Virus record (IMG/VR): IMGVR_UViG_3300036821_000136
Coordinates: 1-64,000 of that record
Length of the DNA: 64,000 nucleotides
Origin: a virus
Taxonomy: Duplodnaviria; Caudoviricetes
Reading direction: 5' to 3' (one strand)
Shown: positions 1 to 64,000 of the stretch, piece after piece
Numbering within the stretch: the first letter of the stretch is position 1
Layout of the letters: each line of letters begins with the position of its first letter
The notes under the pieces: model-generated
Database searches by the model: none
What the model saw: the letters and a program-made list of their open reading frames with translations, nothing else
What the model was told of the DNA's origin: nothing
Program-made: the position numbers and the translations under genes

Positions 1-3000
1 CCCAGCTCACCGTGACCGCCGCCGCGGACCCGGCAGCCGCGGCGGCGGTCACGGTGAGCTGGGCTGCCGCCGCGCCGGCCAGGCCGGTAGCCGGCGGGGC
101 GGGCGCGTGGGCGGCCAGGGCGGGCACCGGGCCGGGCGCTGACCCGGCGGCCGGTCCCGTGCCCGGCGCGGCCGTGACCGCGACGACCGGGGCGGGCGCG
201 GACCCTGACCCGGCTGCCAGGCCGGCCGCGCCGCCGCCCGCCGCGAGGGTGGCCGTGGCGGGTTGCGGCGCGGTCCCGGACCCGGCAGCCGGGGCGGGCG
301 TTACGGTGACGGCGGGCGTAGCCGGCGGGGCTACGGCGCCGCCCGGCGCGGCGCCGGCCTGGGCGGACGAGGCGGGTGACGGAGCCGGCGCCTGTCCGGC
401 GGCTACAGCCAGCCCGGCGGGCGCGGTCGCGGCCGAGCTGGTCGCGGCCGACGGGGCCGGGGCGGTCGCGGCCGCCGCAGCCTGCCCAGCCGAGACGGTG
501 ACCGCGACCGCCGGCAGCGGCCCGGCGCCCAGCGAGGCGGCGGCGGGCGGGCCGGTCCCTGCGGCCGGCAGGGGCGCGGGCGCGGGCCCGGCCGATGCGG
601 CGGCGGGCGGCGTGACAGCCAGGGCGGGCAGCGTCCCGGCCGCCAGGCCGACGGCGGCCGAGACGGGCGGGGCGGCCGTGATGGCGGCCAGCCCGGCGGT
701 CGCGGACCCCGGTGCGGCGGCCAGCCCGGCGGGTGCGGTCGCGGCGTGGCCAGGGGCGGGCGCGGTCGCGGCGGCGGCGGCCGGCCCGGCCGTGACCGTC
801 AGCGCGAGCGCCGTCGACGGGGCGGGCGCAGCGGCGGCGGCGGCGGCCAGCCCGGCGGGTGCGGTGACGGCTGAGACGGTCGAGACCGCCGGGGCGGGCG
901 CGGTGCCCGTGGCCGCGGCCAGGCCCGCCGCGGGCGCGAGCGCTAGAGCGGGAGCCGGGCCGGGCGCGGTGCCCGTGGCCTGGGCGAGCCCGGCGCCCGT
1001 GGCCGCCGCGTGACCCGGCGCGGGCGCGGTCCCGGCCGCGAGACCCGCGCCGGCCGGCACCGCGAGTGAAGCGGCCGGCGCGGGCGCCGAGGCGGTCCCG
1101 GCCGCCAGGCCGGCGCTCACCGTGACGGCGGTCACGGCGGCGGGCTGGGCGGCGGTCCCGGTCGCGGTCGCGGCGGGCGGCGTGACCGCGCAGGCGGTCA
1201 CCGGGGCCGGCGCGGTGCCGGCGGCGGCCGCCAGGCCTGCCGGGGCGGTGACCGCCGGGGTGTTCAGGTTCGCCCACGCCGACGTCGCCGCCGCGTCGCC
1301 GGTGGCGTACGCGCCTTCCTGGACCACCGCGATCAGCGCGGTGAGCGCGAACGGGTCCGCCTCCGACCACAGCGCGGTCCAGGTCACCGAGTCGGCGGAA
1401 TACTCGTAGTACAGCGTGCCGCCGGACTCCCGCAGCCGCAGCCACTTCATCGCCGGCGCGCTGTAGGCGGCGGTGGCCAGCACCGACCACGTGCCGGCGA
1501 CCTGATGCTGGGCCAGCAGGCTGCCGTTGCTGACCAGCACCGCGGCGGCGTTGGAGGTGTCCTTCTCGACCTGCAGCCCCGCCTGCGTGCTGGTGTACTG
1601 CCCGCCGGCCGACGCGAGCTGCACTAGCAGGGCCGAGCCGGTCAGGTCGTAGGAGCCGTTGGACTGGATGCCGGAGTACAGGGTGCTGTTCGCCACGTCG
1701 GTCAGCGACAGCTGGCCGCCGCCGACCGTCACGGTGCCGTAGCTGGCCCACAGCGTCGTGTTGAGCGCGCTGCCCGGGAACGTGTCGGCGAGCGTCGCCA
1801 TCTTCGGCGCGGCGACGGGCACCGTGGGCGCCGGCGCGGTCCCGGTCGCGGCGGCCAGGCCCGCCAGGACGGTGACCGGCCCGGTCCCCGCGGCGGGGGT
1901 GCCCACGTTGTCCCAGACCGACGTCGACGCCGCGTCGGTGGCCGCGGTCGCGCCGGCCTGCACCGACGCCTGCAGCGACCGGACGTCCCACGGGTCCGCC
2001 ACCGACGCCAGGTTCGTCCAGGTCTGCGAGTCGGCGGAGTAGTCGAAGAACATCGTCCCGCCGGACTCGCGGATCCGCAGCCAGGCCATCGCGGTCGCGC
2101 TGTAGGCGATCGTGCCCCGCTGCACGTAGCTGCCGGCGATGACCGTCTGGGCGACCAGGCTGCCGTTCTGCACGATCAGCTCGGCGGTGTTGCTGGCGTC
2201 CAGCTGGATGACCAGCAGCGCCTGCGTGTTGGTGCGCTGCACCCCGGCGCTGGCGAGCTGGGCGAGCAGGTAGGAGCCGGTCAGGTCGTAGCGGCCGTTG
2301 CTGGACAGCCCGGAGTACGCGGTGCTGTTCGCCGTGGTGGTTATCGACAGCTGGCCGCCGCCGACCGAGATAGTGCCGAACGCGCCCCACAGGTTCGTGT
2401 TGGGGACGTTGCCGGGGAACGTGTCGGCCAGCGTCTCCATTTTCGGCAGCCCGGCGATGACCGGCTGCTGCCGCGGGCCCGGCTGGCGCCACCCCGCCGG
2501 CGACAGGCGGCCCGGCGGGACCGGCTGCGGCGGCGTCGGGGGCGCCGGCGCGAGCGCGGGCAGGATCTCCGCGGCGGCGATGACCTCGCCGCTGACCGCG
2601 GCGGTCCATCCCAGGCTGATCTGCGTGCCGCCGGTGGACAGGGCGGCCGCTTCCAGGCCGCCCTCGCTGCCGCCCGCCGTGTCGACGGTCTGCCCGTAGA
2701 AGGCGGTGGCGGCGTTGGCGGTGACGGCGGCGGTCGCCGCGGTGCCGAACGCGCCGACGACCTGCGAGCCGGTCACGGCGGGCGTGATCGGCAGGGTGTT
2801 GGCGGCGCTGTTGCCGGCGGTGGCGCCGTTCTGCTGCGCGGCCGGGGCGGCGCCGGCGAACTGCCGCACGCCGCAGCCCACGTTGACCACGGTCGACGGC
2901 GCCATCGTGACCGTGACGGTCTGCGCGGCCGGCGACGGGCCGGCGTCCTTGACCCAGATCGAGGCGTCGCCGGAGCTGGTGACCGACTGGCGCTTCAGCA

Positions 3001-3193
3001 GCGTCCACGTGCCGAGCACACTGTCGCTGACCGTGACGCCGGTCTGCGCCGCGCCGGTCTCGTTGCCGCAGCCGGTGACGACGACCAGCAGCGAATTGGC
3101 GGCCGGCGTGAACGACACGGAGGTGACCGTGTTGGTGCGGCTGGTGGTGCTCGACCCGGCCCACGGCGCGAGCTGAGTTTCAGTCAGGCTCAC
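1..3193 (-). CDS. Large virion/tail-associated protein (partial, 3' end outside window): N-terminal beta-rich domain, two tandem ~180-aa lectin-like beta-sandwich domains, then Ala/Gly/Pro/Thr repeats
   Basis: Manual translation from GTG 3193 (MSLTETQLAPWAGSSTTSRTNTVTSVSFTPAANSLLVVV...) stays open to the window edge. Two copies of PKMxTLADTFPG...YDLTGS...WLRxRESGGT...YSADSxTWT, then repeated AGLAAATGTAPAP. Not in the ORF track because it has no stop in the window. Confidence 0.75.
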   Translation of the reverse strand, partial: MSLTETQLAPWAGSSTTSRTNTVTSVSFTPAANSLLVVVTGCGNETGAAQTGVTVSDSVLGTWTLLKRQSVTSSGDASIWVKDAGPSPAAQTVTVTMAPSTVVNVGCGVRQFAGAAPAAQQNGATAGNSAANTLPITPAVTGSQVVGAFGTAATAAVTANAATAFYGQTVDTAGGSEGGLEAAALSTGGTQISLGWTAAVSGEVIAAAEILPALAPAPPTPPQPVPPGRLSPAGWRQPGPRQQPVIAGLPKMETLADTFPGNVPNTNLWGAFGTISVGGGQLSITTTANSTAYSGLSSNGRYDLTGSYLLAQLASAGVQRTNTQALLVIQLDASNTAELIVQNGSLVAQTVIAGSYVQRGTIAYSATAMAWLRIRESGGTMFFDYSADSQTWTNLASVADPWDVRSLQASVQAGATAATDAASTSVWDNVGTPAAGTGPVTVLAGLAAATGTAPAPTVPVAAPKMATLADTFPGSALNTTLWASYGTVTVGGGQLSLTDVANSTLYSGIQSNGSYDLTGSALLVQLASAGGQYTSTQAGLQVEKDTSNAAAVLVSNGSLLAQHQVAGTWSVLATAAYSAPAMKWLRLRESGGTLYYEYSADSVTWTALWSEADPFALTALIAVVQEGAYATGDAAATSAWANLNTPAVTAPAGLAAAAGTAPAPVTACAVTPPAATATGTAAQPAAVTAVTVSAGLAAGTASAPAPAASLAVPAGAGLAAGTAPAPGHAAATGAGLAQATGTAPGPAPALALAPAAGLAAATGTAPAPAVSTVSAVTAPAGLAAAAAAAPAPSTALALTVTAGPAAAAATAPAPGHAATAPAGLAAAPGSATAGLAAITAAPPVSAAVGLAAGTLPALAVTPPAAASAGPAPAPLPAAGTGPPAAASLGAGPLPAVAVTVSAGQAAAAATAPAPSAATSSAATAPAGLAVAAGQAPAPSPASSAQAGAAPGGAVAPPATPAVTVTPAPAAGSGTAPQPATATLAAGGGAAGLAAGSGSAPAPVVAVTAAPGTGPAAGSAPGPVPALAAHAPAPPATGLAGAAAAQLTVTAAAAAGSAAAVTVSW

Positions 3194-3213
3194 GGCTCAC
3201 CGGCCCCGTGCCG

Positions 3214-3822
3214 CTAGTTCAGGCCCTCCACGAGCCACTGGGTCAGCTGCAGGGTCGCGGCGGCGGCGGCCAGGGTGCCGCGCAGGCTGATGCCCTGCAG
3301 CTGGGTGGTGTCGACGGCCGCGACCTGCTCACCGGACGCGCTGGGCAGGTACAGGTTGATCCCGGCGGTGGCGGTGCCGACCGTCTGCGCGGTGGCCGGG
3401 TTGTCCCCGATGTACAGCTCCGCCTGGCTGGCCAGCGTGTTCCCGGACGGGGCGACCTGCGTGCAGCGGATCAGCCCCTCCAGCTTCCACGGGATCCCGG
3501 TGATCGCGCCGGTGCCGGTGTTGAGCACCTTCGCGTGGGCGGCCAGCGTGACGTAGGTCGATCCGGTGTTGCCGGCCCGGGCGGCGAGCAGGAACGCCGC
3601 GGTGGTGCTGGTGGCGGTGGTGGTCAGGAAGCCGCGGGCGGTGACCCGGACCAGCATGCCGGGGTACCAGCCGCCCGCGTTAGCCGGGTTGACCTGGGCG
3701 ACGTCGGCGGTGTTGCCCGCCACCGGCGACAGCGTGGCGGTCGCCGCGGTGTTGAGCGCCGCCCCGGCGCCGGCTCCCGGCAGGGAGTCGTTGATCAGGC
3801 TTACCCAGTCCTGGTAGGCCAT
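3214..3822 (-). CDS. Putative virion structural protein (beta-rich, Ala/Thr/Gly-rich)
   Basis: 202-aa ORF co-oriented with the flanking structural-type genes; composition typical of tail or decoration proteins. Confidence 0.55.
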   Translation of the reverse strand: MAYQDWVSLINDSLPGAGAGAALNTAATATLSPVAGNTADVAQVNPANAGGWYPGMLVRVTARGFLTTTATSTTAAFLLAARAGNTGSTYVTLAAHAKVLNTGTGAITGIPWKLEGLIRCTQVAPSGNTLASQAELYIGDNPATAQTVGTATAGINLYLPSASGEQVAAVDTTQLQGISLRGTLAAAAATLQLTQWLVEGLN

Positions 3823-3864
3823 CGCGCGCCTACCCCGGGCCGGTGATCGGGAACAGCGCCATGG

Positions 3865-4350
3865 CTACACGCTCACCTGCATGATCCCGGCGGCGTTCCA
3901 CTGCACGGTGAAGGTCCCGGCCGTGACCGACTGGGCGCCGCCGAAGTAATGGAAGGCGCACCCCTGCTTGGCGACCGGGGCGGCCAGCGTGAAGTCGTAG
4001 ACCTCGTCGCCGTAGACGTTGGCCAGGGTCACGTTGCCCGCCCCGGCGGTGTTGGATCCGGTCCACGTGATCAGGTTGGTCGCGGAGGTGAAGCCGCCGG
4101 CCGATCCGGTGCCGGCGATGGTCTGCCCGCCGGCCGGCCAGTTCGGGTCGGTGATCTCGTTGCCGGTCACCCACGCGCCGGTCCCGTAGGCGGTCGCCGC
4201 GGCGGCGGCGGTCTTGTCGGGGGTGCCGGTGTTGCCGAACAGCGCCGCCTTGAACACGTCGGCATTGTTCATCTTCCCGGCGGTGATGGTGCCCGACAGC
4301 TGGTCGGACAGCCAGGCGCGGAAGATCGCCGACGCGGTCCCGAACGGCAT
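3865..4350 (-). CDS. Phage virion structural protein (tail/baseplate-associated type)
   Basis: Pattern VFKAALF...NEITDPNWPAGGQTI...ITW...FGGAQSVTAGTFTVQWNAAGI resembles a widespread small phage structural family. Confidence 0.6.
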   Translation of the reverse strand: MPFGTASAIFRAWLSDQLSGTITAGKMNNADVFKAALFGNTGTPDKTAAAAATAYGTGAWVTGNEITDPNWPAGGQTIAGTGSAGGFTSATNLITWTGSNTAGAGNVTLANVYGDEVYDFTLAAPVAKQGCAFHYFGGAQSVTAGTFTVQWNAAGIMQVSV

Positions 4351-4715
4351 CAGTCTTCCCCTGCCTCGATCGCCTCGGCGTCGGCGAGGGCGGCGTCCCG
4401 GTCGGCGGCTGCCTGCGCCTCGATCTGGTCGGCCTCGTCGGTCAGCCGGCCGGCGTGCTCGCGGGCGGCGGCGGCCGCGCCCATCGCCGCGTCGTAGTCG
4501 TCCTGGGCGCTCTCGCGGCGGGCGGCCGCGGCGGCGGCCCGCACGTCGGCGGGCGCCGGCTGGCCGGCGGCGGCCTCGTCGGCGGCGGCCCGGGCGACCG
4601 CGGCGTCCACCATGTCGGGGTCGATGCCGCCGTCGAGCAGTTCCTGCGCCCAGCCGGGCACGGCGGCGACGGTCGGGTCGGGAGCGCCTGCGGCGGCGCC
4701 TGCCGGGTCGGGCAT
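4350..4715 (-). CDS. Hypothetical acidic Ala-rich coiled-coil protein
   Basis: 121-aa ORF whose stop overlaps the next start. Confidence 0.55.
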   Translation of the reverse strand: MPDPAGAAAGAPDPTVAAVPGWAQELLDGGIDPDMVDAAVARAAADEAAAGQPAPADVRAAAAAARRESAQDDYDAAMGAAAAAREHAGRLTDEADQIEAQAAADRDAALADAEAIEAGED

Positions 4716-4733
4716 GGCCGGGCCCCCCTTTCG

Positions 4734-5060
4734 CTAGCAGGTGATGACGGCCCGGGCGACGGGCGCGTTGACCAGCAGGTCATTCGACCCGTCGGCGCGG
4801 ACGGTGGCGACCGCCATGTAGGGGCGGCCGTCGTCGCCCGTCGCCTGGATCTCCCCGTTCAGGTAGTCCTCGCGCAGCACCGCGATCAGCGTGCAGTCGG
4901 TGCCGGCCCGCACCAGCGGCGCGGTCAGCATGTGCAGCCGGGGGCAGGTGTGGAACCGGGCGGCGTTGGCCGGCAGCGGCCGGGTCCGGTCGGTGGTCCC
5001 GCACGCCGGGCAGCGCCAGTCGGTCCAGGCGTCCAGCAGCACCGCGCCGGGGCCGATCAC
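4734..5060 (-). CDS. Hypothetical Cys/His (Zn-binding-like) protein
   Basis: GTG 5060 overlaps the upstream TGA; WRCPAC...FHTC motif. Confidence 0.6.
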   Translation of the reverse strand: MIGPGAVLLDAWTDWRCPACGTTDRTRPLPANAARFHTCPRLHMLTAPLVRAGTDCTLIAVLREDYLNGEIQATGDDGRPYMAVATVRADGSNDLLVNAPVARAVITC

Positions 5061-5602
5061 CGGGCCGCCTTCAGCCACACGCCGCGGGCGGCGGCGTCGT
5101 CGACGAGAAGCGCGGTCCAGCCCGGCCCGGGCGGCGCCGCGTGGTTGACGCTGATCAGCGCCGTGCCCGGCGCGAGCAGCCCGCGCAGCCGCCCCTCGTA
5201 GGCCGCCTCCAGCCGCGCGTCGCGCAGCAGCTGGTTGGCGAACACGATGTCGGTGCCGGACCAGTCGGCGTCCAGCACCCGCCCGGTCCGCACGTCGGCG
5301 CCCGCCGCCCGGGCCGCCGCCGCGTAGGCGGGCACCAGCTCGACGCCCCACGCCCGGCAGCCCGCCGCGGCCGCCAGCAGCACCTTGCCGCCGACCCCCG
5401 CCCCGGCGTCGCCGAACACCGGCCGCTCGGGCACCGCTGCCATGGCGTGCCGCAGCAGCCAGCCGAACGCGCCGGCCGGGTACGGCTCCGCGCCCCACAG
5501 GCCGGGCGGCGGGCCGACGTCGGGGCGCTCCGACGGCCGCCAGGCGTCCTCGAGCGCGGCGACCCGCGCGGCGGTCCACGTGTCAGCAGCAGCGGCGGGC
5601 AC
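5057..5602 (-). CDS. Class I SAM-dependent methyltransferase, DOT1-like
   Basis: GGAGG RBS before GTG 5602; motif I FGDAGAGVGGKVLLAA, motif II AWGVEL, DIVFAN. Confidence 0.7.
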   Translation of the reverse strand: MPAAAADTWTAARVAALEDAWRPSERPDVGPPPGLWGAEPYPAGAFGWLLRHAMAAVPERPVFGDAGAGVGGKVLLAAAAGCRAWGVELVPAYAAAARAAGADVRTGRVLDADWSGTDIVFANQLLRDARLEAAYEGRLRGLLAPGTALISVNHAAPPGPGWTALLVDDAAARGVWLKAAR

Positions 5603-5629
5603 CGGCGCCTCCGGTCTAGGGTGGCGGTC

Positions 5630-6160
5630 ATGGTCATGGACGAGCGGTGGCCGCCGGCCGGGCAGCGGCACGTGGAGCTGGGCACCCGCGCCGGGACGCT
5701 GCGCGCGTTCGGGTCGCTGACCGTGTTCACCGGCCTGGACGCGGTCGCCGCGGTGCTCGCCGACGACTACAGCGAGGTCACTTTGAACGGCGAGCCGATC
5801 ACCGCCGACCGGGCCCGGCAGGTGCTCGCCGACGAGGCGCAGGCGATCCTCGCGGCGCTGCCGCGCCCGCCGATGCCGCCGCGGACCTGGCAGCGGCCCA
5901 CTACCGGCGAGCAGGTCACCGGCGCCGGGCTGCGGCGCACCGGCCACTGCTCAGGGCCGGACGGCGACCTGCGCGTCGAGTACGGCTACCACGCGATCTG
6001 GGTCGAGGAGCCGGCGATGGGGGAGCCGCCCGACGGGTTCATCCTGACCACCGCGCAGACCTGGCTCAACGGGGTGCTGATCACCGACCCGGACCGGGCG
6101 CGGGCGCTGGCCGCGGCGGCGGGCCTGGCCGCCGAGCGGCAGCTGCCCGGCCGCGCCTAG
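5630..6160 (+). CDS. Hypothetical protein with a duplicated xLNGxxIT motif
   Basis: ATG 5630 in the frame of ORF 5141..6160; VTLNGEPIT..RAR and TWLNGVLIT..RAR. Confidence 0.5.
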   Translation: MVMDERWPPAGQRHVELGTRAGTLRAFGSLTVFTGLDAVAAVLADDYSEVTLNGEPITADRARQVLADEAQAILAALPRPPMPPRTWQRPTTGEQVTGAGLRRTGHCSGPDGDLRVEYGYHAIWVEEPAMGEPPDGFILTTAQTWLNGVLITDPDRARALAAAAGLAAERQLPGRA

Positions 6161-6189
6161 CAACGCCGCGGCCGGGGGGCCCGGGAATG

Positions 6190-6370
6190 GCGAGGGCCCG
6201 CGCTGACGGGGGCACAACGCGGGCCCTGCTCTGGCCTGGCCTGCGGGCGGGTCCCCGACGGGGGCACGAGGGCCGCTGACTGCCCGGGCCGGCTAAATGC
6301 GGTTACCAACCGGGAACGGCAGGCCCGGACGAGCGTCAGCGGGTCCGGGCAGACTGCTCCTAGCTGCCCA
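6190..6370 (-). ncRNA. Candidate structured non-coding RNA
   Basis: Intergenic run of abutting stems with 8-nt loop-loop complementarity (6273-6280/6335-6342); TTGACG-17nt-TGAACT promoter-like sequence just upstream on the minus strand. Confidence 0.4.
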
Positions 6371-6474
6371 GTTCAGCGCACCTAACCCGCCGCGTCAAGC
6401 GGTTCGCTGGCATTGCCCGCCGGCGTGTCGCCGGGGCGCCGGGCATTACGCGCAATACACCGGAAATTAACCTT

Positions 6475-7065
6475 TCAGCCGGCGGCCAGCGCCAGGAACT
6501 CGGCGCGCACCTGCCCGTCGAAGAACTTGCCGGTCAGGTGGGAGGTCAGCATCGTGGCGCCCTCGGCGCACGGGCCGCGCAGCGTCAGGCAGGTGTGCAC
6601 CGCCTCGATCAGGCAGCCGGCGCCCTGGATGTCCAGGTGCTTGGCCAGCGCGTCGACGACCTGCTGGCCGAGGCGTTCCTGCATCTGCGGGGCCGCCGCG
6701 TACCCGTCGACCAGCCGGGCCAGCTTGGAGATCCCGGCGACCCGCGCGCCCTCGGCGGGCAGGTAGGCGACGGTGGCGTGCCCGGTGAACGGCAGCAGGT
6801 GATGCTCGCACACCGACCGGAACGGGACCTTCTTGAGGAAGATCATCACCGGCACGCCCGGCGGCGGCGCGAAGGTGCGGCCGAGGAGCTGCCCGGCGTC
6901 GACCGGGTCGCGCAGCCCGGCGGTCAGCTCGCGCAGCGCCGCGGTGAACCGCAGCGGCGTCCGCTCCATGTCCGGGCTGGTCACGTCGACGCCGATCGAC
7001 GCCAGGAACGCCGACGCCAGGACCACGCTGTCGACCTCGCCCGGCTCCGTGCTGTACAGCGTCAT
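6475..7065 (-). CDS. folE: GTP cyclohydrolase I
   Basis: RTPLR, FRSVCEHHLLPFTG, GISKLARLVD, QMQERL, EAVHTCLTLRG; ATG 7065 overlaps the queE stop. Confidence 0.95.
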   Translation of the reverse strand: MTLYSTEPGEVDSVVLASAFLASIGVDVTSPDMERTPLRFTAALRELTAGLRDPVDAGQLLGRTFAPPPGVPVMIFLKKVPFRSVCEHHLLPFTGHATVAYLPAEGARVAGISKLARLVDGYAAAPQMQERLGQQVVDALAKHLDIQGAGCLIEAVHTCLTLRGPCAEGATMLTSHLTGKFFDGQVRAEFLALAAG

Positions 7066-7793
7066 CGCGGCTCGCCTTCCTGGTCGTAGATCAGCACGTG
7101 CTGGCGCAGCGTCAGGTTGAAGCCGCGGGCCAGCGCCGCCGGCGCGACCGCCCGGGCGGTCTCCAGGATCGCGTCGGGGGTGGTGCCGGCGGGCATCACC
7201 CACACCTGGTCGCGGTGCAGCCCGTAGGGGCGGATCCAGCCGTCCTCGATCTCGGCCAGGTCGCCGCGGCCGGTGACGACGAACTTGAACACCGCCCGGC
7301 GGCTGGCCGTGAACCAGGCCAGCGCCCGCCCGTTGGCGGCCTTCTCGCGGGTCATGCCGGAGCTCGCCAGCTTGGGCGACACGTTGAACTGGTCGACCGA
7401 CACGCACGCGGGCGCGTCGGGCAGCTGGGTGCCGTTGGTCTCCACCTCGATGCGGACCCCGGCCGTCGCCAGCGTCCAGACCAGCTCGGCGAACCCGTCC
7501 TGGTGCTGGTGCAGCAGCGGCTCCCCGCCGGTGATGATGACCAGCCGGGGCCGGGACGCGAGCGCCGCCTTGGCGATGTCGGCGGCCTCGGCGCGGGTGC
7601 CCTGCTCGGCCAGGTTGAACCGGCGGGCGTCCCACGTCTGGGCTTCGTCGCACGGCGACACGCCGTCGGGGGTGACCCAGGCGCAGGACAGGTTGCAGCC
7701 CATCAGCCGGACCACCGCCGCGCGGACTCCCGCCGACGGGCCCTCGCCCTGCCAGCAGGAGTAGGGCGCGCCGTTGACGACGAGGCTGCTCAC
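7062..7793 (-). CDS. queE: 7-carboxy-7-deazaguanine synthase (radical SAM)
   Basis: WQGEGPSAG..AVVRLMGCNLSCxW...CD, ITGGEPLL, IEVETNGT, NVSPKL, FKFVV, LRQH. Confidence 0.95.
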   Translation of the reverse strand: MSSLVVNGAPYSCWQGEGPSAGVRAAVVRLMGCNLSCAWVTPDGVSPCDEAQTWDARRFNLAEQGTRAEAADIAKAALASRPRLVIITGGEPLLHQHQDGFAELVWTLATAGVRIEVETNGTQLPDAPACVSVDQFNVSPKLASSGMTREKAANGRALAWFTASRRAVFKFVVTGRGDLAEIEDGWIRPYGLHRDQVWVMPAGTTPDAILETARAVAPAALARGFNLTLRQHVLIYDQEGEPR

Positions 7794-8215
7794 CCCCGCA
7801 CCGCCGACGCGCTGGTCGAGTCGTTCTCGCACACTTCCACGCCGAGGACCAGGTCGCCGAACAGGCCGACGGCGACGGTCAGCAGGTGGGCGGCCAGGTT
7901 CTCGGCGGTCGGGTTGAAGTCGAGCGCGGCCGGGTCGGTGACCGTCCCGCCCTCGTCGCACACGTGCCCGGCGCCCAGGTGCCGGTGGTCGAGCTGCCGG
8001 TCGAGCCAGTCGCGCAGCGGGGACAGCTCGCCGTAGTCCAGCACCATCCCGGTCGCGTCGAGGTCGCCGGTCAGCAGCACGGTGACCTGGTAGTTGTGGC
8101 CGTGCAGCCGGGCGCACTTGTGCCCGTCGGGCAGCCCGGTCAGCCGGTGGGAGGCGGCGAACCGGAACGTCTTGGTGATGGTGGCGGTGGGCGGCGGGGC
8201 CGCCTCGCCGGTCAC
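7790..8215 (-). CDS. queD: 6-carboxy-5,6,7,8-tetrahydropterin synthase
   Basis: FAASHRL..HKCARLHGHNY, GMVLDY, LDHRHL, NPTAENLA, VEVCE. Confidence 0.95.
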   Translation of the reverse strand: MTGEAAPPPTATITKTFRFAASHRLTGLPDGHKCARLHGHNYQVTVLLTGDLDATGMVLDYGELSPLRDWLDRQLDHRHLGAGHVCDEGGTVTDPAALDFNPTAENLAAHLLTVAVGLFGDLVLGVEVCENDSTSASAVRG

Positions 8216-8901
8216 GGGCGGGCCGCCGCGGTGCGCCAGTAGCCGGGGTCGGCGTAGCGGGTCGGGTCGGGCACCCCGGCCAGGGTGAACGCCTCGGCCC
8301 GCTCGACGCACGTGCCGCAGCGGCCGCAGTGCTGCTCGCCGCCCTGGTAGCAGGACCAGGACAGGTGCATGGGGGCGCCGAGGCGGGCGCCGAGGGCGGC
8401 GATGTCGGCCTTGGACATGTGCACGAACGGGGCGGCGATCTCCACGTCGCCGTACCCGGCGGTGCCCAGCAGCGACGCCAGGTTCGCGGCGGCGACGAAC
8501 TCGGGCCGGCAGTCGGGGTAGATGGGGTGGTCGCCGGCGTGCACCGCGTAGGCGACCTGCCGGTGGCCGCGGCCGGCGGCGGCGCCGACGGCGACCGCGA
8601 GCATGATCATGTTCCGGTTCGGGACGACGGTGACGGCCATCGACGGCGCCGAGTAGTGCCCTTCCGGCACCGGCGCGCCGCCGGTCAGCGCCGAGCCGGC
8701 CAGCAGGCCGCGCAGCGCGGACAGGTCGGCGACGTCGTGGGCGATGCCGTAGTGGCTGGCGACGGCGGCGGCGGCGGTGATCTCGCGGGCGTGCCGCTGC
8801 CCGTAGTGCACCGACAGCGTCTCCACCGGGTCGGCGCTGATCGTCAGGGCGTGGGCGGCCAGGACGGTCGAGTCCAGGCCGCCGGACAGCAGGATCATCA
8901 T
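8212..8901 (-). CDS. queC: 7-cyano-7-deazaguanine synthase
   Basis: LSGGLDST, YGQRH, VPNRN, YPDCRPEF, SWSCY..HCGRCGTCVER. Confidence 0.95.
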   Translation of the reverse strand: MMILLSGGLDSTVLAAHALTISADPVETLSVHYGQRHAREITAAAAVASHYGIAHDVADLSALRGLLAGSALTGGAPVPEGHYSAPSMAVTVVPNRNMIMLAVAVGAAAGRGHRQVAYAVHAGDHPIYPDCRPEFVAAANLASLLGTAGYGDVEIAAPFVHMSKADIAALGARLGAPMHLSWSCYQGGEQHCGRCGTCVERAEAFTLAGVPDPTRYADPGYWRTAAARP

Positions 8902-9965
8902 GGCGGGGCGATTCCTTTCAGCTGGCCGGGGTCGGTGTCGACGACGTGCAGCCGCGGGCCGCGGCCGCCGGGCGGCAGCAGGTCGGTGTCCAGCGCGCCG
9001 GTGCTGGTGGTGGTGACGTGCAGCCGGGTCCCGTCGGGCGGGGCGAGGACGGTCAGGTCGGCGTACTGCTCGGCGCAGTGCAGCGTCGGGCCCGGCTTGG
9101 GCGCCAGCGGGTCGTAGGCGTCCTTGTGGCTGGACACGACGTGCACGCGGGTGCCGTCGCCGGCGGCCTCGGCGATCCCCCACGACGGCGGGGTGACGCC
9201 GTGGCGGGCCTGCAGCCAGGCGGCGTACTGCTGGGTGGCGGCGACGGCCAGCCGGCCGAGGGCCGCCCGGTTGGACGGCTGCGCCTTGGCGATCGCCGCC
9301 GGGTCGGTGCCGTAGACGCGGCGCAGCAGCCGGCCGTGCCGGTAGGCGTCGGGACCGCCGTCCAGGTGCACGGTGATGTCGCGGTGGGTGTCGGGGTCGA
9401 ACAGCCGGATCCGGCCGTACCGGTAGCCCTGCCCCATGATGCCGCTGGAGTCGGCGGAGTAGACCGGCAGCACGTCGAGGATCTTGCGGTTGGTGACGCC
9501 CCAGGCGTGGAACCGCATGCCGGGGTGGCGGTCGCGGCCGTAGCGCATGACCCGCACCATCCACGGGAACGCCCGCTTGGCGACGCCGACCAGCCCGCCC
9601 AGCCCGACGAAGTCGACGCCGCACTCGGCGTACCGGTCGAGCAGGGCAGGGTCGGCGCCGGCGTGGATGGTGGGCACCGAGTCGATGCCCCACCGGTCGC
9701 GGAACGCCGCCCAGTTGGCGAAGGTGGCGTCGGGGTCGCCGATCACGTCGAGCGCGGCGACCCAGGTCAGCGCGCCCGCCCACCGGGTGCACCACGCGGC
9801 GTAGTCGGCCAGCTTGACGGTCTTGCCCTGCGCGTAGGCGGAGAACGCGCCGGAGTCGCCGATCAGCCGCAGGTGGCCGGGGCCGGTGACCGCGGTCATC
9901 AGCGTGTCGGACTGGTAGTAGTGGTATGAGACCAGCGCGTCGACGGGGTAGGTCAGGCCGGTCAC
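8898..9965 (-). CDS. dpdA: DpdA-like DNA transglycosylase (TGT fold) with C-terminal repeats
   Basis: IGDSGAFS, LDVIGD, VPTIH, VGLGGLVG, FHAWG, YSADSS; directly upstream of and coupled to queC. Confidence 0.75.
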   Translation of the reverse strand: MTGLTYPVDALVSYHYYQSDTLMTAVTGPGHLRLIGDSGAFSAYAQGKTVKLADYAAWCTRWAGALTWVAALDVIGDPDATFANWAAFRDRWGIDSVPTIHAGADPALLDRYAECGVDFVGLGGLVGVAKRAFPWMVRVMRYGRDRHPGMRFHAWGVTNRKILDVLPVYSADSSGIMGQGYRYGRIRLFDPDTHRDITVHLDGGPDAYRHGRLLRRVYGTDPAAIAKAQPSNRAALGRLAVAATQQYAAWLQARHGVTPPSWGIAEAAGDGTRVHVVSSHKDAYDPLAPKPGPTLHCAEQYADLTVLAPPDGTRLHVTTTSTGALDTDLLPPGGRGPRLHVVDTDPGQLKGIAPP

Positions 9966-10576
9966 GGGGCGGCCGCCTGGATCTCGACGCCGAGCATGGC
10001 CGCGAACGCGACCGCGGCGTTGCCGTCGTAGCTGTTTTTCACCCGGTCGTTCCACGCGGCGATGACGGTGTGCGGGGCGCGGATCGTCACCGACGGCCAG
10101 CCGTCGCCGGGCTCGTCGTCGCCGGGCAGGTCGTCGAGGCCGGGCGGGCGCAGCAGCGCGATCATGTCGGCCAGCTGGTCCTCGGCGTAGCCGGTGCCGG
10201 CCAGCGACCCGGTGCGGTCCTTGTAGCCGGACAGCAGCGCGACCAGCGCGCCCTCGTCGAACACGGCCAGCTTGCCGAACAGGTTGTCGTTGGCGAGGAT
10301 CGCCTCGGCCTCGTCGTCGGTGACGTCGAGCCGGAAGCCGGGGATCGTGGCGGCCCCCTTGGCGCGGGCGCCGCGGTAGCGGGAGTTCCCGGCGATGATC
10401 AGCCCGGTCGACTTCTGCACCATCACCGCGCCGTAGAAGCCGTGCGCGTCGAGGGAGGCGGCCAGCTCTTCGTCGGCGCCCTGGTTGTAGTTCTTGGGAT
10501 GCTCCGACAGCTCGGCGAGCGGGATCGCCGGGTCGTATTCCTGCGGGGCGAGGTAGAACGGGATCGGGTCGGTCAC
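9962..10576 (-). CDS. ParB/Srx N-terminal-domain protein heading the modification operon
   Basis: LSEHPKNYN, LAASLDAHGF..VMV...IIAGNSRYRGA, LANDN. Confidence 0.8.
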   Translation of the reverse strand: MTDPIPFYLAPQEYDPAIPLAELSEHPKNYNQGADEELAASLDAHGFYGAVMVQKSTGLIIAGNSRYRGARAKGAATIPGFRLDVTDDEAEAILANDNLFGKLAVFDEGALVALLSGYKDRTGSLAGTGYAEDQLADMIALLRPPGLDDLPGDDEPGDGWPSVTIRAPHTVIAAWNDRVKNSYDGNAAVAFAAMLGVEIQAAAP

Positions 10577-10651
10577 GGCGCTGGTCCTCGGGGGGGCGCG
10601 GTTGGCGGCCAGGCGGCCGGTCGGGTGCGCGCCGCGGCGTGCCTGCTGCTA

Positions 10652-10969
10652 TCAGTATCCACACGCCGGGGGGCCGGCGGGCAGGTCCCCGCGATTACGC
10701 GCATCGCGCGCACCGCCGGCGCGTAACCGCGGGGACGGGCCGAGCCGCAGGAACGGGACCAGCGCGGCGTGCAGCCGCTGCAGGTCCGACGACCGGTACA
10801 GGGCGGCGCCGGCGCCGCCGGCCTCGCCGGACGGCGCCCGGGCGTACGGCTGCCACTGCAGGGCGCGCAGGATCAGCCGCAGCCGGGCCGCGTCGATGGG
10901 CACCCCGGCGCGGGCGAACACGGCGCTGGCCTCGTCGACCGTCCACAGCGGCTCGTTCCCCGGCAGCAC
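10652..10969 (-). CDS. Putative helix-turn-helix DNA-binding protein
   Basis: WTVDEAS...IDAARLR...LYRSSDL, a MerR/excisionase-like pattern. Confidence 0.5.
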   Translation of the reverse strand: MLPGNEPLWTVDEASAVFARAGVPIDAARLRLILRALQWQPYARAPSGEAGGAGAALYRSSDLQRLHAALVPFLRLGPSPRLRAGGARDARNRGDLPAGPPACGY

Positions 10970-11081
10970 GCCCCGGACGCTACCGGCGCGGGGTGTCCGG
11001 CGGTGGCCGGACGGGGCGGCGTTAATGTGCGCGTAATCCCCCTATTCCCTCTCGGTGACCGGCTGGTTACAATCGGTGGCT

Positions 11082-11828
11082 ATGAATGAGTCGACAGGAT
11101 GGCTCGGCGACCCGGCGGTCGCGCCCGCCCTGCCCGGCCTGCTCTCCGGGCTGGTCTGCCAGCTCCGCCGCGTCCTGGCCTCCGGCCGGCCGCCGCACGA
11201 GCGGATCGCCGCGATCACCGACGAGCTTGACGCGCTCGCCCCGCCGCCGCCGCCCCCGCCCGGCCTCGGCGGGCCGGTCACCGGCCAGGCCGCGATCGCC
11301 CGGCTGATGGCAACCAGCACCAGCCCCGCCACCATGCTGTTCACCGAGATCGCCGGCGGCGGGACGGTCACCTTCGCCGTGTGGACGGACTGCCCGCACG
11401 CCACCCTGACCGACGCGCAGTGCGCCGACCTGGACGTCAGGCCGGGCACCCGCGCGGCGCACCGCCGCGGCACCTTCGCCCTCGACGGCCGGGTGTTCGC
11501 CGACGTGACCTCCGACGTGCTGCTCGACGAGCTGCCGTCCGAGGCGGTCGCCGCGCTGGCGGCGGGCACCCCGCTGGGCGCGGTGATCGCCGCGACCGGC
11601 CGCCGCGAACCGGTCTCGGTGCTGCCGTGGGGCGGCGGCCTGGACTGCTCGGCAGTGATATGGACGCTGGGCTACGGCGGCCGCCGGCCGCAGCGGATCG
11701 CGCTGGCGGGCGAGCAGATCCACCCGTGGTTCTGCGCCCGGCCGCTACCCGTCGAGGTCGAATGGCGGGCCAGGGAACTCTGTTTCGGTGCCGGCCGGGA
11801 TCAGCAGGAAGTCGTCGCTGTCCCATAG
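11082..11828 (+). CDS. Chorismate pyruvate-lyase / UTRA-fold-like protein
   Basis: LMATSTSPATML...LDVRPGTR..HRRG...RVFADVTS.V.LDELP...TPLG.VI...RRE...IALAGEQI; TACAAT at 11068-11073 just before the ATG. Confidence 0.5.
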   Translation: MNESTGWLGDPAVAPALPGLLSGLVCQLRRVLASGRPPHERIAAITDELDALAPPPPPPPGLGGPVTGQAAIARLMATSTSPATMLFTEIAGGGTVTFAVWTDCPHATLTDAQCADLDVRPGTRAAHRRGTFALDGRVFADVTSDVLLDELPSEAVAALAAGTPLGAVIAATGRREPVSVLPWGGGLDCSAVIWTLGYGGRRPQRIALAGEQIHPWFCARPLPVEVEWRARELCFGAGRDQQEVVAVP

Positions 11829-14427
11829 CGGCGACCCGCGGACCCCGGCGACCTCCTCGCCGGACAGCGCGACCGTCAGCCACGCGACCGCCTCGGCGCC
11901 CGGCCGGCACACCACGATCCACCGGCCCAACGTCACTTCGCCTGGCTCACGTGCGTGATAACGAACTCGGCCTGCGTGCCGCCCGGATAGTTGCCTGCGG
12001 GGACCACGGACCAGTAACCCCCGCCGTCCTGCCACCACGCCGCCCATCCCGTGCCGCTCACCCGCAGCCTGATCGCCGACTCGCCGCCCGCCGGCCGGCC
12101 GCGGCGGCGGGCGCACAGCGCCAGCGCGCACGACGCCATCAGCCGGCCGGGCCAGGCCGGACCTAGCTGAACGCTCACAACTGCCTCCTCACAGGCCCAG
12201 CCCGGCGGCGGCGACCGCCCCCGCCGCCAGCACCGCCACCGCGACCAGCAGCGCCAGGATCAGCGCCAGCCACGGCCGCACCGGCCGCTCCCGCCGGTGC
12301 CGTCCCGGCGCCCGCCGCGGCGCCATCAGCCGCCCCTCATAGCTCACCGGTGCGCCCGCCGCCAGTGCCGCCGGTACGCGGCCGGCGTGGCGAACCGGGC
12401 GCCGGTGCGGCGCCGGTTGCCCTTCCCGCAGTCGGCCCGGTAGCCCGGCCCGGTCTCGGTCCACGGGCAGTAGAAGAACGTGCCGCCCCGCTTCGGCGGC
12501 GGGACATCATCAGCGACCCATCGCTGCTCAGCCACGCACTCGCCGCCCGGCATCGGAACCCACCCGGCGCCCGTCACCGGCTGCCGCGCTTCATCAGGTC
12601 AAGCAGGAACTCGCGGGCCTCGTCGCCCAGGTAGGTCCTGGCGACCGGGGTGAAGTAGCACTGCCCGGTAGCCACCTGCCGGAAGATGATCTCGCCGTCC
12701 GGGCCGGCCTGGCCCAGCCGCAGCGTGACGGGCCGCCACACCTGCACGTCGATGGCGAAGAACTGGTCCTCGAAGGTGACCGACGATATCCACTCGCCGT
12801 CGCAGGACCGCACGTCGAGGTGGATCTCGTCGCCGGGCGCCAGCCGGAAGCCCGGCGCGGCGAGCGCCAGCGCGTCGGCGTTCATGGCCTCAGCCCACGT
12901 CACGGCCGGCCCGCTTCCACGCGGCGGCGGCCAGCTCGCGCGCCTGCGCGGCGGTGACCTGCTCGGCGGTCAGGTCCTCGGCGACGGGGTCGGCGCCGGC
13001 CGGGCCGACCCACACGCCGGGCGCGGCGTGCAGCCATAGCTCGGGGATCCGCCCGGGCCCGGCCGCGACCGTCACCGCCGCGTCACCGGGCAGGGCGTTC
13101 AGGTCGGTCACCGCCCCGCCCAGCTCGGTCGCGCCGTCCAGCACCGCCGCCAGCTGCTCGACCGGGACGCCGTACAGCGCCAGGATCCGGATCGCCGCGG
13201 CGAGCTGGGTGCGCAGCACCTCGCGGGCCACCTCGAGCGCGACGCCGTAGACGCGGCCGACCGCGGTGACGCCGCTGCCGGGGCCGGCGGGGTCGGCGGC
13301 CAGGTCCACCGCGCCCTCGATGGCGGCGTAGGCGTCGGCCTCGGCGGCGCTGTAGGTTGCCCGCAGGTAGCGCATGGCCGCCTCCAGGTCGACGGGGTGC
13401 TCGCCCGCGAGCGCGTCCAGGTGCCAGTGGTAGGCCTGCCGGGCGGTCTCCAGCGGCTGCCACAGGCCGAACGCCACGGACTCGTGCCGCTCGCGCGGCT
13501 GCCAGCCGTCCGGCAGCGCGAAGGCCGGCGCGGACCCGGCCGACGCCGTGTCGGCCGGGATGCCGAACTGCTGATCGCCGGGCAGCAGCCGAGGCGGGCC
13601 GAGCGCGGCCGCCAGGTTCTCCGCGCCCACGTCGCCCAGCGGCAGGGTGACGTGAGCGACCGAGTACCCGGGCGCGTCGGCGTTGGCGGGCAGCACGCAG
13701 TAGGCGGCGAACAGGCCGGGGTCGCCGGGGCTCGGCACGGTCAGCTCGGCCAGGTGGCCGGGGATCACCTCGGCGGTCACCTGGACCGGGATGCCGTACC
13801 ACCGCGCCACGCGCGGCAGGTGCTCCGGGCTCCACGGCGCGCCGGGGTCGGCGCGCAGCTCGTCCCACAGCGCCGGGTGGATCCGCAGCACCGTCCCGTC
13901 CGGCGGCTCGCCGCCGGGCCAGCTGCCGAGCACGCGGCGCAGCGCGACCGACACCGCCGCGAACGGGCCCTCGGGGAAGCTCATGCGCGCACCCTACCGC
14001 CACCACCAGCGGTGGAACGGGGTGGTGCCGCCGGCGAACCGGACCCGCCGCCCGCACCGGCCGCACACCCACCGGCGGCGCGGCGCGGACCACTCGGCGC
14101 GGGCGGCCTGGTGCGGCACCAGCCGGGCCATCACGGCGGGCAGGTGCAGCCGGGACCGTGCATCATGATCCCGATCGCCGCCCGGTAGCAGGGCGGGGCC
14201 GGCTCGGGCGGGTCGGCGAACCCGGCGTCCCACAGGCTGCCGCCGTCGCCGGGCGGGCCGGTCTCGGGCGGGCCGGCGGCCCACGTGCGCCAGCCGGTGC
14301 GGGTGAACCCGGCGCGGCGCAGCCGGATCGCGGTCAGCGGCCAGGTGACCGCCTCGCGCAGCCGCCAGGCGGCCTCGGCCCAGCGCGGCGGCCCGGCCGG
14401 TTCCTGCTTAGGATCCATCACCGTCAT
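11745..14427 (-). other. Run of about 8 small coupled hypothetical ORFs (incl. 11933-12178, 12344-12577, 12574-12903, 12890-13984, 14131-14427)
   Basis: Consecutive minus-strand ORFs with ATGA/GTGA-type overlaps. Confidence 0.55.
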
Positions 14428-15073
14428 CCTCCTGCCTGGCCGCCAGGTCGGGGGCGGTCTCGATCAGCCCGTCGGCCCATTCCAGCCGCGGCCGCCCGTC
14501 CGGGCCGGTGGTCATCACCGCGACCGGCGGGTGCCCGTCGCCGTCGGCGCAGCCCATCACGGTGCAGTGCACGGTGCGGGCGTCCAGGTCGGCGACCAGC
14601 TGGAAGCAGCCGCAGTGCGGGCAGCGCGGCGGCAGCGCCTCGCCCGCCCGGCGCGGCAGGTGCCGCAGCCGGCGGCCCTCGTCGATGCCGTGCACCGTGC
14701 GGGCCTCGGCGATCCGCGCCTCGATGTAGCGGGCGGCCCGCTCGGCGGACGCCGGGTCCAGCCCGGCGGCCAGCCGCGGGATCGCGGTCAGCGCCGCCGC
14801 GGTGTTCCCCGCCGACCCGCCGCGCCGCGCGCCGGGATGGCCGGTGACCAGGTAGCGCAGCACCGCCTCCAGCCGCCGCACCCCCTCGTGGGCGTTCATC
14901 AGCGCCCGCCCGGCCGGGCTGTACCAGGGTTCGGGTGACTCCGCGGCGCGCGAGGTCATCCCCGGCGCGGTGCCCTCGGCGGCCGGCTCGGGCAGCAGCC
15001 CCTCCAGGGTCTCCAGGTAGGCCGCCAGCGCGCCGCACGCCTGGGCCACCGGGTCGGCGGCGGCGGCGGTCAC
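14408..15073 (-). CDS. Helical protein with C-terminal Zn-ribbon (CPHC...CTVMGC)
   Basis: 221-aa ORF with four conserved-looking Cys. Confidence 0.6.
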   Translation of the reverse strand: MTAAAADPVAQACGALAAYLETLEGLLPEPAAEGTAPGMTSRAAESPEPWYSPAGRALMNAHEGVRRLEAVLRYLVTGHPGARRGGSAGNTAAALTAIPRLAAGLDPASAERAARYIEARIAEARTVHGIDEGRRLRHLPRRAGEALPPRCPHCGCFQLVADLDARTVHCTVMGCADGDGHPPVAVMTTGPDGRPRLEWADGLIETAPDLAARQEDDGDGS

Positions 15074-15456
15074 GGCGTAGCCCCCGGGGCTACGGGCGGA
15101 CCGCCGCCAGGCCGGCGCCGCGGTGGCGGGGCGTTGTCGGGCAGCGCCGGGTCCATCGCGGTGCCCAGCGCCGGCCGCAGGTCCAGCACCCCGACCACCT
15201 CATCGCCGGCGACGGCGGCGCCGAGCGCGGGCACCCCGTTGTGCGCGGCGTTGGACGCCTGCCACGCCGCGGCGGCGGCGCGGTCGCGGTAGGCGAACGC
15301 GACCACGTCGGCGGGGTGCACCTGGCCGCGCAGCCCCAGCAGCGCCAGCGCCGCCCCGCCGTCGATCATCCGCGGTTCGCCGTGCGCGGCCACCAGCGCG
15401 GCCCGCCGGGCATCGCGGGCGATCCGGTAGCGCGCCTCGCCGTCGTCGCCGGTCAC
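15070..15456 (-). CDS. Hypothetical protein
   Basis: GTG 15456 overlaps the upstream stop. Confidence 0.5.
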   Translation of the reverse strand: MTGDDGEARYRIARDARRAALVAAHGEPRMIDGGAALALLGLRGQVHPADVVAFAYRDRAAAAAWQASNAAHNGVPALGAAVAGDEVVGVLDLRPALGTAMDPALPDNAPPPRRRPGGGPPVAPGATP

Positions 15457-16478
15457 GGGCCGCCCCCGGCCGGGGTCCAGGACCGCAGCACCTCCGGCAC
15501 CACCACCGGCACCAGCGCCCGCTGGCCGTCGGTCAGGTCGAGGCGGTCGATCACCGCGTCGATCAGCCGGCCCACGTCGGCGCCCAGCACCCGGGCCAGG
15601 TCGATCGCCTGCTGCTGGGCGCCCGCGTCGAGGGCCGCCTTGCACACCCGGGCGAAGTGCGCCCGCTCGGCGTCGTAGGCGGCCAGCACCGCGTGCGGGC
15701 CGGCCTGCTCGACGACCTCGGCGAGCTCCCCGTCCCGGACGGTGACCTTCGCCGCCCCCCAGAACAGCCCCCCGCCCGCCCCCGTTTGCCCCACTGCGGC
15801 ACCGTCTGCCGCCGTCTGTCCCGGTCCGGCCGCGGCGAGCCGCTGCACCTCCGCCCGCAGCGCCGCCACGTGCCCCGCCGACCAGCGCACCTCATCCAGC
15901 AGCCCCTCCGCCGGGCCGACCTCCAGCGGCGAGGCGTACAGCCGCAGCAGCGCCGCCGCGCCGCGCCGCTTCGCCTCGTCCAGCCCGACCCCGGCATGGT
16001 GGTAGCAGGCCGGGGTGCCCGTCACCGCCTGCTCGTGGCAGCAGCCCTCCGGCGGCGGCGGCTGGTCCTTGCGGTGCCCGCAGCGGCGCTTGTGGTGGGT
16101 GCACTCCAGCCGGGCGTGCGCGGCGCACCAGCGGGCGCCACCTACAGGGGCGGCCGGCGGGAGCGGCACGTTCACGGTGCCGGGGCCGCGGCGCAGGCCG
16201 AGGGCGCGGGCGAGGCGGGCGATGGTCTCGCCCTGGCGGCGCTGCACGGCCAGGGCGGGGTTTTCCACCGCGCGGTCGCCGTGGCTGACCAGCACCGACG
16301 TGGCGTCCAGCAGGCGGGTGGCCTGGCGGTGGGAGCGGACGGCCTGCACGTAGGCGTCGACGGTGTCGGGGTCGGCGCGGAACAGCTGCCCGGCGGCGGT
16401 CAGGCGGTCGATGACGTCGGCCCAGATGGTGCGGCGCTCGTCGTCGTAGCCGGGCGGGGGGTCGAGGCGGCCGGTCAC
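15453..16478 (-). CDS. Terminase small subunit-like protein (P27-family N-domain + Cys/His domain + helical C-domain)
   Basis: AAGGAGAG RBS before GTG 16478; PP..DDE..IW..V...L.....D...VDAY...VENPALAVQ...IARLARALGL, then C..AVTG..ACYHHAG. Confidence 0.65.
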   Translation of the reverse strand: MTGRLDPPPGYDDERRTIWADVIDRLTAAGQLFRADPDTVDAYVQAVRSHRQATRLLDATSVLVSHGDRAVENPALAVQRRQGETIARLARALGLRRGPGTVNVPLPPAAPVGGARWCAAHARLECTHHKRRCGHRKDQPPPPEGCCHEQAVTGTPACYHHAGVGLDEAKRRGAAALLRLYASPLEVGPAEGLLDEVRWSAGHVAALRAEVQRLAAAGPGQTAADGAAVGQTGAGGGLFWGAAKVTVRDGELAEVVEQAGPHAVLAAYDAERAHFARVCKAALDAGAQQQAIDLARVLGADVGRLIDAVIDRLDLTDGQRALVPVVVPEVLRSWTPAGGGP

Positions 16479-16884
16479 GGTGGGGGTGGCTCTCCTTGCC
16501 TTTAGCACGGGGCGTGCCGGTGCTGCGTTGGGCCGCCGTGCGCGGGCGGGGCCGGTCCTTACCCCTGATCTTAGGGCGGCGGGCGGGGGCCTGGCCTGCG
16601 GTTGTGCGGGGCTGGCTGCGCGGCGCGGGCCGGGGTGGTTATCATCCCGGCAGGGGGAGTTACCGACGGGACGGGCGATGGTCAATGGGGAACGGGCGCG
16701 GCTGCGCTATGAGCTGGCGTCCATCGAACTGCTGATCGAGCTGAGCAGCGGGCTGGATGACGCGGTCGAGCTGTGGGAGACGGCTGCCGCGGTGATCCGG
16801 GCGCAGCTCGGCGCGGCCGCGGGCCCGGCGCCGGGGACCGGCATGGCGGCCGGCCCCCAGCTGCCTGCGGGCTCAGCTAGCTAG

Positions 16885-18030
16885 CTAGCTGACCGGCGCG
16901 TTGCCGGTGAACATCACGAAGTGCGAGCCGGTGACCGACGCGCCCGACGCTGCGGGCCCGTGCGGGCCGGAGTTGATCCCGCCGGCGATCGACCCGTTCG
17001 GGGCGACCAGCGCGCCGCCCGCCGACGGCGATATCGCCTCGGTGGTGTCCAGCGCCAGCCAGTCGGTGAACGGGCCGGTGCCGATCTGCGCGCCGGCGTA
17101 CTCGAACACCGAGACGGGCTGGCAGGCGGCCGAGGCGTAGTCGGCGACTTCGCCGGCCGGGGTGCCGTTGAGGGTGATCGGGAAGCCGCCGCCGGTGCAG
17201 GCGACCAGCGCGGTCAGGTTCTCGCTGATGCCCGCGCCGGCCCGGTCGAACACGGTGCCGGCCGGGACGCGGACGGTCGCGGTCTGCACGCCGGCCAGGT
17301 CGCCGGCGACCGGGGTGGCGACCGGGGCGTCCAGGTCATCGGCCTGGAACAGCACGAGGTTCCTGGTGATCGTCTTGGTGATGATCCGGCAGCGGAAGAA
17401 GTCGCCGGGCAGCTGCCCGGCGATCAGCGGCGCGCCGGGCTCGGTGACGCCCGGGACCGGGGTCACGCCGTGGCGCACCACGAGGGCGGTGGTCGACGCC
17501 GACGGGGTGCCGGTGTCCGGGGTGGTCGGTGTCTCGAGCGGGTTGACGCGCGGGCCGCCGAGGAAGCAGACCAGCAGCCGGACGGTGCGGGTGCGGGTGA
17601 TCAGCTGCTCGCTCACCCACACGTGATGGCCGAACGGCACCGCCGACAGGTTCGGGAAGTCGGTCAGGGTGCCCTGCCCGAACGGGCAGCCGGGCGCGAC
17701 CGACACGCCGTACTGCGCGGCGTAGCTGGTCGACATGTTGCCGGAGAACAGCCCGGCGGCGGCGGTCTCGCCGCTGGTGGAGTTGCACATCTTGACGCCG
17801 TGGCGGCCGCCGGCGACGGTCAGCCCGTACTGGTCGGCGGCGATGACCGCCTGGTTGGCGGTGAACCCGGCGGCGGCGGTGGTCGAGGCGACGTAGCCGC
17901 CCGACCCGATCGTGTTGGTGTTGGGCGCGGGGCTGACAGCCGCGTAGGCGGCGGCCGCGCCGGCGCCGAGCGCGACGGCCGCGGCGGTCACGATGACGGC
18001 CAGGCGGCGGCGCGTGGATCGGAGCTGCAT
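16885..18030 (-). CDS. Secreted protein with signal peptide
   Basis: MQLRSTRRRLAVIVTAAAVALGAGAAAAYAA; GGAGAGGG RBS. Confidence 0.7.
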   Translation of the reverse strand: MQLRSTRRRLAVIVTAAAVALGAGAAAAYAAVSPAPNTNTIGSGGYVASTTAAAGFTANQAVIAADQYGLTVAGGRHGVKMCNSTSGETAAAGLFSGNMSTSYAAQYGVSVAPGCPFGQGTLTDFPNLSAVPFGHHVWVSEQLITRTRTVRLLVCFLGGPRVNPLETPTTPDTGTPSASTTALVVRHGVTPVPGVTEPGAPLIAGQLPGDFFRCRIITKTITRNLVLFQADDLDAPVATPVAGDLAGVQTATVRVPAGTVFDRAGAGISENLTALVACTGGGFPITLNGTPAGEVADYASAACQPVSVFEYAGAQIGTGPFTDWLALDTTEAISPSAGGALVAPNGSIAGGINSGPHGPAASGASVTGSHFVMFTGNAPVS

Positions 18031-18426
18031 TGCGTTCCCTCTCCGTTGGGCAATGACGGTCAAGGGCGTGTGCGCGCCGCCCCGGCTTACCCTAGGGGAC
18101 GCTGAGCGGCGGCTGAAGGGTTACCGGGAAAGGTTTACCGCCGCGTTGTTTGACCGTCAGTGATTGCCCTGTTACGGTCAGGAACCATGCTCGACGGCGA
18201 GCGGCCCCCGGCCCCCATCTCCGCGCTCGACGCGATCCTCGCGATCAACGGCTGGGACGCGCTGCCGGCGTGGCTGACTGACTTCCCCGCCCGGCAGGTC
18301 GCGGCCCGTCTGCCGGGCGGGGTTGCCCGCGGCCCGCACAGCGATTCTCCGGCCGCCGCGGACCCGGACCGTGCGGCGGGACGCGGCGCGGCTCGTATCA
18401 CCCGGCAAACGGCCGCTCCGGGTTTT

Positions 18427-20763
18427 TTACGGCCGGTTCCGGGCGGTCACCGTCAGCCACGTGCCCGCGATCTCGCCCGCCGGCAGCGGCGGGCGGCCCG
18501 GGCGGGCCAGCTCGTTGATCCAGCGGGCCAGGTCGCGGGCCAGCCCGCCGCCCGCGAAGATGCCGGTCTCGTCGCCGTAGCCGTGGGCGTAGAACCCGCC
18601 CCGTCCCGCGATCAGCGGGCGGCGCGGGCTCTGCGCCGCGACCAGCAGCCGCGGCGGCGGCCGGCCGCCCGCGGCCTCGGCGCCGGCGCGGCCCGCCCCG
18701 GTCACGCGGGTGATCCGGTCCGGCGGGGTCAGCGGCTCATCCGCCCGGCCGGCCGCGATCGTCACGTCGCCCAGCCGGAACCGGCCGGGCTGCAGCGCGG
18801 CGGCCAGGTGCCCGGCCAGGTCGACGGCCAGGAAATCGCCTGACCGGTGGCCGCGCGCCGCCCAGCAGCAGGCGCGGCCGTCGCACGCCGCGGCGAACAC
18901 CCGGTCACCGGGCAGCCAGTCCCGCGACGCGGCCGCCGCCGCCACCGCCGCGAGCGCGACCCCGGCCAGCCACGGCGTCACGAGTTCCACCACGACGCCG
19001 GCAGTGCCTTCCGCTCGGCCGCCGCCATCGCCCTGATCCCCGCGACGCAGCGGCCGCAGTACACCGCCAGCCGCGACCGCGCCCACGCCGCCTCGTCCAG
19101 CGGGCCCGGCGTCCACCCGGTCAGCGGGTCGACCCGCCGGCATGTCACCGTCTGCGGGTGGTAGTAGAACAGGGCGCCGCAGGTGTGGCAGCGGCCCAGC
19201 ACCGTCGCCGCGGGCGGCGGCGGGCAGCGGCGGCGGCGGGGGCCCTCCAAGGTGTCCAGCACCGCCGCCGCCGCGTCCAGCAGCCCGCCCAGCCGCTGCC
19301 GGAACCTCACGGGCTCACCGTGCCTTCCTCCCGGCCGGGCAGGACGTCGTGGTCATCCAGGGCCGGAAGTCGTCAGGCGGCGGGCCCTGCTGCCAGTGCA
19401 GCGCGAAGCCGCCCCAGCCGCCGGGCACCGGCGGCGGGTACCAGGGCGCGGGCGGCGCCGCCCGCGTGCCCGGCCCGCGCCGGGTCAGGCGCAGCATCAG
19501 CCGGGCGACACCCCGCCCGATCCCGGGCGGCCCGATGGTGACGGCGGTCACGGCGCGCCGCCGTGCACGTGCCGCGTCGGCAGCGGGTCCAGGTGCCAGG
19601 TGTTCCCGCCCGGCTCGCGGTGCAGCACGCCCGGGACGCCGAGCGGGCCCGGGCCGAGGTCGGCGGACAGCAGCCCCGCCTCGGCCCATTCCAGCAGCTG
19701 GGCCATCACCTCGCCGTGCCCCGCCTCGCTGGCGTGCCGGCCGCACAGCACCGCCAGCATCCGCCCGTGGTGCGGCCCGCCGGCCGCGACCAGGTGCCCG
19801 GTCGCCGGGGTCAGCTCCGGGCCGGTGCACACCATGCACGCCCAGCCCGCGCCGTCGACCTGCTCGCAGCGGGCCGAGAACACCAGCTCCAGCCCCGTCC
19901 CGCGGCCGGTCACGGCGGTGCCCCGTCCGGCCAGCGGATCGACAGCCAGCCGAGCGCATGACCGGCGACGGCGGCGGCCGGCGAGTCGCTGACCCGCAGC
20001 TCCCAGCTGCCGCGCGGCAGCGTCGCGGTCAGCAGCGACAGCCCGCCCGGCAGCGGCGGCGCGCCGTCCGGGCGGGTCTCCGCCAGCTCGGCGGCGACGT
20101 CCGGCCCGCACGCCAGGGTGTCGGGCAGCGGGCTGCGCAGCAGCCCCGCGTCGTCGAGCACCCCGAGCGCCGCCACCACCGCCGTCAGGTCCGCGTAGCT
20201 GGTCACCGGGCACCGCCCCTGGCGATCTCGGCGGCCTTGACGTGCATCGCGAGCAGCGCGGCGGGCACCGGGGCCAGCGGCGCGGCGGCGGCGGCGCGGT
20301 GCCCGGCCTCGAATACCTCGGCCCACTGGGCGGCGGTCACCGGTCCTCACCGCCGTCCTCGGCGATCGGGGCGGTCACCACGTAGCCGGGCTGCAGCGCG
20401 GCGGCCTGCGCGTAGCCGGTGGCGGTCGCGCGGGCCACCTGCCAGGCGCTGATCGCCTCGTGCAGCGGGTCGGCGGCGGCCAGGTACCAGGCCGGGTCCA
20501 CCTCCTCGCTCAGCATGCCGGCCAGCCGGGCGGCCTCGGTCTCGTCGCCGACCACGTAGACGGCGCGGGGCCGGTAGTGCTCCCGGGCGGCGTTCATCGC
20601 GGCGGTCCAGGTGTGCCCCATCACGCGGGCGGCGGCGTCCCGGTCCTGCGGCCAGCCGATCCCGGCCTGCTCGGCGATCACCGCCCGGGCGACCTCGGTC
20701 AGCGGCGGCGGCGCCGATCCCGGCTGGTCCCCGCCGGCCAGGATCACCACGTAGCCGGTCACT
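18427..20763 (-). other. Run of small coupled hypothetical ORFs, several with CxxC motifs
   Basis: ORFs 18427-18981, 18978-19310 and others linked by start/stop overlaps. Confidence 0.5.
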
Positions 20764-22591
20764 GCTCGTCCCCGGCGTAGTTGGCCGAGGCGTCGGCCTG
20801 GTAGTCCTCGTCGCCCGGCCACGCGCCCTCGCCCAGCTCGCCCGCATCGTCGTCGCCCTGGCCGCCGGCGTCGTCCTGGCCGTCGCCCGCGCCGTCGTCG
20901 TCGCCGGGCAGGTGCACGGTTTCCTCGCCCCGGATCGCGTCCCGGCTGGCCGCCTCGGCGTCGTCCTCGGGGGGCACCACGGCCAGCGCGGCGACCATCG
21001 CCTCCAGCTCCGACAGCGGGTAGCCGCAGTGGTCGTGCAGGAACGCCAGGTAGCGGCCGGTGCGGTCCGGCCGGTACCACCGCGACGCGGACTCGGCCTG
21101 CCGCCAGGTGTGCACGTCGCGGGCGCCGTGCTCGTCGGCGCCCAGGCACATCGCCAGCTCGATCACCCGCCGCCGCGCCGGGCTCGCCTTGTAGATCGCC
21201 GCCAGCATCTGGTCGCGGCTGCCGTAGCCCGCCTCGTCGCCGCCGGTCAGGCCGAGCAGCTGCGCGGCGATCTTGTGGCCCTCGCCCATCGTCTGCGGCT
21301 CGGTCTCGCTGCGGGCGATCGCCTGCGCGCGGAACCACGCGGCCGGGTCCTCCAGCGCCTTGCCCAGCGACTTGCGGGACAGCAGCTCCTTCAGGAACGC
21401 GGTGCGGGTCTCGTTGGCTGACCGCCAGTCCCGGTTCTTGCGCAGCAGCGCCCGCCGTTCCTCGGTCGCCGCCAGCGCGGCGGCGCTGCCCGGCTCCGGC
21501 TTGGCGTCGCCGGTGCTGCGGCCGCTGCGCATCGTGTGCCCCTGGGCGCCGGGGTCGGTGCACCAGTGGTGGTCGACGCGCCACGTCTGCCCGTAGCCGG
21601 CGGCCTCCTGCTCGGCGTTGGAACTGAACTCGCACTCGTCGTCGGGGCCGAGGTCGTGGGCGGCCCGGTAGGCGGCCTCCGCCTCCGGGTCGCGCCAGCC
21701 CCAGTCGGCGCTGATGCTGACCGCGCGGCCCGGGCACGCCGCGTGCGCCTCGGGCGTGATCTCGTTCCCGTCGCCGTCGAGCAGGTTCGACACGTGCCAC
21801 CAGCCGGTCGCGTACGACCGGTCGGTGACCTGGTAGCCCGCTTCCTCGAGCTGGGCGACCAGCGCCGCCCGCTGGGTCCGGGCGGTGCGGGAGTCGCGCA
21901 TCTGCTGGGCGACGTGCTCGAACTGGGCGGGGTCGTCGCGGGCGACGGCGACCACCGCGGCGGCGGCCTCCGCGTCGTTGGCCTCGTCGAACTCGGCCAT
22001 GATGGCGGCCTGCGGCAGGGTCAGCTCGTAGCGGTCGGCGGCCGCGGCCGCGAACTTGGATCCGGCGACCGCCTTGGCGGCGTCGACCTCCGGGCGGGAC
22101 AGGCCCGTCCGCTTGACGATCTGCGCGGGGGTCACCTTCAGGTCGAACAGCATGGCGACGGCGGCGGCTTCCTCGGCCACGTCGTAGCCCTGCCGGTGCC
22201 GGTTCTCGGTGATCTGGCTGGTGAGCTGGTCGGCCAGCGCCGCCTTGGTGGTGCCCTCCGGGCCGGCGATGTAGCCGAGCACCGCCACCCCGGCGCGGTG
22301 GCAGCCGATCGTGCGGCGGCTGCCCAGCAGCACCGCCAGCGACCCGTCGTCGCGGGTCACCAGCACGACCGGGGTGTGGTTGCCGCAGCGGGCGATGCCG
22401 CCGGGCTGGTCCGGGTCGTGCCCGTGCCGCGTGACCAGCGGGGCGGTCTTGGCGTGCTCGGCGAGCTGCGCGACAAACTCGGCGCCGACGGTCGCCTCGG
22501 CGTCGATGCGGCGGCTGATGTCCAGCAGCAGCGTGTCGGGGTCGAACGCCTCCAGCACGAGGGCGGCGGCGGTGGCGGGTTGTGCGGTCAT
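20759..22591 (-). CDS. Large ParB/RepB/Spo0J-like protein (ParB-N + HTH + long C-terminal region)
   Basis: PVVLV...LAVLLGSRR, QITENRHRQG...EEA, HTH TPAQIVKRTGLSRPEV, LTLPQAA; preceded by the CTGAAGGAGAGAC start sequence. Confidence 0.8.
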   Translation of the reverse strand: MTAQPATAAALVLEAFDPDTLLLDISRRIDAEATVGAEFVAQLAEHAKTAPLVTRHGHDPDQPGGIARCGNHTPVVLVTRDDGSLAVLLGSRRTIGCHRAGVAVLGYIAGPEGTTKAALADQLTSQITENRHRQGYDVAEEAAAVAMLFDLKVTPAQIVKRTGLSRPEVDAAKAVAGSKFAAAAADRYELTLPQAAIMAEFDEANDAEAAAAVVAVARDDPAQFEHVAQQMRDSRTARTQRAALVAQLEEAGYQVTDRSYATGWWHVSNLLDGDGNEITPEAHAACPGRAVSISADWGWRDPEAEAAYRAAHDLGPDDECEFSSNAEQEAAGYGQTWRVDHHWCTDPGAQGHTMRSGRSTGDAKPEPGSAAALAATEERRALLRKNRDWRSANETRTAFLKELLSRKSLGKALEDPAAWFRAQAIARSETEPQTMGEGHKIAAQLLGLTGGDEAGYGSRDQMLAAIYKASPARRRVIELAMCLGADEHGARDVHTWRQAESASRWYRPDRTGRYLAFLHDHCGYPLSELEAMVAALAVVPPEDDAEAASRDAIRGEETVHLPGDDDGAGDGQDDAGGQGDDDAGELGEGAWPGDEDYQADASANYAGDEQ

Positions 22592-22610
22592 GGTCTCTCC
22601 TTCAGGTTGG

Positions 22611-23684
22611 TTACTCGGTCGGATCGGTTATCTGGTCATCATCGAACAGGGTGGCCGCCTCGTCGCTCATTTTGCCGAGGTCGGACAGGTCGGGGCGCAG
22701 CACCAGCGCCTTGCGCAGGAACTCCTTGCGGCGCGGTCGCGCGTCGAGCGGTTCGGGCAGGTCGAACAGGGTGCCGTCGCCGGGCAGTTCCACGTCGGCG
22801 ACGGGCGGCGGCGCGGCGGGCAGCGCCGGCGGGGCCGGGTCGGCGGCGGCCGACACCATCCGGTCAGCCTGCCGCAGCAGCGCCAGCATCGTGGCGTCCT
22901 TCCACAGCTCCCGGGCGTGCTCGATCGCGCCCGTCTGCGCCTGCCACGCGCGGGCCTGCCAGTCCGGCTCGGCGAGGGTGTCGGCGACGCCGATGATTAC
23001 GTTGGGGCCCAGCCCCCACACGTGGCAGTTGACCGCCAGCCCGGCGACGACCTGCGGGCTGATGTCGTTGACGACCCAGACGAACTCGGCCGGGTCGCGG
23101 CCCGCCTCGCGGATCACCTGCGCGGCGGCGCGCACCATCCCGCCGGTGCCGGCGGCCGGCTCGGCGATCGACGCGCCCGGCGGCAGGTCCTTGCAGTCGC
23201 CGAGGATCATCTGCGCCATCAGGTAGCACAGCTGCTCGGGGCTGTAGAACTCGCCGCGGGCGCCGCGCGCCGCCTTCGGCCGCATCGTGGTGTAGGCGTG
23301 GCCGAGCAGGTCGACGTCGGCCAGGTGCCCGTCGCTGACCAGCTGCCCCAGCCCGGCCTTGGCGGCGGCGCGGACGGTCGCCGCGACCGCCCGGGCGGTG
23401 CCGTCGTCGACCTGCTCGGCGTTCATCCAGCTCGCCAGCGGGCCGCACAGGTTGTACAGGTCGGGGCGCTGCAGGTAGAACCACGACCACATGGCGGTGA
23501 CGTCGTAGACGATCTGCCGGTCGGTGCCCGCCAGCAGCTTGGCGGCGTCGATCTTGTCGGCGAACATGAACGCGGCCAGCGCCGCCATCGGCGTGCACGT
23601 GTCGCCCGACCCCTGCCGGGAGAACCAGGCGTCATAGGCGCGCTCGCAGATCCTGACGGCGGCCGAGTGGGCGCTGTAGCTCAA
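22611..23684 (-). CDS. N-6 DNA methylase-like protein (HsdM-type SAM-binding region, no NPPY/F motif seen)
   Basis: DLLGHAY, GEFYSP..LCYLMA, EPAAGTGGM, NDIS, GVADTL; TTG 23684 overlaps the upstream stop. Confidence 0.75.
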   Translation of the reverse strand: MSYSAHSAAVRICERAYDAWFSRQGSGDTCTPMAALAAFMFADKIDAAKLLAGTDRQIVYDVTAMWSWFYLQRPDLYNLCGPLASWMNAEQVDDGTARAVAATVRAAAKAGLGQLVSDGHLADVDLLGHAYTTMRPKAARGARGEFYSPEQLCYLMAQMILGDCKDLPPGASIAEPAAGTGGMVRAAAQVIREAGRDPAEFVWVVNDISPQVVAGLAVNCHVWGLGPNVIIGVADTLAEPDWQARAWQAQTGAIEHARELWKDATMLALLRQADRMVSAAADPAPPALPAAPPPVADVELPGDGTLFDLPEPLDARPRRKEFLRKALVLRPDLSDLGKMSDEAATLFDDDQITDPTE

Positions 23685-26192
23685 GCTTCCTCGCAGTTGA
23701 TCTTGTGGCCGATGGTGCCGTACTTGTAGCCGCAGGCGCGGTGCACCTGCCCCGCCCGGGGATCCGGCGGCGGCGGCGCCGGGCTGGTCACGGCCGGCAC
23801 CGGCGGCGGCCCGGCGGCGCGGGCAGGTTCCGGGTCGGGCTCGGTCTCCGGTTCGGTCGCCGGTTCGGTCTCCGGCTCGGCGGCGGGCGGTTCCGGCGCG
23901 GGCGGCGGCGGGGGCGGGGTCCGCAGGCGTCCAACCGGGACCACCGGCACGGGCGGTACCGGCGGCTGCTCCGCCAGCCGGGGGTCGGCCAGCCGCGGGT
24001 CGCCGGGCAGGATCAGCACGTCGCCGGGCGCCAGGAACACGTAGCGCAGCTCGGCGCCCGCCGGCGCGAAACCGCGCGGCACGGCCAGCCACGCGCGGCC
24101 GTCGTCCGGGTTCAGGCCGGGGCACGGGGTCACGTCGCACGGGATCACGGTCACGGCCATCGGCGCGCCCGCCCGGCCGGTCGCCGCGCGCAGCGTCACC
24201 CCGCCCGGCGGGTTGCCCCGGTATTCGTACTCGTGCAGCGGCGTCGACCACGCCGCCGGGTTGTCCGGCGGGACCCGCCCGGCGGCGTCGGCGGTGCCCG
24301 CCGCGCCGGGATGGTCGGCGTGCTTGCCGCGGGTGTCGAACTGTCTGGTGTGTGCCATGTCAGGTCTCCAGGTTTCAGGGTTGGTCAACGGAGGGGCACA
24401 GTACCGCCTGCCGCCAGCCGAGCTCAGTGCGGGCGGCCAGGGCGACCCGGTCGGCTGCGGCGGCCAGCGCGGCGAGCTGATCGTCGTCGAGCGGGGCGAC
24501 GGCGGCGGGCCAGTGCCCGTCGCCGGCCAGGGCGTGCCGCAGGGCGCGGGCGCCGGCGGCGGCGGTCACGCTGATCGCCGCCCACCGCCAGGGGCCGGGG
24601 TCACGGTCGCGCCAGCGGCGGGCCCGGCCCTCCTTCTCGGCGGTGCGCAGGATCAGCAGGATCCGGTGCCGGTCCTTGCCGGTGGCGGCGGCGATCGCCG
24701 GGGTGGTGGCGCCGGGGTGGTCGCGGAGCCAGCCGAGCACCTCGGCCCACCCGGCGATCCGGTCGGCGCCGGACACGGTCACGAGTCACCGCCCAGCGGC
24801 GGGATCACGGCGGCGTCCGGGCGCGGCGCGGTCGCCTTGCGGCCGGCGGCGGTGGCCCAGTAGACCTCGGTGCCCAGCAGCGCCTCACCGAACCGGTCGA
24901 AGCCGTCCAGCACCTTGGCGACCGCCTCGTCGACCGCCGCGGCGATCGTCGCCTCCAGGACGGTCAGCCGCGCGGTGACCTCGGCCTGGATCCGGTCGGC
25001 GACCGGCCCGGCCAGTTGCGCGGCGGCCTCGGCCCTGGCCTCGCGGGTCGCGGCGATCAGGTCGCGGCGGGTGCCGTGCGCGTCGCGGATCGTCTCGCGC
25101 AGCTCGGCGATCGCGGCGGCCGCCGCGTCGGCGGGATCCTTCGGCGGCGGGGTCATGGTGTTCCTTCCTCGGGCAGGGGCAGTACCACGGTCGGCGGGTC
25201 GCCGTCGTCGGCGGGGTCGCCGGTGCTGGCGGCCCACGGGGTCGGCAGCGGCACCCCGGTCGACATGAGCGCGTTGAGCAGCAGCCACGCCTCGGCCATG
25301 TCGGTGGCGGCGGCGTCGGCGCCGCCACCGGAGCCGATGATCACCGCCGCGCACGCGGTGATGGCGGCGTGCAGGTCGTCGGGTGACGGGGCGGTCAGCC
25401 GGTGGATGTCCCGTTCGGTGATGGCGACGGCGTCGGCGGCGAGCAGCACCCGGCGGCCGTCGGCGGTCTCGATCATCACCGCCGGGCCGGCGCTGTAGGC
25501 GACCAGCGTCCCGGTCCAGGCGCTGGCCTGGCCGGGCAGCCGCACGGCGACCGGCGCGGCGCGGGCGATCAGGTCCTCGATGCGCGCGGGCACGGTCTGG
25601 TCAGTGCTCATCGGAGGTCAGCTCCGCATCGGTGATCGGATCGCCGTTGATCGCGGCCAGGATCAGGCGGGCGGCGCGGGTGTCGCCGGCGAGGGCGAGC
25701 CGGTGCGCCAGCTCGGCGCAGCGGGTCAGCGCCTCGTTGGCGGTCGTGGCGCGGCCGAGGGCGGCGGCCGTCCGCTCGGCCAGGGCGGTGATGCGGCGGG
25801 ACACGTCGCGCCGGTCGGGCGGCGGCTGCTGGTGGCTAGCGACCATCGGGCACCTCCAGCCAGCAGCCGGCGGTCAGCCCGCCGGTCACGTCGGGCACGT
25901 CGGGGCCGGCCAGCGCGGCGAGGATCAGCGCGGCGGCGTCGCCGGGCGGCAGCGTGCCGCCGGGGTAGTCGGCGGCGGCCTCCGTCAGCCGGGCGGCCAG
26001 CACCGCGGCGCGGGCAACCGCGCCGTACACGGCGGCGGCGTCGTCGGCGGCCTGCCCGGCTGCCTTCAGCTGGGCGGCGCGGCGGGCGAGCAGGTCACGC
26101 AGCCCGGGCGCCTGCTCGCCGAGCACCAGCAGCGCGGCCAGGTGGCCGAGGCCGGCCTGCTCGGCCAGCGGGTGAGAGCCGGCGGGGGTCAT
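23681..26192 (-). other. Coupled small hypothetical ORFs including a winged-HTH protein (24375-24782)
   Basis: VLGWLRDHPGATTPAIAAATGKDRHRILLIL...EKEGRA wHTH pattern; overlapping starts and stops. Confidence 0.55.
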
Positions 26193-27406
26193 GACAGCAG
26201 CTCCGCCACGGCGGCGGCGGAGGCCGCGACACCGGCGAACGTCGGGTCGCCGGCCAGGGCGGTGAGCCAGGCCAGCACGTCGCCGCGGGTCAGCGTCCAG
26301 AAACCGTGCAGCCCGGCGAGCACGTCGCGGGCGTAGCCGATGTACGGCAGGTCGCGGATCCCGTCCTGACAGTCGCCGCAGGCGTAGTCGGCGGCCCCCT
26401 CGCCGTCGCCGTCGGGCACGGCGACGGTCGTGGTGCCGTGGCAGGACAGGCAGGCGGCCAGCGGGCCGAGGGCGGCGGTCAGCAGCGACCGGGCGAGCGC
26501 GGCGGGCGCCGACCCGGGCGGGTAGCCCCAGCCGAACCCGTCGGGTGACTTGAACAGGCCGGTATTGGCCAGCTCGGCGAGGAACCGGCCGTCCGGGGTG
26601 GTGATCGACACGATGCCGTCATCGGGCGTGGCGCCGGGGTGGGAGCTGAACACGACGGCGGGGTTGGCGATGATCAGGGCGGCCTGCGGGCCGAGCGCGG
26701 CGGCGACCTGCTCGGCCTGCCGTTCGGTGATCGACCGGCGCCGCTGGCTCAGCGGCGGCGGCGGCACCGGGGCGGTCGCGGTCGGGGTGAGGTTGAGGCA
26801 GACGCCGATCTCGTCGACCCAGAACCCGTCGGGGTTGGCGACGGCGGCCAGCGCGGCGGTGTCCAGGTCGACGTGGATCCCGTCGCCGTTGTGCTCGACG
26901 CGGGCGAGCCACCAGCGGCCCGGGTCGCGCTGGTACGGGGTCATGTCCTCGCGGTCGGTGTTCCGGTCGGCGACCTGGGCGACCAGCCCGCGCGGGCTGT
27001 AGGCGACGTCGATCCAGGCGGTCAGGACCTCGCCGGTGTAGGGGTCGGCGGCCAGCAGCAGCAGCGGCCGCTCGCGCAGCCCGCCGGGGCGGGCGATCGG
27101 GGTGTCGGTGGCGATCAGCGCCAGCGCGGCGCGGTCGTCGCCGCCGGTGAGCTCCAGCGCGTCGGTCCACTGGTGGAAGCCGCACAGCAGGTAGGGCGGA
27201 ACGGCGCCGCCGGGGTGGCGGACGGCGACGGCGACGGTCGGGTCGGGCTCGCACTGCGGGTGCTGGCAGCCTGATGGCGGGCTGGTCATGGCGATCAGGC
27301 CGCAGCGGTCGGGGCTGCAGTCGGCGAGCGGGTGCCCGCCGGGGTCGGCGGTCAGGCCGCCGTCGTGGTGGCGGTCGCCGATGATTTCGGTGTCGGTGCT
27401 GGTCAT
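26189..27406 (-). CDS. Multi-domain hypothetical protein with C-terminal DUF6166-like domain
   Basis: SPDGFGWGY..SAPAALARSLL...WTLTRGDVLAWL. Confidence 0.55.
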   Translation of the reverse strand: MTSTDTEIIGDRHHDGGLTADPGGHPLADCSPDRCGLIAMTSPPSGCQHPQCEPDPTVAVAVRHPGGAVPPYLLCGFHQWTDALELTGGDDRAALALIATDTPIARPGGLRERPLLLLAADPYTGEVLTAWIDVAYSPRGLVAQVADRNTDREDMTPYQRDPGRWWLARVEHNGDGIHVDLDTAALAAVANPDGFWVDEIGVCLNLTPTATAPVPPPPLSQRRRSITERQAEQVAAALGPQAALIIANPAVVFSSHPGATPDDGIVSITTPDGRFLAELANTGLFKSPDGFGWGYPPGSAPAALARSLLTAALGPLAACLSCHGTTTVAVPDGDGEGAADYACGDCQDGIRDLPYIGYARDVLAGLHGFWTLTRGDVLAWLTALAGDPTFAGVAASAAAVAELLS

Positions 27407-27423
27407 GGGTCTCTCCTTCAGCC

Positions 27424-27471
27424 GGTTGTCTGGTTTTTGTCTGGTTGTCTGGTTGTCAGGTTTTTGCCTGG
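27424..27471. repeat. Short tandem GGTT(TTT)GTCT repeats
   Basis: ggttgtct ggtttttgtct ggttgtct ggttgtca ggtttttgcct gg. Confidence 0.7.
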
Positions 27472-27800
27472 CGGCGGGGGGAGGTGCGGCCGCGCTGCGC
27501 GGCCTCGGCGGTCCAGCCGCGCGGCAGCCGGCGCGGCTGCCAGGCGTCGATGGTGGCCTGATACCACCACGGCGAGGGCGGCCCGTGGCGGCGCCGTGAG
27601 TGCCCGTCGGGCGCGGGCAGGTCCGACGGGCGGGACTTGCGGGCGCGGCGGCGGCTGGCGGCGTCGGAGTTGTAGCTCCACAGCGTGCGGCGGGCCAGGC
27701 CGGTGACGTCGGCGACGTCCTCGATGAACAGCTTGGCGCCGCGCTCGTCCTGGGCGGCCGGCGCGGGGCTGGTCACGGGGTCGGTGGTGGCGGTCGTCAT
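27456..27800 (-). CDS. AlpA/excisionase-like HTH protein
   Basis: LFIEDVADVTGLARRTLWSY...LPAPDG...PWWYQATIDAW; GAAAGGA RBS. Confidence 0.7.
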   Translation of the reverse strand: MTTATTDPVTSPAPAAQDERGAKLFIEDVADVTGLARRTLWSYNSDAASRRRARKSRPSDLPAPDGHSRRRHGPPSPWWYQATIDAWQPRRLPRGWTAEAAQRGRTSPRRQAKT

Positions 27801-27909
27801 GGCGGGTTTCCTTTCGGTCGGCGGCCGGGCCAGCCGGGCGCGGCGCGCGGTGATGCGGTGCAGGTCATGGGCGCGGTCTCTCTCCTTCGCCGTGGCGGGC
27901 CGGTCCCGC

Positions 27910-27936
27910 CGTGTTACATAAATATATACCATGCGG
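27910..27936 (-). promoter_or_regulatory. Divergent variant of the repeated promoter motif
   Basis: Minus strand CCGCATGGTATATATTTATGTAACACG. Confidence 0.45.
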
Positions 27937-28085
27937 GGTCGGGCGGGCCAGCGGGTCCGGGCGCGCCGGCCGGGCGCGGCGGGCCCGCGCCGCTAGGCTG
28001 GGTGATCCAGGCCGCCCGCCAGGGGGCTGCGCTGACCGGGGAAGTGGCCCACGTTCCCCTGGCGGGCGGCGGTGTGCGACGGTCC

Positions 28086-29972
28086 TCACCGGGACCGCCA
28101 GTCGAAGGTGCGGCCGCAGCCGCCGCAGCGGGCGGCGGGCGCCGGCTGGCTGCAGTAGCCGCACAGCCACGGCTCGCCGGGCCCGGGCCGCCACCGGACC
28201 TCCCACACCACGCGGCCCGTCCTGACGCCCTGCGCGACCGCGCACGGCGCGCACAGCGGCACGTCCACGGGCCCGTACGCCGAGTCGTAGTGCCGGGCGG
28301 TGACCGGCTGGAGCACCTCGCAGATACCGGGATCGCCGGGGTGGATCATGCCGCACAGGCAATGGCACGCGCGGCCCGTCACGGGAACCCCCCGGGCGGG
28401 TCCGGCCAGTCCAGCGCGGGCAGGTCCTCGATGCCGCCGCTGATCCGGTGCGCCGGGCACTCAGCGTCCCGGATCAGCGCGGCGCCGCACAGCGGGCACA
28501 GCCCCTCGGCCCGGCACGCTTCCGCGTGCGCCAGCCACCGGCGCAGCGCGGGCCGGTCCACCGGGACGCGCACCGGGCCGGGCACGCCGGCGTGGGCGGT
28601 GGCCGCCTGCAGGTCGGCGAGAGCCCGGCCGAGCAGGGACGCAGTCACCGGGTCACCATGGCGTCGCGGTAGGTCTTGATCACCGAGCGGACGGCGGGCA
28701 CCCCGTCGTAGCGGCGCTCGGCCTCGCCGCCGCGGATCAGGAACGCGCGCAGGATCACGCCGCGCTTGGCCGACACGTAGATGACGCCGAACAGGGCACC
28801 CGGGCCGCGGCCGTCGAGGACCACCGCGTAGCGGATCCCCGGCCGGTCGCGCTCGGCCGTGGGCGACATCCCGGCCTGCGCGGCGTAGGCGACGACCTGG
28901 CGGGTGACGGCGGTCGCGGCATAGCCGGACAGGATCCGGGCGGCGTCGACGGCGGCCTCGTCCGCGGCGGTCGGCAGCGGCTCGTCGGTGTCGCCGGGGC
29001 CCGCCGGGTCGAACAGCACCGAGTTGAACCCGTTGCGGGGGTTGTCGGCGGCGGCCAGCCACAGCCCGGTGCGGGAGTGGCCGACGTGCACGTCGATGAT
29101 GTCGTAGACGCGGCCGGGCACCAGGCGGCCGGCGGCGAGGTCCCGGTCCTGCGGGAAGCCCCAGCCGGGGTGAGCGTACCGGGCGCGGGTGGCGAACGCG
29201 ACGTCGGGGGCGGTCATGGTCTCTCCTTCAGCGGTAGGGCTGACCGCGCCGGCGGCCCCGTTGCGCATAGACCGGTCCCGCCGGATTCCTAGCGTGACAG
29301 CGGGGTCCGGGACGGGGCCGCCGGGCGGCGTTCATGGGTGTCTCCTTCAGCGGTACTGCGGGTGGGCGGTCGGCGTGATCCGCCACCAGTGCGGGGCGAT
29401 CGCCAGCACGGCGGCGACAAACGCCACCGCGGCGGCCTCGGCGTCGTCGCCGGTGAACAGGTAGGTGCTGTACTCGTTGCCGCCGCGGGTGCCGGACAGC
29501 GTTCCGCACTCGCGGGCCAGCGCGGGCACCGTCTCGAATATCAGCGCCGCCTCGGCGGGGTCCTCCAGCGGCCCGTGCGCGATCGACACCGGGTGGATCC
29601 CGGCGGCCGCCAGCTCGGCCTCGGCGACCGCCGACTGCCCGGCGAACAGCGCCTGCAGCTCGGCGGCGCGGCGGCGGGCGTCGGCCAGCCATTCCGGGTC
29701 GCCGGTCACAGCGCGGTCCGGTGCTCGTGCGCCCGCACGGTTGCCAGCGGGGCGGGGGAACCGTCGGTCCAGCTCATCACCAGCGCGCCGCCGGCTACCA
29801 CGTCGGCGCGCATGACGGCGCGGCCGTGGCCGAGCGGCTCGGCGTACCAGGCGATGAAGCTGCCGGGGTCGCCGTGGCCCGCCGGGCTACGGTCTCCGGT
29901 GGCGCCGGGGGCGGGCGGTGTCGTCGGGTGGGCGGGCGAACCGCGCCGGTCAGGGTCGCGCAGGTCGGTCAT
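28086..29972 (-). other. Small hypothetical ORFs, several preceded by the CTGAAGGAGAGAC start sequence
   Basis: Start-sequence copies at about 29215-29231, 29333-29350 and 29970-29988. Confidence 0.55.
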
Positions 29973-30004
29973 GGTGCTCTCTCCTTCAGCCGCTCCCATG
30001 ATAC

Positions 30005-31438
30005 CTAATTATCAGTCTTGCCGCCACGTCGTCCGGCCAGGTCGTCGTGCCCGTTGTGCGGGGCGCCGGGCGGCGCCAGCAGCGGCGCCTCGTGCCGCGG
30101 CTGGGTGATGTCGGCGAAGTCTTCCAGCGGCTCGTCGAACGCGCCCGCCTCATACGTCGCCGCCCACGGCCAGCCCGGCTCGTACGCCGGCCGCCAGTGC
30201 ACGTACTCCGGCCAGGTGCGCCGCTCGCGCGGCAGCCGGTAGTGCTTCCACTGGTAGTGGTCGAGGCCCTGCTTGGGCGCCGGGGTGAGCGACCACCCGA
30301 AGTCGGGCCACTGCTGCCACAGCACGGTGCCGATCGGCCGCAGGTCCCGCGCCCGCGGACCCTGCCGCATCGGCGCGTGCTGCTCCAGCCACAGCGCGCA
30401 GTGGAACTTGGTCTTGATCCGGTCCAGGAACTGGGCGACGACCAGCGTGTCGTCGTCCTGCGCCTGCCCGTGGGCGATGCCCATCTTGTACATCGGCCCG
30501 GCGGCGATGATCTGCGGCCGCTGCCGGCGGACCGCCTCGGTGAACTGCGCCTGCCCGTCGGCGGTGCGCAGGTCCAGCCCCTCCGGCCGGTGCCACCACT
30601 TGACCATGTCCTGCTCGAGGCCGTCGCGGACGGTGTAGGGCAGCAGCAGGTCGGCGCGGCGCACCAGCATCGACGGCGACAGCTCCAGGTCGACGATCAG
30701 GCCGCGGACCGGCGCGAACCGGGCGGCGCCGGTCAGCAGCGGGTGCACCCCGGCGCCGGCGCACAGCACGATCTGCGCGCCGATCAGCGACTTGCCCGAC
30801 CCCTCGGGGGCGACCAGGATCACCTTGTCCTCCTCGGCGACCATGCCGGGGACCACCCAGCGGTGCCGGGCGTCGACGATCCGGGCGGCGAGCTCGGCGG
30901 TGGTGACCAGCTCGCCGCCGACGTGGCCGCTGGCGCCGGTGGTGGCGGCCAGGTCCCGCTCGGCGCGGGCCTGCACGTCGACCGGGTCGGCGCCGGGGGC
31001 CAGCGCGCCGGACGCCAGCCGCCGGCCGGCGCGGGCCTGGCGGCGCAGCACCGCCCGGCCGTGCACGATCGCGGCGTAGTGGCCGGCCTGCAGCCAGTTC
31101 GCCGGCAGCTGCCACAGGTCGAACAGGTAGACCGGGGTGAACCCGGCCGGGGCGCCCTCGCCGATCCAGCCGCGCAGCGTCAGCGGGTCGATCGCCTCCC
31201 CGGCGGCGACCATCGCCGCGGCGGCGGCGGCGACCTCGCCGTGGATGGGCCGGTACCAGTCGTCGGCGCACAGCCCGGCGTCGACGGCCAGGTCCAGTGC
31301 CCGCTCGCCGCCGTGCATCAGGCAGGCCAGCAGCCATTGCTCGGCGTCGTTGTCGTGCGGCTCTTCCCACTCGCCCGGGTCGGGCGGCGGCCAGGATCCG
31401 TCGTCGGCGGGGCCGGCGGGCGGTGCGGGCATCGGCAT
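30005..31438 (-). CDS. Replicative helicase-like protein (DnaB N-terminal domain + RecA-type AAA domain)
   Basis: PHDNDAEQWLLACL...DDWYRPIH...IDPLTL; Walker A APEGSGKS; IVDLE; LEQHAP; RPIGT..W..WPDFG. Confidence 0.85.
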   Translation of the reverse strand: MPMPAPPAGPADDGSWPPPDPGEWEEPHDNDAEQWLLACLMHGGERALDLAVDAGLCADDWYRPIHGEVAAAAAAMVAAGEAIDPLTLRGWIGEGAPAGFTPVYLFDLWQLPANWLQAGHYAAIVHGRAVLRRQARAGRRLASGALAPGADPVDVQARAERDLAATTGASGHVGGELVTTAELAARIVDARHRWVVPGMVAEEDKVILVAPEGSGKSLIGAQIVLCAGAGVHPLLTGAARFAPVRGLIVDLELSPSMLVRRADLLLPYTVRDGLEQDMVKWWHRPEGLDLRTADGQAQFTEAVRRQRPQIIAAGPMYKMGIAHGQAQDDDTLVVAQFLDRIKTKFHCALWLEQHAPMRQGPRARDLRPIGTVLWQQWPDFGWSLTPAPKQGLDHYQWKHYRLPRERRTWPEYVHWRPAYEPGWPWAATYEAGAFDEPLEDFADITQPRHEAPLLAPPGAPHNGHDDLAGRRGGKTDN

Positions 31439-31439
31439 G

Positions 31440-31784
31440 TCAGCGGCCCTCCCAGAACAGGCAGGCGTCGCCGTCCTCGTGGAAGTTCAGGCAGGACCGG
31501 CACAGCGTCGCGTACCGGTCGGCGACGGCGGCGGCCGCCATCTCCAGGTCCTGCAGGATGAACGCGAGCGTGCCGCGGCCGGCGCGGGTGTCGCCGGCGG
31601 CGCGGCGGGCCCGCCACGTGGCCAGCGCGGCGGTGACGTCGGCCGGGTCGTGGCCGTCGGTCAGCTCGGCGATCAGGGTGAACCACTGGGCCTGCTCGGC
31701 GCGGGGCAGCGGCGGGCGGACGGCCCGCAGGTGGTCGGCGGCGATCTGCGCCGACAGCCGGTCGGGTTGCTGGTCGGTGGTCAT
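31440..31784 (-). CDS. Hypothetical protein in the replication module
   Basis: 114-aa ORF ending in CxxC..H...C. Confidence 0.55.
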   Translation of the reverse strand: MTTDQQPDRLSAQIAADHLRAVRPPLPRAEQAQWFTLIAELTDGHDPADVTAALATWRARRAAGDTRAGRGTLAFILQDLEMAAAAVADRYATLCRSCLNFHEDGDACLFWEGR

Positions 31785-31898
31785 GGCGTGCTCGGGTCGG
31801 TCATCGGTCTCTCTCCTTCATCAGCCGGGCGTCGCGCGTACGCGCGTAGTCACCGGCGCGCATCGCGCGTCGGTGAAGCGTCCCGCCAGGGACGCAAG

Positions 31899-32120
31899 TC
31901 TTTGATTTTGATCTTTGGTTTTTGACCTGGTCTGGTGACCTGGTCTGGTGGTGTTCAGTCAGTGAACCGGTTACTCGCCAGTCAGTGAACCGGTTTTGTG
32001 AGTGAACCGGTTTCGTCAGTGAACCGGTTACCGGCGGGTAAACCGGTTCACTCACAAGACCGGTTATCAGCCGGGCGGTCATCGGGAGCCCCCCGAACCG
32101 GTAAAGCCAGTGAACCGGTT
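31899..32120. repeat. Putative replication origin: AGTGAACCGGTT iterons plus T-rich tract
   Basis: Direct copies at 31961, 31984, 32001, 32018, 32109; inverted copy 32041-32052; T-rich 31899-31925; TGACCTGGTCTGG x2 at 31923-31948. Confidence 0.8.
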
Positions 32121-32459
32121 GCAGTGCGGGCAGGCGTCGCCCGGCGCGTGCGGGAACGTCAGCCGCCACTCGTCGGCACGCGGCCCGCGACGGCTGGCAC
32201 GCGGCCGGCCGGGGTCCGGCTCGTCGGGCTCGATGAACCCGAGCTTGGCCAGCGTCCGCAGCGCGTCGACGACCGTCGCCCGCCCCGCCCCCGTGTCGCG
32301 GCCGAGCCGGGCGACGCCGGGGTAGGCGTGGCGGCCGTCGCCGTCGGCGTAGGTGGACAGCATCCAGGCCACGTGGACGACGGCGTGCGGCAGGTCGCCG
32401 CGGAAGTGCCGGGCCCAGGCGTGCTGGAATCCGCGCGCCGGGTCGGCCGGGCCGGTCAC
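32079..32459 (-). CDS. Winged-HTH replication initiator-like protein
   Basis: VAWMLSTYADGDG..AYPGVARLGRDTGAGRATVVDALRTLAKLGFI; adjacent to iterons and helicase. Confidence 0.75.
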   Translation of the reverse strand: MTGPADPARGFQHAWARHFRGDLPHAVVHVAWMLSTYADGDGRHAYPGVARLGRDTGAGRATVVDALRTLAKLGFIEPDEPDPGRPRASRRGPRADEWRLTFPHAPGDACPHCNRFTGFTGSGGSR

Positions 32460-33007
32460 GGCGCACCCGCCGGGCACGCCGAAAGCCCGCCGGCCGTGAC
32501 TGGCTGGCGGGTGACGTCGTCGCGGCTGGCCCCCACCCGGGGACCGTTAGGCGTCGGGCGGGTTAACCAGGCCAGGCGGGCGGACGGACATTCGGCGTCG
32601 GTTAGTCGACACGGGACAGCCTTCCTCTCCTTCAGTTCGCCGGGCACCTGCGCGCCGCCAGAGCGGCCGGCCCCCGGGCAAGCGGGGCAACGGGCCCCGG
32701 CAGGTGCGCGGGGTCGGGGCCCGTGGTGACCACCATAAACCCCCGGGCACGGACACGTAAGGCAAGCCGATAATAAATGTCAGCGTGCCGTGGTATGGTC
32801 CCGTCAGGGCTGGGAAAAAGGCCCGTAAAACCGGCTGGCCCGCCCCGATCCACGTGGGTTCGGGGCGGGCCCTGAAGGAGAGAGGATCCCCGTTGACCGG
32901 GGCCACTAAGTGACCCGACCGCCGGAGGAGGCGGAACGCGGGTGAGAAGCCCGGCCGCCTGTACCCCTCGATCCCCGATGGTAGCACCCATCGCTAGGAG
33001 GAACACA

Positions 33008-33346
33008 ATGACCGAACCGGCTGCACCGCCGGCGGTGCCCGCCGCCGACCCGCCCGCCGAGGTCGACACCTACGTCCTCGCGGTCGCCGTCGGGTCGGTG
33101 ATCGCCAACCGGGGCATCACCGCGACCGTGGCCGCCGACGAGATCGGCATCCCGCCGGAGAAGCTGTCGGCGCTGCGCCGCCGCGGCGACGCATCCCCCG
33201 CCGTCGCGCTGCGCGTGATGGCGTGGCTGCACATGTCGCCCAGGTACTTCCAGACCGCAGACCGCGAGGCGACGATCGTCATGGTCCGCATCCCCGACGA
33301 CGCCGCGCCCGCCGACGAAGCGCCGCCGCGCGCTCAGGTGGCGTGA
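33008..33346 (+). CDS. XRE/Cro-like HTH regulator
   Basis: AGGAGG RBS; RGITATVAADEIGIPPEKLSALRRRG..P....RVMAWL; first gene of the rightward operon. Confidence 0.65.
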   Translation: MTEPAAPPAVPAADPPAEVDTYVLAVAVGSVIANRGITATVAADEIGIPPEKLSALRRRGDASPAVALRVMAWLHMSPRYFQTADREATIVMVRIPDDAAPADEAPPRAQVA

Positions 33347-33709
33347 ATGGCGGTCAGCCCGGCCGTGCGGGCAGCCGCCGCCGCATCCGTCCCTGGCCGC
33401 CTCGCGGCCCCGAGGACACCCTCGTCCACGCCACCTTGCCGATGGCCGCCGCCGGGCCGCTCGACCCGGCCGTCCGCCGCGTGCTGGACTACCTGACCGG
33501 CCAGGTGCTCGACATGGAGGAAGCCGGCGACGCCACGATGGTCGACCAGTCCGACATGCTGCGCGCCCTGGGGCTGCGCGTCCCGCCCTGGTCGGCCGTC
33601 GGCCGCATCACCGGCCGGGCGGCGCGGGCGCTGCGCGCCCCGCCGTACGTGCGGCCAGGGCGGCCGCGCTGACCCCGGAATGACGGCACTGAGGGAGAGA
33701 GTGGACACC

Positions 33710-34792
33710 ATGACGACGACGACAACCGACCGCCGGCGGCACCGGGTCAGGCAGGTCGCGCCCGCCGGCCTCGAGCACACCGACCGGGCCGCGTGGCTGG
33801 AGCTGCGCCGGGCGGGCATCGGCGGGTCCGACATGGCCGCGGTGCTCGGCATGGGCGAGTTCGGCCGGACCCGCTGGCAGGTGTGGCTCGACAAGACCGG
33901 CGCGCTGCCCGACGAGGAACTAGACGAGAAGACCGCCGAGCGGTACCGGTTCGGGCACCGCACCGAGCTGGCCGCCGCCGACGAGTTCCGGTACCGCTAC
34001 CCGGCCGTGCGACTCGCCCGGGTCGGCATGCTGGCGCGCGCCGACCTGCCGTGGCTGCGCGTCAACCTGGACCGGCGGGTGCACCGCTGCCCCGACGGCG
34101 ACGGCCCGTGCCTGCTGGAAATCAAGTCCCGGTCGGCGTACACGTCGAAGCAGTGGGACCCCGGCGGCGACCCCGAGCGGGTACCCGACGCGCCCGCCAT
34201 CCAGGTGCAGCACGGCCTGCTGGTCACCGGCTGGCGGCACGGGCACCTGGCCGTCGTGATCGGCGGGTCGGAGATGCGCGACTACCGCATCGACGCCGAC
34301 CCCGCCCTGCAGAAAACGATGCTCGACGAGGGCCGGTGGTTCTGGCACCATCACGTGCTGCCGGGCGTCGCCCCGCCGGTCGACGCCTCCGAGCGCACCG
34401 GCCGGCTGCTGGACCGGCTGTGGGGCGCCGACCCCGACTCGGTCAAGGAGGCGCCCGCCGAGATCACCGGGCTGCTGGCCGAGCTGCGCGCCGCCAACGC
34501 CGAGGCCGGCGAGGCGTCCGACCGCGCCAAGGCGCTCGCGCACCGGCTGCAGGCGTGGCTCGGCGAATTCGAGACCGCCGTCGACTGGCAGGGCCGGGTG
34601 CTGTTCTCGTGGCGGCGCAACGGCACGTTCCGCGCCGGGGCGTTCCGCGAGCAGCAGCCCGGCGCCTATGCGCGGTACTCCCACGACGTGACCGCCGCCG
34701 ACACCGACCGCCTCGCCGCCGAGGACCCCGACCTGTACCGCCGGTACCGGTCCCGGGCATTCCGCCTGGGCACCGCCACTGAAGGAGAGTAG
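33710..34792 (+). CDS. YqaJ-like (lambda exo/RecE-type) exonuclease
   Basis: WLELRRAGIGGSD, VWLDKTG, G..TE, NLDR, LLEIKS, QVQH.L.VTG. Confidence 0.92.
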   Translation: MTTTTTDRRRHRVRQVAPAGLEHTDRAAWLELRRAGIGGSDMAAVLGMGEFGRTRWQVWLDKTGALPDEELDEKTAERYRFGHRTELAAADEFRYRYPAVRLARVGMLARADLPWLRVNLDRRVHRCPDGDGPCLLEIKSRSAYTSKQWDPGGDPERVPDAPAIQVQHGLLVTGWRHGHLAVVIGGSEMRDYRIDADPALQKTMLDEGRWFWHHHVLPGVAPPVDASERTGRLLDRLWGADPDSVKEAPAEITGLLAELRAANAEAGEASDRAKALAHRLQAWLGEFETAVDWQGRVLFSWRRNGTFRAGAFREQQPGAYARYSHDVTAADTDRLAAEDPDLYRRYRSRAFRLGTATEGE

Positions 34793-34797
34793 GAACC

Positions 34798-36285
34798 ATG
34801 GCAGACCAGAAAACCCGACAGGGCCGCGCCGCGGCCGCCGCCGACGAGCGGCGCCGCACCGCCGAGGCCGGGCTGCCGCCCGGCGCCGGCAACGGTGACG
34901 GGCCCGGCGGCGAGGTCGCCGTCCGCGACCCGCTGCGCCAGCTCATGGACAGCTTCCAGCCCGAGGTCGCCCGCCAGCTGCCCAGGCTGATCGACCCCGA
35001 CGCGTTCATGCGGGTCGCGCTGACCGGCATGCGGTCCTCCAAGCAGGCCGCCGCGCTGGCCAGGTGCACCCGGCCGTCGCTGTTCGCCGCGCTGCTGGAG
35101 TCGGCGCGGCTGGGCCTGATGCCGTTCACCGACGAGGCCGCCATCGTCCCGTTCGGCGACCAGGCGACGTTCATCCCGATGTACCAGGGCTACGTGCAGC
35201 TGTTCTACCGCACCGGGCAGGTCGCCCGGGTCACTGCCCAGCTCATCCGCAAGGGCGACGCCTGGGAGCTGGCCTACGGCGACGCCGGCGGGTTCTACCA
35301 CAAGCCCGCCCTCGTCGACGCCGACGGGAACCCGGTCAAGCGCGGCGACCCGATCCTGGCCTACTGCTACGTCACGATGCGGGACGGGTCGCGGACCGAG
35401 GTCACCACCGTCGACCGGTGGGAGGCCGAGGACACCATGCGCGAGCACTCCCGGTCCTGGCAGAACGCCGAGAAGATATGGCGGGAGTCCAACGGCAAGC
35501 GCGGCCGCGACTCGGCCTGGCACACCAACTTCGCCGACATGTGGCTCAAGACCGGGGTCCGCCGGCACGCCAAGGTCGCGCCCAAGAGCCCGGAGCTGGT
35601 GCAGCTGCTCATGCTGGAGGACCGCGACGACTCCCGCCGGTGGCGCGACGCGCCGCTGCCGCCGGTGCCGCCGATGCCGGACGTGGTCGAGGGCGTCGAC
35701 TGGACCCGCGACGTCGCGGGCGCGGTGACCGGCGAGGTGCTGCGCGACGAGCGCGACGAGCGCGACGAGCCCGGCGGGCAGCCCGGCCGCGAGCGGGTCA
35801 CGATCCGCGAGCACGCCGGCGACGGCACCGTGCCGGCCGGCGCGGCGGCGGCGGCGGGCGCGGCCGGCACCCCGGCCGGCAACGGCGGCGGCCAGGACGC
35901 GCCGCTGATCACCGCGCAGACCACCGGGCGGCTGAACTGGAAGTTCAGCCAGTGCGGATGGTCCGGCGACGAGTACCGCGACCGCCGCATCGCGGTCGCC
36001 GGCCTGCTGGGCAACCTGCAGGGCCGGCCGCTGCCGATCACGGCGATCGCCCAGCTGACCGACGACCAGGGGAAGGCCGCCATCGCCTTCATCGACGAGA
36101 AGCTGCTGCCCAGGTACGAGGGCAAGGACCAGCGCGCCGCGGCGCTGCAGGGCCTCTACGACCGGCTGACCGAGGCGCTGGCCGCCGAGCACGGCGCGGC
36201 CGCCGCGGCGGACATCACCCGGCCCGGCGACGGCAACGGCGACGGCCCGGGCGACGACGTGCCGCCGCCGGACGGGCCCGGCTAA
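34798..36285 (+). CDS. recT: RecT-family single-strand annealing protein with C-terminal extension
   Basis: LARCTRPSLFAALLESARLGL.P...AAIVPF...FIPMYQGYVQL..RTG, AW.TNFADMWLKT.VRR..K..PKS. Confidence 0.9.
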   Translation: MADQKTRQGRAAAAADERRRTAEAGLPPGAGNGDGPGGEVAVRDPLRQLMDSFQPEVARQLPRLIDPDAFMRVALTGMRSSKQAAALARCTRPSLFAALLESARLGLMPFTDEAAIVPFGDQATFIPMYQGYVQLFYRTGQVARVTAQLIRKGDAWELAYGDAGGFYHKPALVDADGNPVKRGDPILAYCYVTMRDGSRTEVTTVDRWEAEDTMREHSRSWQNAEKIWRESNGKRGRDSAWHTNFADMWLKTGVRRHAKVAPKSPELVQLLMLEDRDDSRRWRDAPLPPVPPMPDVVEGVDWTRDVAGAVTGEVLRDERDERDEPGGQPGRERVTIREHAGDGTVPAGAAAAAGAAGTPAGNGGGQDAPLITAQTTGRLNWKFSQCGWSGDEYRDRRIAVAGLLGNLQGRPLPITAIAQLTDDQGKAAIAFIDEKLLPRYEGKDQRAAALQGLYDRLTEALAAEHGAAAAADITRPGDGNGDGPGDDVPPPDGPG

Positions 36286-36658
36286 ATATGCGCTGCTGGT
36301 ACTGCGTGACGCCGGTCAGTCCCGTCCTCGCCGCGGCGGGGCTGACCGCGCACCCGTGCTGCGACCCCGGTGAGGACCTGCCGCCCGCCCTGGAAGACGC
36401 CGTCACCGCGTGGGCCGCCGCCGCGCTCGAGACAGGGGAGCCGCTGGCCCGCCCGGACCCGTGGGCTGCCGCCGACCAGTACCGGGCCGCGCACCTGGCC
36501 GCCGGGCTGGCCGCCCTGCACGAGCTCGCCGCCCGGCCCGGCCCCACCGGCGCCAGCGTCGCCGCGATGGGCCCGCCCGTAGCCCGGCAGGCCACGCCCG
36601 ACCCGCGGCGCTGGCCGCCCGGCAGTCACGGCGAGGCCGCCAACCGAAGGAGGTACTG

Positions 36659-37588
36659 ATGGCGTTCTGGTGCGGCGCGCCGCTGCTGCCCGACGGCATC
36701 CCCGACCTGTCCAGCGACGACGACCCGTGCTGCGCCGGGCGGGCGATCGACGGGCCGCGCGGCTGCACCTGCTGGATCGAGGTGCACCGCCCGCTCGGCC
36801 AGGCCGAGATCGTCGAGGGCCTGCCGCAGATCCCCGACCCGGTCGAGCCCTGCCATGACTGCGCATACCGGCACGGGTCGCCGGAGCGGAACGGCGACCC
36901 CGGCGTCAGCGCCGACGGCGAGGACCTGGAGCGGCTGGCCGCCACCGGCGAGCCGTTCTACTGCCACGCCGGGATCCGCTACCTGATCGGCTACGTGCAC
37001 CCGGCGTGCGGCCGGCCCGGCTGCGACGGCGCCACCTGGTCGCCGCCGAAGGGCGACTACCGGCCGCCCATCGCCGGCCGCGTCCCCTACCAGGCCGACG
37101 GGTCGCCGGGGTTCCTGTGCGCCGGGTGGATCTTGCGCCGCGCGACCCTGATCCGCCAGCGCCAGGCCTACGCGGGCGCCGCCGCCGAGGAGTCGCGCGG
37201 GCTGCCCTGCGGCTGCCGCTACGTCCAGGCCGGCGGCCGGTGGTGGCAGGTCGTCGCCTGCCCCGACCACCGTTTCGAGTTCGGCCCGCTCGACGCCCCG
37301 CCGCAGCCGGACCCCGACCATGCCGGGTTACGCGGCCGGGGCGGCGGGCCGCGCCGCCTGGGAAGCCGCCGCCGCCGCCGGGCGGCACGCGGTGCCCGCC
37401 GACCCGCAGGCGCTCGCCGGCGGGCCGGGCGCGCTGGCCGCCGCCGCCGCGTACGCCGCCCGGTGCCGCTGCGGCGACCCGATGGCGGCCCACGAGATCG
37501 CCGAGTCCGGCCGGGCCAAGGGCGCCCGCACCTGGTGCACCATGATGACAGCGGCCGGCGCGTGCGGCTGCCAGAAGTTTCAACCTGA
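36659..37588 (+). CDS. Cys-rich hypothetical protein (PCxxC..R...FYCH...CAG pattern)
   Basis: GAGG RBS and ATG overlapping the upstream stop; 3' end overlaps ORF 37320-37601 and is uncertain. Confidence 0.5.
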   Translation: MAFWCGAPLLPDGIPDLSSDDDPCCAGRAIDGPRGCTCWIEVHRPLGQAEIVEGLPQIPDPVEPCHDCAYRHGSPERNGDPGVSADGEDLERLAATGEPFYCHAGIRYLIGYVHPACGRPGCDGATWSPPKGDYRPPIAGRVPYQADGSPGFLCAGWILRRATLIRQRQAYAGAAAEESRGLPCGCRYVQAGGRWWQVVACPDHRFEFGPLDAPPQPDPDHAGLRGRGGGPRRLGSRRRRRAARGARRPAGARRRAGRAGRRRRVRRPVPLRRPDGGPRDRRVRPGQGRPHLVHHDDSGRRVRLPEVST

Positions 37589-37601
37589 AGGAGAGAGTTA
37601 A

Positions 37602-38144
37602 GTGACCGACCCTACGATCATCGGTCCCGAGCAGCTGCACGGGATCAGCTACACCGCGGCCAGCGGCGACCTGATGATGACGATGCAGGACTGTTTCGCC
37701 GACGGGGAGGTCGCCGGGCACCTGGCGATCTGCGCGCCCGCCGGGCGGCGCAAGCTGGCCGCGCAGTTCGCCGCGCTGCGCGACCGGGACACCGCCGCGC
37801 TGGCCCGCGCCACCCCGGTCCAGCTCGCCATCTCGTGGGGCTGCTGCTGGGTGTGGCACGGTCCCGGGCTGACCTGCTACGGCTACGTGGAGACGCTGAC
37901 CGACGTGATCGACGCGGAGCTGGCCGCCTGCGACCGGGCCGGGATGCCCCGCGACGCGGCGATGGCCGCCGCCCAGCGGACGGTCGGGTACATCACCGAG
38001 AACCACGCCCGCGGCTGGCGGCACGGCCGCGGCTACTCGGTGATCGAGCCGTCCGGGGAAACCGGCTACAGTCACGTGTCGGTGCTGGAGCCGGTCACCC
38101 GCGAGCAGTTCGCCGCCGCCGCGGCGCGGGGGTGGCGGCCATGA
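37602..38144 (+). CDS. Hypothetical protein
   Basis: Preceded by CTGAAGGAGAGAG. Confidence 0.6.
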   Translation: MTDPTIIGPEQLHGISYTAASGDLMMTMQDCFADGEVAGHLAICAPAGRRKLAAQFAALRDRDTAALARATPVQLAISWGCCWVWHGPGLTCYGYVETLTDVIDAELAACDRAGMPRDAAMAAAQRTVGYITENHARGWRHGRGYSVIEPSGETGYSHVSVLEPVTREQFAAAAARGWRP

Positions 38145-38328
38145 TGACGCTGGGGATCACGGTGGCGGTGACGCTGCTGATCGTCGCCGCCGCCGGGACC
38201 GCCTTCGACCTGGGCCTGCGCCGGGCGGTGCGGCGCCGGCAGGCCCGCTGGGAGGCGGCCCACCCCGGCATGAGCTGGGCGGACTGGCAGGCCCGGCGGG
38301 TTCCGCCGCCGGACGACGAGGCCGGGCA

Positions 38329-38730
38329 GTGACCGGCTGGCCGGCCGAGTTCAGCCCGGCCGTGCGGGCGGAGGTCATCGCCCGCGACACCCCGCCCGGC
38401 ATGGGCCGGCCCTGCTGCGTGGTGTGCGGCGAGCCGGTCACCGGCGCCGTGGTGCACGTCCATCACCTGCTGTACAAGTCGCGCGGCGGCGACGGCCGCC
38501 CGTCCAACGGGATCGTGGTGCACGGCGACGGCCAGGCCGGGTCCTGCCACATCGCCCGGATCCACCGCGAGGCCACCCTGGCGGCCGCCGTCGGCGGCTG
38601 GGCGCGGTCGCGGCACGCCCGCGACCCCTACGCGCTGCCGGTGCGGTGCGCGCGGCGCGGCTGGATCGTGCTGCTCGACGAGCCCGGCGACGGCGGGCTG
38701 CTGTGGCGGAAGGAGACCCCCGATGGCTGA
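38329..38730 (+). CDS. HNH endonuclease-like protein
   Basis: VIARD...CVVCG...HVHHLLYKSRGG....NGIVV....CH..IH. Confidence 0.8.
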   Translation: MTGWPAEFSPAVRAEVIARDTPPGMGRPCCVVCGEPVTGAVVHVHHLLYKSRGGDGRPSNGIVVHGDGQAGSCHIARIHREATLAAAVGGWARSRHARDPYALPVRCARRGWIVLLDEPGDGGLLWRKETPDG

Positions 38731-40305
38731 CGACGACGACCGCGGCGAGCTGCTGGGCCCGGCGCTGCTGGCGCTCGCCGAGGTGATGCTGGCGCGGGCC
38801 CGGGCCGCCAACCTGGCCGCGATGGCCCGGGCGGAGGGGCTGATCACCGAGATGGACGTGCGCTGCGCGCAGCTGGCGTGCGAGCGGTGCTACGGCGGCC
38901 CGGCGCTGGCCGGGACCGGGACGGGCGACTGCAGCTGCCCGGCGCGGTGCCCGGTGCGGCACTGCCTGGCCGGCGACGGGGTGCTCGACGGCGGCGCGCC
39001 GTGACCGCCGCGCTGCTGCGGGTCCGGCCCGTCGGCGGCCGCGCCGCCACCTTCGTCGCCATCCACGACGACGAGACCGAGCTGGTGCTGGCCCGCATCG
39101 GCCAGGCGTTCGCCGGCCTGACCGGCTGCGACCCGGGCGCCGTCGACGCCCGCGTGATGCCGTGGGAGACGCTGCCCGGCCCCGGCATCAGGGCGATCGC
39201 GGCGGCGCAGCTGGCCGCCGGCGGGCCCGGCACGATCGTGTTCCTCGGCACCGCCGCCGGCGGGCAGTGGGCGACCTGGCACGTGCCCGCGCCGGCGCCG
39301 TTCCCGGCGCCGCGGTGAGCGGCAAGCCGCCGCCGGCGCACTGCGGGTCGTGCCTGGCCCCGGTCTACTGGGCGTTCCCCGAGCGCGGCGCGCCGCCCGG
39401 GCGGGGCGGGAGGCCGGCGGGCAAGATGCCGATCGACGCCGGGTCGGCGGGCACCGGCAACGCCGAGGTGTGGCAGGACGGGGCGGTGCTGCGCTACCGG
39501 ATGCTGCGCGACGGCGAGCAGCCCGGCGAGGGCCGGTTCCGGGGCATGCCGCACTGGGTGACCTGCGAGCACGCCGGCCAGTGGCGGAACCGGTGACCGG
39601 CCCGCCGGCGGGGCCGCGATCGGGCGGTGACCGCGTGCAGGTCAAGATAGCGGGCGAGCACGGCGGCTCGTACACGGTCACCGGCCGCCTGCTGACCGAC
39701 GGCAACACCATCGACGGCACCACGTGGTACGTGATGGAGACCGACCACGGCGCCCGGCTCATCGTGGCCGCCGGCGAGCTGCAGGACCCGGCCGGTGACT
39801 GACCCGGTGCCGCCGTCGGGGCCGATCGCGACCGCGCTCTGGCAGGCCGCGCCGATGCTCGAGGAGGTCACCGGCGGCGCCCTGGCCGAGCACACCGAGG
39901 CGGGAACGCGGGCGATCGAGGCGCGCGTCGCGCAGGGTCATCTGTGCGTGCTCTGCGGGCAGCCGGCCGGCGCCGCGCTGGTGGTCCGGCCGGGCCCGGA
40001 GTCGCCGGCGTCGTTCGCGCCGCGGTGGGCGGACCTGTGCGTGCCGCACTTCGCGCTGCTGGTCGCCGAGAGCCCCTGGGAGCCTGGCCGTGGCTGACCC
40101 GGTGGCGGGCTGGCCGTTCACCGACCCGGTCACCGGCGAGGAGTGCGCGCTGGTGGTCCGCAGCGGCCGGGCGTACGTGAACTGCGGCGGGTGCGGCGGA
40201 CTGGCCGACGTGGTGCCGGTGCTCGACGCGTTCTACTGCGCGCGGTGCGGCTGGTCGGGGCGGGTGTCGGGCGCCTGGGTCGCGGGGCTGCTGGCCGGGC
40301 TGTAG
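38723..40305 (+). other. Coupled small hypothetical ORFs, many with Zn-finger-like CxxC pairs
   Basis: 38723-39004, 39795-40097, 40090-40305 and others with overlapping start/stop. Confidence 0.5.
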
Positions 40306-40347
40306 GACCGACGTCACACCGGGGACGGCGCGGCTGACCGCCCGGCC

Positions 40348-40374
40348 TGGTATTATGTATATATGAGCAACACG
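40348..40374 (+). promoter_or_regulatory. Repeated promoter motif (leaderless start)
   Basis: TGGTATTATGTATATATGAGCAACACG. Confidence 0.8.
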
Positions 40375-40548
40375 ACAAGCAAGACCGTGAGCACCCGCCA
40401 GTACCAGGCATCGCACGGCCGCAGCCCGCGCGGCTACGGCCAGTGGATGTTCGAGCTGCGCGGGGCCGGCGAGATCGTCACCCGCACCGGCACCTACACC
40501 GACGCCAGGAAGGCGCTGCCCGCCGGCAACTGGGTGGTGCTCCCGTAA
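40363..40548 (+). CDS. Small hypothetical protein (MSNT start)
   Basis: ATG inside the promoter motif; HGRSPRGYGQWMF. Confidence 0.7.
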   Translation: MSNTTSKTVSTRQYQASHGRSPRGYGQWMFELRGAGEIVTRTGTYTDARKALPAGNWVVLP

Positions 40549-41051
40549 TGACCAGCCGCGCCGCCTACGCCGGGATCACCTACGTGGTCCCGTGCTCGGC
40601 CCGCAAGGCCGCCGCGCCCGCCCCGGCCCGCGACCTGTACACCGGCGCGATGTTCACCCACAGCCTGGCCGCCGCCGAGGCGCTGGCCCGCTGGGACCGC
40701 CAGCAGGGCCGCGAGGCCCGGATCCTGGTCCTGAGCGCCCGGCACGGCCTGGTCACCCTCGACCAGGTGATCGCCCCCTACGACCGCAAGATCGGCGACC
40801 CCGGGTCGGTCACCCCCGCCCGGCTGGCCGGCCAGGCATGGCAGCTGGGCCTCCGCGCCGACGGCGACGGCTGGGCCCGCTCGCCCGAGGTCTACTCGCT
40901 GTGCCCCGCCGCCTATTACGACGTCCTGTCGAGCGCCCTGCAGCGGCTCGGCGTCTACCCCCAGGACTGCTACGAGGGCACCGCCGGGATCGGCGATCAG
41001 CGTCACGTCAACACCGTCTGCGGCTGGGACACCACCCCGGCCGCCGCCTGA
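40548..41051 (+). CDS. DUF6884-like protein
   Basis: VVPCSARK....PARDLYTG.MF...ILVLSARHGLV....IAPYD...GIGDQ. Confidence 0.7.
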   Translation: MTSRAAYAGITYVVPCSARKAAAPAPARDLYTGAMFTHSLAAAEALARWDRQQGREARILVLSARHGLVTLDQVIAPYDRKIGDPGSVTPARLAGQAWQLGLRADGDGWARSPEVYSLCPAAYYDVLSSALQRLGVYPQDCYEGTAGIGDQRHVNTVCGWDTTPAAA

Positions 41052-41062
41052 AGGAGAGACAA

Positions 41063-41679
41063 ATGACCACCACCAACGTCGTGCCCGTATTCGGGCCGCC
41101 CGAGACCGTCACCGTCGCCGAGCTGCGCGCCGGCGACTTCCTGATCGCCATCCCGGCGCAGGAAGGCGTCCGCGGCGTCACCGTCAATTCCGGCATCGCC
41201 GAGCTGAGCGACGACTGGAACACGTGGCGCCAGAGCACCGGCTACCGGCGGCCGAAGGTGCCCGTCCGGTCCGTCGTCATCATCGTCCGCGACCCGAAGG
41301 CGAAGCCGGTCAACCGGCCGGCCGGCTTCCTGGCCGAGGTCCGCCGCCCGCAGGCGGCGGTGTGACCGCCGCGCCCCGGCGGGCGCTGACCCCCGCCGAC
41401 GTCACCCGCCGCTACCGGGCGTTCCGCTCGGGCCGGCCGGAGGCGTGGGCGGCCGCGTCCCGCGACGGGCTGTGGACCTACGAGCGGCTGGAGATCAGCG
41501 GCACGCCGTGGGAGGCCCGGCACGTCCCGACCGGGATCGCCGGGCCCTGGTACGGCACGCTGACCGCCGCCCGCGCGGCGACCGCCGACGGCACGGCGCT
41601 GGCCGCCGTCGAGCGGATCGCGGTGCACGAGCGCGGCGGGCACGCGGCCGGGCGCGACCCCCGGTGCCTGCGCTGCTAG
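41063..41679 (+). other. Two small hypothetical ORFs (41063-41365, 41362-41679)
   Basis: First follows CTGAAGGAGAGAC; second coupled by GTGA. Confidence 0.6.
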
Positions 41680-41934
41680 CCGCGCTCGCTGTCCGGGATC
41701 ACCTCGGCCAGGTTCCCCTCCCAGCGTTTGCCGTTGATCCAGATGATGCAGTGGCGGTGCCGGGCGGCCGCCGGCGTGCCGCTGATCTCGCCAAGGTGCA
41801 CCTCCATTGCCGGGCGCTGCTCGGTCTCCCGGGCTGCCTGGTCATCGCTCATCGCTGCCTCCTGTAGTAGGACCGACGCCACATTCGAATACGTACGGAA
41901 TCGCGCCCCGACCAGCCCAGACGCGGCCGGGGCG

Positions 41935-41961
41935 TGGTACTATGTATATATGAGCAACACG
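41935..41961 (+). promoter_or_regulatory. Repeated promoter motif (leaderless start of ORF 41950-42183)
   Basis: TGGTACTATGTATATATGAGCAACACG. Confidence 0.8.
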
Positions 41962-42216
41962 GACAGGCACCCGATGACCAGGAACCAGGCCCGCACGATC
42001 GCCAGGGCGATCGACGCCGGCGCCGACGCCAGCCGCTACCACGTCGGCGGCGTGCTGCCGGACGAGGTACTCGACCAGATCGTCGACATATCCATGGCCC
42101 TCGGCTGCACCTGCCCGGCCTTCCAGCGCACCCACCCGCACCACAGCCCGGCCCGCGTCCGCCGCGGCGGCCGGCTCGTCTGACCACCACCACCGCCACC
42201 TGAAGGAGAGACCACC

Positions 42217-42855
42217 ATGACCACCGCCACCAAGAGCCGCAGCCGCCGCAAGGCACCCACCCGCGCCAGCGTCGAGGCCGCCGCCAAGCGCAAGGCCGAG
42301 CTGTTCGACAAGCTGGAGGCCTGGGAAGACGAGACCGACCAGGACACCATCGACGCCGCGGTCGCCATGTTCGCCGCGATCGACGACGGCTACTCCGACC
42401 GCAACGCGATGCTGATCGCCATGCAGGACCCGGAGGCCACGAAGGTCGCCGGCTACCGCCAGTGGCAGGACGTCGGCCGCCAGGTCGGCAGCTACCCCGA
42501 GGGCCAGGGCGGCATCACCATCGTCCGGTTCGCCGGCAGCTACAAGTCCAAGGACGCCGACGGCGCCGGTCCCTCGGCCGACTTCGGCGCCAAGCCCGCC
42601 GAGCACGACGCGGCCGCCGACGACGCCAAGGCCAAGGAGCGCAACCGGTTCGCGCTGACCACCGTGCACGACATCCGGTGGACCACCGAACTGCGCTGCG
42701 CGACCTGCGACGCCAAGATCCACCGCACCGGCTACGACAAGGCGACGAAGCGGCACACCTGGACGCACAGCGACCAGCTCAACGTCGGCCACCCCGTCGA
42801 GCTGCCCCGCCGCCCCGTCGCCGAGGACGCCGAGCAGGCCGGCACCGCCGAGTAG
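42217..42855 (+). CDS. ArdC-like N-terminal (ssDNA-binding, antirestriction-associated) domain protein
   Basis: YSDRNAMLIAMQDPEATKVAGYRQWQDVGRQV...GITI...F..TTVHDI..T. Confidence 0.75.
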   Translation: MTTATKSRSRRKAPTRASVEAAAKRKAELFDKLEAWEDETDQDTIDAAVAMFAAIDDGYSDRNAMLIAMQDPEATKVAGYRQWQDVGRQVGSYPEGQGGITIVRFAGSYKSKDADGAGPSADFGAKPAEHDAAADDAKAKERNRFALTTVHDIRWTTELRCATCDAKIHRTGYDKATKRHTWTHSDQLNVGHPVELPRRPVAEDAEQAGTAE

Positions 42856-42916
42856 ACACACACCCGACCACCGGGCGCCCGCCAAGGGCGCCCGGACCTA
42901 TCCCTGAAGGAGAGAC

Positions 42917-43650
42917 ATGACCACCACCACCCCGACCGAGGCCCGCAAGGCCGACGCCGAGCGGTACGCCGCCCGGCTCGGCCTGGACGCCGAGGCGCTG
43001 CACGCCGCCGCGATCGCCGTCTGGAGCAACCTCAACCCGCAGGCGACCGGTTTCGACGTCGCGCTGTCGGCCGCCGCCGCCGCGCTGCTCGCCGTCACCC
43101 GGGCAGCCGGCAGCCGGCAGGCCGCCGAGACCGCGCGGCTCGTCACCGCCGCCCAGCCCGGCGACCGGGAGCTGATCACCGCCGTGCTGACCGAGACCGC
43201 CGACGCCCGGGACCGGGAATCGCGCGGGCACCGCTGGACCGGCGAGCGTTTCGCCGGCGTCCGCGCCCGGCTGCGCGGCGAGGCCCGCCAGATGCGCGAC
43301 CTGGCCGGCCGGCTGGCGGCGTCGTCATGACCGCCCTCGGCGACACCCGCCGGCCCGCCGCCCGCGCGGCGGTGCTGGCGGTCCTGATCGAGCAGACCAC
43401 CGACTACCCCGGCGGCCACGAGCCGCTGACCATGAGCCGCGACCTGCTCGCCTACCGGACCGGGCTGCCCCGCACCGTCGCCGCGGCGGCCGCCGACGCG
43501 CTCGCCAAGACCGGCGCCGTGACCAGGCTGCGCGAGCGCGGGCGGGTCGTCTACTACGTGCCGCGGGCCGGGCTGGACACCGTCCCGATCGAGACCGGGC
43601 CCGTCGCCCGCGCCTACATCGACGCGGTGACCGCCGAGGGGGACCGGTGA
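42917..43650 (+). other. Two hypothetical ORFs (42917-43330; 43327-43650 wHTH-like)
   Basis: Start sequence before 42917; LAYRTGLPRTV...LAKTGAV pattern. Confidence 0.55.
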
Positions 43651-44291
43651 CGCACCAGCTGGCCCTGCGGCTGTCGCCGCTGGTCGCCTTCTACCAGGTC
43701 GACATGGCCGAGGCCGAGGACCTGCTGATCAGGTGGCGGCACCCGCTGCACCTGCCCACCGGCGAGTGCCCGTCGTGCGGCAAGCCGCACCCCGGCGGCC
43801 GGCCGTACGAGCGGCCGTTCGGGCGGCTGCCGTTCGTGATGGAGGACCGCGGCCGGGTCGCGGCGTGCGTGGTGCTCGCCTCGACGATCAACGCCAGCGT
43901 GTGCAAGGCGCGCGGCTGGCACCGCTACAACACCGTCGACCTGGCGCGGATCGCCCGGTCCCCCGACCGCCGCGACGAGAAGTGCCTGCGGGCGGTGCTG
44001 CGGATCACGCGGGAGTACCTGGCGCCGCTGTGGCTGGACACCTCGGCGAAGTGGGCGGCCCGGTCGGCGGAGCTGTGCGGCCGCCCGCAGCTCGCCGCGC
44101 TCGCCACCCAGTCGCTGCCCGGCACGCCGGGGTCCATGTACCGGTTCGACGGGTTCGAGCACATCCGCACGACCAGGGGCGCGCACGGCGGCGGCCACCA
44201 GAAGGCGAGCGCGGCCAACGCGATCGACGACGGCGCGCGCGGGCTGTGGGTCTACCCGTACCCCCGGCCGCTGCTGGCGGGCGCCGCGTAG
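43647..44291 (+). CDS. Mom-like (GNAT-fold) DNA-modification protein
   Basis: WRHPL...VDLARIAR...LRAVLR...LATQS..G..GSMYRFDGF resembles Mom-family acetyltransferase motifs. Confidence 0.5.
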   Translation: MTHQLALRLSPLVAFYQVDMAEAEDLLIRWRHPLHLPTGECPSCGKPHPGGRPYERPFGRLPFVMEDRGRVAACVVLASTINASVCKARGWHRYNTVDLARIARSPDRRDEKCLRAVLRITREYLAPLWLDTSAKWAARSAELCGRPQLAALATQSLPGTPGSMYRFDGFEHIRTTRGAHGGGHQKASAANAIDDGARGLWVYPYPRPLLAGAA

Positions 44292-44388
44292 CCCGGCGGG
44301 CCACGGCGCCGCCGCATGTATGTGCCGTGCCCGGGAACGCCGCCGCCCCCGGCGCGGTGCGCGGCGGGGGCGGGTGACGGGCGGGCGG

Positions 44389-45047
44389 TCAGCCTTCCGG
44401 CCAGCCCCACCGGGGGCGGGTCCACCGCACCATCGAGCCGACGCGGGCGTAGACCTCCGGGATGTAGAAGAACCGGTAGCGGCCGCCCGGGCAGGCGAGC
44501 GTGTGGGCCCGCTGCCCGGTGCCGTCCTGGACGTGGTCGCGGACCAGCGTCAGGCCGTGGTCGTGGCCGCGGACCGGGCAGGCCGGGAACGCCGGCGCGG
44601 TCGTGGTCGTCATCGGTCAGCCCTCCTGCCCGGCGGCGGGCGCCGCCGGGGTCTCGTTGTGCTCGGCGCAGGCCGGGCGGGGCCCGAGGCCCCGCCAGTA
44701 GCCCGCGCAGGTGCAGGGGCCGCTCATCAGGTTCGCCATCAGTGGCTCACCATCGCGCCGCGCATGCCCACGCGGGGCGAGCGCCGCCCGGGGCTGACGT
44801 AGGCGGGGGCGGACCACACGCGGCGGCCGTCGCGGACGAACCAGCGGCCGCGGTGGTAGGTCTTGCGGATCATGGTCTCTCTCCTTCAGATGTGCAGGTC
44901 GGCGCCGGTGGCGGGGTGGTACCGGGGCGGGTCGCTCAGGTCGCCCTCGACGACGGCGAAGCCGCCGCCGACGCGGGCCCACCACACGCGGTCGGTGTGG
45001 TCGTAGGTCCAGGGACCGTAGGTGTCGGCGTCGCTTTCGTGTTGCAT
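44389..45047 (-). other. Leftward operon of four very small ORFs starting at leaderless ATG 45047
   Basis: MQHESDAD...(44886-45047), start sequence at 44871-44889, 44389-44613. Confidence 0.55.
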
Positions 45048-45062
45048 ATATATAAGGTACAC
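45038..45062 (-). promoter_or_regulatory. Repeated promoter motif, minus strand
   Basis: GTGTACCTTATATATATGCAACACG. Confidence 0.75.
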
Positions 45063-45158
45063 CAACGCCGCCGTGACTTCGCCCGTTCCGGCAGGCCAGG
45101 GCACGTTTTCCGGTGTGATGACCGTCCTACGCCCAGGGGCGTCACGGGCGGCTCCACG

Positions 45159-45185
45159 TGGTATTATGTATATATGAGCAACACG
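45159..45185 (+). promoter_or_regulatory. Repeated promoter motif (leaderless start of ORF 45174-45368)
   Basis: TGGTATTATGTATATATGAGCAACACG. Confidence 0.8.
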
Positions 45186-45379
45186 ACAGCCACCGCCACC
45201 GCCACCGCCGGCCGGAGCTACACGACCGGCATGGTGCACGACGCCCGGCCGACCGGCCCCGAGGGCCAGCTGACCCAGCGGTGCGGCATGGGCCGCCGCC
45301 AGCTCGCCTACCTCGCCCCCACCGACGCCCCGGTCACCTGCAAGCGGTGCCTGGGCCTCGGCGCCTGAAGGAGACCACG

Positions 45380-45808
45380 ATGACCGACACCATCACCCGC
45401 CTGGCCGGCGAGGACCGCACCGCGTTCCTGGCCGCCGCCGCGGCCGCCGCCGACGAGTTCCTTGACGAGTCCGCCGACGCCGGCGTGACCGGCTGGCCGA
45501 CCTTCACCCACGCGGTCGTCGCGCTCGGCGAGTACATCACCGCCGTCGCCGCCGTGGCCGACTGGGGCCGGCAGCCGGTCCCGCACCGCGAGCCGGCCAT
45601 GACCTCGGCGGCCGCCGTCACCGGCACCGACCGGGACGCCCTGGCCGCCGCCGTCGCCGCCGCCGCCACCGAGTACGTCGAGGAATCTGAGGCCGAGGGC
45701 GAGGACGTGTGGCCCAGCTTCACCGCCGCCCTGCAGGACTTCGGCCTGTACCTGACCCACGGCGCCGGCGACGCCGACTGGGGCTACCTGCCAACCGCCA
45801 CCGCCTGA
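45380..45808 (+). CDS. Acidic protein made of two tandem homologous ~60-aa units
   Basis: GEDR..LAAAAAAADEF.DES...WPTFT...ADWG and GTDR..LAAAVAAAATEY.EES...WPSFT...ADWG. Confidence 0.7.
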   Translation: MTDTITRLAGEDRTAFLAAAAAAADEFLDESADAGVTGWPTFTHAVVALGEYITAVAAVADWGRQPVPHREPAMTSAAAVTGTDRDALAAAVAAAATEYVEESEAEGEDVWPSFTAALQDFGLYLTHGAGDADWGYLPTATA

Positions 45809-45842
45809 CCACCGCCAAACCGGCACTTGAAGGAGAGAGACC

Positions 45843-47478
45843 ATGACCGCACGACACGACTGGCAGCCCGGCGATTTCGCCACCTTCCCCGACAGCCGCC
45901 GCGGCCCCGACCGCACCGGCATCTACACCGGCGAGACCCGCGTCTCGACCACCCGCCTCACCGCCCTCGGCGAGGAAGTGACCCGCAAGGTGCCCGTCAC
46001 CTACGCGATGATCCTCGTCACGCCGGCCGGCGGCCTGGACCACCCCGGCCGCGGCGCCGGCTCGGTCAGCGTCGACGTGCGCAAGCTGCGCCCGGCGACC
46101 CCCGCCGAAATCACCGCCAGCGACGTCCGGCAGGGCTGGGCGACGTGCCAGGCGCGGGCCGCGGCCGCCGCGGCGTGGTGGGAGGCCGCCACCCCGGCGG
46201 TCACCTACCTGATCGAAGCGGGCTACGCCGACGGCCACGGCCAGATGGGCATGGCCATCGTGAACCTGCTGCTCGAGGCCGACCGCTACCCCGGCCGGTA
46301 CGCCTACACGCTCGACCGCCGGCACTGGGTGGTCAAGTACATGCCCGCCCGGTGGAACGCCGGCGCGACCCACCCCGCCGACCCGGCGCTGCGCGCCACG
46401 GCGGGCGGTGCGCGGTGACCGCCGACCTGACCGCCGCCGCGCTCGCCGCCGCCGCCGAGCTCGACGACGAGGCCGAGGACGCGGCCAAGGCCAAGCCCAA
46501 GCCGCGCCACCCGTGCGGGTTCTGCGCGACCGGCGACCACAACCTGTGCAAGGAGACGATCCGCAACGGGTCGCAGGCCAAGGTGGCTGTGTGGGAGTGC
46601 CCGTGCTGGCAGGCCGGGCACACCCTCGGCCGCCAGCCGCCGCTCAACCGCACCCCGCCGCGGATGGCCGCCTCGGCGATGCCGCCCCGCCCGGCCGCCG
46701 TCGTCACCGTCGACCTGCCCGGCACGTCCCCGGCCGGCCCGCCCGTGCGCCGGTCCTCGAGGCGGGCCGCGCCCTCGCCGTTCCCGGCCGGCGTGGTCAG
46801 CCCGTACGGCTTCCGCAAGGCCCTGCTCGACGCGGGCCTGGAGCCGGCGTCGTTCCGGCCGCAGACCGTCTACACGTGGGTCAAGCAGGCCGCCGCCGGC
46901 GGCACGTTCCCGGTCCGCTGGTACGCCGGCGGCGCCGAGACCGACGCGGGCGCCGACGGCGCCAAGCCCGGCGTCCCGGTCGAGCAGGCCCTCGCCTGGC
47001 ACCGGGCGGGCGGCGCCAAGTGAACGCCGCCGAGATCACCACCCCGTGCCTGGTCTGCGCGGTGCAGGCCGCGCTCAAGGACTCCGCGTTCTGGGCGGGC
47101 CGCGGCCTGAGCTGGCCAGTCGCCGAGGTCGCCGGCCACACCGCCCACAAGGCGTGCGCGTCCGAGGTCGAGCACCTGATCGCCGTCATCGGCGGCCTGG
47201 CCGTCGACGCCGCCGGGGTGCCCCGCTGGACCGCCAGCGGCAACGTGCCCCCCGACGACACCGTCGCGCTGATCATCGCCTTCGGCCTGGCCGGCGGCAT
47301 CGACGCGGTGGCGGCGTCCGCCGCCTACGCCGAGCAGACCGCCGAGGCGATCGCCGCCTACCGCCGCGAGCGCGAGCTGCAGGGCTACAGCGACGAGGAA
47401 CTGGCGCAGATGGCCGCCGCGTTCGGCCCGGGCGCCACCGTCGTCGACGCGCTCACCGGCCAGCGGATCGAGCTGTGA
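45843..47478 (+). other. Three coupled hypothetical ORFs (45843-46418, 46415-47023, 47020-47478)
   Basis: Start sequence before 45843; GTGA overlaps. Confidence 0.6.
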
Positions 47479-47927
47479 GCAGGCGCCGCCGCCGGCGCGG
47501 CGCGCTGTACCTGGTCTGCTACCACCGGCCGTTCCGGCACGCCCGCCATTACCTGGGATTCGCCTACCCCGACGACCTCGGCCGCGCCGACCCGCTGATC
47601 GTCGCGGAGGTCCGCGCCGCGCCCCAGACGCGGATCACCTGCCGGTACCTGACCGCCGCGCAGGCCGCCGGGGTCGCCTGCCGGATCGCCCAGCACCGCG
47701 CCGGGGTCGGCGCCCGGATCCTCGCCGTGATCGGCGCGGCGGGCATCGGGTTCGACGTCGTGCGGATCTGGCCGAGCGCCACCGAGCACCACGAGAAGGG
47801 CCTGAAGGAGCTGAAGAACGGCGCGCTGCTGTGCCCGCGCTGCCATCCCGGCACCCGCGCCGGCGACGTCATCACGCCGCGTACGTCGCGCCGCCCGCGC
47901 CGCCGTCAGCTCGTCCCGGCCGCCTGA
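47475..47927 (+). CDS. GIY-YIG-like endonuclease
   Basis: LYLVCY...HARHYLG...RIAQHRAG.GAR...VRIW....EK.LK...LCPRC. Confidence 0.65.
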   Translation: MSRRRRRRGALYLVCYHRPFRHARHYLGFAYPDDLGRADPLIVAEVRAAPQTRITCRYLTAAQAAGVACRIAQHRAGVGARILAVIGAAGIGFDVVRIWPSATEHHEKGLKELKNGALLCPRCHPGTRAGDVITPRTSRRPRRRQLVPAA

Positions 47928-47969
47928 CGAGTGACCGGCGGCCGTAGCCCGCCGGGCTACGGGCAGACG

Positions 47970-48010
47970 CAGGCGGCGGCACCCCCCCGGGGTCGGGGTG
48001 CCGCCGCCTG
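47970..48010. terminator. 16-bp GC hairpin between convergent genes
   Basis: CAGGCGGCGGCACCCC / GGGGTGCCGCCGCCTG. Confidence 0.7.
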
Positions 48011-48021
48011 GTCGTGCCGGG

Positions 48022-48309
48022 CTACCGGTCCCGGCCGCTCAGCACCGCCCGGGCGGCCCGCCGGTCGTCGGCGAGCGCGGCCTGCTCGGCCGGGTCGTCG
48101 AAGTCCTCGGGCCACAGCGCCGGCGCGATCGCGCAGAAGCCGAGCATGAACACGGCGGCCAGCCGGGCGGCGACGTCGCCCGCCGACAGCCAGAGGACGA
48201 CGACGGCGGCGGCCAGCAGCGCGATCGCCAGCCAGGTCCAGGCGCCCAGCGCCTGGGTCAGCAGCGCGGCGGCGACGGCGCCGGTGAGGAACGTGGTCAG
48301 CGATCGCAT
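48022..48309 (-). CDS. Small membrane protein
   Basis: MRSLTTFLTG... with three hydrophobic segments. Confidence 0.55.
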   Translation of the reverse strand: MRSLTTFLTGAVAAALLTQALGAWTWLAIALLAAAVVVLWLSAGDVAARLAAVFMLGFCAIAPALWPEDFDDPAEQAALADDRRAARAVLSGRDR

Positions 48310-48681
48310 GCGCGCAGTGTAACACCGGCGTGACGGTGCGGAGGCGGGTCGCGGGCCGGCCCCCGGGGGCACCGTGCACTGGGCTCCCTGATAGGCGTGG
48401 GGGCCGGCCCGGCCGGGCGGCCCGGAGGTTGCGGCCGGGTGCGCAGGCATCCTGCGGAAGCGGCCGGGGGCACCGGACGCCCGGACACGGCCAGGATAGC
48501 GGGCGGGGACGGCGGCGGCCGGCCAGGCCCGGGCGTTGGGCTGGCCGGCCGCCAGTGGCGTCGCCCTGCGTAGTAGTACACAGGCGGTGCCGGCAAGATT
48601 ACGCTGCGCGACCCGCCGCGTCCAGTGTGCCCGAGGGCACAGCACCGGACACGTTTTCGGGAGCCGGCACCTGACCTGGGC

Positions 48682-48708
48682 TGGTATTGTATATATATAA
48701 GCAACACG
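48682..48708 (+). promoter_or_regulatory. Repeated promoter motif (leadered variant)
   Basis: TGGTATTGTATATATATAAGCAACACG followed by CTGAAGGAG. Confidence 0.8.
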
Positions 48709-48729
48709 GCAGACTGAAGGAGCACGACA

Positions 48730-49476
48730 ATGACGAACCAGTACCCCGGCCAGTGCGGGACCTGCGGCCAGCGGGTCGAGGCCGGCGAGGGCACGGTCAC
48801 GAAGGTCCGCGGCCGGTGGACCCCGTTCCACGCGGCCGGCCAGTGCCCGGAGAACACCGAGGCGGTCGAGCAGGCCGAGGCCGTCCTGGCCAGCGCCGAG
48901 GTCGGCGACATGCTGGAGCGCCAGTCGCGTGACCGGCACGCCCGGGCCGCCGCCGACCAGCCGCGCCCCAACCGGTACGGCGGGACCTGCGGCGCCTGCG
49001 GCGCCTGGGTCGACGAGGGCGAGGGCACGGCCGTCAAGGTGGCCGGCAGCTGGACCGCCCGCCACATCGGCGAGTGCCCGGTGCCGGCGCCGGTCGGCAT
49101 CTACCGCGACCCCGAGGGCACGATCTGGCTGGTCAAGGAGTCCCGCGGCCAGAAGGACGTGCCGGTCGAGCAGCGCCGCCGGTACGCCAAGAAGATGATC
49201 GAGTCCGCGGCCGCCCGGTTCACCGAGGGCGGCGACTCGGTGCGCTACGACTGGGAGATCGTGCGCGGCGCGGTCTACCGGCTGACCGAGGACATGCGCG
49301 TCCCGCTGGACGACGAGCAGGTGACCGCGCTGATGATCGCCACCGGCAAGTGCATCGTCTGCGACCACGCGATGTGGGCCGAGAAGACCCTGCGGCGGGC
49401 CAAGGAGACCGGCGTGATGGTCGGGCCGGTCTGCGTCAAGAGCTTCGCGCCGGCCCGGTTCCGCCAGGACGCCTGA
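48730..49476 (+). CDS. Zn-finger repeat protein with C-terminal DUF6011-like CxxC...GPVC domain
   Basis: NxYxGxCxxCGxxVxxGEG twice; GKCIVC...GPVC. Confidence 0.65.
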   Translation: MTNQYPGQCGTCGQRVEAGEGTVTKVRGRWTPFHAAGQCPENTEAVEQAEAVLASAEVGDMLERQSRDRHARAAADQPRPNRYGGTCGACGAWVDEGEGTAVKVAGSWTARHIGECPVPAPVGIYRDPEGTIWLVKESRGQKDVPVEQRRRYAKKMIESAAARFTEGGDSVRYDWEIVRGAVYRLTEDMRVPLDDEQVTALMIATGKCIVCDHAMWAEKTLRRAKETGVMVGPVCVKSFAPARFRQDA

Positions 49477-49585
49477 CTCCCGCCCGCGAGGCGGCGGCCC
49501 CCCGGCGACGGGGCGGCCGTCGCTTTCGTGTGCCGGACGGCACACCGCCCGGACGCTTGTTCGAGCGCCGCCGCCTGACCTGCGG

Positions 49586-49612
49586 GGGTATTCTGTATAT
49601 ATAAGCAATACG
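49586..49612 (+). promoter_or_regulatory. Repeated promoter motif (leadered variant)
   Basis: GGGTATTCTGTATATATAAGCAATACG. Confidence 0.75.
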
Positions 49613-49626
49613 GGATTGGAGCCCAG

Positions 49627-49989
49627 ATGTACATCGACCACCGCGCCGAGGCCAGCCGGCACCACAACGAGGCCAGCAAGAACTACCGCCAGGGCAAGCG
49701 CGACGCCGAGCGGGCCGCCCGCTACTACGGCCAGGCCGCCGAGCACCGGACGATGGCCCGCTGGCTGACCGGCCGCCCCGAGCTGTGGGAGGGCGAGTTC
49801 ACCCCGGCCGGCAGCGAGGCCGCCGCCCGCACGTGGACGCGGCTGGGCGACCTGTACCTGCGGTCCTCGTTCTCGTCCACCGAGCGCGGCCGGTTCTACC
49901 GCGGCCTGCAGCGCCGGTCCGAGGCGCTGGCCGCCCGGGCCGAGGCGCGGCTGGCCGAGTGGGAAGCCGAGCGGGCGGGGGCGCAGTGA
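49627..49989 (+). CDS. Hypothetical helical protein
   Basis: 120-aa ORF after the promoter, coupled to the ligase. Confidence 0.6.
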   Translation: MYIDHRAEASRHHNEASKNYRQGKRDAERAARYYGQAAEHRTMARWLTGRPELWEGEFTPAGSEAAARTWTRLGDLYLRSSFSSTERGRFYRGLQRRSEALAARAEARLAEWEAERAGAQ

Positions 49990-50999
49990 TGGGCGGGCTG
50001 CGCGTGCCGGACCCGATGAAGGGCACCGACCTCAAGGCGATGATCGCCTGGGGCCAGCCCGGGCAGTTCGACGCGATCGGCGCCTGGCTGGTCCCCGAGT
50101 GGGCCGCCGAGCCCAAGTACGACGGCTGCCGCGCCTTCCTGCAGATCCTGGCGGGCCGGTCCCGGTTCGGCGAGAACCGGTCGGCGTCGTTCCCCGACCT
50201 GGCCGCCGTGCACGTCGACGAGCCGGTGACCGTCGCCGGCGTCGAGTTCCCGGGCCTGGCCGGGACGGTCCTCGACGGCGAGCTGGTCGCGGCCGCGCCC
50301 GGCCGCCGGGCGCCGATCGGGATCACCGCCGGCTGGTTCGGCTCCGGCGTCACCCGCGCCCGGATGTACCGGATGCAGTTCGGCGCCCCGACCTTCTACG
50401 TGTTCGACCTGCCCCACCTGGCCGGCACCGACCTCACCGGCCTGACCTACGACCAGCGCCGCGCCGCGCTCGAGGAGGTCGTCGCGATCCTGGCTGACCG
50501 GTGCCCGGACGCGCAGATCGTGCTGGTCCCGCAGCTCCCGGCGACCGCCGGGGCGATCCAGGCCGAGATCAACCGGGGCGGCGAGGGCGTCATGCTCAAG
50601 CGCCGCGACGGCCGGTACGAGCCCGCCGCCCGCCCCGGGCAGCGGTCGAGGGCGTGGGCGAAGGTCAAGGCGATGGGCACCGTCGACGTGGTGCTGACCG
50701 GCGGCTGGACCCCCGGCGACAACACCCGCCGGGGCACCGTCGGGTCGGTGGAGATCGCGGTCGTCGGCGACGACGGGGCGTGGATCCCGGTCGGGCACTG
50801 CGCGGTCAAGCCGGAACTGCTCGGCGCCTACACCCCCGATGAGATGCCCGGCCTGGCCGGCACCGTCTGGGAGGTCATGGCGGCGGGCGTGACCACCGGC
50901 CGCAAGCTCCGCCACCCGCACATGATCCGGGTCCGCGACGACAAGCGGCCCGAGTGGTGCCCGGCCGGCCAGCTCGACGCGCTGCCCGCCGCCGCCTGA
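49989..50999 (+). CDS. ATP-dependent DNA ligase
   Basis: EPKYDGCR (motif I), VLDGELV (III), FYVFDL (IIIa), EGVMLK (IV), WAKVK (V), LRHP..IRVRDDK (VI). Confidence 0.92.
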   Translation: MGGLRVPDPMKGTDLKAMIAWGQPGQFDAIGAWLVPEWAAEPKYDGCRAFLQILAGRSRFGENRSASFPDLAAVHVDEPVTVAGVEFPGLAGTVLDGELVAAAPGRRAPIGITAGWFGSGVTRARMYRMQFGAPTFYVFDLPHLAGTDLTGLTYDQRRAALEEVVAILADRCPDAQIVLVPQLPATAGAIQAEINRGGEGVMLKRRDGRYEPAARPGQRSRAWAKVKAMGTVDVVLTGGWTPGDNTRRGTVGSVEIAVVGDDGAWIPVGHCAVKPELLGAYTPDEMPGLAGTVWEVMAAGVTTGRKLRHPHMIRVRDDKRPEWCPAGQLDALPAAA

Positions 51000-51062
51000 C
51001 CACCCCGCAGACTCCCGGCCGCACCCGCGGCCGGGCGCACCAACACTGAAGGAGAGACCACC

Positions 51063-51620
51063 ATGACACCCCGCAAGATCGCCCTGGCCATCGCCGCCGG
51101 CGTGGCCGCCCTGATCATCACCGGCGGCGCGTCCGCCGCCGTGGCGGTCACCCTGGCCGGCCACGGCCAGGCCGCGCCCGCCGCCGCCGCCAGGCCCGCC
51201 GCACCGCGGACCACGGTCCCGGCGCCGCGGCACACGCCCGCGCCGCCGCCCCCGGCGGCCACCTCACCGGCCAGGCCGTACACGCCCGCGCCGGCCGCCC
51301 CGGCGGCGCCCGCCGCCCCGGCGCTGACCAGCGCGACCGCCGTGATCGCCCAGTTCTACCAGGACCTGACCGACCACGACTATCCCGGCGCGTGGGCGCT
51401 CGGCGGCAAGAACATCGGCGGCCAGGACTACGCCTCGTGGGTGGCCGGCTACGCCACCACGGCGAGCATCACCCTGCTGACCTACGGCCAGTTCGACAAC
51501 GGCACCGTCTGGGCAACCCTGTCCGCGGTCCAGTCCGACGGCAGCACCCGGACCTACTCCGGCACCTACACCGTCGCCGGCGGCGTGATCGTCGCGGCGA
51601 ACATCACCCAGACCAGCTGA
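51063..51620 (+). CDS. Secreted/membrane-anchored protein with Pro/Ala linker
   Basis: Hydrophobic N-terminus; VIAQFY..L..HDY..AW.LGG...YSGTYTV..G.I C-domain. Confidence 0.7.
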   Translation: MTPRKIALAIAAGVAALIITGGASAAVAVTLAGHGQAAPAAAARPAAPRTTVPAPRHTPAPPPPAATSPARPYTPAPAAPAAPAAPALTSATAVIAQFYQDLTDHDYPGAWALGGKNIGGQDYASWVAGYATTASITLLTYGQFDNGTVWATLSAVQSDGSTRTYSGTYTVAGGVIVAANITQTS

Positions 51621-51676
51621 CCCCGCCAAACCTAGGAAGGACCTGCCCGGAACATATTTCCCTGATATATATCGCG

Positions 51677-51714
51677 CCGCCCGCGCCGCCCCTGACCTGG
51701 GGCGGCGCGGGCGG
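51677..51714 (+). terminator. 16-bp perfect GC hairpin
   Basis: CCGCCCGCGCCGCCCC-TGACCT-GGGGCGGCGCGGGCGG. Confidence 0.7.
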
Positions 51715-51736
51715 TCTTCCCGCTAGGCTGGCCGGC

Positions 51737-52129
51737 ATGGACAGCCCAGCGGTGCCGGGCAGGGTGGTTTCATCGCGGATCCTGGACGGCCCGGTCCGGC
51801 TGTGGTTCGCGGTCACCGACGCCGACGGCAGGATCATGGGCGCGGCCCCGATGCCCGTGCCGATGCCCTGGCTGTGGCGGGGCGGGCAGCTGTGCCTGGC
51901 CTACACCGGGCTCCGGATCGTCATGACCCGGCCGGGCCGGTACAGCGACGGGCTGATCTGCGCGGTGACCGAGGGCGAGCAGGCAGCCCCGTTCGTGCCG
52001 ATGTGGCAGGTCAGTCTCGGCAAGCCCGAGGACATGCGGGCCGGCGACGACGTGTGGATCGGCGACGGCGTGATCGTGATCATCCCGGAGGGGCAAACTG
52101 CCCTGCCCGCGGCGATCAGGCCCGCCTGA
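51737..52129 (+). CDS. Hypothetical protein
   Basis: TAGGCT -10-like hexamer 7 nt before ATG 51737. Confidence 0.5.
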   Translation: MDSPAVPGRVVSSRILDGPVRLWFAVTDADGRIMGAAPMPVPMPWLWRGGQLCLAYTGLRIVMTRPGRYSDGLICAVTEGEQAAPFVPMWQVSLGKPEDMRAGDDVWIGDGVIVIIPEGQTALPAAIRPA

Positions 52130-52134
52130 CCCGG

Positions 52135-52953
52135 TCAGCCCGCCGCCTGGGCGGCCGCCCGGTCCCGGCCGATCGCCCACGCCACCGCGACCACCTCGGC
52201 CGCGGTCCGCCACAGCGGCGGGAGCTGCCCGACGTTGAGCCACCGGACCCGCCCGGTGAACCGCCACCCGGCGGCGGCCAGCGCCGCGTCGAGGGTGCCG
52301 GCGTGCTCGGCGCCCCACACCGCCACCGCGTCCCGGCCGGGGTCGATCGCGTCGACCGCCAGCTGCGACCGCTGCTCTAGCAGCACCGCGTACAGGTCCG
52401 GCGACAGCCGGCCGGTCAGCCGGGCCATCCACCGGGAGTGGCGCCGGGCCAGCCGCCGGTAGGTCACCGGCGCCACCGCCGCCATGTAGCGGTCCTCGTG
52501 GCGGCCGAGCTGCTCCGACGCCTGGGCGGCCCGGGCGCCGGCCGCCGCGATGGGCTCGGTGCCGGCGATCCTGATCAGCTCCAGGTCGGTGAGGTCGGTG
52601 ACCGTCCACGTGCTGCCGCCGATCGCCTCGCCCTGGAACACCCAGCCCAGCCCGGCCGCCATCGCGGCGGGCCGGTCGTGGTAGAGCCCGCGCAGCACCT
52701 CGCGGGCGGCGCGCTCGGCATCGGTCGCGGCCGCCCACTGCCCGTCGGGCGCGGCGCAGATCCCCTCCAGGTAGACGGCGGCGCCGCGGTCTTCCAGCTC
52801 GGCGATCCGGCGGCGCATCAGGGCAAAGTAGCCGCGGCTGCCGATGTGGTTGTTCAGCACCAGGACCAGCGTCGCCTTCGTGTCGGCGTGCCGGTACCAG
52901 CGCACCGGCGTCGCCAGCGTGCGGGCGCGCAGCCGCATCACGCCGCTAGGCAC
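52135..52953 (-). CDS. TraB/GumN (TIKI)-like putative metal-dependent hydrolase
   Basis: NNHIG...YF...VYLEG...QRS...AVWGAEH...L.AAGW. Confidence 0.5.
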   Translation of the reverse strand: MPSGVMRLRARTLATPVRWYRHADTKATLVLVLNNHIGSRGYFALMRRRIAELEDRGAAVYLEGICAAPDGQWAAATDAERAAREVLRGLYHDRPAAMAAGLGWVFQGEAIGGSTWTVTDLTDLELIRIAGTEPIAAAGARAAQASEQLGRHEDRYMAAVAPVTYRRLARRHSRWMARLTGRLSPDLYAVLLEQRSQLAVDAIDPGRDAVAVWGAEHAGTLDAALAAAGWRFTGRVRWLNVGQLPPLWRTAAEVVAVAWAIGRDRAAAQAAG

Positions 52954-54178
52954 CGGCCGCCTCCCCCGCCCGGGCCCGCCGCCACGCCAGCGCCAGCACC
53001 GCCCCGGCCGCGCTGCCGCCGACGGCGAACCACGCGATGACCAGCGCCGGGCTGACCCGCTGCGCGATCGCGCCCGCCGCCAGCACCGCGACCGCCTGGG
53101 CCAGGCTCATCGCCGCGCCGACGACCCCGTTCGCCTTGCCCCGGTGCTCGTCCGGGACCGCCATGATCATCGCCCCGGCCGCGGCCGGGATGAACCCGGT
53201 GAACAGGCCCGACACCGCCAGGATCACGACCGCGCCGGCCAGCACCGGCGGGCCCGCGAACGCGGTCAGCACCACGACCCCGGCCAGGGCGGTCACGGCG
53301 GCCAGCCGCATCCGCAGGTCCTCGCCGACGAACCGGGTGTAGACCATCGGCCCGATCGTCGCGCCGACCGCGCCCGCCGCTAGCAGCACCCCGACCGTGC
53401 CCGCGCCGCCGCCCAGCTGGCGGCTGAGCGGCACCGACAGTCCCTCCGGGACGCCGTAGAAGCCGGTCAGGCAGAGCAGGCCCATCGCGGCGACGGCGAC
53501 CGGGCGGGTGAACACGACCCGGACCCCGGCGAGCACCTGCGGCCTGGCCGGGCCGCCGCCGCCGGGCGCCGGGCGGGCCCGCAGGCCGAACCGGATCAGG
53601 GCGGCCGAGGCCAGGAACGAGGCGGCGTCGACGGCGATCGCGGCGCGCACCCCGAGCGCGGCGACGACCGCGCCGCCGGCGGCGAACCCGGCGAGCTGCG
53701 CCACCTGGTAGGTCGCCAGGGTGATGCCGTTGCCGACCTGGAACCGCCGCTCGCCGAGCACCGCGACGTTGGTCGCCATCCGCGCCGACAGGAACGGCTC
53801 GATCGCCAGCCCGACCGTGAACAGCAGCGCGATCAGCGCGGCGAGCGGCAGGCCGGGGATCAGCATGACCGCGACCAGCGCGGCGCACGCCAGGTCGGCG
53901 ACGATCATGACCTGCCGCCTCGGCCAGTGGTCGGCGGTCCAGCCGAGCAGCAGCCCGCCGGCGAACATCGCCAGCGTGGTCAGCGCGAACGTCACCGCGG
54001 CGAGCAGCGGCGAGCCGGTGCGGCCGTAGACCAGCACCGCGACCGCGACGCGGGCGAACTGGTCGCCGCCGAACGAGACGAGCTGCGCGAGCCACACCGC
54101 CCGCCACTCGGAGACCGCGAACACCTCGCGGAACGTGACCGCGCCGGCCGCCTGCTGCTCGGCGGTGCCGGCGGTCAC
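52946..54178 (-). CDS. MFS transporter (DHA3-like)
   Basis: WLAQLVSFGGDQ, motif A G.TADHWPRRQVMIVADL, about 12 hydrophobic segments, HRGKANG. Confidence 0.9.
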   Translation of the reverse strand: MTAGTAEQQAAGAVTFREVFAVSEWRAVWLAQLVSFGGDQFARVAVAVLVYGRTGSPLLAAVTFALTTLAMFAGGLLLGWTADHWPRRQVMIVADLACAALVAVMLIPGLPLAALIALLFTVGLAIEPFLSARMATNVAVLGERRFQVGNGITLATYQVAQLAGFAAGGAVVAALGVRAAIAVDAASFLASAALIRFGLRARPAPGGGGPARPQVLAGVRVVFTRPVAVAAMGLLCLTGFYGVPEGLSVPLSRQLGGGAGTVGVLLAAGAVGATIGPMVYTRFVGEDLRMRLAAVTALAGVVVLTAFAGPPVLAGAVVILAVSGLFTGFIPAAAGAMIMAVPDEHRGKANGVVGAAMSLAQAVAVLAAGAIAQRVSPALVIAWFAVGGSAAGAVLALAWRRARAGEAAGA

Positions 54179-55341
54179 GGCTGCCGCCCCACGTAGGACA
54201 TCCAGGCCACGGCAACGTTGTTGAACATGGTCAGCGGCGCCCGCCCGAACGGCAGGTCCCGGTCCCAGCGCAGCGACGACCACCGGTCGGTCGCGGCGTA
54301 GACCACGGTGCGGAGCTCCTGCAGGGCGAGCGGCTCGCCCAGGCAGCGGTGCGGCCCGGACGCGAACGCCGGGTGCTGCTGGCCCAGGCCGGGGCGGCGC
54401 GGGTCGAGCAGGCCGGGGTCGGGGAACCTGGCCGGGTCGCGGCCGGCTGACCACAGCGACCCGGTGACCATCTGGCCGGCCGGGATCTCCACGTCGCCGA
54501 ACGTGACGGGCCGGGTGGTCACCGCCCCGATCGTCGGGAACGGCGGAGCGAGCCGCAGGCACTCGGCGATCGCGCCGTCGCGCAGCCCGGGGTCGGCGCG
54601 CAGCTCGTCCCAGCCGCCCCACTCGGCCAGCAGCAGCAGGGTGCTGGCGATCGCCGCGTGCGTCGTGTGGATCCCGGCGGCGACCAGCCCCCAGAGATAC
54701 CCGATGATGTCCTCGTCGGACAGGTCGGCCCCGTCGACCTGGTAGCCGGCCGCCTGGGCGGCGATCAGCTCGTCGACGAGGCCGCCGGCCGGGCGGCGGC
54801 GGCGCTCGGCGAGCAGGTCGGCGAAGAACGCCGCCTTGTCGGTCTGCACGATGGTCTGGTGGACCGCGGCCGACCCGGCCGCGAACTCGGCCAGCCACGC
54901 GCCGAACTGCTTGTTCGCCGCCAGGTCGAGACCCATGATCTGGCAGATCACCGCCCCGGGCAGCGGCGCCGCCAGCTCGGCGACGACCTCGAACGGGCCG
55001 CCGTGCCGCTCGATGTCATCCATGAGCTGGTCGGCCAGGGCGCGGATCCCGGGCGCCAGGGCGGCCAGCGCGGTCCGGCTGAACGGGTCGCGGACCAGGC
55101 GCCGCAGGTCGTGGTGCCGCGGCCCGTCGGCGACCCACATCACGTGGTCGTTGGGCTCCCTCGAGCGGGGGTCGGCGAACCCCTGGGAGAAGCACACGGC
55201 GTCCCGGGCGAGCCGGTCGACGTCGTCGTAGCTGAACACCTGCCAGCTGCGGCGGTCCGGGTCGTAGAACGGCCTGGTGCCGGCGTCGAGGGGCAGCCCT
55301 GGCGGGCCGAGCAGTCGCTGATCGGGCAGTACGGGGGTCAT
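54175..55341 (-). CDS. Cytochrome P450
   Basis: DGPRHHDLRRLV, I-helix AAGIHTT, ExxR (ECLR), RDPARFPDP, heme motif FASGPHRCLG. Confidence 0.95.
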   Translation of the reverse strand: MTPVLPDQRLLGPPGLPLDAGTRPFYDPDRRSWQVFSYDDVDRLARDAVCFSQGFADPRSREPNDHVMWVADGPRHHDLRRLVRDPFSRTALAALAPGIRALADQLMDDIERHGGPFEVVAELAAPLPGAVICQIMGLDLAANKQFGAWLAEFAAGSAAVHQTIVQTDKAAFFADLLAERRRRPAGGLVDELIAAQAAGYQVDGADLSDEDIIGYLWGLVAAGIHTTHAAIASTLLLLAEWGGWDELRADPGLRDGAIAECLRLAPPFPTIGAVTTRPVTFGDVEIPAGQMVTGSLWSAGRDPARFPDPGLLDPRRPGLGQQHPAFASGPHRCLGEPLALQELRTVVYAATDRWSSLRWDRDLPFGRAPLTMFNNVAVAWMSYVGRQP

Positions 55342-55442
55342 GGCGTGTGCGCCGCCTTCCGGTAGGAGTCTGGGCAGCAGCACTCTAACAGGCGGTAACC
55401 GGATCGTTCCGCAGCGCAACGACGCGATTCGCGATTCGCGAT

Positions 55443-56788
55443 TCACCAAACGCTAAAGGGCCCGGGCGGCGCTGCCGCCGGGGCCCTGCCGATAGCCAAT
55501 CCTCCTTTCCCGGGCGATGCTAACGCGGCGTCGCCGGGGTCGTCCGGCTCTTCGCGGCCGACGGCGCGGCGCAGCGGGTGGTGCCGGCCGTACAGCCGGG
55601 TGACCCGCAGGTCGCCGTCGTCGCCGGCGATCTTGCGCGCCTTGCGGCGGGCGGCCAGCCGGGTCGAGGCGTGCACGCCGAACGTCATCACCCGCGGCGC
55701 GCTGCCCAGCAGGATCAGCGTGCCGTCACGGTCGATCGCCACGACCGGCGCGGGGCCGGGCCAGGTGACGCGCACCTGCCAGTTCCTCGTCCGGGGCATC
55801 ACACGTCCTCGGGATGGGCACCGGCGGCGAGGCCCTGCAGGTACTTCTCGCCCTCCAGGTCGCGCAGGATGCCGAGCGCCGCCGCCGAGCTGGCGGCCAG
55901 CTCGGGGCAGAGCGCGATCAGCGCGGCCAGGGCGTCGTCGGCGGTCTCGATGTACATCAGTTGACCGCCCGGGCGATCTGCTCGTCGGTCACCCAGGTCC
56001 GGCACCGGCACTGGCGCCGGCACATGGCGAACACGTAGGCGACCGGGGCCCGGCAGCGCAGGCACAGCATCACGGCGTCCCTCCTGACCTGCCGCGTCAC
56101 CGGCAGGGTTCTCGTTTTGCGACCCGGTTTGAGGCGCCCGGGCCGACTTGTAATTTTTGTAACTGTGTTTCAGATATTGGCCGGCGGGGCGCCGTGCCGG
56201 GCGATCTGCGCGGCGACCATCTTGCGGCTGGCGGTCATCGCGTCCTGCAGCCGGGCCTCGGCCCGGGCGCCGGAGAACTGGCTGGTGACGCGGGTCGACC
56301 GGTCGACGCCGCCGGCGGCGGTGAGCAGGTACTGGACGACGTAGAACTCGGGCAGGGTGTGGCCCTCGCGGACGTGCCGGTAGACGCGCAGGCGGAAGAT
56401 CCGGCCGTCGTCGGCGTAGCAGGTCAGCGTCTCGACGTCGGTGGTGCGGCGGCGGGGGATCCGGTGGTTGGCCATGTCAGGCGCCGTCGTCGCAGGACCG
56501 GCAGAGCCGGTCGTAGTCGCTCATCCGCGCGTCGTCGTCGCAGACCGGGCGGCCGCAGCCGACGCACAGGCCGTCGGCCGGGCCGCTGCACAGGTGGCAC
56601 GACTCCGCGGCGTGGGCCAGGACGGCGGCCAGGTTGGCGACCGGGAAGGTGCCGTCGGCGGTGCGGACGGCGACCAGGTAGCCGCTGGCGTCCTTGCCGT
56701 AGGCGAGCACCGGGGGCCCGTTCAGCCGGCCGCCGGTGGCGGCGATCCAGGTGACTGCCCACGCGGTGTCGGTGGTGTCGGTGGCCAT
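55443..56788 (-). other. Leftward operon of small hypothetical ORFs (56477-56788, 56170-56475, 55443-55802 and others)
   Basis: Driven by the minus-strand promoter motif at 56810-56836 with a start sequence. Confidence 0.55.
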
Positions 56789-56809
56789 GGGTCTCTCTCC
56801 TTCAGTTAC

Positions 56810-56836
56810 CGTGTTGCGTATATATACATGGTACCA
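56810..56836 (-). promoter_or_regulatory. Repeated promoter motif, minus strand
   Basis: TGGTACCATGTATATATACGCAACACG. Confidence 0.8.
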
Positions 56837-56872
56837 TACGTGGGGCGTCCCGGCGCCATCGTCCCTGGCCGG

Positions 56873-56899
56873 GGGTACCGTCTATATATGGGCAACACG
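56873..56899 (+). promoter_or_regulatory. Repeated promoter motif
   Basis: GGGTACCGTCTATATATGGGCAACACG. Confidence 0.7.
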
Positions 56900-56927
56900 C
56901 CCGCCTGACCGCCTGAAGGAGAGACCG

Positions 56928-57416
56928 ATGACCCACCACCCGCACGAGCCCGCCGCCAACCAGCTCGGCCCCGACCTGGAAGCCACCTCGACGACGCCGG
57001 CCTGGGTCGGCGCCCCCCGCCCGGCCCGCGGCGACTACACCGTCGGCTGGCGCATCGAGGTCGCCGCGGTCAGCCCGGAGCACGCCGCCAGCGCCGCCCT
57101 GGCCGCCCAGCGCGGCCGGGGATCGCGCGCCACCGTGTTCACCGTCTCCGACGGCTCCAGCACGTGGCGCGTCGACCTGACCGAGGGCACCACCGAGCTG
57201 CTGGCGGGCGGGCCGCCGGAGCCCGGCGGGCTACTGCACGTGTTCACGCTGCGGATCCCGTCGGAGGCGGTGACCGACAGCCCGGCGGGGTGGGGGACGG
57301 CGCTGATCGGCCAGATCCGCCGGCTGATGGCCGACGCCGGGATCGGCGACTACGAGCTGTGGCTGTCGACCGTCGGGCGGGGCACCGTCGAGGACGTCGC
57401 TCCCGAGGACGTGTGA
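56928..57416 (+). CDS. Hypothetical protein
   Basis: Follows CTGAAGGAGAGAC. Confidence 0.6.
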   Translation: MTHHPHEPAANQLGPDLEATSTTPAWVGAPRPARGDYTVGWRIEVAAVSPEHAASAALAAQRGRGSRATVFTVSDGSSTWRVDLTEGTTELLAGGPPEPGGLLHVFTLRIPSEAVTDSPAGWGTALIGQIRRLMADAGIGDYELWLSTVGRGTVEDVAPEDV

Positions 57417-57458
57417 CCGGCGTCCCGCCACCGGGCTACCCCCGCCCGCCCGCGCCGG

Positions 57459-57485
57459 GGGTACCATGTATATATAAGCAACACG
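57459..57485 (+). promoter_or_regulatory. Repeated promoter motif (leadered variant)
   Basis: GGGTACCATGTATATATAAGCAACACG then CTGAAGGAGAGAC. Confidence 0.8.
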
Positions 57486-57508
57486 GCCACTGAAGGAGAG
57501 ACACCACC

Positions 57509-58045
57509 ATGATCGACACCGCCGCCCTCCCGCTTGAGGACCGGTACGCCCGCTACGCCGCCAACGAGGCCGCCCTCCGCGCCGTCGACGACGTCGTGGT
57601 CCTGCTCGGCGACAAGACCCCCGGCAGGCTGTACACCATCGTCAAGACCAACCCGACCACGCTGATCCTCGCGCCCGCCGACGGCGGCCTGCAGGTCAAG
57701 GCGCACCGGTCGCTGGTCGAGGACGCGCCCGCCGGATCGGCCGCCAAGGTCGCCGCCGCCGCCGCGACCGTCCTGCCGCACCAGCCGCTCGGCGCGCTGG
57801 TCCGCCTCAAGGCCACCGCCCCGCCCGCCGGCGGGATCAACCCCGGCGAGGTCTGCGTCGTGATCATCGACAAGGGTGACCGCGTCCACGTCGCCAAGAT
57901 CGGCGGCGTGCAGACCGCCCGCGGCGACGCCTACGCCCGCCCGCCCCGCGCGCTGGTCGAGGCCGTCAGCCCCGGCGACGTGCTGGTGCCCGCCGAGGTC
58001 AAGCCGGTCGCCGGCGCCCGCCCGTCACGCGGCCGGAGGTCATGA
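57509..58045 (+). CDS. Hypothetical protein with small beta-barrel (SH3/KOW-like) domains
   Basis: DDVVVL....GRLYTIVKTNPTTLILAPADGG.QVKA...LV.DAP. Confidence 0.6.
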   Translation: MIDTAALPLEDRYARYAANEAALRAVDDVVVLLGDKTPGRLYTIVKTNPTTLILAPADGGLQVKAHRSLVEDAPAGSAAKVAAAAATVLPHQPLGALVRLKATAPPAGGINPGEVCVVIIDKGDRVHVAKIGGVQTARGDAYARPPRALVEAVSPGDVLVPAEVKPVAGARPSRGRRS

Positions 58046-60113
58046 TGCAGTACCGGTTCACGTGCGCCCAGCACAACGTGGTGCTGGGCGGCTGCCCCGA
58101 GTTCTACCCCGCCGCCGAGGACGCGGCCGGCGGGGTCGCCGAGTGGGTCATCGACCTGTCCGACATGTCGTGCAGCGCCGACGACGCCTCCGACAACGGC
58201 AGCGGCTGCTCCGCCACCTGGCAGATCACCGCCGCCGGGGTCAGCCTCGCCGCGTTCACCCCCGCCGAGACGGCCGGGCTGTCCGACGCGCTCGCCGTCG
58301 CCGAGAACGCCGACGAGCACCTGACCCGCGACCAGCTCGCCGCGGCCGCCAAGCTCGACGCGGCGTTCGCGGCGGCCCCCGGGCCGCCCGCCGACCGCTA
58401 CCCGGCGCCCGACCCCGCCGGCACCGACTGGGACGCCTACCCGCCGCTGAGCGACGAGACCGCCTGCCTGGTCATGCAGGAGATCCTGGTCGACACCGAG
58501 TTCCTGTGGCTGACGGCGGTCAACCCGCCCAGCGGCGAGCGCGCCGAGGTCACCATCGTCGACGCGGTCACCACGTTCGCGGGCAACTGCTGGGACGACC
58601 AGCACGACGGCGGCGCCCACCGGCAGAACCTGATCGACGCCAACCGGCTGCTGGGCTGGCTGGACCGCCCCGACCTGCGCGACGACTACAACGACGTGCA
58701 CAGCCTGGTCGGCGACGACGTGCCCGAGCCCGAGCGCTGGGCGAGCCGGCCATGAGGGCGGGCGTGTCGAGCAGCGGCCGCTGGTGGGTCAGCATGGGCC
58801 CCGTCGGCTGGCTGATCTACGCGGTCTGCTGGCTGGCCGGGGCGATACTGATCATCGCCGCCCGGCTGGTCTGGGCGCTGGCGCTGGGGGTCGCCTGGCT
58901 CGCCCGCGCCGGCTGGCGCGCCGCGACCACGAGAGGACAAGACCGATGACCCGCGCCTACGACACGATGCCGGGCGTCCCGGCCGCCGGCCACATCGCCG
59001 GCGGCGCCTGGCACCCCGGCCCCTCCCACCACTGCACCAAGTGCGAGCCGCCGCCGCGCCCGGGCACCGCCGACGCGGCCCGCTGGTACCTGCAGCGCGA
59101 CCTGTCCTACGGCCTGGCCGCCGACGCCACGATCGCCGACGCCCGCCGGTACAACGGCCGCTACGTCTACACCCCCGACGGCTGCGCGTGGGTGCTCGCC
59201 GCCCGCGCCACCGGGCGGCTGGTCTGGTCGTTCGGCCGGGCGACCCGCGCCGAGCAGCACCTGGCCCACGACCGGCGCACGCCGACGGCGACCCGCGTGG
59301 ACCCCGACGCGGTCCACGCCGGCGACCGGATCGCCTGGGGCACCGCGCGGGGCGGGCGCCTGGCCGGCTCCGGTACGGTCGAGTTCGCCACCGCCGAGGC
59401 GGTGCACGTGATCAGCGGCGCCGGCTACCACTACCCGATCGCCTGGACCAGGGTCACCGGCCACTGGCCGGCGGCCGCCTGAAGGAGAGAGACATGACCG
59501 ACACCGCCGCGGCGATGCGCCGCCCCAGGATGCGCCGCGCCCTGCTCGCGCACCTGTTCGACAACCACGGGGTCATGCTGACCCGCGCCGACTCCGCCCG
59601 CGAGTCGCTGGGCCAGCTCGCCGAGATGGACCCGTGCGGCGCCGCGCCGCCGCTGGGCGACGCCGACCTCGGCTACGACGCCGACGGCTGGCGGGTCCGC
59701 CGGTCGGGCGGGACGGACTTCCGGGTCACCGACTGCTGCGCCAAGGACGCCACCACCGCCGACGGCGACGACGAGGGCACCATCGTGTGCCGCCGCTGCA
59801 AGCAGCCGGCCGGCGAGTCGCTCGCGCTGCCCCCGATGCTGCCCTACCTGGCGCCGGACGGTCACGTGCTGGTCCGGGCCGACACCGCGAAGGAGAGAGA
59901 CCGGTGAGCGGCTTCTACGCGATCCGGCAGGCCCGCACGCGGGTGATCGGGTCGCGGCTGATGACCCGCGAGCAGGCCGACCGGGAGGTCGCGGTGTGGG
60001 CGGCCGAGATCGGCCCGGCCCGCGTGCTGCCCGCCACCCCCGACCTGGCGCACGCGGTGCGCTACTACGACCAGGCCATCCTGGTGCCCGCGCTGAAGGG
60101 CGAGCCCTGGTGA
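58042..60113 (+). other. Coupled small hypothetical ORFs (58042-58755, 58946-59482, 59494-59907 and others)
   Basis: ATGA/GTGA overlaps and start-sequence copies at about 59479 and 59887. Confidence 0.55.
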
Positions 60114-60373
60114 CCGATGCCAGCGGCAGGCGCCGCCCGAAGTTCCGCAGCGCGGGGTCACCCGACCGGCTGACCGGCACGGTGACCCGCTGGGACCCCG
60201 GCGCCAGCTACGGGATGATCACCGGCGACGACGGCGGCAGCTACTTCCTGTCCGCCGCCGACCTGCCGCGCGGCCGCGAGAGCCTGGCCGTGGGGACCGC
60301 CGTCACCTTCACCAGCGGCGCCCCGGCACCCGGCAAGCGGTACCCGCGCGCCCGCCAGGCCCGGCCCGCATGA
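60110..60373 (+). CDS. Cold-shock-domain (OB-fold) protein
   Basis: LTGTVTRWD...SYGMITGDDG..YFL...L...L.VG..VTF. Confidence 0.7.
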   Translation: MTDASGRRRPKFRSAGSPDRLTGTVTRWDPGASYGMITGDDGGSYFLSAADLPRGRESLAVGTAVTFTSGAPAPGKRYPRARQARPA

Positions 60374-60664
60374 TCACCGGCTACCAGGCCGGGACGGCCC
60401 GGCCGGAGCCGTGGCTGCCCGCCGGCCGGCACGCGGTCGCGGTGGTGCGGCTGGCGCACGGCGTCGAGCGGCCCGAGCCGGCCGCGGTGTGCGGCACGTG
60501 GATCGAGCACGCCAAGCCGGGCGGGCCGCTGGTGATCTCCTGCCCGGCCTGCGCGCGGGTCCTGGGCGCGCTACGGGCTACTCAGTAGCAGGCGAGCGGC
60601 CGTAGCCCGGCGGGCCACGGGACCGGGGTCACGGCCGCCCGGGGCGCCACCGGGCGGCCCCATG

Positions 60665-60691
60665 CCGTATTATGGATATATGAGGAACACG
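60665..60691 (+). promoter_or_regulatory. Repeated promoter motif (leaderless start of ORF 60680-60958)
   Basis: CCGTATTATGGATATATGAGGAACACG. Confidence 0.75.
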
Positions 60692-61365
60692 ACAGACACC
60701 ATGACCGCCCGGCACTGCTCGGGCTGCGCCCAGGTCGACCCCATCGACGACGGCGACGGCTACACCGACTGCTGCAACGAGTGGATCTGCGACGGCAACG
60801 GCGCCGACCGGTGGACCGTCGGGACCCTCACGTTCGACGAGGCCGGCCGCGAGGTCCGCACCGTCACCGGCGAGCTGCTCGCCTGCTGCGGCGGCCAGGC
60901 CGACAAGCTGGCCGCCGCCCAGGCCCCCGGCCGCATCGCGCTGTGCCGCGCGCTCTGACACCACCACCTGAAGGAGAGACCGACATGACGACCCCCGACA
61001 CCAGCCGGACCCACCGGTTCCCGCCGACCGGCTGCGTCAACCAATGGGCCGCCGACCACGACCACGCCGACTGCTGGGCCGCCTTCCTGGCCTTCCACGA
61101 AGCGCCGGCCGGGCTGGGCATCGACGAGTTCTACCGCTGGCTGGAGACGACCCCGCACGCCGCCGACATCACCCCCGACGGCGATGGGTTCCTGGTGACC
61201 TGCCGCCGCGGCTGCGCGCTGGGCACCAGCGCGCGCCAGAGCGACCGGGCGGGCGCCGGCCGGCGGGTCCGGCAGCACCGGATCTGCACGACTCCGCTGA
61301 CCGCCTGAGTGTGCCCGACGGCACACCGGCCGGGTACCGGCCAGGGCGAGTTCCGGCGCCCCGGC

Positions 61366-61392
61366 TGGTACTATGTATATATGAGCAACACG
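61366..61392 (+). promoter_or_regulatory. Repeated promoter motif
   Basis: TGGTACTATGTATATATGAGCAACACG then CTGAAGGAG. Confidence 0.8.
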
Positions 61393-61923
61393 GCCACTGA
61401 AGGAGCCCCGATGACCACCCCGACCGCCAGCCGCGACGTCCGCGCCAACCCGGGCAACCGGGCCGGCCGCTACGTCGAGACCGCCGAGTACATCCAGGCG
61501 GCCCGCCGGTTCGTCCGCGGCGCCGGCCGCCGGGTCGGCGACATGAACCTCGACGACCTCGACATGCTCATCGCGCTGGCCGAGGAAGCCAACGCCGTCG
61601 CCCACGAGGCCGCCCGCGACCTGCACGACCGCGAGAAGGACGGCTACTCCTGGCAGGAGATCGGCGAGGCCGTCGGCTACGACCCGAAGACCGCCCGGCA
61701 CACCGCCTGGAAGCGGTTCAAGGGCGCCCGCCGCGCCTTCCCGGCCGCCCCCCGCAAGGTCGTCAAGGACGACATAGTGGGCGTGTCCGGCCGCAAGTAC
61801 GCCGGCCGCCGGTTCATCGTCGAGCGGGTCAGCCCGGCGACCGCCCTGCTGGCGCCGGTCGGCGGCGGACCCAAGGTCCGCGCCTTCCACGACCTGATCA
61901 CCGACGCGCCCGAGGAGGGCTGA
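61381..61923 (+). CDS. HTH DNA-binding protein with C-terminal SH3-like domain (alternative start 61411)
   Basis: GYSWQEIGEAVG....ARHTAWKRF. Confidence 0.7.
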   Translation: MSNTATEGAPMTTPTASRDVRANPGNRAGRYVETAEYIQAARRFVRGAGRRVGDMNLDDLDMLIALAEEANAVAHEAARDLHDREKDGYSWQEIGEAVGYDPKTARHTAWKRFKGARRAFPAAPRKVVKDDIVGVSGRKYAGRRFIVERVSPATALLAPVGGGPKVRAFHDLITDAPEEG

Positions 61924-61926
61924 CCG

Positions 61927-64000
61927 ATGCCGCACCTGATCATGATCTTCCCGGTGCTGTGGGGCTGGGCCCTGGCGCACTGGTACCTCGGCGCCGCCGC
62001 CCTGGCCGCCGCCACCCTGACCGCGGTCATCGGCCGCAGGAAGGCCTGACCAATGGACCTGCCCGACAAGGACCTGCTGTTCATCCGCGTCGCCGTGTGC
62101 TGCAGCCGCCCCGGCTGCGGCCTGGCGACGCCCTGCCCGGCCTGCGCCGGCATCATGCGCGTGCCGCTGATCGCCGAGCGGTTCCGGCTGATCGCCGCCG
62201 CCGACGCCGAGCCGCCCGGCCCCGACCGGGACGCCCTGGCCGCCCGCATCACCGAGATCGAGCGCTGGCTCGACGCCCACCCCGAGGCCGCCGCCGATGA
62301 TGACACCTGCCCGTGGTGCGGCGGCCCGATGCCGTGCACCGGGCCCTGCGACTACTCGATGGGCGGAGACCAGTGATGGACGACCAGCAGCGCACCGGCG
62401 TCACCGTCACCCAGTACCAGGGGCCGACGATGCGTTTCGAGACCGCCCAGGCGTACGGCGCCTGGCTGCTGTCCGGCGCCGGGGACCCCGACTTCGCCGT
62501 TGACCTGCACGAGAGCTGGGACGACCCCGGCTACGCGGCCGACGGCGCCCGGATCATCGACGCGATGGCCGACGCCGCCGGCGAGCCCGCCCCCGAGCCC
62601 TACCGGGCCAGCGTGACGCTCCCGGCCGGCGGCGCCCACCCGTTCGAGTGGACGATCACCTGGCCCGCCGGCTGGACCCCGCCCGGCTACCAGGTCACCG
62701 CCTGCCCGGCCTGCGGGCAGGTCACCGAGCCCTACAGCCTGACCGACCCGCGCCTCGTCCACCGCGACACCGGCTGGACCATGTGCGACCCCGACACCTG
62801 GAAGGCGTAGCCCGCCGGGCTACGCGGCAACCGCGAAGGAGAGAGACCGATGACCAAGACCGACACCGGCACGTGGGCCGCCGAGCCGCTGGTCTACGGC
62901 GGCACCGCGGCGGGCAAGACCGTCGCCCGCGTGGCCGTCTGGTATGACGAGCAGCGCAACCAGCTGGTATTCAGCCCCGACAAAGGCCGCCACTACGTGA
63001 TCGGCGGCGTCTACGACACCGAGGTCCGCCGCGACGCCGGCGGCCAGGTCAAGAGCCGCCGCGGCACGCCCCGGTTCACCGGGCGCCACCCCGACACCGA
63101 ATGGGTCGCCGTGCTCGAGGCCGACGACTACGCCGCCCAGCAGAAGATCGCCGCCGGCCAGCTGGAGCGCCGCGCCCGCCGCGACCCGGAGATCGCCAAG
63201 GTGCTCCAGCCGGTCGAGGCGTTCGCCGCCGGCCTCAACTACGCCCAGCGCGACGCGCTGATCGCCCTGATCACCCGCACGGTCTACCGTGCCAGGAACA
63301 CCGGAAAGAGCTGACCACCATGCCCATGTTCAGGAAGACTGAGCGCACCCCCGAGGAGGCGGCGCTGCGCGCCGCCCAGTTCGCCGCGATCGGCGCCAGC
63401 ATCGACCTGCCCGGCCTGTACCGCGGCGCCGGTCCCGGCAAGATCGCCAGGCGGCTCGCCGAGCTGGCCGCCGGCGGCGGCACCGCCGAGGTCACCGGGC
63501 AGACGTCGCGCACGTCGATCGGCGGCGCGCTCGGCGGCGAGCTGATCGCCGGGCCGGTCGGCGCCGTCATCGGCGGGTCCCGGCACCGCACCCAGGTCGT
63601 CGTCCGCGACGGCGCCGGCGGCGTCAAGGTGACCGAGGTCCGCGACGCGCAGAAGGCGTACGCCTTCACCGAGGCGTTCGCCGCCTACGCCGCCATCGTC
63701 GCTGGCGGGACCGACGTCCCGTGACCTGCGGTTACCCCCTGCCCGCGTTGCCGATATATAGTGTGGTCAGTTGCCGGTGTACCGGTGACCACTGAAGGAG
63801 AGAGACACACCATGACCGTTCCGCCGCCGGGCATCACGTGCCCGCCCGACCCCGGCCGCCAGATCAGCGCCGCGCGCCGCGCCCAGGGGTTCCGCGACCA
63901 GGACCACCTCGACCGCTGGTTCGCCTACTCCGACCACACCAGGGAGTGCCCGGCCTGCGGCCTGCCCGGCGACGGCTACGACGGCCCCGACGGCTGGCAG
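61927..64000 (+). other. Small hypothetical ORFs (62053-62376, 62376-62810, 62850-63314, 63319-63724, 63812-partial)
   Basis: Co-oriented, with start-sequence copies at about 62833 and 63792. Confidence 0.55.

Follow-up and report, generated by a model that had tools for sequence, protein, structure and literature searches.

Introduction

Multi-copy intergenic repressor sites occur in actinophages, the CIRs of phiC31 and the stoperators of L5 being examples. Ingham and colleagues in 1994, Wilson and colleagues in 1995 and Brown and colleagues in 1997 are said to have described CIRs accompanying conserved early promoters in phiC31, and stoperators in mycobacteriophage L5. In E. coli, class I CRP positions are -61.5 and -72.5; Gaston and colleagues reportedly found in 1990 that CRP of E. 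coli does not activate in the class I manner from ~-52 (-52.5).

Residues R180, E181, and R185 of CAP contact G2 and G4 of TGTGA, and the conserved core of CRP sites is GT(N10)AC (PMC10187061). Streptomyces coelicolor Crp has the consensus GTG(N)6GNCAC (PMC10033298). The Rex operator (ROP) of Streptomyces is TTGTGAA-N4-TTCACAA, and its validated half-sites include TGTGAC, TGTGAT, and TGTGCA (PMC5355995). Host cAMP-CRP has been shown experimentally to repress the pir, dam, and recE promoters of phage T1 in E. coli (PMC6737242). Streptomyces promoters follow rules that include a TANNNT -10 element and leaderless AUG starts (PMC6742748).

Here we analyze short dyads upstream of a repeated promoter in the window, a stretch of 64,000 nucleotides (positions 1 to 64,000 of IMG/VR virus record IMGVR_UViG_3300036821_000136). 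The source is an uncultured phage of a high-GC actinomycete, with a genome of 108 kb.

Results

Nine dyads upstream of a repeated promoter cassette

One promoter type is repeated ~13 times (about a dozen) in the phage genome. The cassette has an extended -10 element, TGG-TAYYAT, without a -35 element; the predicted +1 lies 7 nt after it and is the A of a leaderless ATG or an A aligned with it. Both the TANNNT form of the -10 and the leaderless start agree with the Streptomyces rules (PMC6742748). A sequence-only reading had described nine CRP-like boxes upstream of such promoters, and all nine 16-mers were reproduced in position and sequence (Table 1). The box is absent at three of the ~13 cassette promoters (27921-, 56821-, and 56888+).

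Table 1. Boxes, promoter cassettes, and a candidate binding protein (positions in the window)
Feature	Position	Strand	Description
Weak shortened cassette without box	27910–27930	-	Head of leftward operon
Box TAGGAC-CGAC-GTCACA	40303–40318	.	Centre -52.5 vs predicted +1 40363; overlaps TAG stop of upstream gene
Cassette GGTATTATGTATATATGAGCAACACG	40349–40374	+	Extended -10 TGG-TATTAT; predicted +1 = A of leaderless ATG 40363
Box TAGGAC-CGAC-GCCACA	41868–41883	.	Centre -74.5 vs predicted +1 41950; divergent region
Cassette copy	41936–41961	+	Box upstream
Candidate box-binding protein	43327–43650	+	107 aa, winged-helix, MarR-like fold; module headed by promoter 41950
Leftward cassette	45038–45063	-	-10 TACCTT, leaderless ATG 45047; uses box 45114
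Box TGTGAT-GACC-GTCCTA	45114–45129	.	Common to two divergent promoters: centre -52.5 vs predicted +1 45174, -74.5 vs leftward leaderless ATG 45047
Cassette copy	45160–45185	+	Box upstream
Perfect palindrome TGTGCC-CGAG-GGCACA	48626–48641	.	Centre -63.5 vs predicted +1 48697
Cassette copy	48683–48708	+	Box upstream
Perfect palindrome TGTGCC-GGAC-GGCACA	49529–49544	.	Centre -64.5 vs predicted +1 49601
Cassette copy	49587–49612	+	Box upstream
Leftward cassette without box	56810–56835	-	Divergent partner of 56874–56899; +1s 67 bp apart
Cassette copy without box	56874–56899	+	
Box TGTGAC-CGGC-GTCCCG	57412–57427	.	Centre -54.5 vs predicted +1 57474; overlaps TGA stop of upstream gene
Cassette copy	57460–57485	+	Box upstream
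Weak box CGGGAC-CGGG-GTCACG	60618–60633	.	Centre -54.5 vs predicted +1 60680
Cassette copy	60666–60691	+	Box upstream
Perfect palindrome TGTGCC-CGAC-GGCACA	61310–61325	.	Centre -63.5 vs predicted +1 61381; 2 nt past upstream TGA stop
Cassette copy	61367–61392	+	Box upstream
Weak box CGGGAC-CGAC-GTCCCG	63706–63721	.	Final codons of gene 63320–63724; centre ~-55.5 vs +1 predicted for variant TATAGT promoter (-10 = 63757–63762)

When ten promoter-upstream windows (-95 to -40) were searched de novo for one 16-mer site each, the output was exactly the nine boxes, and the window of promoter 27921 gave none. The leave-one-out motif score was 92.2. Shuffling dinucleotides 100 times gave 22.2±2.9 (maximum 32.0), and 100 sets of real windows at gene ends in this genome gave 29.8±6.1 (maximum 50.8). 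Widening the search windows to 134 bp (-150 to -17) left these nine sites at the top. The sequence-only reading had allowed that a matrix might hit random GC-rich positions equally often; the boxes instead stand far above both types of control. When a box is scored by a matrix of the remaining eight, it is equalled at 0–16 of ~216,000 other genome positions (none for box 40303, which scores 20.3 bits leave-one-out), and the chance of an equally good box per 51-bp window is 0.0005–0.008. The nine boxes are one dyad family beyond chance, linked to the promoters and not to the ends of the preceding genes.

The consensus, (G)TGTGMC-N4-GKCACA(C), is a dyad of 6-N4-6 layout, equally readable as 5-6-5. 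Information content does not extend beyond the two hexamers and falls to about zero in the flanks, which bounds the motif to 16 bp; the inner CGAC is partially conserved. Among the 18 half-sites, G4 is invariant, C6 is present in 17, and G2 in 15. TGTG-N8-CACA occurs three times in the 108-kb genome, each time as TGTGCC-N4-GGCACA and 63.5–64.5 bp upstream of a cassette +1, and boxes 40303 and 41868 agree at 15 of their 16 positions while their flanks are unrelated. The family is ordinary in kind and heterogeneous, with TGTGCC, TAGGAC, and CGGGAC half-sites. Boxes 60618 and 63706 are individually the weakest of the nine, and a matrix made from the palindromes only fails to recognise either.

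It is quite unlikely that the boxes are functionless, a mixture of remnants of duplicated promoter modules and GC-rich near-palindromes picked by eye. Paralogy is clear for two pairs of promoter regions, whose spacers are homologous, the 16-mer of box 60618 has an exact second copy in a coding region at 17452, and words resembling GGAC-N4-GTCAC are fairly common in the coding DNA of this genome. However, the similarity between boxes is confined to 16 bp, without any in the flanks or most spacers, and their positions are quantised within the 134-bp search space. Chance fails as a unifying account, the motif score lying far beyond the maxima of both null distributions.

Spacing between box and promoter

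The boxes lie 40–63 bp upstream of the -10 element, and their centres fall at -52.5 to -55.5, -63.5 to -64.5, and -74.5 relative to the predicted +1. All distances in the sequence-only reading were correct on recomputation, including -74.5 for box 45114 and its leftward promoter. That reading also described steps of about 11 bp; positions are discrete and phase-coherent (Rayleigh R ~0.9 at periods of 10–11 bp), but the -54.5 and -55.5 sites are 2–3 bp off the -52.5 phase. The Monte Carlo p value was 0.0008 if eight sites are treated as independent, and rose to 0.05 when these were collapsed to four classes. Spacers are homologous in two promoter pairs, 48697/49601 and 45174/60680, which as paralogous modules are therefore not independent and reduce the number of independent sites. 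Helical phasing is accordingly suggestive, at p ~0.001 to 0.05 depending on independence. Three pairs share the same distance despite spacers without detectable homology (40363 and 45174, 57474 and 60680, 48697 and 61381), as would be expected of a factor bound on one face of the helix.

Being dyads that border each promoter-headed module on its upstream side, the boxes might be read as places in the DNA where recombination or an exchange of modules occurs, either targets of a phage recombinase or boundaries for cassette shuffling. We consider this the least probable of the readings, since recombination sites are not expected to keep a distance to the -10 element that is fixed and phased; neither flanking direct repeats nor a conserved box-to-cassette unit was found.

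Boxes range from overlapping the upstream stop codon to lying more than 50 nt past it, while their distance to the promoter is fixed. Three of the nine boxes lie in divergent regions and receive no incoming transcript; the start of the minus-strand gene 41676–41852 is 16 nt from box 41868. These locations bear on a very unlikely reading, that the boxes work at the RNA level, as hairpins at the 3' ends of upstream units that would serve as U-less terminators, for stabilisation, or for processing. Several boxes do come right after a stop codon, and the three palindromic ones form hairpins of 6–7 bp with 4-nt loops in minimum-energy structures. The six asymmetric boxes, however, do not self-fold, would pair at just 3–4 of 6 positions, and keep sequence rather than pairing; folding z-scores of the regions are mostly insignificant, and box 49529 is preceded by a distinct and far stronger hairpin, terminator-like and ending in a TTTCG tail. 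A scan for consensus terminators found none at the boxes. With asymmetric boxes unfolded, divergent locations, and no terminator hits, termination fails as a unifying account. A repeated hairpin at 60600–60620, a separate element, takes in the first 3 nt of box 60618.

Likeness to Crp sites and the sign of control

The boxes share with CRP/GlxR sites a 16-bp dyad of 5-6-5 geometry with near-invariant G2 and G4, which fits a CRP-type read-out as judged from sequence. G11 of the boxes matches the S. coelicolor Crp consensus, which the three palindromes fit in both orientations. The upstream, same-face placement and the use of one site by two divergent promoters likewise resemble class I CRP control. 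Positions of -52.5, -63.5, and -74.5 are, however, shifted from the -61.5 and -72.5 of E. coli, where ~-52 is reportedly non-permissive, the phage palindromes have C5/G12, and 7 of 18 half-sites are RGGAC and therefore lack the GT of the CRP-site core. Host Crp, proposed as one possible binder by the sequence-only reading, fits in geometry, G2/G4, and S. coelicolor consensus, but not in the RGGAC half-sites nor in the count of perfect TGTGA-N6-TCACA boxes (zero of nine). In five candidate host-clade genomes this perfect form occurs 48 times versus once for a reversed control, and TGTGC-N6-GCACA, the phage's own perfect form, is weakly enriched (12 versus 4). The pyrimidine at position 6 of the boxes is as in the non-Rex TGTGA-N6-TCACA sites of these genomes. 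Phage T1 offers a precedent for tying several promoters to the host cAMP sensor; CRP control was shown by experiment there, whereas for the boxes any link to Crp is one of motif likeness.

The boxes are most likely operators that would be bound by one dimeric helix-turn-helix or winged-helix regulator. We infer protein binding, a single factor, and a positive effect. Class-I-like positive control through such a regulator is the best explanation, if a tentative one: from its site ahead of the promoter the dimer would make contact with RNA polymerase and would govern how strongly or when the early gene modules downstream of the boxes are expressed, with the three box-less cassette promoters firing without the regulator. 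The proposal that one dimeric activator switches the whole module set survives as a single dyad family at repeated promoters; the activating sign is conjectural, and one factor for the whole set is an overstatement because 3 of ~13 promoters have no box.

A doubtful but possible alternative keeps the boxes as operators of a dimeric regulator and makes the control negative or insulating. The binder, upstream of the promoter, would be a repressor or immunity protein of the phage, or else Rex or Crp of the host in a repressing role. It would either silence the promoter together with a second site within the conserved core (-16 to +14), through cooperative binding or a DNA loop, or work like a stoperator and halt transcription arriving from the preceding module. 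The TGG-TAYYAT promoters look strong on their own, and, their extended -10 being good, may need no activator. The cassette core, conserved far beyond what a promoter requires, is weakly dyad-symmetric and, read on the reverse strand, scores 14–31 bits with the same matrix, so a second operator there is possible. Several boxes adjoin an upstream gene end. The CIRs of phiC31 and the stoperators of L5 are precedents for multi-copy repressor sites: they share with this phage many copies of one promoter type, with a multi-copy short operator in early intergenic regions read by one phage regulator (for the boxes, a proposed one). As described, however, CIRs and stoperators are highly conserved and repressor-bound, and stoperators are asymmetric and orientation-dependent, whereas the boxes are degenerate dyads at fixed, phased distances whose orientation relative to transcription is not fixed. 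Box centres of -52 to -75 would not occlude RNA polymerase, and in the three divergent regions there is no read-through to block. Repression of several T1 promoters by host cAMP-CRP favors negative control (PMC6737242). Rex operators share with the boxes a 6-N4-6 dyad on TGTG/CACA but differ in sequence: they carry A6/T11 and are flanked by T, while the boxes keep C6/G11 in 17 of 18 half-sites and are flanked by G or C. ROPs repress from positions over the promoter or past it, -50 to +25 and beyond (PMC5355995), whereas box centres are at -52 to -75.

For class-I-like control by a dimeric regulator, the factor is quite possibly phage-encoded, for example the MarR-like protein 43327–43650, and less probably a host Crp/GlxR-type protein; otherwise it would be something else or nothing. 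A domain search found no cNMP-binding domain and no sigma domain encoded by the phage, which does encode candidate dimeric winged-helix proteins. The 43327–43650 protein gives weak matches to the MarR-family fold (E ~2e-3, TM ~0.5) and an HTH_Crp_2 profile score of 16.9 bits, below the cut-off; the phage protein and host Crp would be equally good candidate binders. In the leftward operon headed by the weak cassette, the first sizeable gene (27456–27800) matches a phage 'DNA binding protein' family.

Nine Boxes Form One Motif Family

The sequence-only reading had placed nine 16-bp CRP-like boxes upstream of a repeated promoter and had proposed that one dimeric activator, either host Crp or an element-encoded factor, switches the whole set. 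All nine 16-mers were found exactly where they had been reported (see the table). A blind search of ten upstream windows (-95 to -40) for the best common 16-mer on either strand, with one site per window and leave-one-out scoring, returned exactly these nine, tying the family to the promoters; promoter 27921 yielded no box in this range. The motif score of 92.2 compares with 22.2 ± 2.9 (maximum 32.0) for dinucleotide shuffles and with 29.8 ± 6.1 (maximum 50.8) for real gene-end windows from the same genome. When the windows were widened to -150 to -17, the identical sites were recovered; the confinement of the boxes to -82 to -45 was therefore not imposed by window choice. Nor does the matrix hit random positions equally often: in leave-one-out scoring, each box was equalled by 0–16 of approximately 216,000 other genome positions. 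The best box-like sites away from the promoters, CGTGACGGCGGTCACG and GGTGACGGCGGTCACG, lie within genes; another, TGTGACGGCCGCCCCG, is intergenic, before the gene at 75186 of the phage record and near a repeated CTGATGGCG(T/C)TTT word.

Information is confined to two hexamers 4 nt apart, i.e., the 5-6-5 arrangement plus C6/G11, with approximately 1–1.6 bits per position; the inner four bases carry 0.4 bits and the flanks almost none, save a weak G before and a weak C after. The boxes share the geometry that marks a CRP/FNR-type site, a 16-bp inverted repeat of 5-N6-5 form. Among the 18 half-sites, TGTGCC occurs six times, CGGGAC four times, TAGGAC three times, and TGTGAC twice, with single instances of TGTGGC, TGTGAT, and CGTGAC. 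G4 is retained in all 18, C6 in 17, G2 in 15, and T3 and A5 in 11 each. Boxes 48626, 49529, and 61310 are perfect TGTGCC-N4-GGCACA palindromes and the sole TGTG-N8-CACA sites in 108 kb, where by our arithmetic approximately 0.5 would be expected from base composition. A matrix built from the six non-palindromic boxes ranks these palindromes within the top 29 positions of the genome, so the nine boxes cohere as a family. The palindrome-built matrix links just 40303 and 41868, which leaves 60618 and 63706 as the weakest of the nine; an identical copy of the 60618 16-mer is found within coding sequence at 17452, and three bases at the start of box 60618 are part of another repeat. That the boxes as a whole are relics and chance we regard as very improbable.

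Positions of boxes, other repeats, and candidate regulators (window coordinates unless the phage record is named)
Feature	Position	Remark
Box 40303	40303	centre -52.5 from predicted +1
Box 41868	41868	centre -74.5
Box 45114	45114	centre -52.5; -74.5 for leftward promoter
Box 48626	48626	centre -63.5
Box 49529	49529	centre -64.5
Box 57412	57412	centre -54.5
Box 60618	60618	centre -54.5
Box 61310	61310	centre -63.5
Box 63706	63706	centre -55.5
Box-like site CGTGACGGCGGTCACG	1121-1136	
Box-like site GGTGACGGCGGTCACG	19537-19552	
Box-like site TGTGACGGCCGCCCCG	75137-75152	phage record (G000)
MarR-like winged-helix protein	43327-43650	candidate regulator, 107 aa
HTH_36 protein	32079-32477	candidate regulator
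PHROG 'DNA binding protein'	27456-27800	candidate regulator, behind box-less promoter
GntR protein	66269-67069	candidate regulator, phage record (G000)
Upstream ORF, 23 codons	27801-27869	- strand
21-bp palindrome	29872-29892, 36577-36597, 44286-44306, 47942-47962, 57216-57236, 60600-60620, 62805-62825	
ACGTTTTC(C/G)GG	45095-45113, 48646-48662, 49548-49565	last copy weaker
(C)CACTGAAGGAGAGA-N4-7-ATG	42200, 51046, 56902, 57485, 60968, 61392, 63795; 65140, 65660	last two in phage record (G000)
AT-rich patches	51640-51700, 56088-56170	

The Boxes Keep Their Distance to the Promoter

All the distances reported between box centres and the predicted +1 were reproduced. For a class I activator, sites are expected on one face of the helix, whole turns upstream of the core promoter. 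Helical phasing of the boxes, as claimed, is suggestive: R is approximately 0.9 at periods of 10–11 bp, but with 2–3 bp of jitter, on sites that are not all independent, and relative to a start that is itself predicted. Monte Carlo p values were 0.0008 with eight independent sites and 0.05 when these were collapsed to four classes. The sites are not fully independent, since promoters 48697 and 49601 have homologous spacers, as do 45174 and 60680. Every other spacer pair is non-homologous, and equal distances therefore recur over unrelated spacers (40363 versus 45174, 57474 versus 60680, and 48697 versus 61381). Upstream genes do not anchor the boxes: the gap from the upstream stop codon varies from overlap (40303, 57412, and 63706) up to 30–53 nt, and divergent regions hold three of the nine. 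The constant feature of the boxes is their distance to the promoter; that they are recombination sites we find scarcely credible.

The promoter itself is a 26-nt cassette, GGTAYYATGTATATAT(R)AGCAACACG. Its 11 strong copies all fall within 40.3–61.4 kb; a shortened one is found at 27.9 kb and a TATAGT variant at 63.76 kb, and no copies were found in the phage record beyond 64 kb. TGG-TAYYRT, an extended -10 of the actinobacterial TANNNT type, is present in 6/11 strong cassettes. Seven nucleotides 3' of the -10, promoters 40363, 41950, 45174, and the leftward 45047 carry an ATG at the head of a well-coded ORF without a Shine-Dalgarno sequence, and the remaining cassettes have an aligned ATA, then ACTGAAGGAG and ATG. 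In Streptomyces, the -10 is TANNNT, approximately 20% of mRNAs are leaderless and start at AUG, and the ribosome-binding site is RRGGAG (PMC6742748). Since the cassette layout fits these rules, the predicted +1 is reasonable. No -35 element was found at the proper distance from the cassettes; TGAC words were rejected for this role, being spaced merely 9–12 nt from the -10 (cf. PMC6742748). No sigma factor encoded by the phage was found.

The cassette core (-16 to +14, cassettes in 40349–61392) is conserved far in excess of what a -10 needs and has weak dyad symmetry, with 14–31 bits for matrix matches on its own reverse strand. Its invariant GTATATAT resembles the GTnTAnAC core of HutC/GntR operators. 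Together, the extra conservation, this likeness, and the presence of a phage GntR-family protein suggest that the core might hold a repressor operator.

Boxes as Putative Operators

The boxes are very probably bound by protein in some form. The best reading of them is as operators of one dimeric regulator acting from upstream on the adjacent promoter, and to this extent the original proposal stands; the full statement, which adds positive control, falls somewhat short of an even call. The good extended -10 of the cassette core argues neither way on the need for an activator in actinobacteria. Negative control or insulation through the boxes is an unlikely alternative. Phage repressor operators such as phiC31 CIRs or L5 stoperators are numerous, near-identical intergenic sites to which the phage repressor binds; the boxes, too, are intergenic and present in many copies, but these copies are degenerate.

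An RNA-level explanation, in which the boxes are hairpins of intrinsic terminators, would suit the three palindromes, each of which can fold into a hairpin. In the six asymmetric boxes, only 3–4 of 6 positions would pair and it is the sequence that is conserved, and z-scores of the regions are mostly insignificant; hairpins therefore do not explain the family. Moreover, box 49529 comes after a separate, strong terminator-like hairpin, and three boxes lie in divergent regions. A terminator, i.e., a stable stem-loop at the 3' end of a transcription unit, was accordingly rejected as the unifying reading, and we give hairpins very little credence.

For operators of one dimeric regulator, phiC31 CIRs with their promoter family, L5 stoperators, and class I CRP promoters are precedents in arrangement, as is CRP control of phage T1 (PMC6737242). 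The arrangement is known in kind; its form here is new and unusually tidy. If protein binds the boxes, nature has performed an experiment on approximately 13 copies of one core promoter, which is presented with the same operator at any of three helically phased distances, with an operator common to divergent promoters, or with none. Binding would allow face-of-helix rules for upstream regulators to be tested directly on actinobacterial RNA polymerase, and would show how an uncultured 108-kb, 75.5% GC actinophage orders many early genes of unknown function.

The Probable Host Clade and Its CRP-Type Sites

The record (108,246 bp, 75.5% G+C, with the window as its first 64 kb) belongs to a tailed phage whose large terminase is at most 36% identical to that of any GenBank phage. 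Its genes include RecE/RecT-like recombination genes, a DnaB-type helicase, an N6-methylase, an ATP-dependent ligase, and an ArdC-N protein. The nearest cellular relatives of the terminase (approximately 50% identity) are in prophages of Nonomuraea, Actinomadura, Streptosporangium, and Micromonospora, which points to a filamentous high-GC actinomycete as the probable host. Pfam and PHROG scans of approximately 60 early proteins were almost all blank, leaving most early genes without a recognisable family, and megablast and tblastn against GenBank phages gave no match for the early region. In IMG/VR, terminase relatives reach 69% identity, and the cassette is absent from five records with a related terminase even at 3 mismatches. 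Exact-pattern cassette scans of viral_contigs, genome_contigs, and metagenome_contigs gave chance matches only, in unrelated, mostly low-GC DNA. Three early proteins (a 248-aa ORF, the ligase, and the winged-helix protein) have no relatives in viral_contigs; homologues of the winged-helix protein, with approximately 80% identity, are encoded on a 20.7-kb and an 88.4-kb metagenome contig.

The CRP/FNR half-site TGTGA has conserved G2 and G4 and a GT(N10)AC core, and the geometry and G2/G4 pattern of the boxes fit such a read-out (PMC10187061), but T3 and A5 are each kept in only 11/18 half-sites. The S. coelicolor Crp motif GTG(N)6GNCAC (PMC10033298) fits the phage palindromes on both strands; it is unspecific here, with 37 strand-counted matches in the phage, mostly in coding regions. 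Neither a cNMP-binding domain (PF00027) nor a phage-encoded CRP was found in the phage, and HTH_Crp_2 gave sub-threshold matches only, in the MarR-like and GntR proteins.

In five candidate host-clade genomes (43.7 Mb), perfect TGTGA-N6-TCACA occurs 48 times versus once for a reversed control, so the host probably has a factor of the CRP/FNR type. With seven Rex-like AA/TT sites set aside, 78% of half-sites have, by our count, a pyrimidine at position 6, as do the boxes. Sampled sites of the C6/G11 form lie mostly in AT-richer DNA outside called ORFs, adjoining genes for DUF3071, NlpC/P60, a MIP channel, an ABC transporter, and a D-Ala-D-Ala carboxypeptidase, and look like the regulon of a global regulator. 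This pattern makes a host factor of such specificity plausible. One perfect dyad, TGTGACCGGCGTCACA, stands before a DUF3071 gene in both Nonomuraea and Streptosporangium genomes (loci L095, G006:C55:158184, and L096, G008:C55:8341) and is probably a conserved host regulatory site; phage box 57412 differs from it at 2/16 positions.

Counted against a host factor are the lack of perfect TGTGA-N6-TCACA in any of the nine boxes, the occurrence of RGGAC in 7/18 half-sites, the bare enrichment in the host-clade genomes of the phage's own perfect form, TGTGC-N6-GCACA (12 versus 4), and a mismatch to Rex. The Rex operator, TTGTGAA-N4-TTCACAA with A6/T11, overlaps or lies downstream of the promoter (PMC5355995), whereas the boxes have C6/G11 in 17/18 half-sites, G/C for the flanking T/A, and centres at -52 to -75. 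The hybrid YRGGAC-N4-GTCACA (15 versus 1 in the host genomes) was judged uninformative, since favoured codons include GAC, GTC, and CAC. The SOS box (GAAC-N4-GTTC), the DasR dre site, and PshAI-like GAC-N4-GTC were dropped, as they misfit the invariant G4 or covered the nine boxes incompletely.

On balance, it is doubtful that host Crp binds the boxes, and its support is no better than that for a phage-encoded factor. It is decidedly improbable that a host Crp/GlxR-type cAMP receptor licenses at least nine early promoters from three in-phase positions as the single sensor of host state. Were the Crp/GlxR reading true, host physiology would be coupled to the early programme in its entirety, and for an RNA polymerase using no -35 element the phage would offer class-I-like promoters in a natural 'spacing series'. 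We know of no other actinophage whose early programme is wired to cAMP; with host Crp as the factor, this would be the first. Otherwise, these would be ordinary, if tidy, operator-controlled phage promoters.

The phage encodes four candidate regulators (see the table), none specifically linked to the boxes; two of the candidate DNA-binding proteins gave no match in sequence searches of the PDB. Between the weak 27.9-kb cassette and the PHROG 'DNA binding protein' gene lies a 23-codon upstream ORF with its own ribosome-binding site, GAAGGAGAG, and a TGA stop overlapping the ATG of the next gene (ATGA).

Other Repeats and AT-Rich Patches

A second repeat, the 21-bp palindrome CCGTAGCCCG(S)CGGGCTACGG, is found in seven places versus 0.01 expected by chance. 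Its TAG serves the upstream gene as stop codon at 44286 and 62805, several copies lie at operon ends, and the 3' end of the copy at 60600 shares 3 nt with box 60618; it may be a REP-like or terminator-like hairpin. The word ACGTTTTC(C/G)GG adjoins boxes 45114 and 48626, in opposite orientations relative to the promoter, and may represent a second small element that some upstream regions contain; AAAACGTG has two occurrences only in the whole genome. Many genes share a near-identical translation-start context, (C)CACTGAAGGAGAGA-N4-7-ATG, which extends well beyond a plain Shine-Dalgarno sequence and is found whether or not a cassette promoter precedes the gene. Against the 76% GC of this genome, two further AT-rich patches are conspicuous: that at 51.65 kb is GAACATATTTCCCTGATATATATCG, which is not a cassette copy, and that at 56.1 kb consists of two T-tailed terminator-like hairpins followed by TTGTAATTTTTGTAACTGTGTTTCAG.

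Follow-up and report, generated by a model that had tools for sequence, protein, structure and literature searches.

Eleven copies of a near-identical AT-rich block form a probable promoter family ahead of accessory genes in a temperate phage

The sigma-A promoters of M. tuberculosis and M. smegmatis are described by a TANNNT -10 element, an optional TGN and leaderless mRNAs (PMC3898074, PMC4633059). A block found eleven times in the phage described here resembles these actinobacterial promoters in that only the T, A and T of the -10 hexamer are fixed, no -35 element is conserved, TGN is present in a subset, and a purine at the predicted start lies about 7 nt downstream, where an ATG at +1 would give a leaderless mRNA. 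Cellular sigma-A promoters share nothing from -6 to +12, whereas the phage block has 18 more near-invariant bases there in 11 copies, and its start region is extremely AT-rich for a genome of 75% GC. In the Cluster O mycobacteriophages (Corndog and relatives), eight or nine strongly predicted SigA-like promoters lie in AT-rich intergenic gaps, several mRNAs are predicted to be leaderless with +1 as the first base of the start codon, and a 17-bp dyad occurs throughout the genome, with 34 copies in Corndog, 14 between ORFs and the others within (PMC4351075). Host-type promoters in AT-rich gaps, predicted leaderless starts and a separate dyad are shared with the present phage. However, the Cluster O promoters are of the -35/-10 type and not near-identical past +1, and no set distance has been reported between them and the dyad, whereas the dyad described here is helically phased upstream. 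The Cluster A mycobacteriophages carry stoperators, asymmetric operators in many copies (PMC9283540, PMC6550527). The present block is likewise one asymmetric sequence in many copies in a temperate actinophage, oriented with transcription, and one repressor could govern many units in both. Stoperators, which are 13-14 bp long, occur genome-wide and within operons, where bound repressor stops elongation; here, in contrast, the full copies are at promoter starts, and no repressor was identified for the cassette.

More distant systems share other parts of the arrangement. T7-class promoters, 23 bp from -17 to +6, are also one long, near-identical sequence placed before many operons and conserved across the start, but no phage polymerase gene was found here, and the variability among copies follows the host -10 rule rather than single-subunit contacts. 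The Thermus phages phiYS40 and P23-45, which belong to another host phylum, have middle and late promoters with an (extended) -10 and no -35, and many of their transcripts begin at the start codon; to our knowledge, neither an invariant initial transcribed sequence nor an upstream CRP-like dyad has been reported for these classes. Class I CRP-type activator-dependent promoters and the Ogr/Delta-activated late promoters of P2 and P4 have a dyad near -55. The phage promoters are similar to them in lacking a -35 and in having a TGT...ACA dyad upstream, whose positions (about -52, -63 or -74) keep it on one helical face, but differ in that the halves of the phage box are often degenerate and two promoters are without it.

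The record IMGVR_UViG_3300036821_000136 is a phage sequence of 108,246 bp with 75% GC, and its first 64,000 bp are the window analyzed here. The phage is temperate and encodes an integrase, and its host is probably a very GC-rich actinomycete. The block has the layout (T/G)GG-TAnnnT-GTATAT-AT(G/A)AGCAACACG. A search with its 18-nt core, GTATATATRAGCAACACG, allowing up to 3 mismatches, gave 11 matches in the window and none in 100 dinucleotide-preserving shuffles. The matches (40357+, 41944+, 45038-55(-), 45168+, 48691+, 49595+, 56810-27(-), 56882+, 57468+, 60674+ and 61375+), each extended by nine upstream bases, reproduce the eleven copies listed in an earlier, sequence-only reading of this DNA. 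These copies scored 41-60 bits against a 28-nt weight matrix, for which the top shuffle reached 6.3 bits, and the weaker copy of the same reading, at 27910-27936(-), was the next forward site in the scan at 22 bits. All 11 are confined to 40.3-61.4 kb, with none elsewhere in the 108,246-bp record. Only 23 stretches with at least 8 A/T in 10 nt occur in the 108 kb, and 12 of them are motif copies (the weak one included), in agreement with the claim that the copies are among few AT-rich patches. Every copy is intergenic and has the orientation of the next gene. Beyond the block, the aligned flanks fall to an identity of about 0.31, the random level, and the genes headed by the copies are unrelated, as had been claimed, save for one paralogous pair (57509-58045 and 61411-61923).

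Within the hexamer, T, A and T are constant and the three inner bases vary, which is the TANNNT signature (Cortes 2013, PMC3898074). Six of the 11 copies have TGN just ahead of it, and no -35 element is conserved among the 11. The extended -10 proposed earlier is supported by the sequence, with the TG itself confined to those six copies. This hexamer behaves like an actinobacterial sigma-A -10 element. In the 108 kb there are 12 occurrences of TGNTANNNT, every one of them in intergenic DNA, which makes up 9% of the genome. At a site outside the motif, TGTTACACT at 48316(-), 6 nt separate the element from the ATG of the gene that it precedes, the same geometry as in the cassette. The other TGNTANNNT promoters of the phage are without the downstream part of the cassette, which thus marks a class. 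Transcription is predicted to start at the A of the ATG or ATA, 7 nt after the -10. A start at this distance, about 6-7 nt (about 6 nt had been suggested earlier), fits the leaderless ATG geometry, the N-termini of orthologues and copy 3 (45038..45064 (-)), which is divergent from copy 4 and heads four small genes. In copy 3 the in-register -10 is missing, and both a TACCTT and the ATG (45047) are displaced 2 nt downstream, so that the spacing from -10 to +1 is preserved. Conservation does extend to +12, past what sigma recognition needs.

The predicted 5' UTRs of the 11 copies are either 0-2 nt or 21-40 nt long. Six copies have ATG at +1, and in five of the six it is in frame with an independently called gene; these five would give leaderless mRNAs whose products begin MSNT or MRNT. 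Copy 1 (40348..40374 (+), TGG-TATTAT-GTATAT-ATGAGCAACACG) opens a 61-aa leaderless ORF (MSNT...) with the ATG at 40363 and heads four genes, among them one for a DUF6884 protein. From the ATG at 41950, copy 2 (41935..41961 (+), TGG-TACTAT) opens a 77-aa ORF (MSNT...) in an operon of five genes, two of which encode an ArdC-N-like and a small winged-helix protein. Copy 4 (45159..45185 (+), TGG-TATTAT) opens a 64-aa ORF (MSNT...) at 45174 and heads a 6-gene operon. The most diverged copy, copy 10 (60665..60691 (+), CCG-TATTAT-GGATAT-ATGAGGAACACG), has an ATG at 60680 in frame with its gene (MRNT...), while copy 11 (61366..61392 (+), TGG-TACTAT) heads the plus-strand genes that continue in a long series as far as about 66.1 kb and offers two possible starts, as its ATG at 61381 is in frame with a second, RBS-led ATG at 61411. 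In copy 8 (56873..56899 (+), GGG-TACCGT) translation from the ATG at +1 would give only a mini-ORF of 6 codons (MGNTPA-stop), after which come the RBS and a gene of 162 aa.

Four copies have ATA at +1 and a leader of 26-35 nt that ends in the generic RBS of the phage. In these four the gene is reached only by way of the leader, and ATA cannot start leaderless translation; in mycobacteria, such translation requires an RTG at +1, which also suffices for it (Shell 2015, PMC4633059). Copy 5 (48682..48708 (+), TGG-TATTGT) has an RBS in a 33-nt leader and precedes a lone Cys-rich gene of 248 aa followed by a terminator-like hairpin. With a 26-nt leader, copy 6 (49586..49612 (+), GGG-TATTCT) heads four genes, one of which encodes an ATP-dependent DNA ligase. 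Copy 7 (56810..56836 (-), TGG-TACCAT), divergent from copy 8, has a leader of 33 nt, and copy 9 (57459..57485 (+), GGG-TACCAT) has one of 35 nt and heads about eight genes up to 60588. The sequence ACTGAAGGAG, which follows several copies, does not belong to the cassette; CTGAAGGAGAGA is the general ribosome-binding site of the phage, with 18 copies genome-wide.

A CRP-like dyad lies upstream of nine of the 11 copies (leave-one-out scoring, p ≤ 0.015 for each), in helical phase and with centres from -52 to -75, and the top 7 box matches genome-wide each precede a motif copy and are helically phased. The box of copy 1 (40303..40318, TAGGA-N6-TCACA) is centred at -52.5 from the predicted start, and that of copy 2 (41868..41883) at -74.5. 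The divergent pair has a common box (45114..45129), whose centre is at -52.5 for copy 4 and at -72.5 for copy 3. Those of copy 5 (48626..48641, TGTGC-N6-GCACA) and copy 11 (61310..61325) are at -63.5, that of copy 6 (49529..49544) is at -64.5, and that of copy 9 (57412..57427) and the weaker one of copy 10 (60618..60633) are at -54.5. By the same scoring, no box was found upstream of copies 7 and 8, both at 56.8 kb. Since the nine dyads are on one helical face, the set is probably switched as one regulon, and the co-regulation proposed earlier appears sound as far as sequence can indicate.

Relatives were compared through proteins and gene calls only. On an 88-kb contig, the copy-2 gene has an orthologue (P0033) that likewise begins MSNT. 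The copy-10 orthologue on the 88-kb contig begins MRNT and has no internal Met, so only the motif ATG can serve as its start; MRNT is retained in the relatives of the copy-10 gene, and three over-extended Logan gene calls translate the promoter itself, across the -10, as PYYGY (CCG TAT TAT GGA TAT). At the start of the copy-1 gene there is a 12-nt near-duplication, ATGAGCAACACG then ACAAGCAAGACC, and the orthologue begins at the second unit, as MSKT. Compared with the 88-kb relative, protein identity is at least 90% in the modules that follow copies 2, 10 and 11 and 65% for the copy-5 gene, and no partner reaching 90% was found for six further genes in first or second position.

The eleven blocks probably form one family of phage promoters, which the host RNA polymerase would read with its primary sigma factor. 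The polymerase would recognize TAnnnT, preceded by TGN in six copies, and the invariant, AT-rich GTATAT would separate this -10 from the start, where TATATAT (-5 to +2) most likely eases strand opening in a 75% GC genome. Where +1 is an ATG, the mRNA would be leaderless and translated from its first base, giving the MSNT and MRNT N-termini; where it is an ATA, translation would depend on the leader of 26-35 nt and the generic RBS CTGAAGGAGAGA. An activator of host or phage origin that binds the dyad probably switches the set as one regulon. A sigma-A promoter needs no fixed bases from +4 to +12, so this model leaves the most unusual part of the block unexplained. Tentatively, the invariant AGCAACACG (+4 to +12) may be an intrinsic initial-transcribed element that provides an unstructured 5' end and efficient escape.

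A comparably tentative reading of the same bases is that -6 to +12 (GTATAT-ATRAGCAACACG) is an asymmetric operator through which a phage regulator acts on all eleven starts; somewhat doubtfully, that regulator would be bound to hold the accessory regulon off, for example in a lysogen. This can coexist with host-read promoters, as it concerns the downstream half only. The 18 bp are near-invariant without being required by sigma recognition, the 8-mer GCAACACG occurs nine times in the genome and exclusively within the motif, and the downstream half is class-defining. A partial copy at 63744..63760 (-) (TATATATCGGCAACGCG), inverted relative to the surrounding plus-strand genes, retains this half without a -10; it would be either the remnant of a decayed copy or a downstream element separable from the rest. 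The weak divergent copy at 27910..27936 (-) is upstream of a short upstream ORF and the gene for a 114-aa protein (27456-27800) that is possibly DNA-binding, being Xis/MerR-like as read from its translation and without a Pfam match. The phage is also temperate, with its integrase, and encodes several HTH candidates: Pfam gives HTH_36, GntR and a weak Crp-like match, and Cro-like and Xis-like candidates were read from translations. The HTH proteins named in the sequence-only reading had no Pfam match, and their HTH segments are a reading of translations. Against an operator, no protein could be tied to the site, which is a poor palindrome, its left half being variable at positions that are constant in the right, only the one partial copy lies away from promoters, and promoter strength could equally explain the conservation. 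The alternative that the first 12 nt of RNA (AUGAGCAACACG or AUAAGCAACACG) are a 5' tag for a stability, translation or processing factor is improbable. These nucleotides are the same whether coding, in leaderless copies, or untranslated, in leadered ones, and are predicted to stay single-stranded in nearly every copy, the 5' 60 nt showing no more structure than their shuffles (z-scores -0.2 to +2.1). However, no RNA structure, covariation or Rfam family was found for the 5' ends, no RNA-binding protein was identified, the element in copy 3 is offset 2 nt from the start, and mycobacterial leaderless translation needs no downstream element (PMC4633059). The shared operator or RNA 5'-end signal suggested earlier gained neither an RNA structure nor a binding protein.

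It is very improbable that the block serves as promoter for a transcription enzyme or specificity factor of the phage's own, either a sigma-like protein or a single-subunit RNA polymerase of divergent sequence. Its 27-nt length, near-identity and extension past +1 do resemble promoters of phage-encoded polymerases, and many phage proteins have no family match, but the variable and fixed positions match TANNNT exactly and the TGNTANNNT element also heads non-motif genes. A domain search of the phage proteins gave no Sigma70_r2 match, and none to the T7-type RNA polymerase domain PF00940, a search without a positive control in that the control genomes gave none either. Nothing polymerase-like was found by Pfam or PHROGs among 21 larger proteins (319-1163 aa, including all of at least 405 aa); the four above 750 aa are assigned to or resemble a tape measure, a portal, a fusion of MuF and protease and a lectin-like protein of large size, and a 668-aa orphan sits in a conjugation-type cassette. 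Promoter-stem-loop cassettes of T4-type phages have been proposed as homologies for module exchange. By analogy, the repeats might be mainly evolutionary, as short homologies for exchange or duplication of modules by the RecT/YqaJ recombinase of the phage, which seems unlikely. The copies are located at module boundaries, RecT and a YqaJ exonuclease are encoded, and both the protein-level mosaicism relative to the 88-kb contig and the near-duplication at the copy-1 gene are compatible with it. On the other hand, all phages are mosaic, a homology of 27 nt is short, stem-loops do not consistently flank the copies, and their orientation is always with the gene, as expected of a promoter rather than a recombination site.

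Under the preferred reading as host-read promoters, the regulon comprises about 50 genes, mostly orphans, spread over some 26 kb, and the only nameable products are the ArdC-N-like protein and the DNA ligase. The early/anti-defence role suggested for it in the sequence-only reading was not supported. One near-identical 27-base AT-rich promoter would be reused eleven times for these small accessory genes. As a type of phage regulon this is tidy and fairly ordinary, and its sole oddity is the conservation that extends 12 bases into the transcript.

Eleven copies of a 27-nt AT-rich block with the consensus (T/G)GG-TAyyrT-GTATAT-AT(G/A)-AGCAACACG were found in this phage, at 40348+, 41935+, 45038-, 45159+, 48682+, 49586+, 56810-, 56873+, 57459+, 60665+ and 61366+ (copies 1 to 11). 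A search with the 18-nt core allowing up to three mismatches gave 11 matches and none in 100 shuffles, and a 28-nt weight matrix scored the 11 copies at 41-60 bits versus 6.3 bits for the best shuffle. The sole further forward site found with the weight matrix was a weak copy at 27910-27936(-), with 22 bits, so that all of the sites reported in the sequence-only reading were recovered. The full copies all lie within 40.3-61.4 kb, with none in the remaining 87 kb of the record, and every one of them is intergenic and co-oriented with the genes downstream. The same reading had placed the copies among the very few AT-rich patches in this sequence, and 12 of the 23 patches genome-wide with at least 8 A/T in 10 nt were indeed motif sites. 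Beyond the block, identity between the flanks fell to ~0.31, the random level at 75% GC, except for the 48691/49595 pair upstream and the common ribosome-binding site (RBS) downstream. The block thus forms an island with sharp edges, constrained in its own right, rather than the leftover of larger duplications. The motif is real and well defined.

Other AT-rich or motif-like stretches were noted. At 63744-63830, a partial inverted copy (TATATATCGGCAACGCG, minus strand, 63744-63760) without a -10 lies just upstream of a plus-strand gene, the leader of which retains GGTGTACC and an RBS; this arrangement may be a decayed or rearranged cassette. At 27801-27921(-), an RBS comes after the weak copy and then an upstream ORF of 24 codons, whose stop overlaps the ATG of a 114-aa gene (ATGA), which suggests translational coupling. 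An AT-rich patch at 51650-51674 (GAACATATTTCCCTGATATATATCGC), which precedes the gene at 51764-52129, has only the TATATAT core in common with the motif.

The record that carries these copies is 108,246 bp long, with the window as its first 64 kb, has a CheckV completeness of 97%, and is 73-82% GC throughout. It encodes a tailed phage: its proteins include a capsid protein, a Mu-type portal and a large terminase, and its tape measure carries NlpC/P60 and SLT domains. Also encoded are a MuF/protease fusion, RecT together with YqaJ, a ParB-like protein, a DnaB-type helicase, an N6-methylase and a DpdA-like transglycosylase. A tyrosine integrase domain at ~75.2-75.7 kb makes it probable that the phage is temperate. 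The INPHARED collection contained no near relative, the best portal match being 38% identical and from Arthrobacter phages. In a codon-usage gene call made for this analysis and blind to the motif, minus-strand genes run leftwards from ~32.5 kb, across the record ends and into the structural genes at 108-77 kb, and plus-strand genes occupy 33 to 77 kb. The DpdA-like protein, a queuine tRNA-ribosyltransferase homologue at 8898-9965(-) (phrog_7068, E = 5e-77), suggests 7-deazaguanine modification of the phage DNA. A T-rich patch at 31899-31923 (TCTTTGATTTTGATCTTTGGTTTTT), with the helicase operon on one side and the HTH_36 gene on the other, may be an origin or a terminator.

The left part of the block contains a hexamer with a fixed T at -12, A at -11 and T at -7 and with three variable inner bases. 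An in-register TANNNT was present in ten of the 11 copies (TATTAT, TACTAT, TACCAT, TATTGT, TATTCT or TACCGT). Copy 3 has no intact -10 in register; TACCTT occurs 2 nt further on, and the ATG is displaced by the same 2 nt, a compensating shift that keeps the spacing. TGN directly precedes the -10 in six copies, the rest having GGG (three), CCG (one) or a shifted arrangement (one). Thus, of the extended -10 element TG-N-TANNNT proposed in the sequence-only reading, the hexamer holds for ten copies and, shifted, for the eleventh, and the TG for just over half of the set. In M. tuberculosis, the TANNNT -10 rule accounts for 73% of primary start sites, there is no conserved -35, and TGN marks the stronger promoters (PMC3898074); the motif hexamer has the same TANNNT pattern. 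The invariant TATATAT was rejected as the true -10, since no register of it yields TANNNT. A promoter/terminator consensus scan found no -35/-10 promoters and no surplus of terminators.

With TAnnnT at -12 to -7, the predicted transcription start falls on the A with which the ATG/ATA triplet begins. A start about 6 nt downstream of the -10, as previously proposed, fits both the ATG geometry and the shift in copy 3, and we infer the start on these grounds. In five copies the triplet is an ATG in frame with the called gene (40363, 41950, 45174, 60680 and 61381), and the ATG at the predicted +1 of copy 3 is in frame once the 2-nt shift is allowed for. The motif-blind gene caller picked the motif ATG as the start in three of these five, and also picked the shifted ATG of copy 3. 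Because the promoter fills the upstream space, no Shine-Dalgarno sequence precedes the motif ATG, and the geometry is that of a leaderless mRNA, with the ATG at what would be the first transcribed base. Four copies have ATA instead (48697, 49601, 56821 and 57474), followed by a 26-35-nt leader with an RBS, and in copy 8 the ATG at +1 is followed by a six-codon mini-ORF. The general RBS of this phage is CTGAAGGAGAGA, 12 nt long and found 18 times before start codons, on both strands and genome-wide (for example at 22605, 27421 and 29231 on the minus strand, and at 42200, 51046, 59479, 60968 and 63792). It is far longer than a normal Shine-Dalgarno sequence and is reminiscent of the start-associated sequences found in Cluster K mycobacteriophages. 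ACTGAAGGAG was rejected as a part of the cassette, as it belongs to this RBS.

The sequence TGNTANNNT occurs 12 times in 108 kb, always in intergenic DNA, which makes up 9% of the genome. Six of these occurrences are motif copies, one is the palindromic complement of copy 7, and five are at non-motif units: 32791(+), before a gene read as Cro-like; 32978(-), upstream of the HTH_36 gene; 55382(-), before a P450 operon; 18170(+), heading another unit; and 48316(-). At the last of these (48309-48324), TGTTACACT is followed after 6 nt by the ATG of a 95-aa gene (48022-48309, minus strand); the spacing from -10 to ATG equals that of the motif, and the site reads as a putative non-motif leaderless promoter.

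In the model that we propose, host sigma-A would read the eleven promoters, and the -10, the AT-rich spacer and the AT-rich start would ease opening in GC-rich DNA. No Sigma70_r2, WhiB or Lsr2 domain was matched among the phage proteins. The T7-type RNA polymerase domain PF00940 likewise had no match in the phage, nor in the control genomes, and no polymerase-like family was found among 21 larger proteins (319-1163 aa, including every phage protein of at least 405 aa) scanned with Pfam or PHROGs. The motif differs in this respect from T7-like phage polymerase promoters, as no phage RNA polymerase gene was found here. A sigma region-4-like reading of the 61381/61411 protein was unsupported by Pfam, a PDB sequence search and the ESM Atlas, and the similarity of this protein to the 57509 protein lies in a segment other than the sigma region-4-like part. 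That shared segment, of 48 aa with 42% identity, joins the first genes of copies 9 and 11 (57509-58045 and 61411-61923) and is the sole paralogy found among the 56 proteins of the region.

A CRP-like dyad of the type TGTGA-N6-TCACA was associated with most of the copies. Crude matches numbered ten genome-wide, six of them just upstream of motif copies, and in a matrix search the seven best sites of the genome were all upstream of motif copies. Leave-one-out matrices placed a box at nine of the 11 promoters (empirical p ≤ 0.015) and none at the divergent pair at 56.8 kb. The box centres (-52.5, -52.5, -54.5, -54.5, -63.5, -63.5, -64.5, -72.5 and -74.5) fall on one helical face, over three successive turns. 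As judged from sequence, this phased layout is that of an activator-dependent, -35-less promoter, and an activator bound at the dyad would fire the promoters as one regulon. A 107-aa winged-helix protein of the phage has a sub-threshold HTH_Crp_2 match. Actinomycetes possess a CRP of their own.

The conservation past +1 that had been reported was borne out, with 18 bp near-invariant across the start, from -6 to +12, and GCAACACG occurred nine times genome-wide, exclusively inside the motif. An RNA 5'-end signal, which the sequence-only reading had also suggested, was contradicted in the form of a structured leader or a known family: Rfam gave nothing that reached the gathering score in the 64-kb window, the predicted transcripts had no shared structure in their 5' 60 nt (z-scores -0.2 to +2.1), and their first 12 nt were unpaired in the centroid fold of nearly all copies. 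A tag in the RNA is a less likely role for the block. AGCAACACG at +4 to +12 may instead serve as an operator at the start site, bound by a phage regulator. Three observations favour this: AGCAACACG is class-specific, the AGCAACACG half is retained without a -10 in the partial copy (63744-63760), and the weak copy sits before a possible DNA-binding gene. Such an operator is unlikely to be a symmetric dimer site, because the left half of the block varies at positions that are fixed in the right half. A palindromic operator was rejected, the reverse strand scoring 17-29 bits, chiefly from the self-complementary TATATA. Alternatively, AGCAACACG may be an intrinsic initial-transcribed element.

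Asymmetric regulatory sites in many copies have been described in Cluster A actinophages (PMC9283540, PMC6550527). Stoperators of the Cluster A type occur in many copies within operons and off promoters, where the phage immunity repressor binds them and acts on elongation; here, by contrast, all 11 full copies overlap a predicted start and one partial copy (63744-63760) lies elsewhere, a distribution unlike that of stoperators. A role for the block in recombination is also less likely. The mosaicism seen at the protein level with an 88-kb relative is compatible with module exchange, without proving it: the modules after copies 2, 10 and 11 were at least 90% identical, the copy-5 gene was 65% identical, and six other genes had no partner at 90% or more. 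T4-type promoter-stem-loop cassettes pair an early promoter with a flanking stem-loop and bound gene modules that are exchanged among related genomes; in this phage, GC-rich hairpins were present upstream of some copies and were inconsistent across the set.

Relatives were compared through their proteins, with N-termini as a proxy, using orthologues on 88-kb, 14.9-kb and 3.7-kb contigs. The orthologue of the copy-2 gene on the 88-kb JGI contig begins MSNTDT, versus MSNTDR in this phage. The same contig has an orthologue of the copy-10 gene (P0026), which reads MRNTTAITARH and has no internal Met, so that the motif ATG is its only start. Three Logan gene calls were extended upstream and read MPYYGYMRNT, in agreement with ATG CCG TAT TAT GGA TAT ATG AGG AAC ACG, and the -10 and spacer of copy 10 are therefore compatible with conservation in at least two sequence variants. 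The first gene of copy 1 opens with a 12-nt near-duplication (40363-40386, ATGAGCAACACG then ACAAGCAAGACC), and its orthologue P0017, 82% identical, starts at the second unit (MSKT...), a hint that the cassette was joined to an older start resembling its own. Motif scans of viral, genome and metagenome contigs gave nothing or single scattered matches, mostly in low-GC DNA. In contig scans, the 248-aa protein of copy 5 and its alignment, together with RecT, the portal and the ligase, matched only three loci: a 14-kb structural fragment, a 36.8-kb contig with a portal 22% identical, and an unrelated 102-kb provirus that had RecT/YqaJ and one DUF6884 gene alone in common and lacked the motif.

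The predicted regulon includes ~50 genes in 11 units, of which the nameable products are an ArdC-N-like protein, an ATP-dependent DNA ligase and a DUF6884 protein only. PHROGs named none of ten further regulon proteins, and the labels "early" and "anti-defence" that had been attached to these genes are therefore guesses. The 248-aa protein (48730-49476) is monocistronic, with its own motif promoter and a terminator-like hairpin; two zinc-ribbon-like repeats (CxxC...H...C) lie at its N terminus and a cluster of Cys residues at its C terminus, and its ten homologues were all from uncultured sequences.

Actinophages, for example those of Cluster O (PMC4351075), have been described as using host-type promoters repeatedly, with intergenic gaps that are AT-rich and with starts predicted to be leaderless. 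As neither promoter reuse nor leaderless starting is new for actinophages, the motif adds no new principle of phage biology. What sets it apart from the known cases is 18 bp of near-invariance across the start, a phased upstream dyad and, within one cassette, an ATG/ATA toggle. If the model holds, this would be a near-identical, strong, -35-independent promoter set for very GC-rich actinomycetes, in which the natural variants are distinguished solely by the inner bases of the -10, the upstream activator box and its distance, and ATG versus ATA at +1. The +1 triplet would set the type of mRNA, and the same promoter would drive leaderless and leadered expression, a natural comparison of the two translation modes. 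The motif also delimits a predicted regulon of ~50 orphan genes, open to study as one unit, and its fixed bases at +4 to +12 raise the question of what constrains the initial transcribed sequence of a host-polymerase promoter. A tentative and rather improbable extension is that the invariant region from -6 to +12 marks one class of phage transcription units as a control element dedicated to them, either an asymmetric operator at the start site or an RNA 5' tag of 12 nt. Together with the phased dyad it would form a two-input switch for these ~50 accessory genes, with ATG or ATA at +1 deciding whether a unit is expressed as a leaderless or a leadered mRNA. If true, the switch would be a modular promoter-plus-translation-mode cassette previously undescribed in actinophages.
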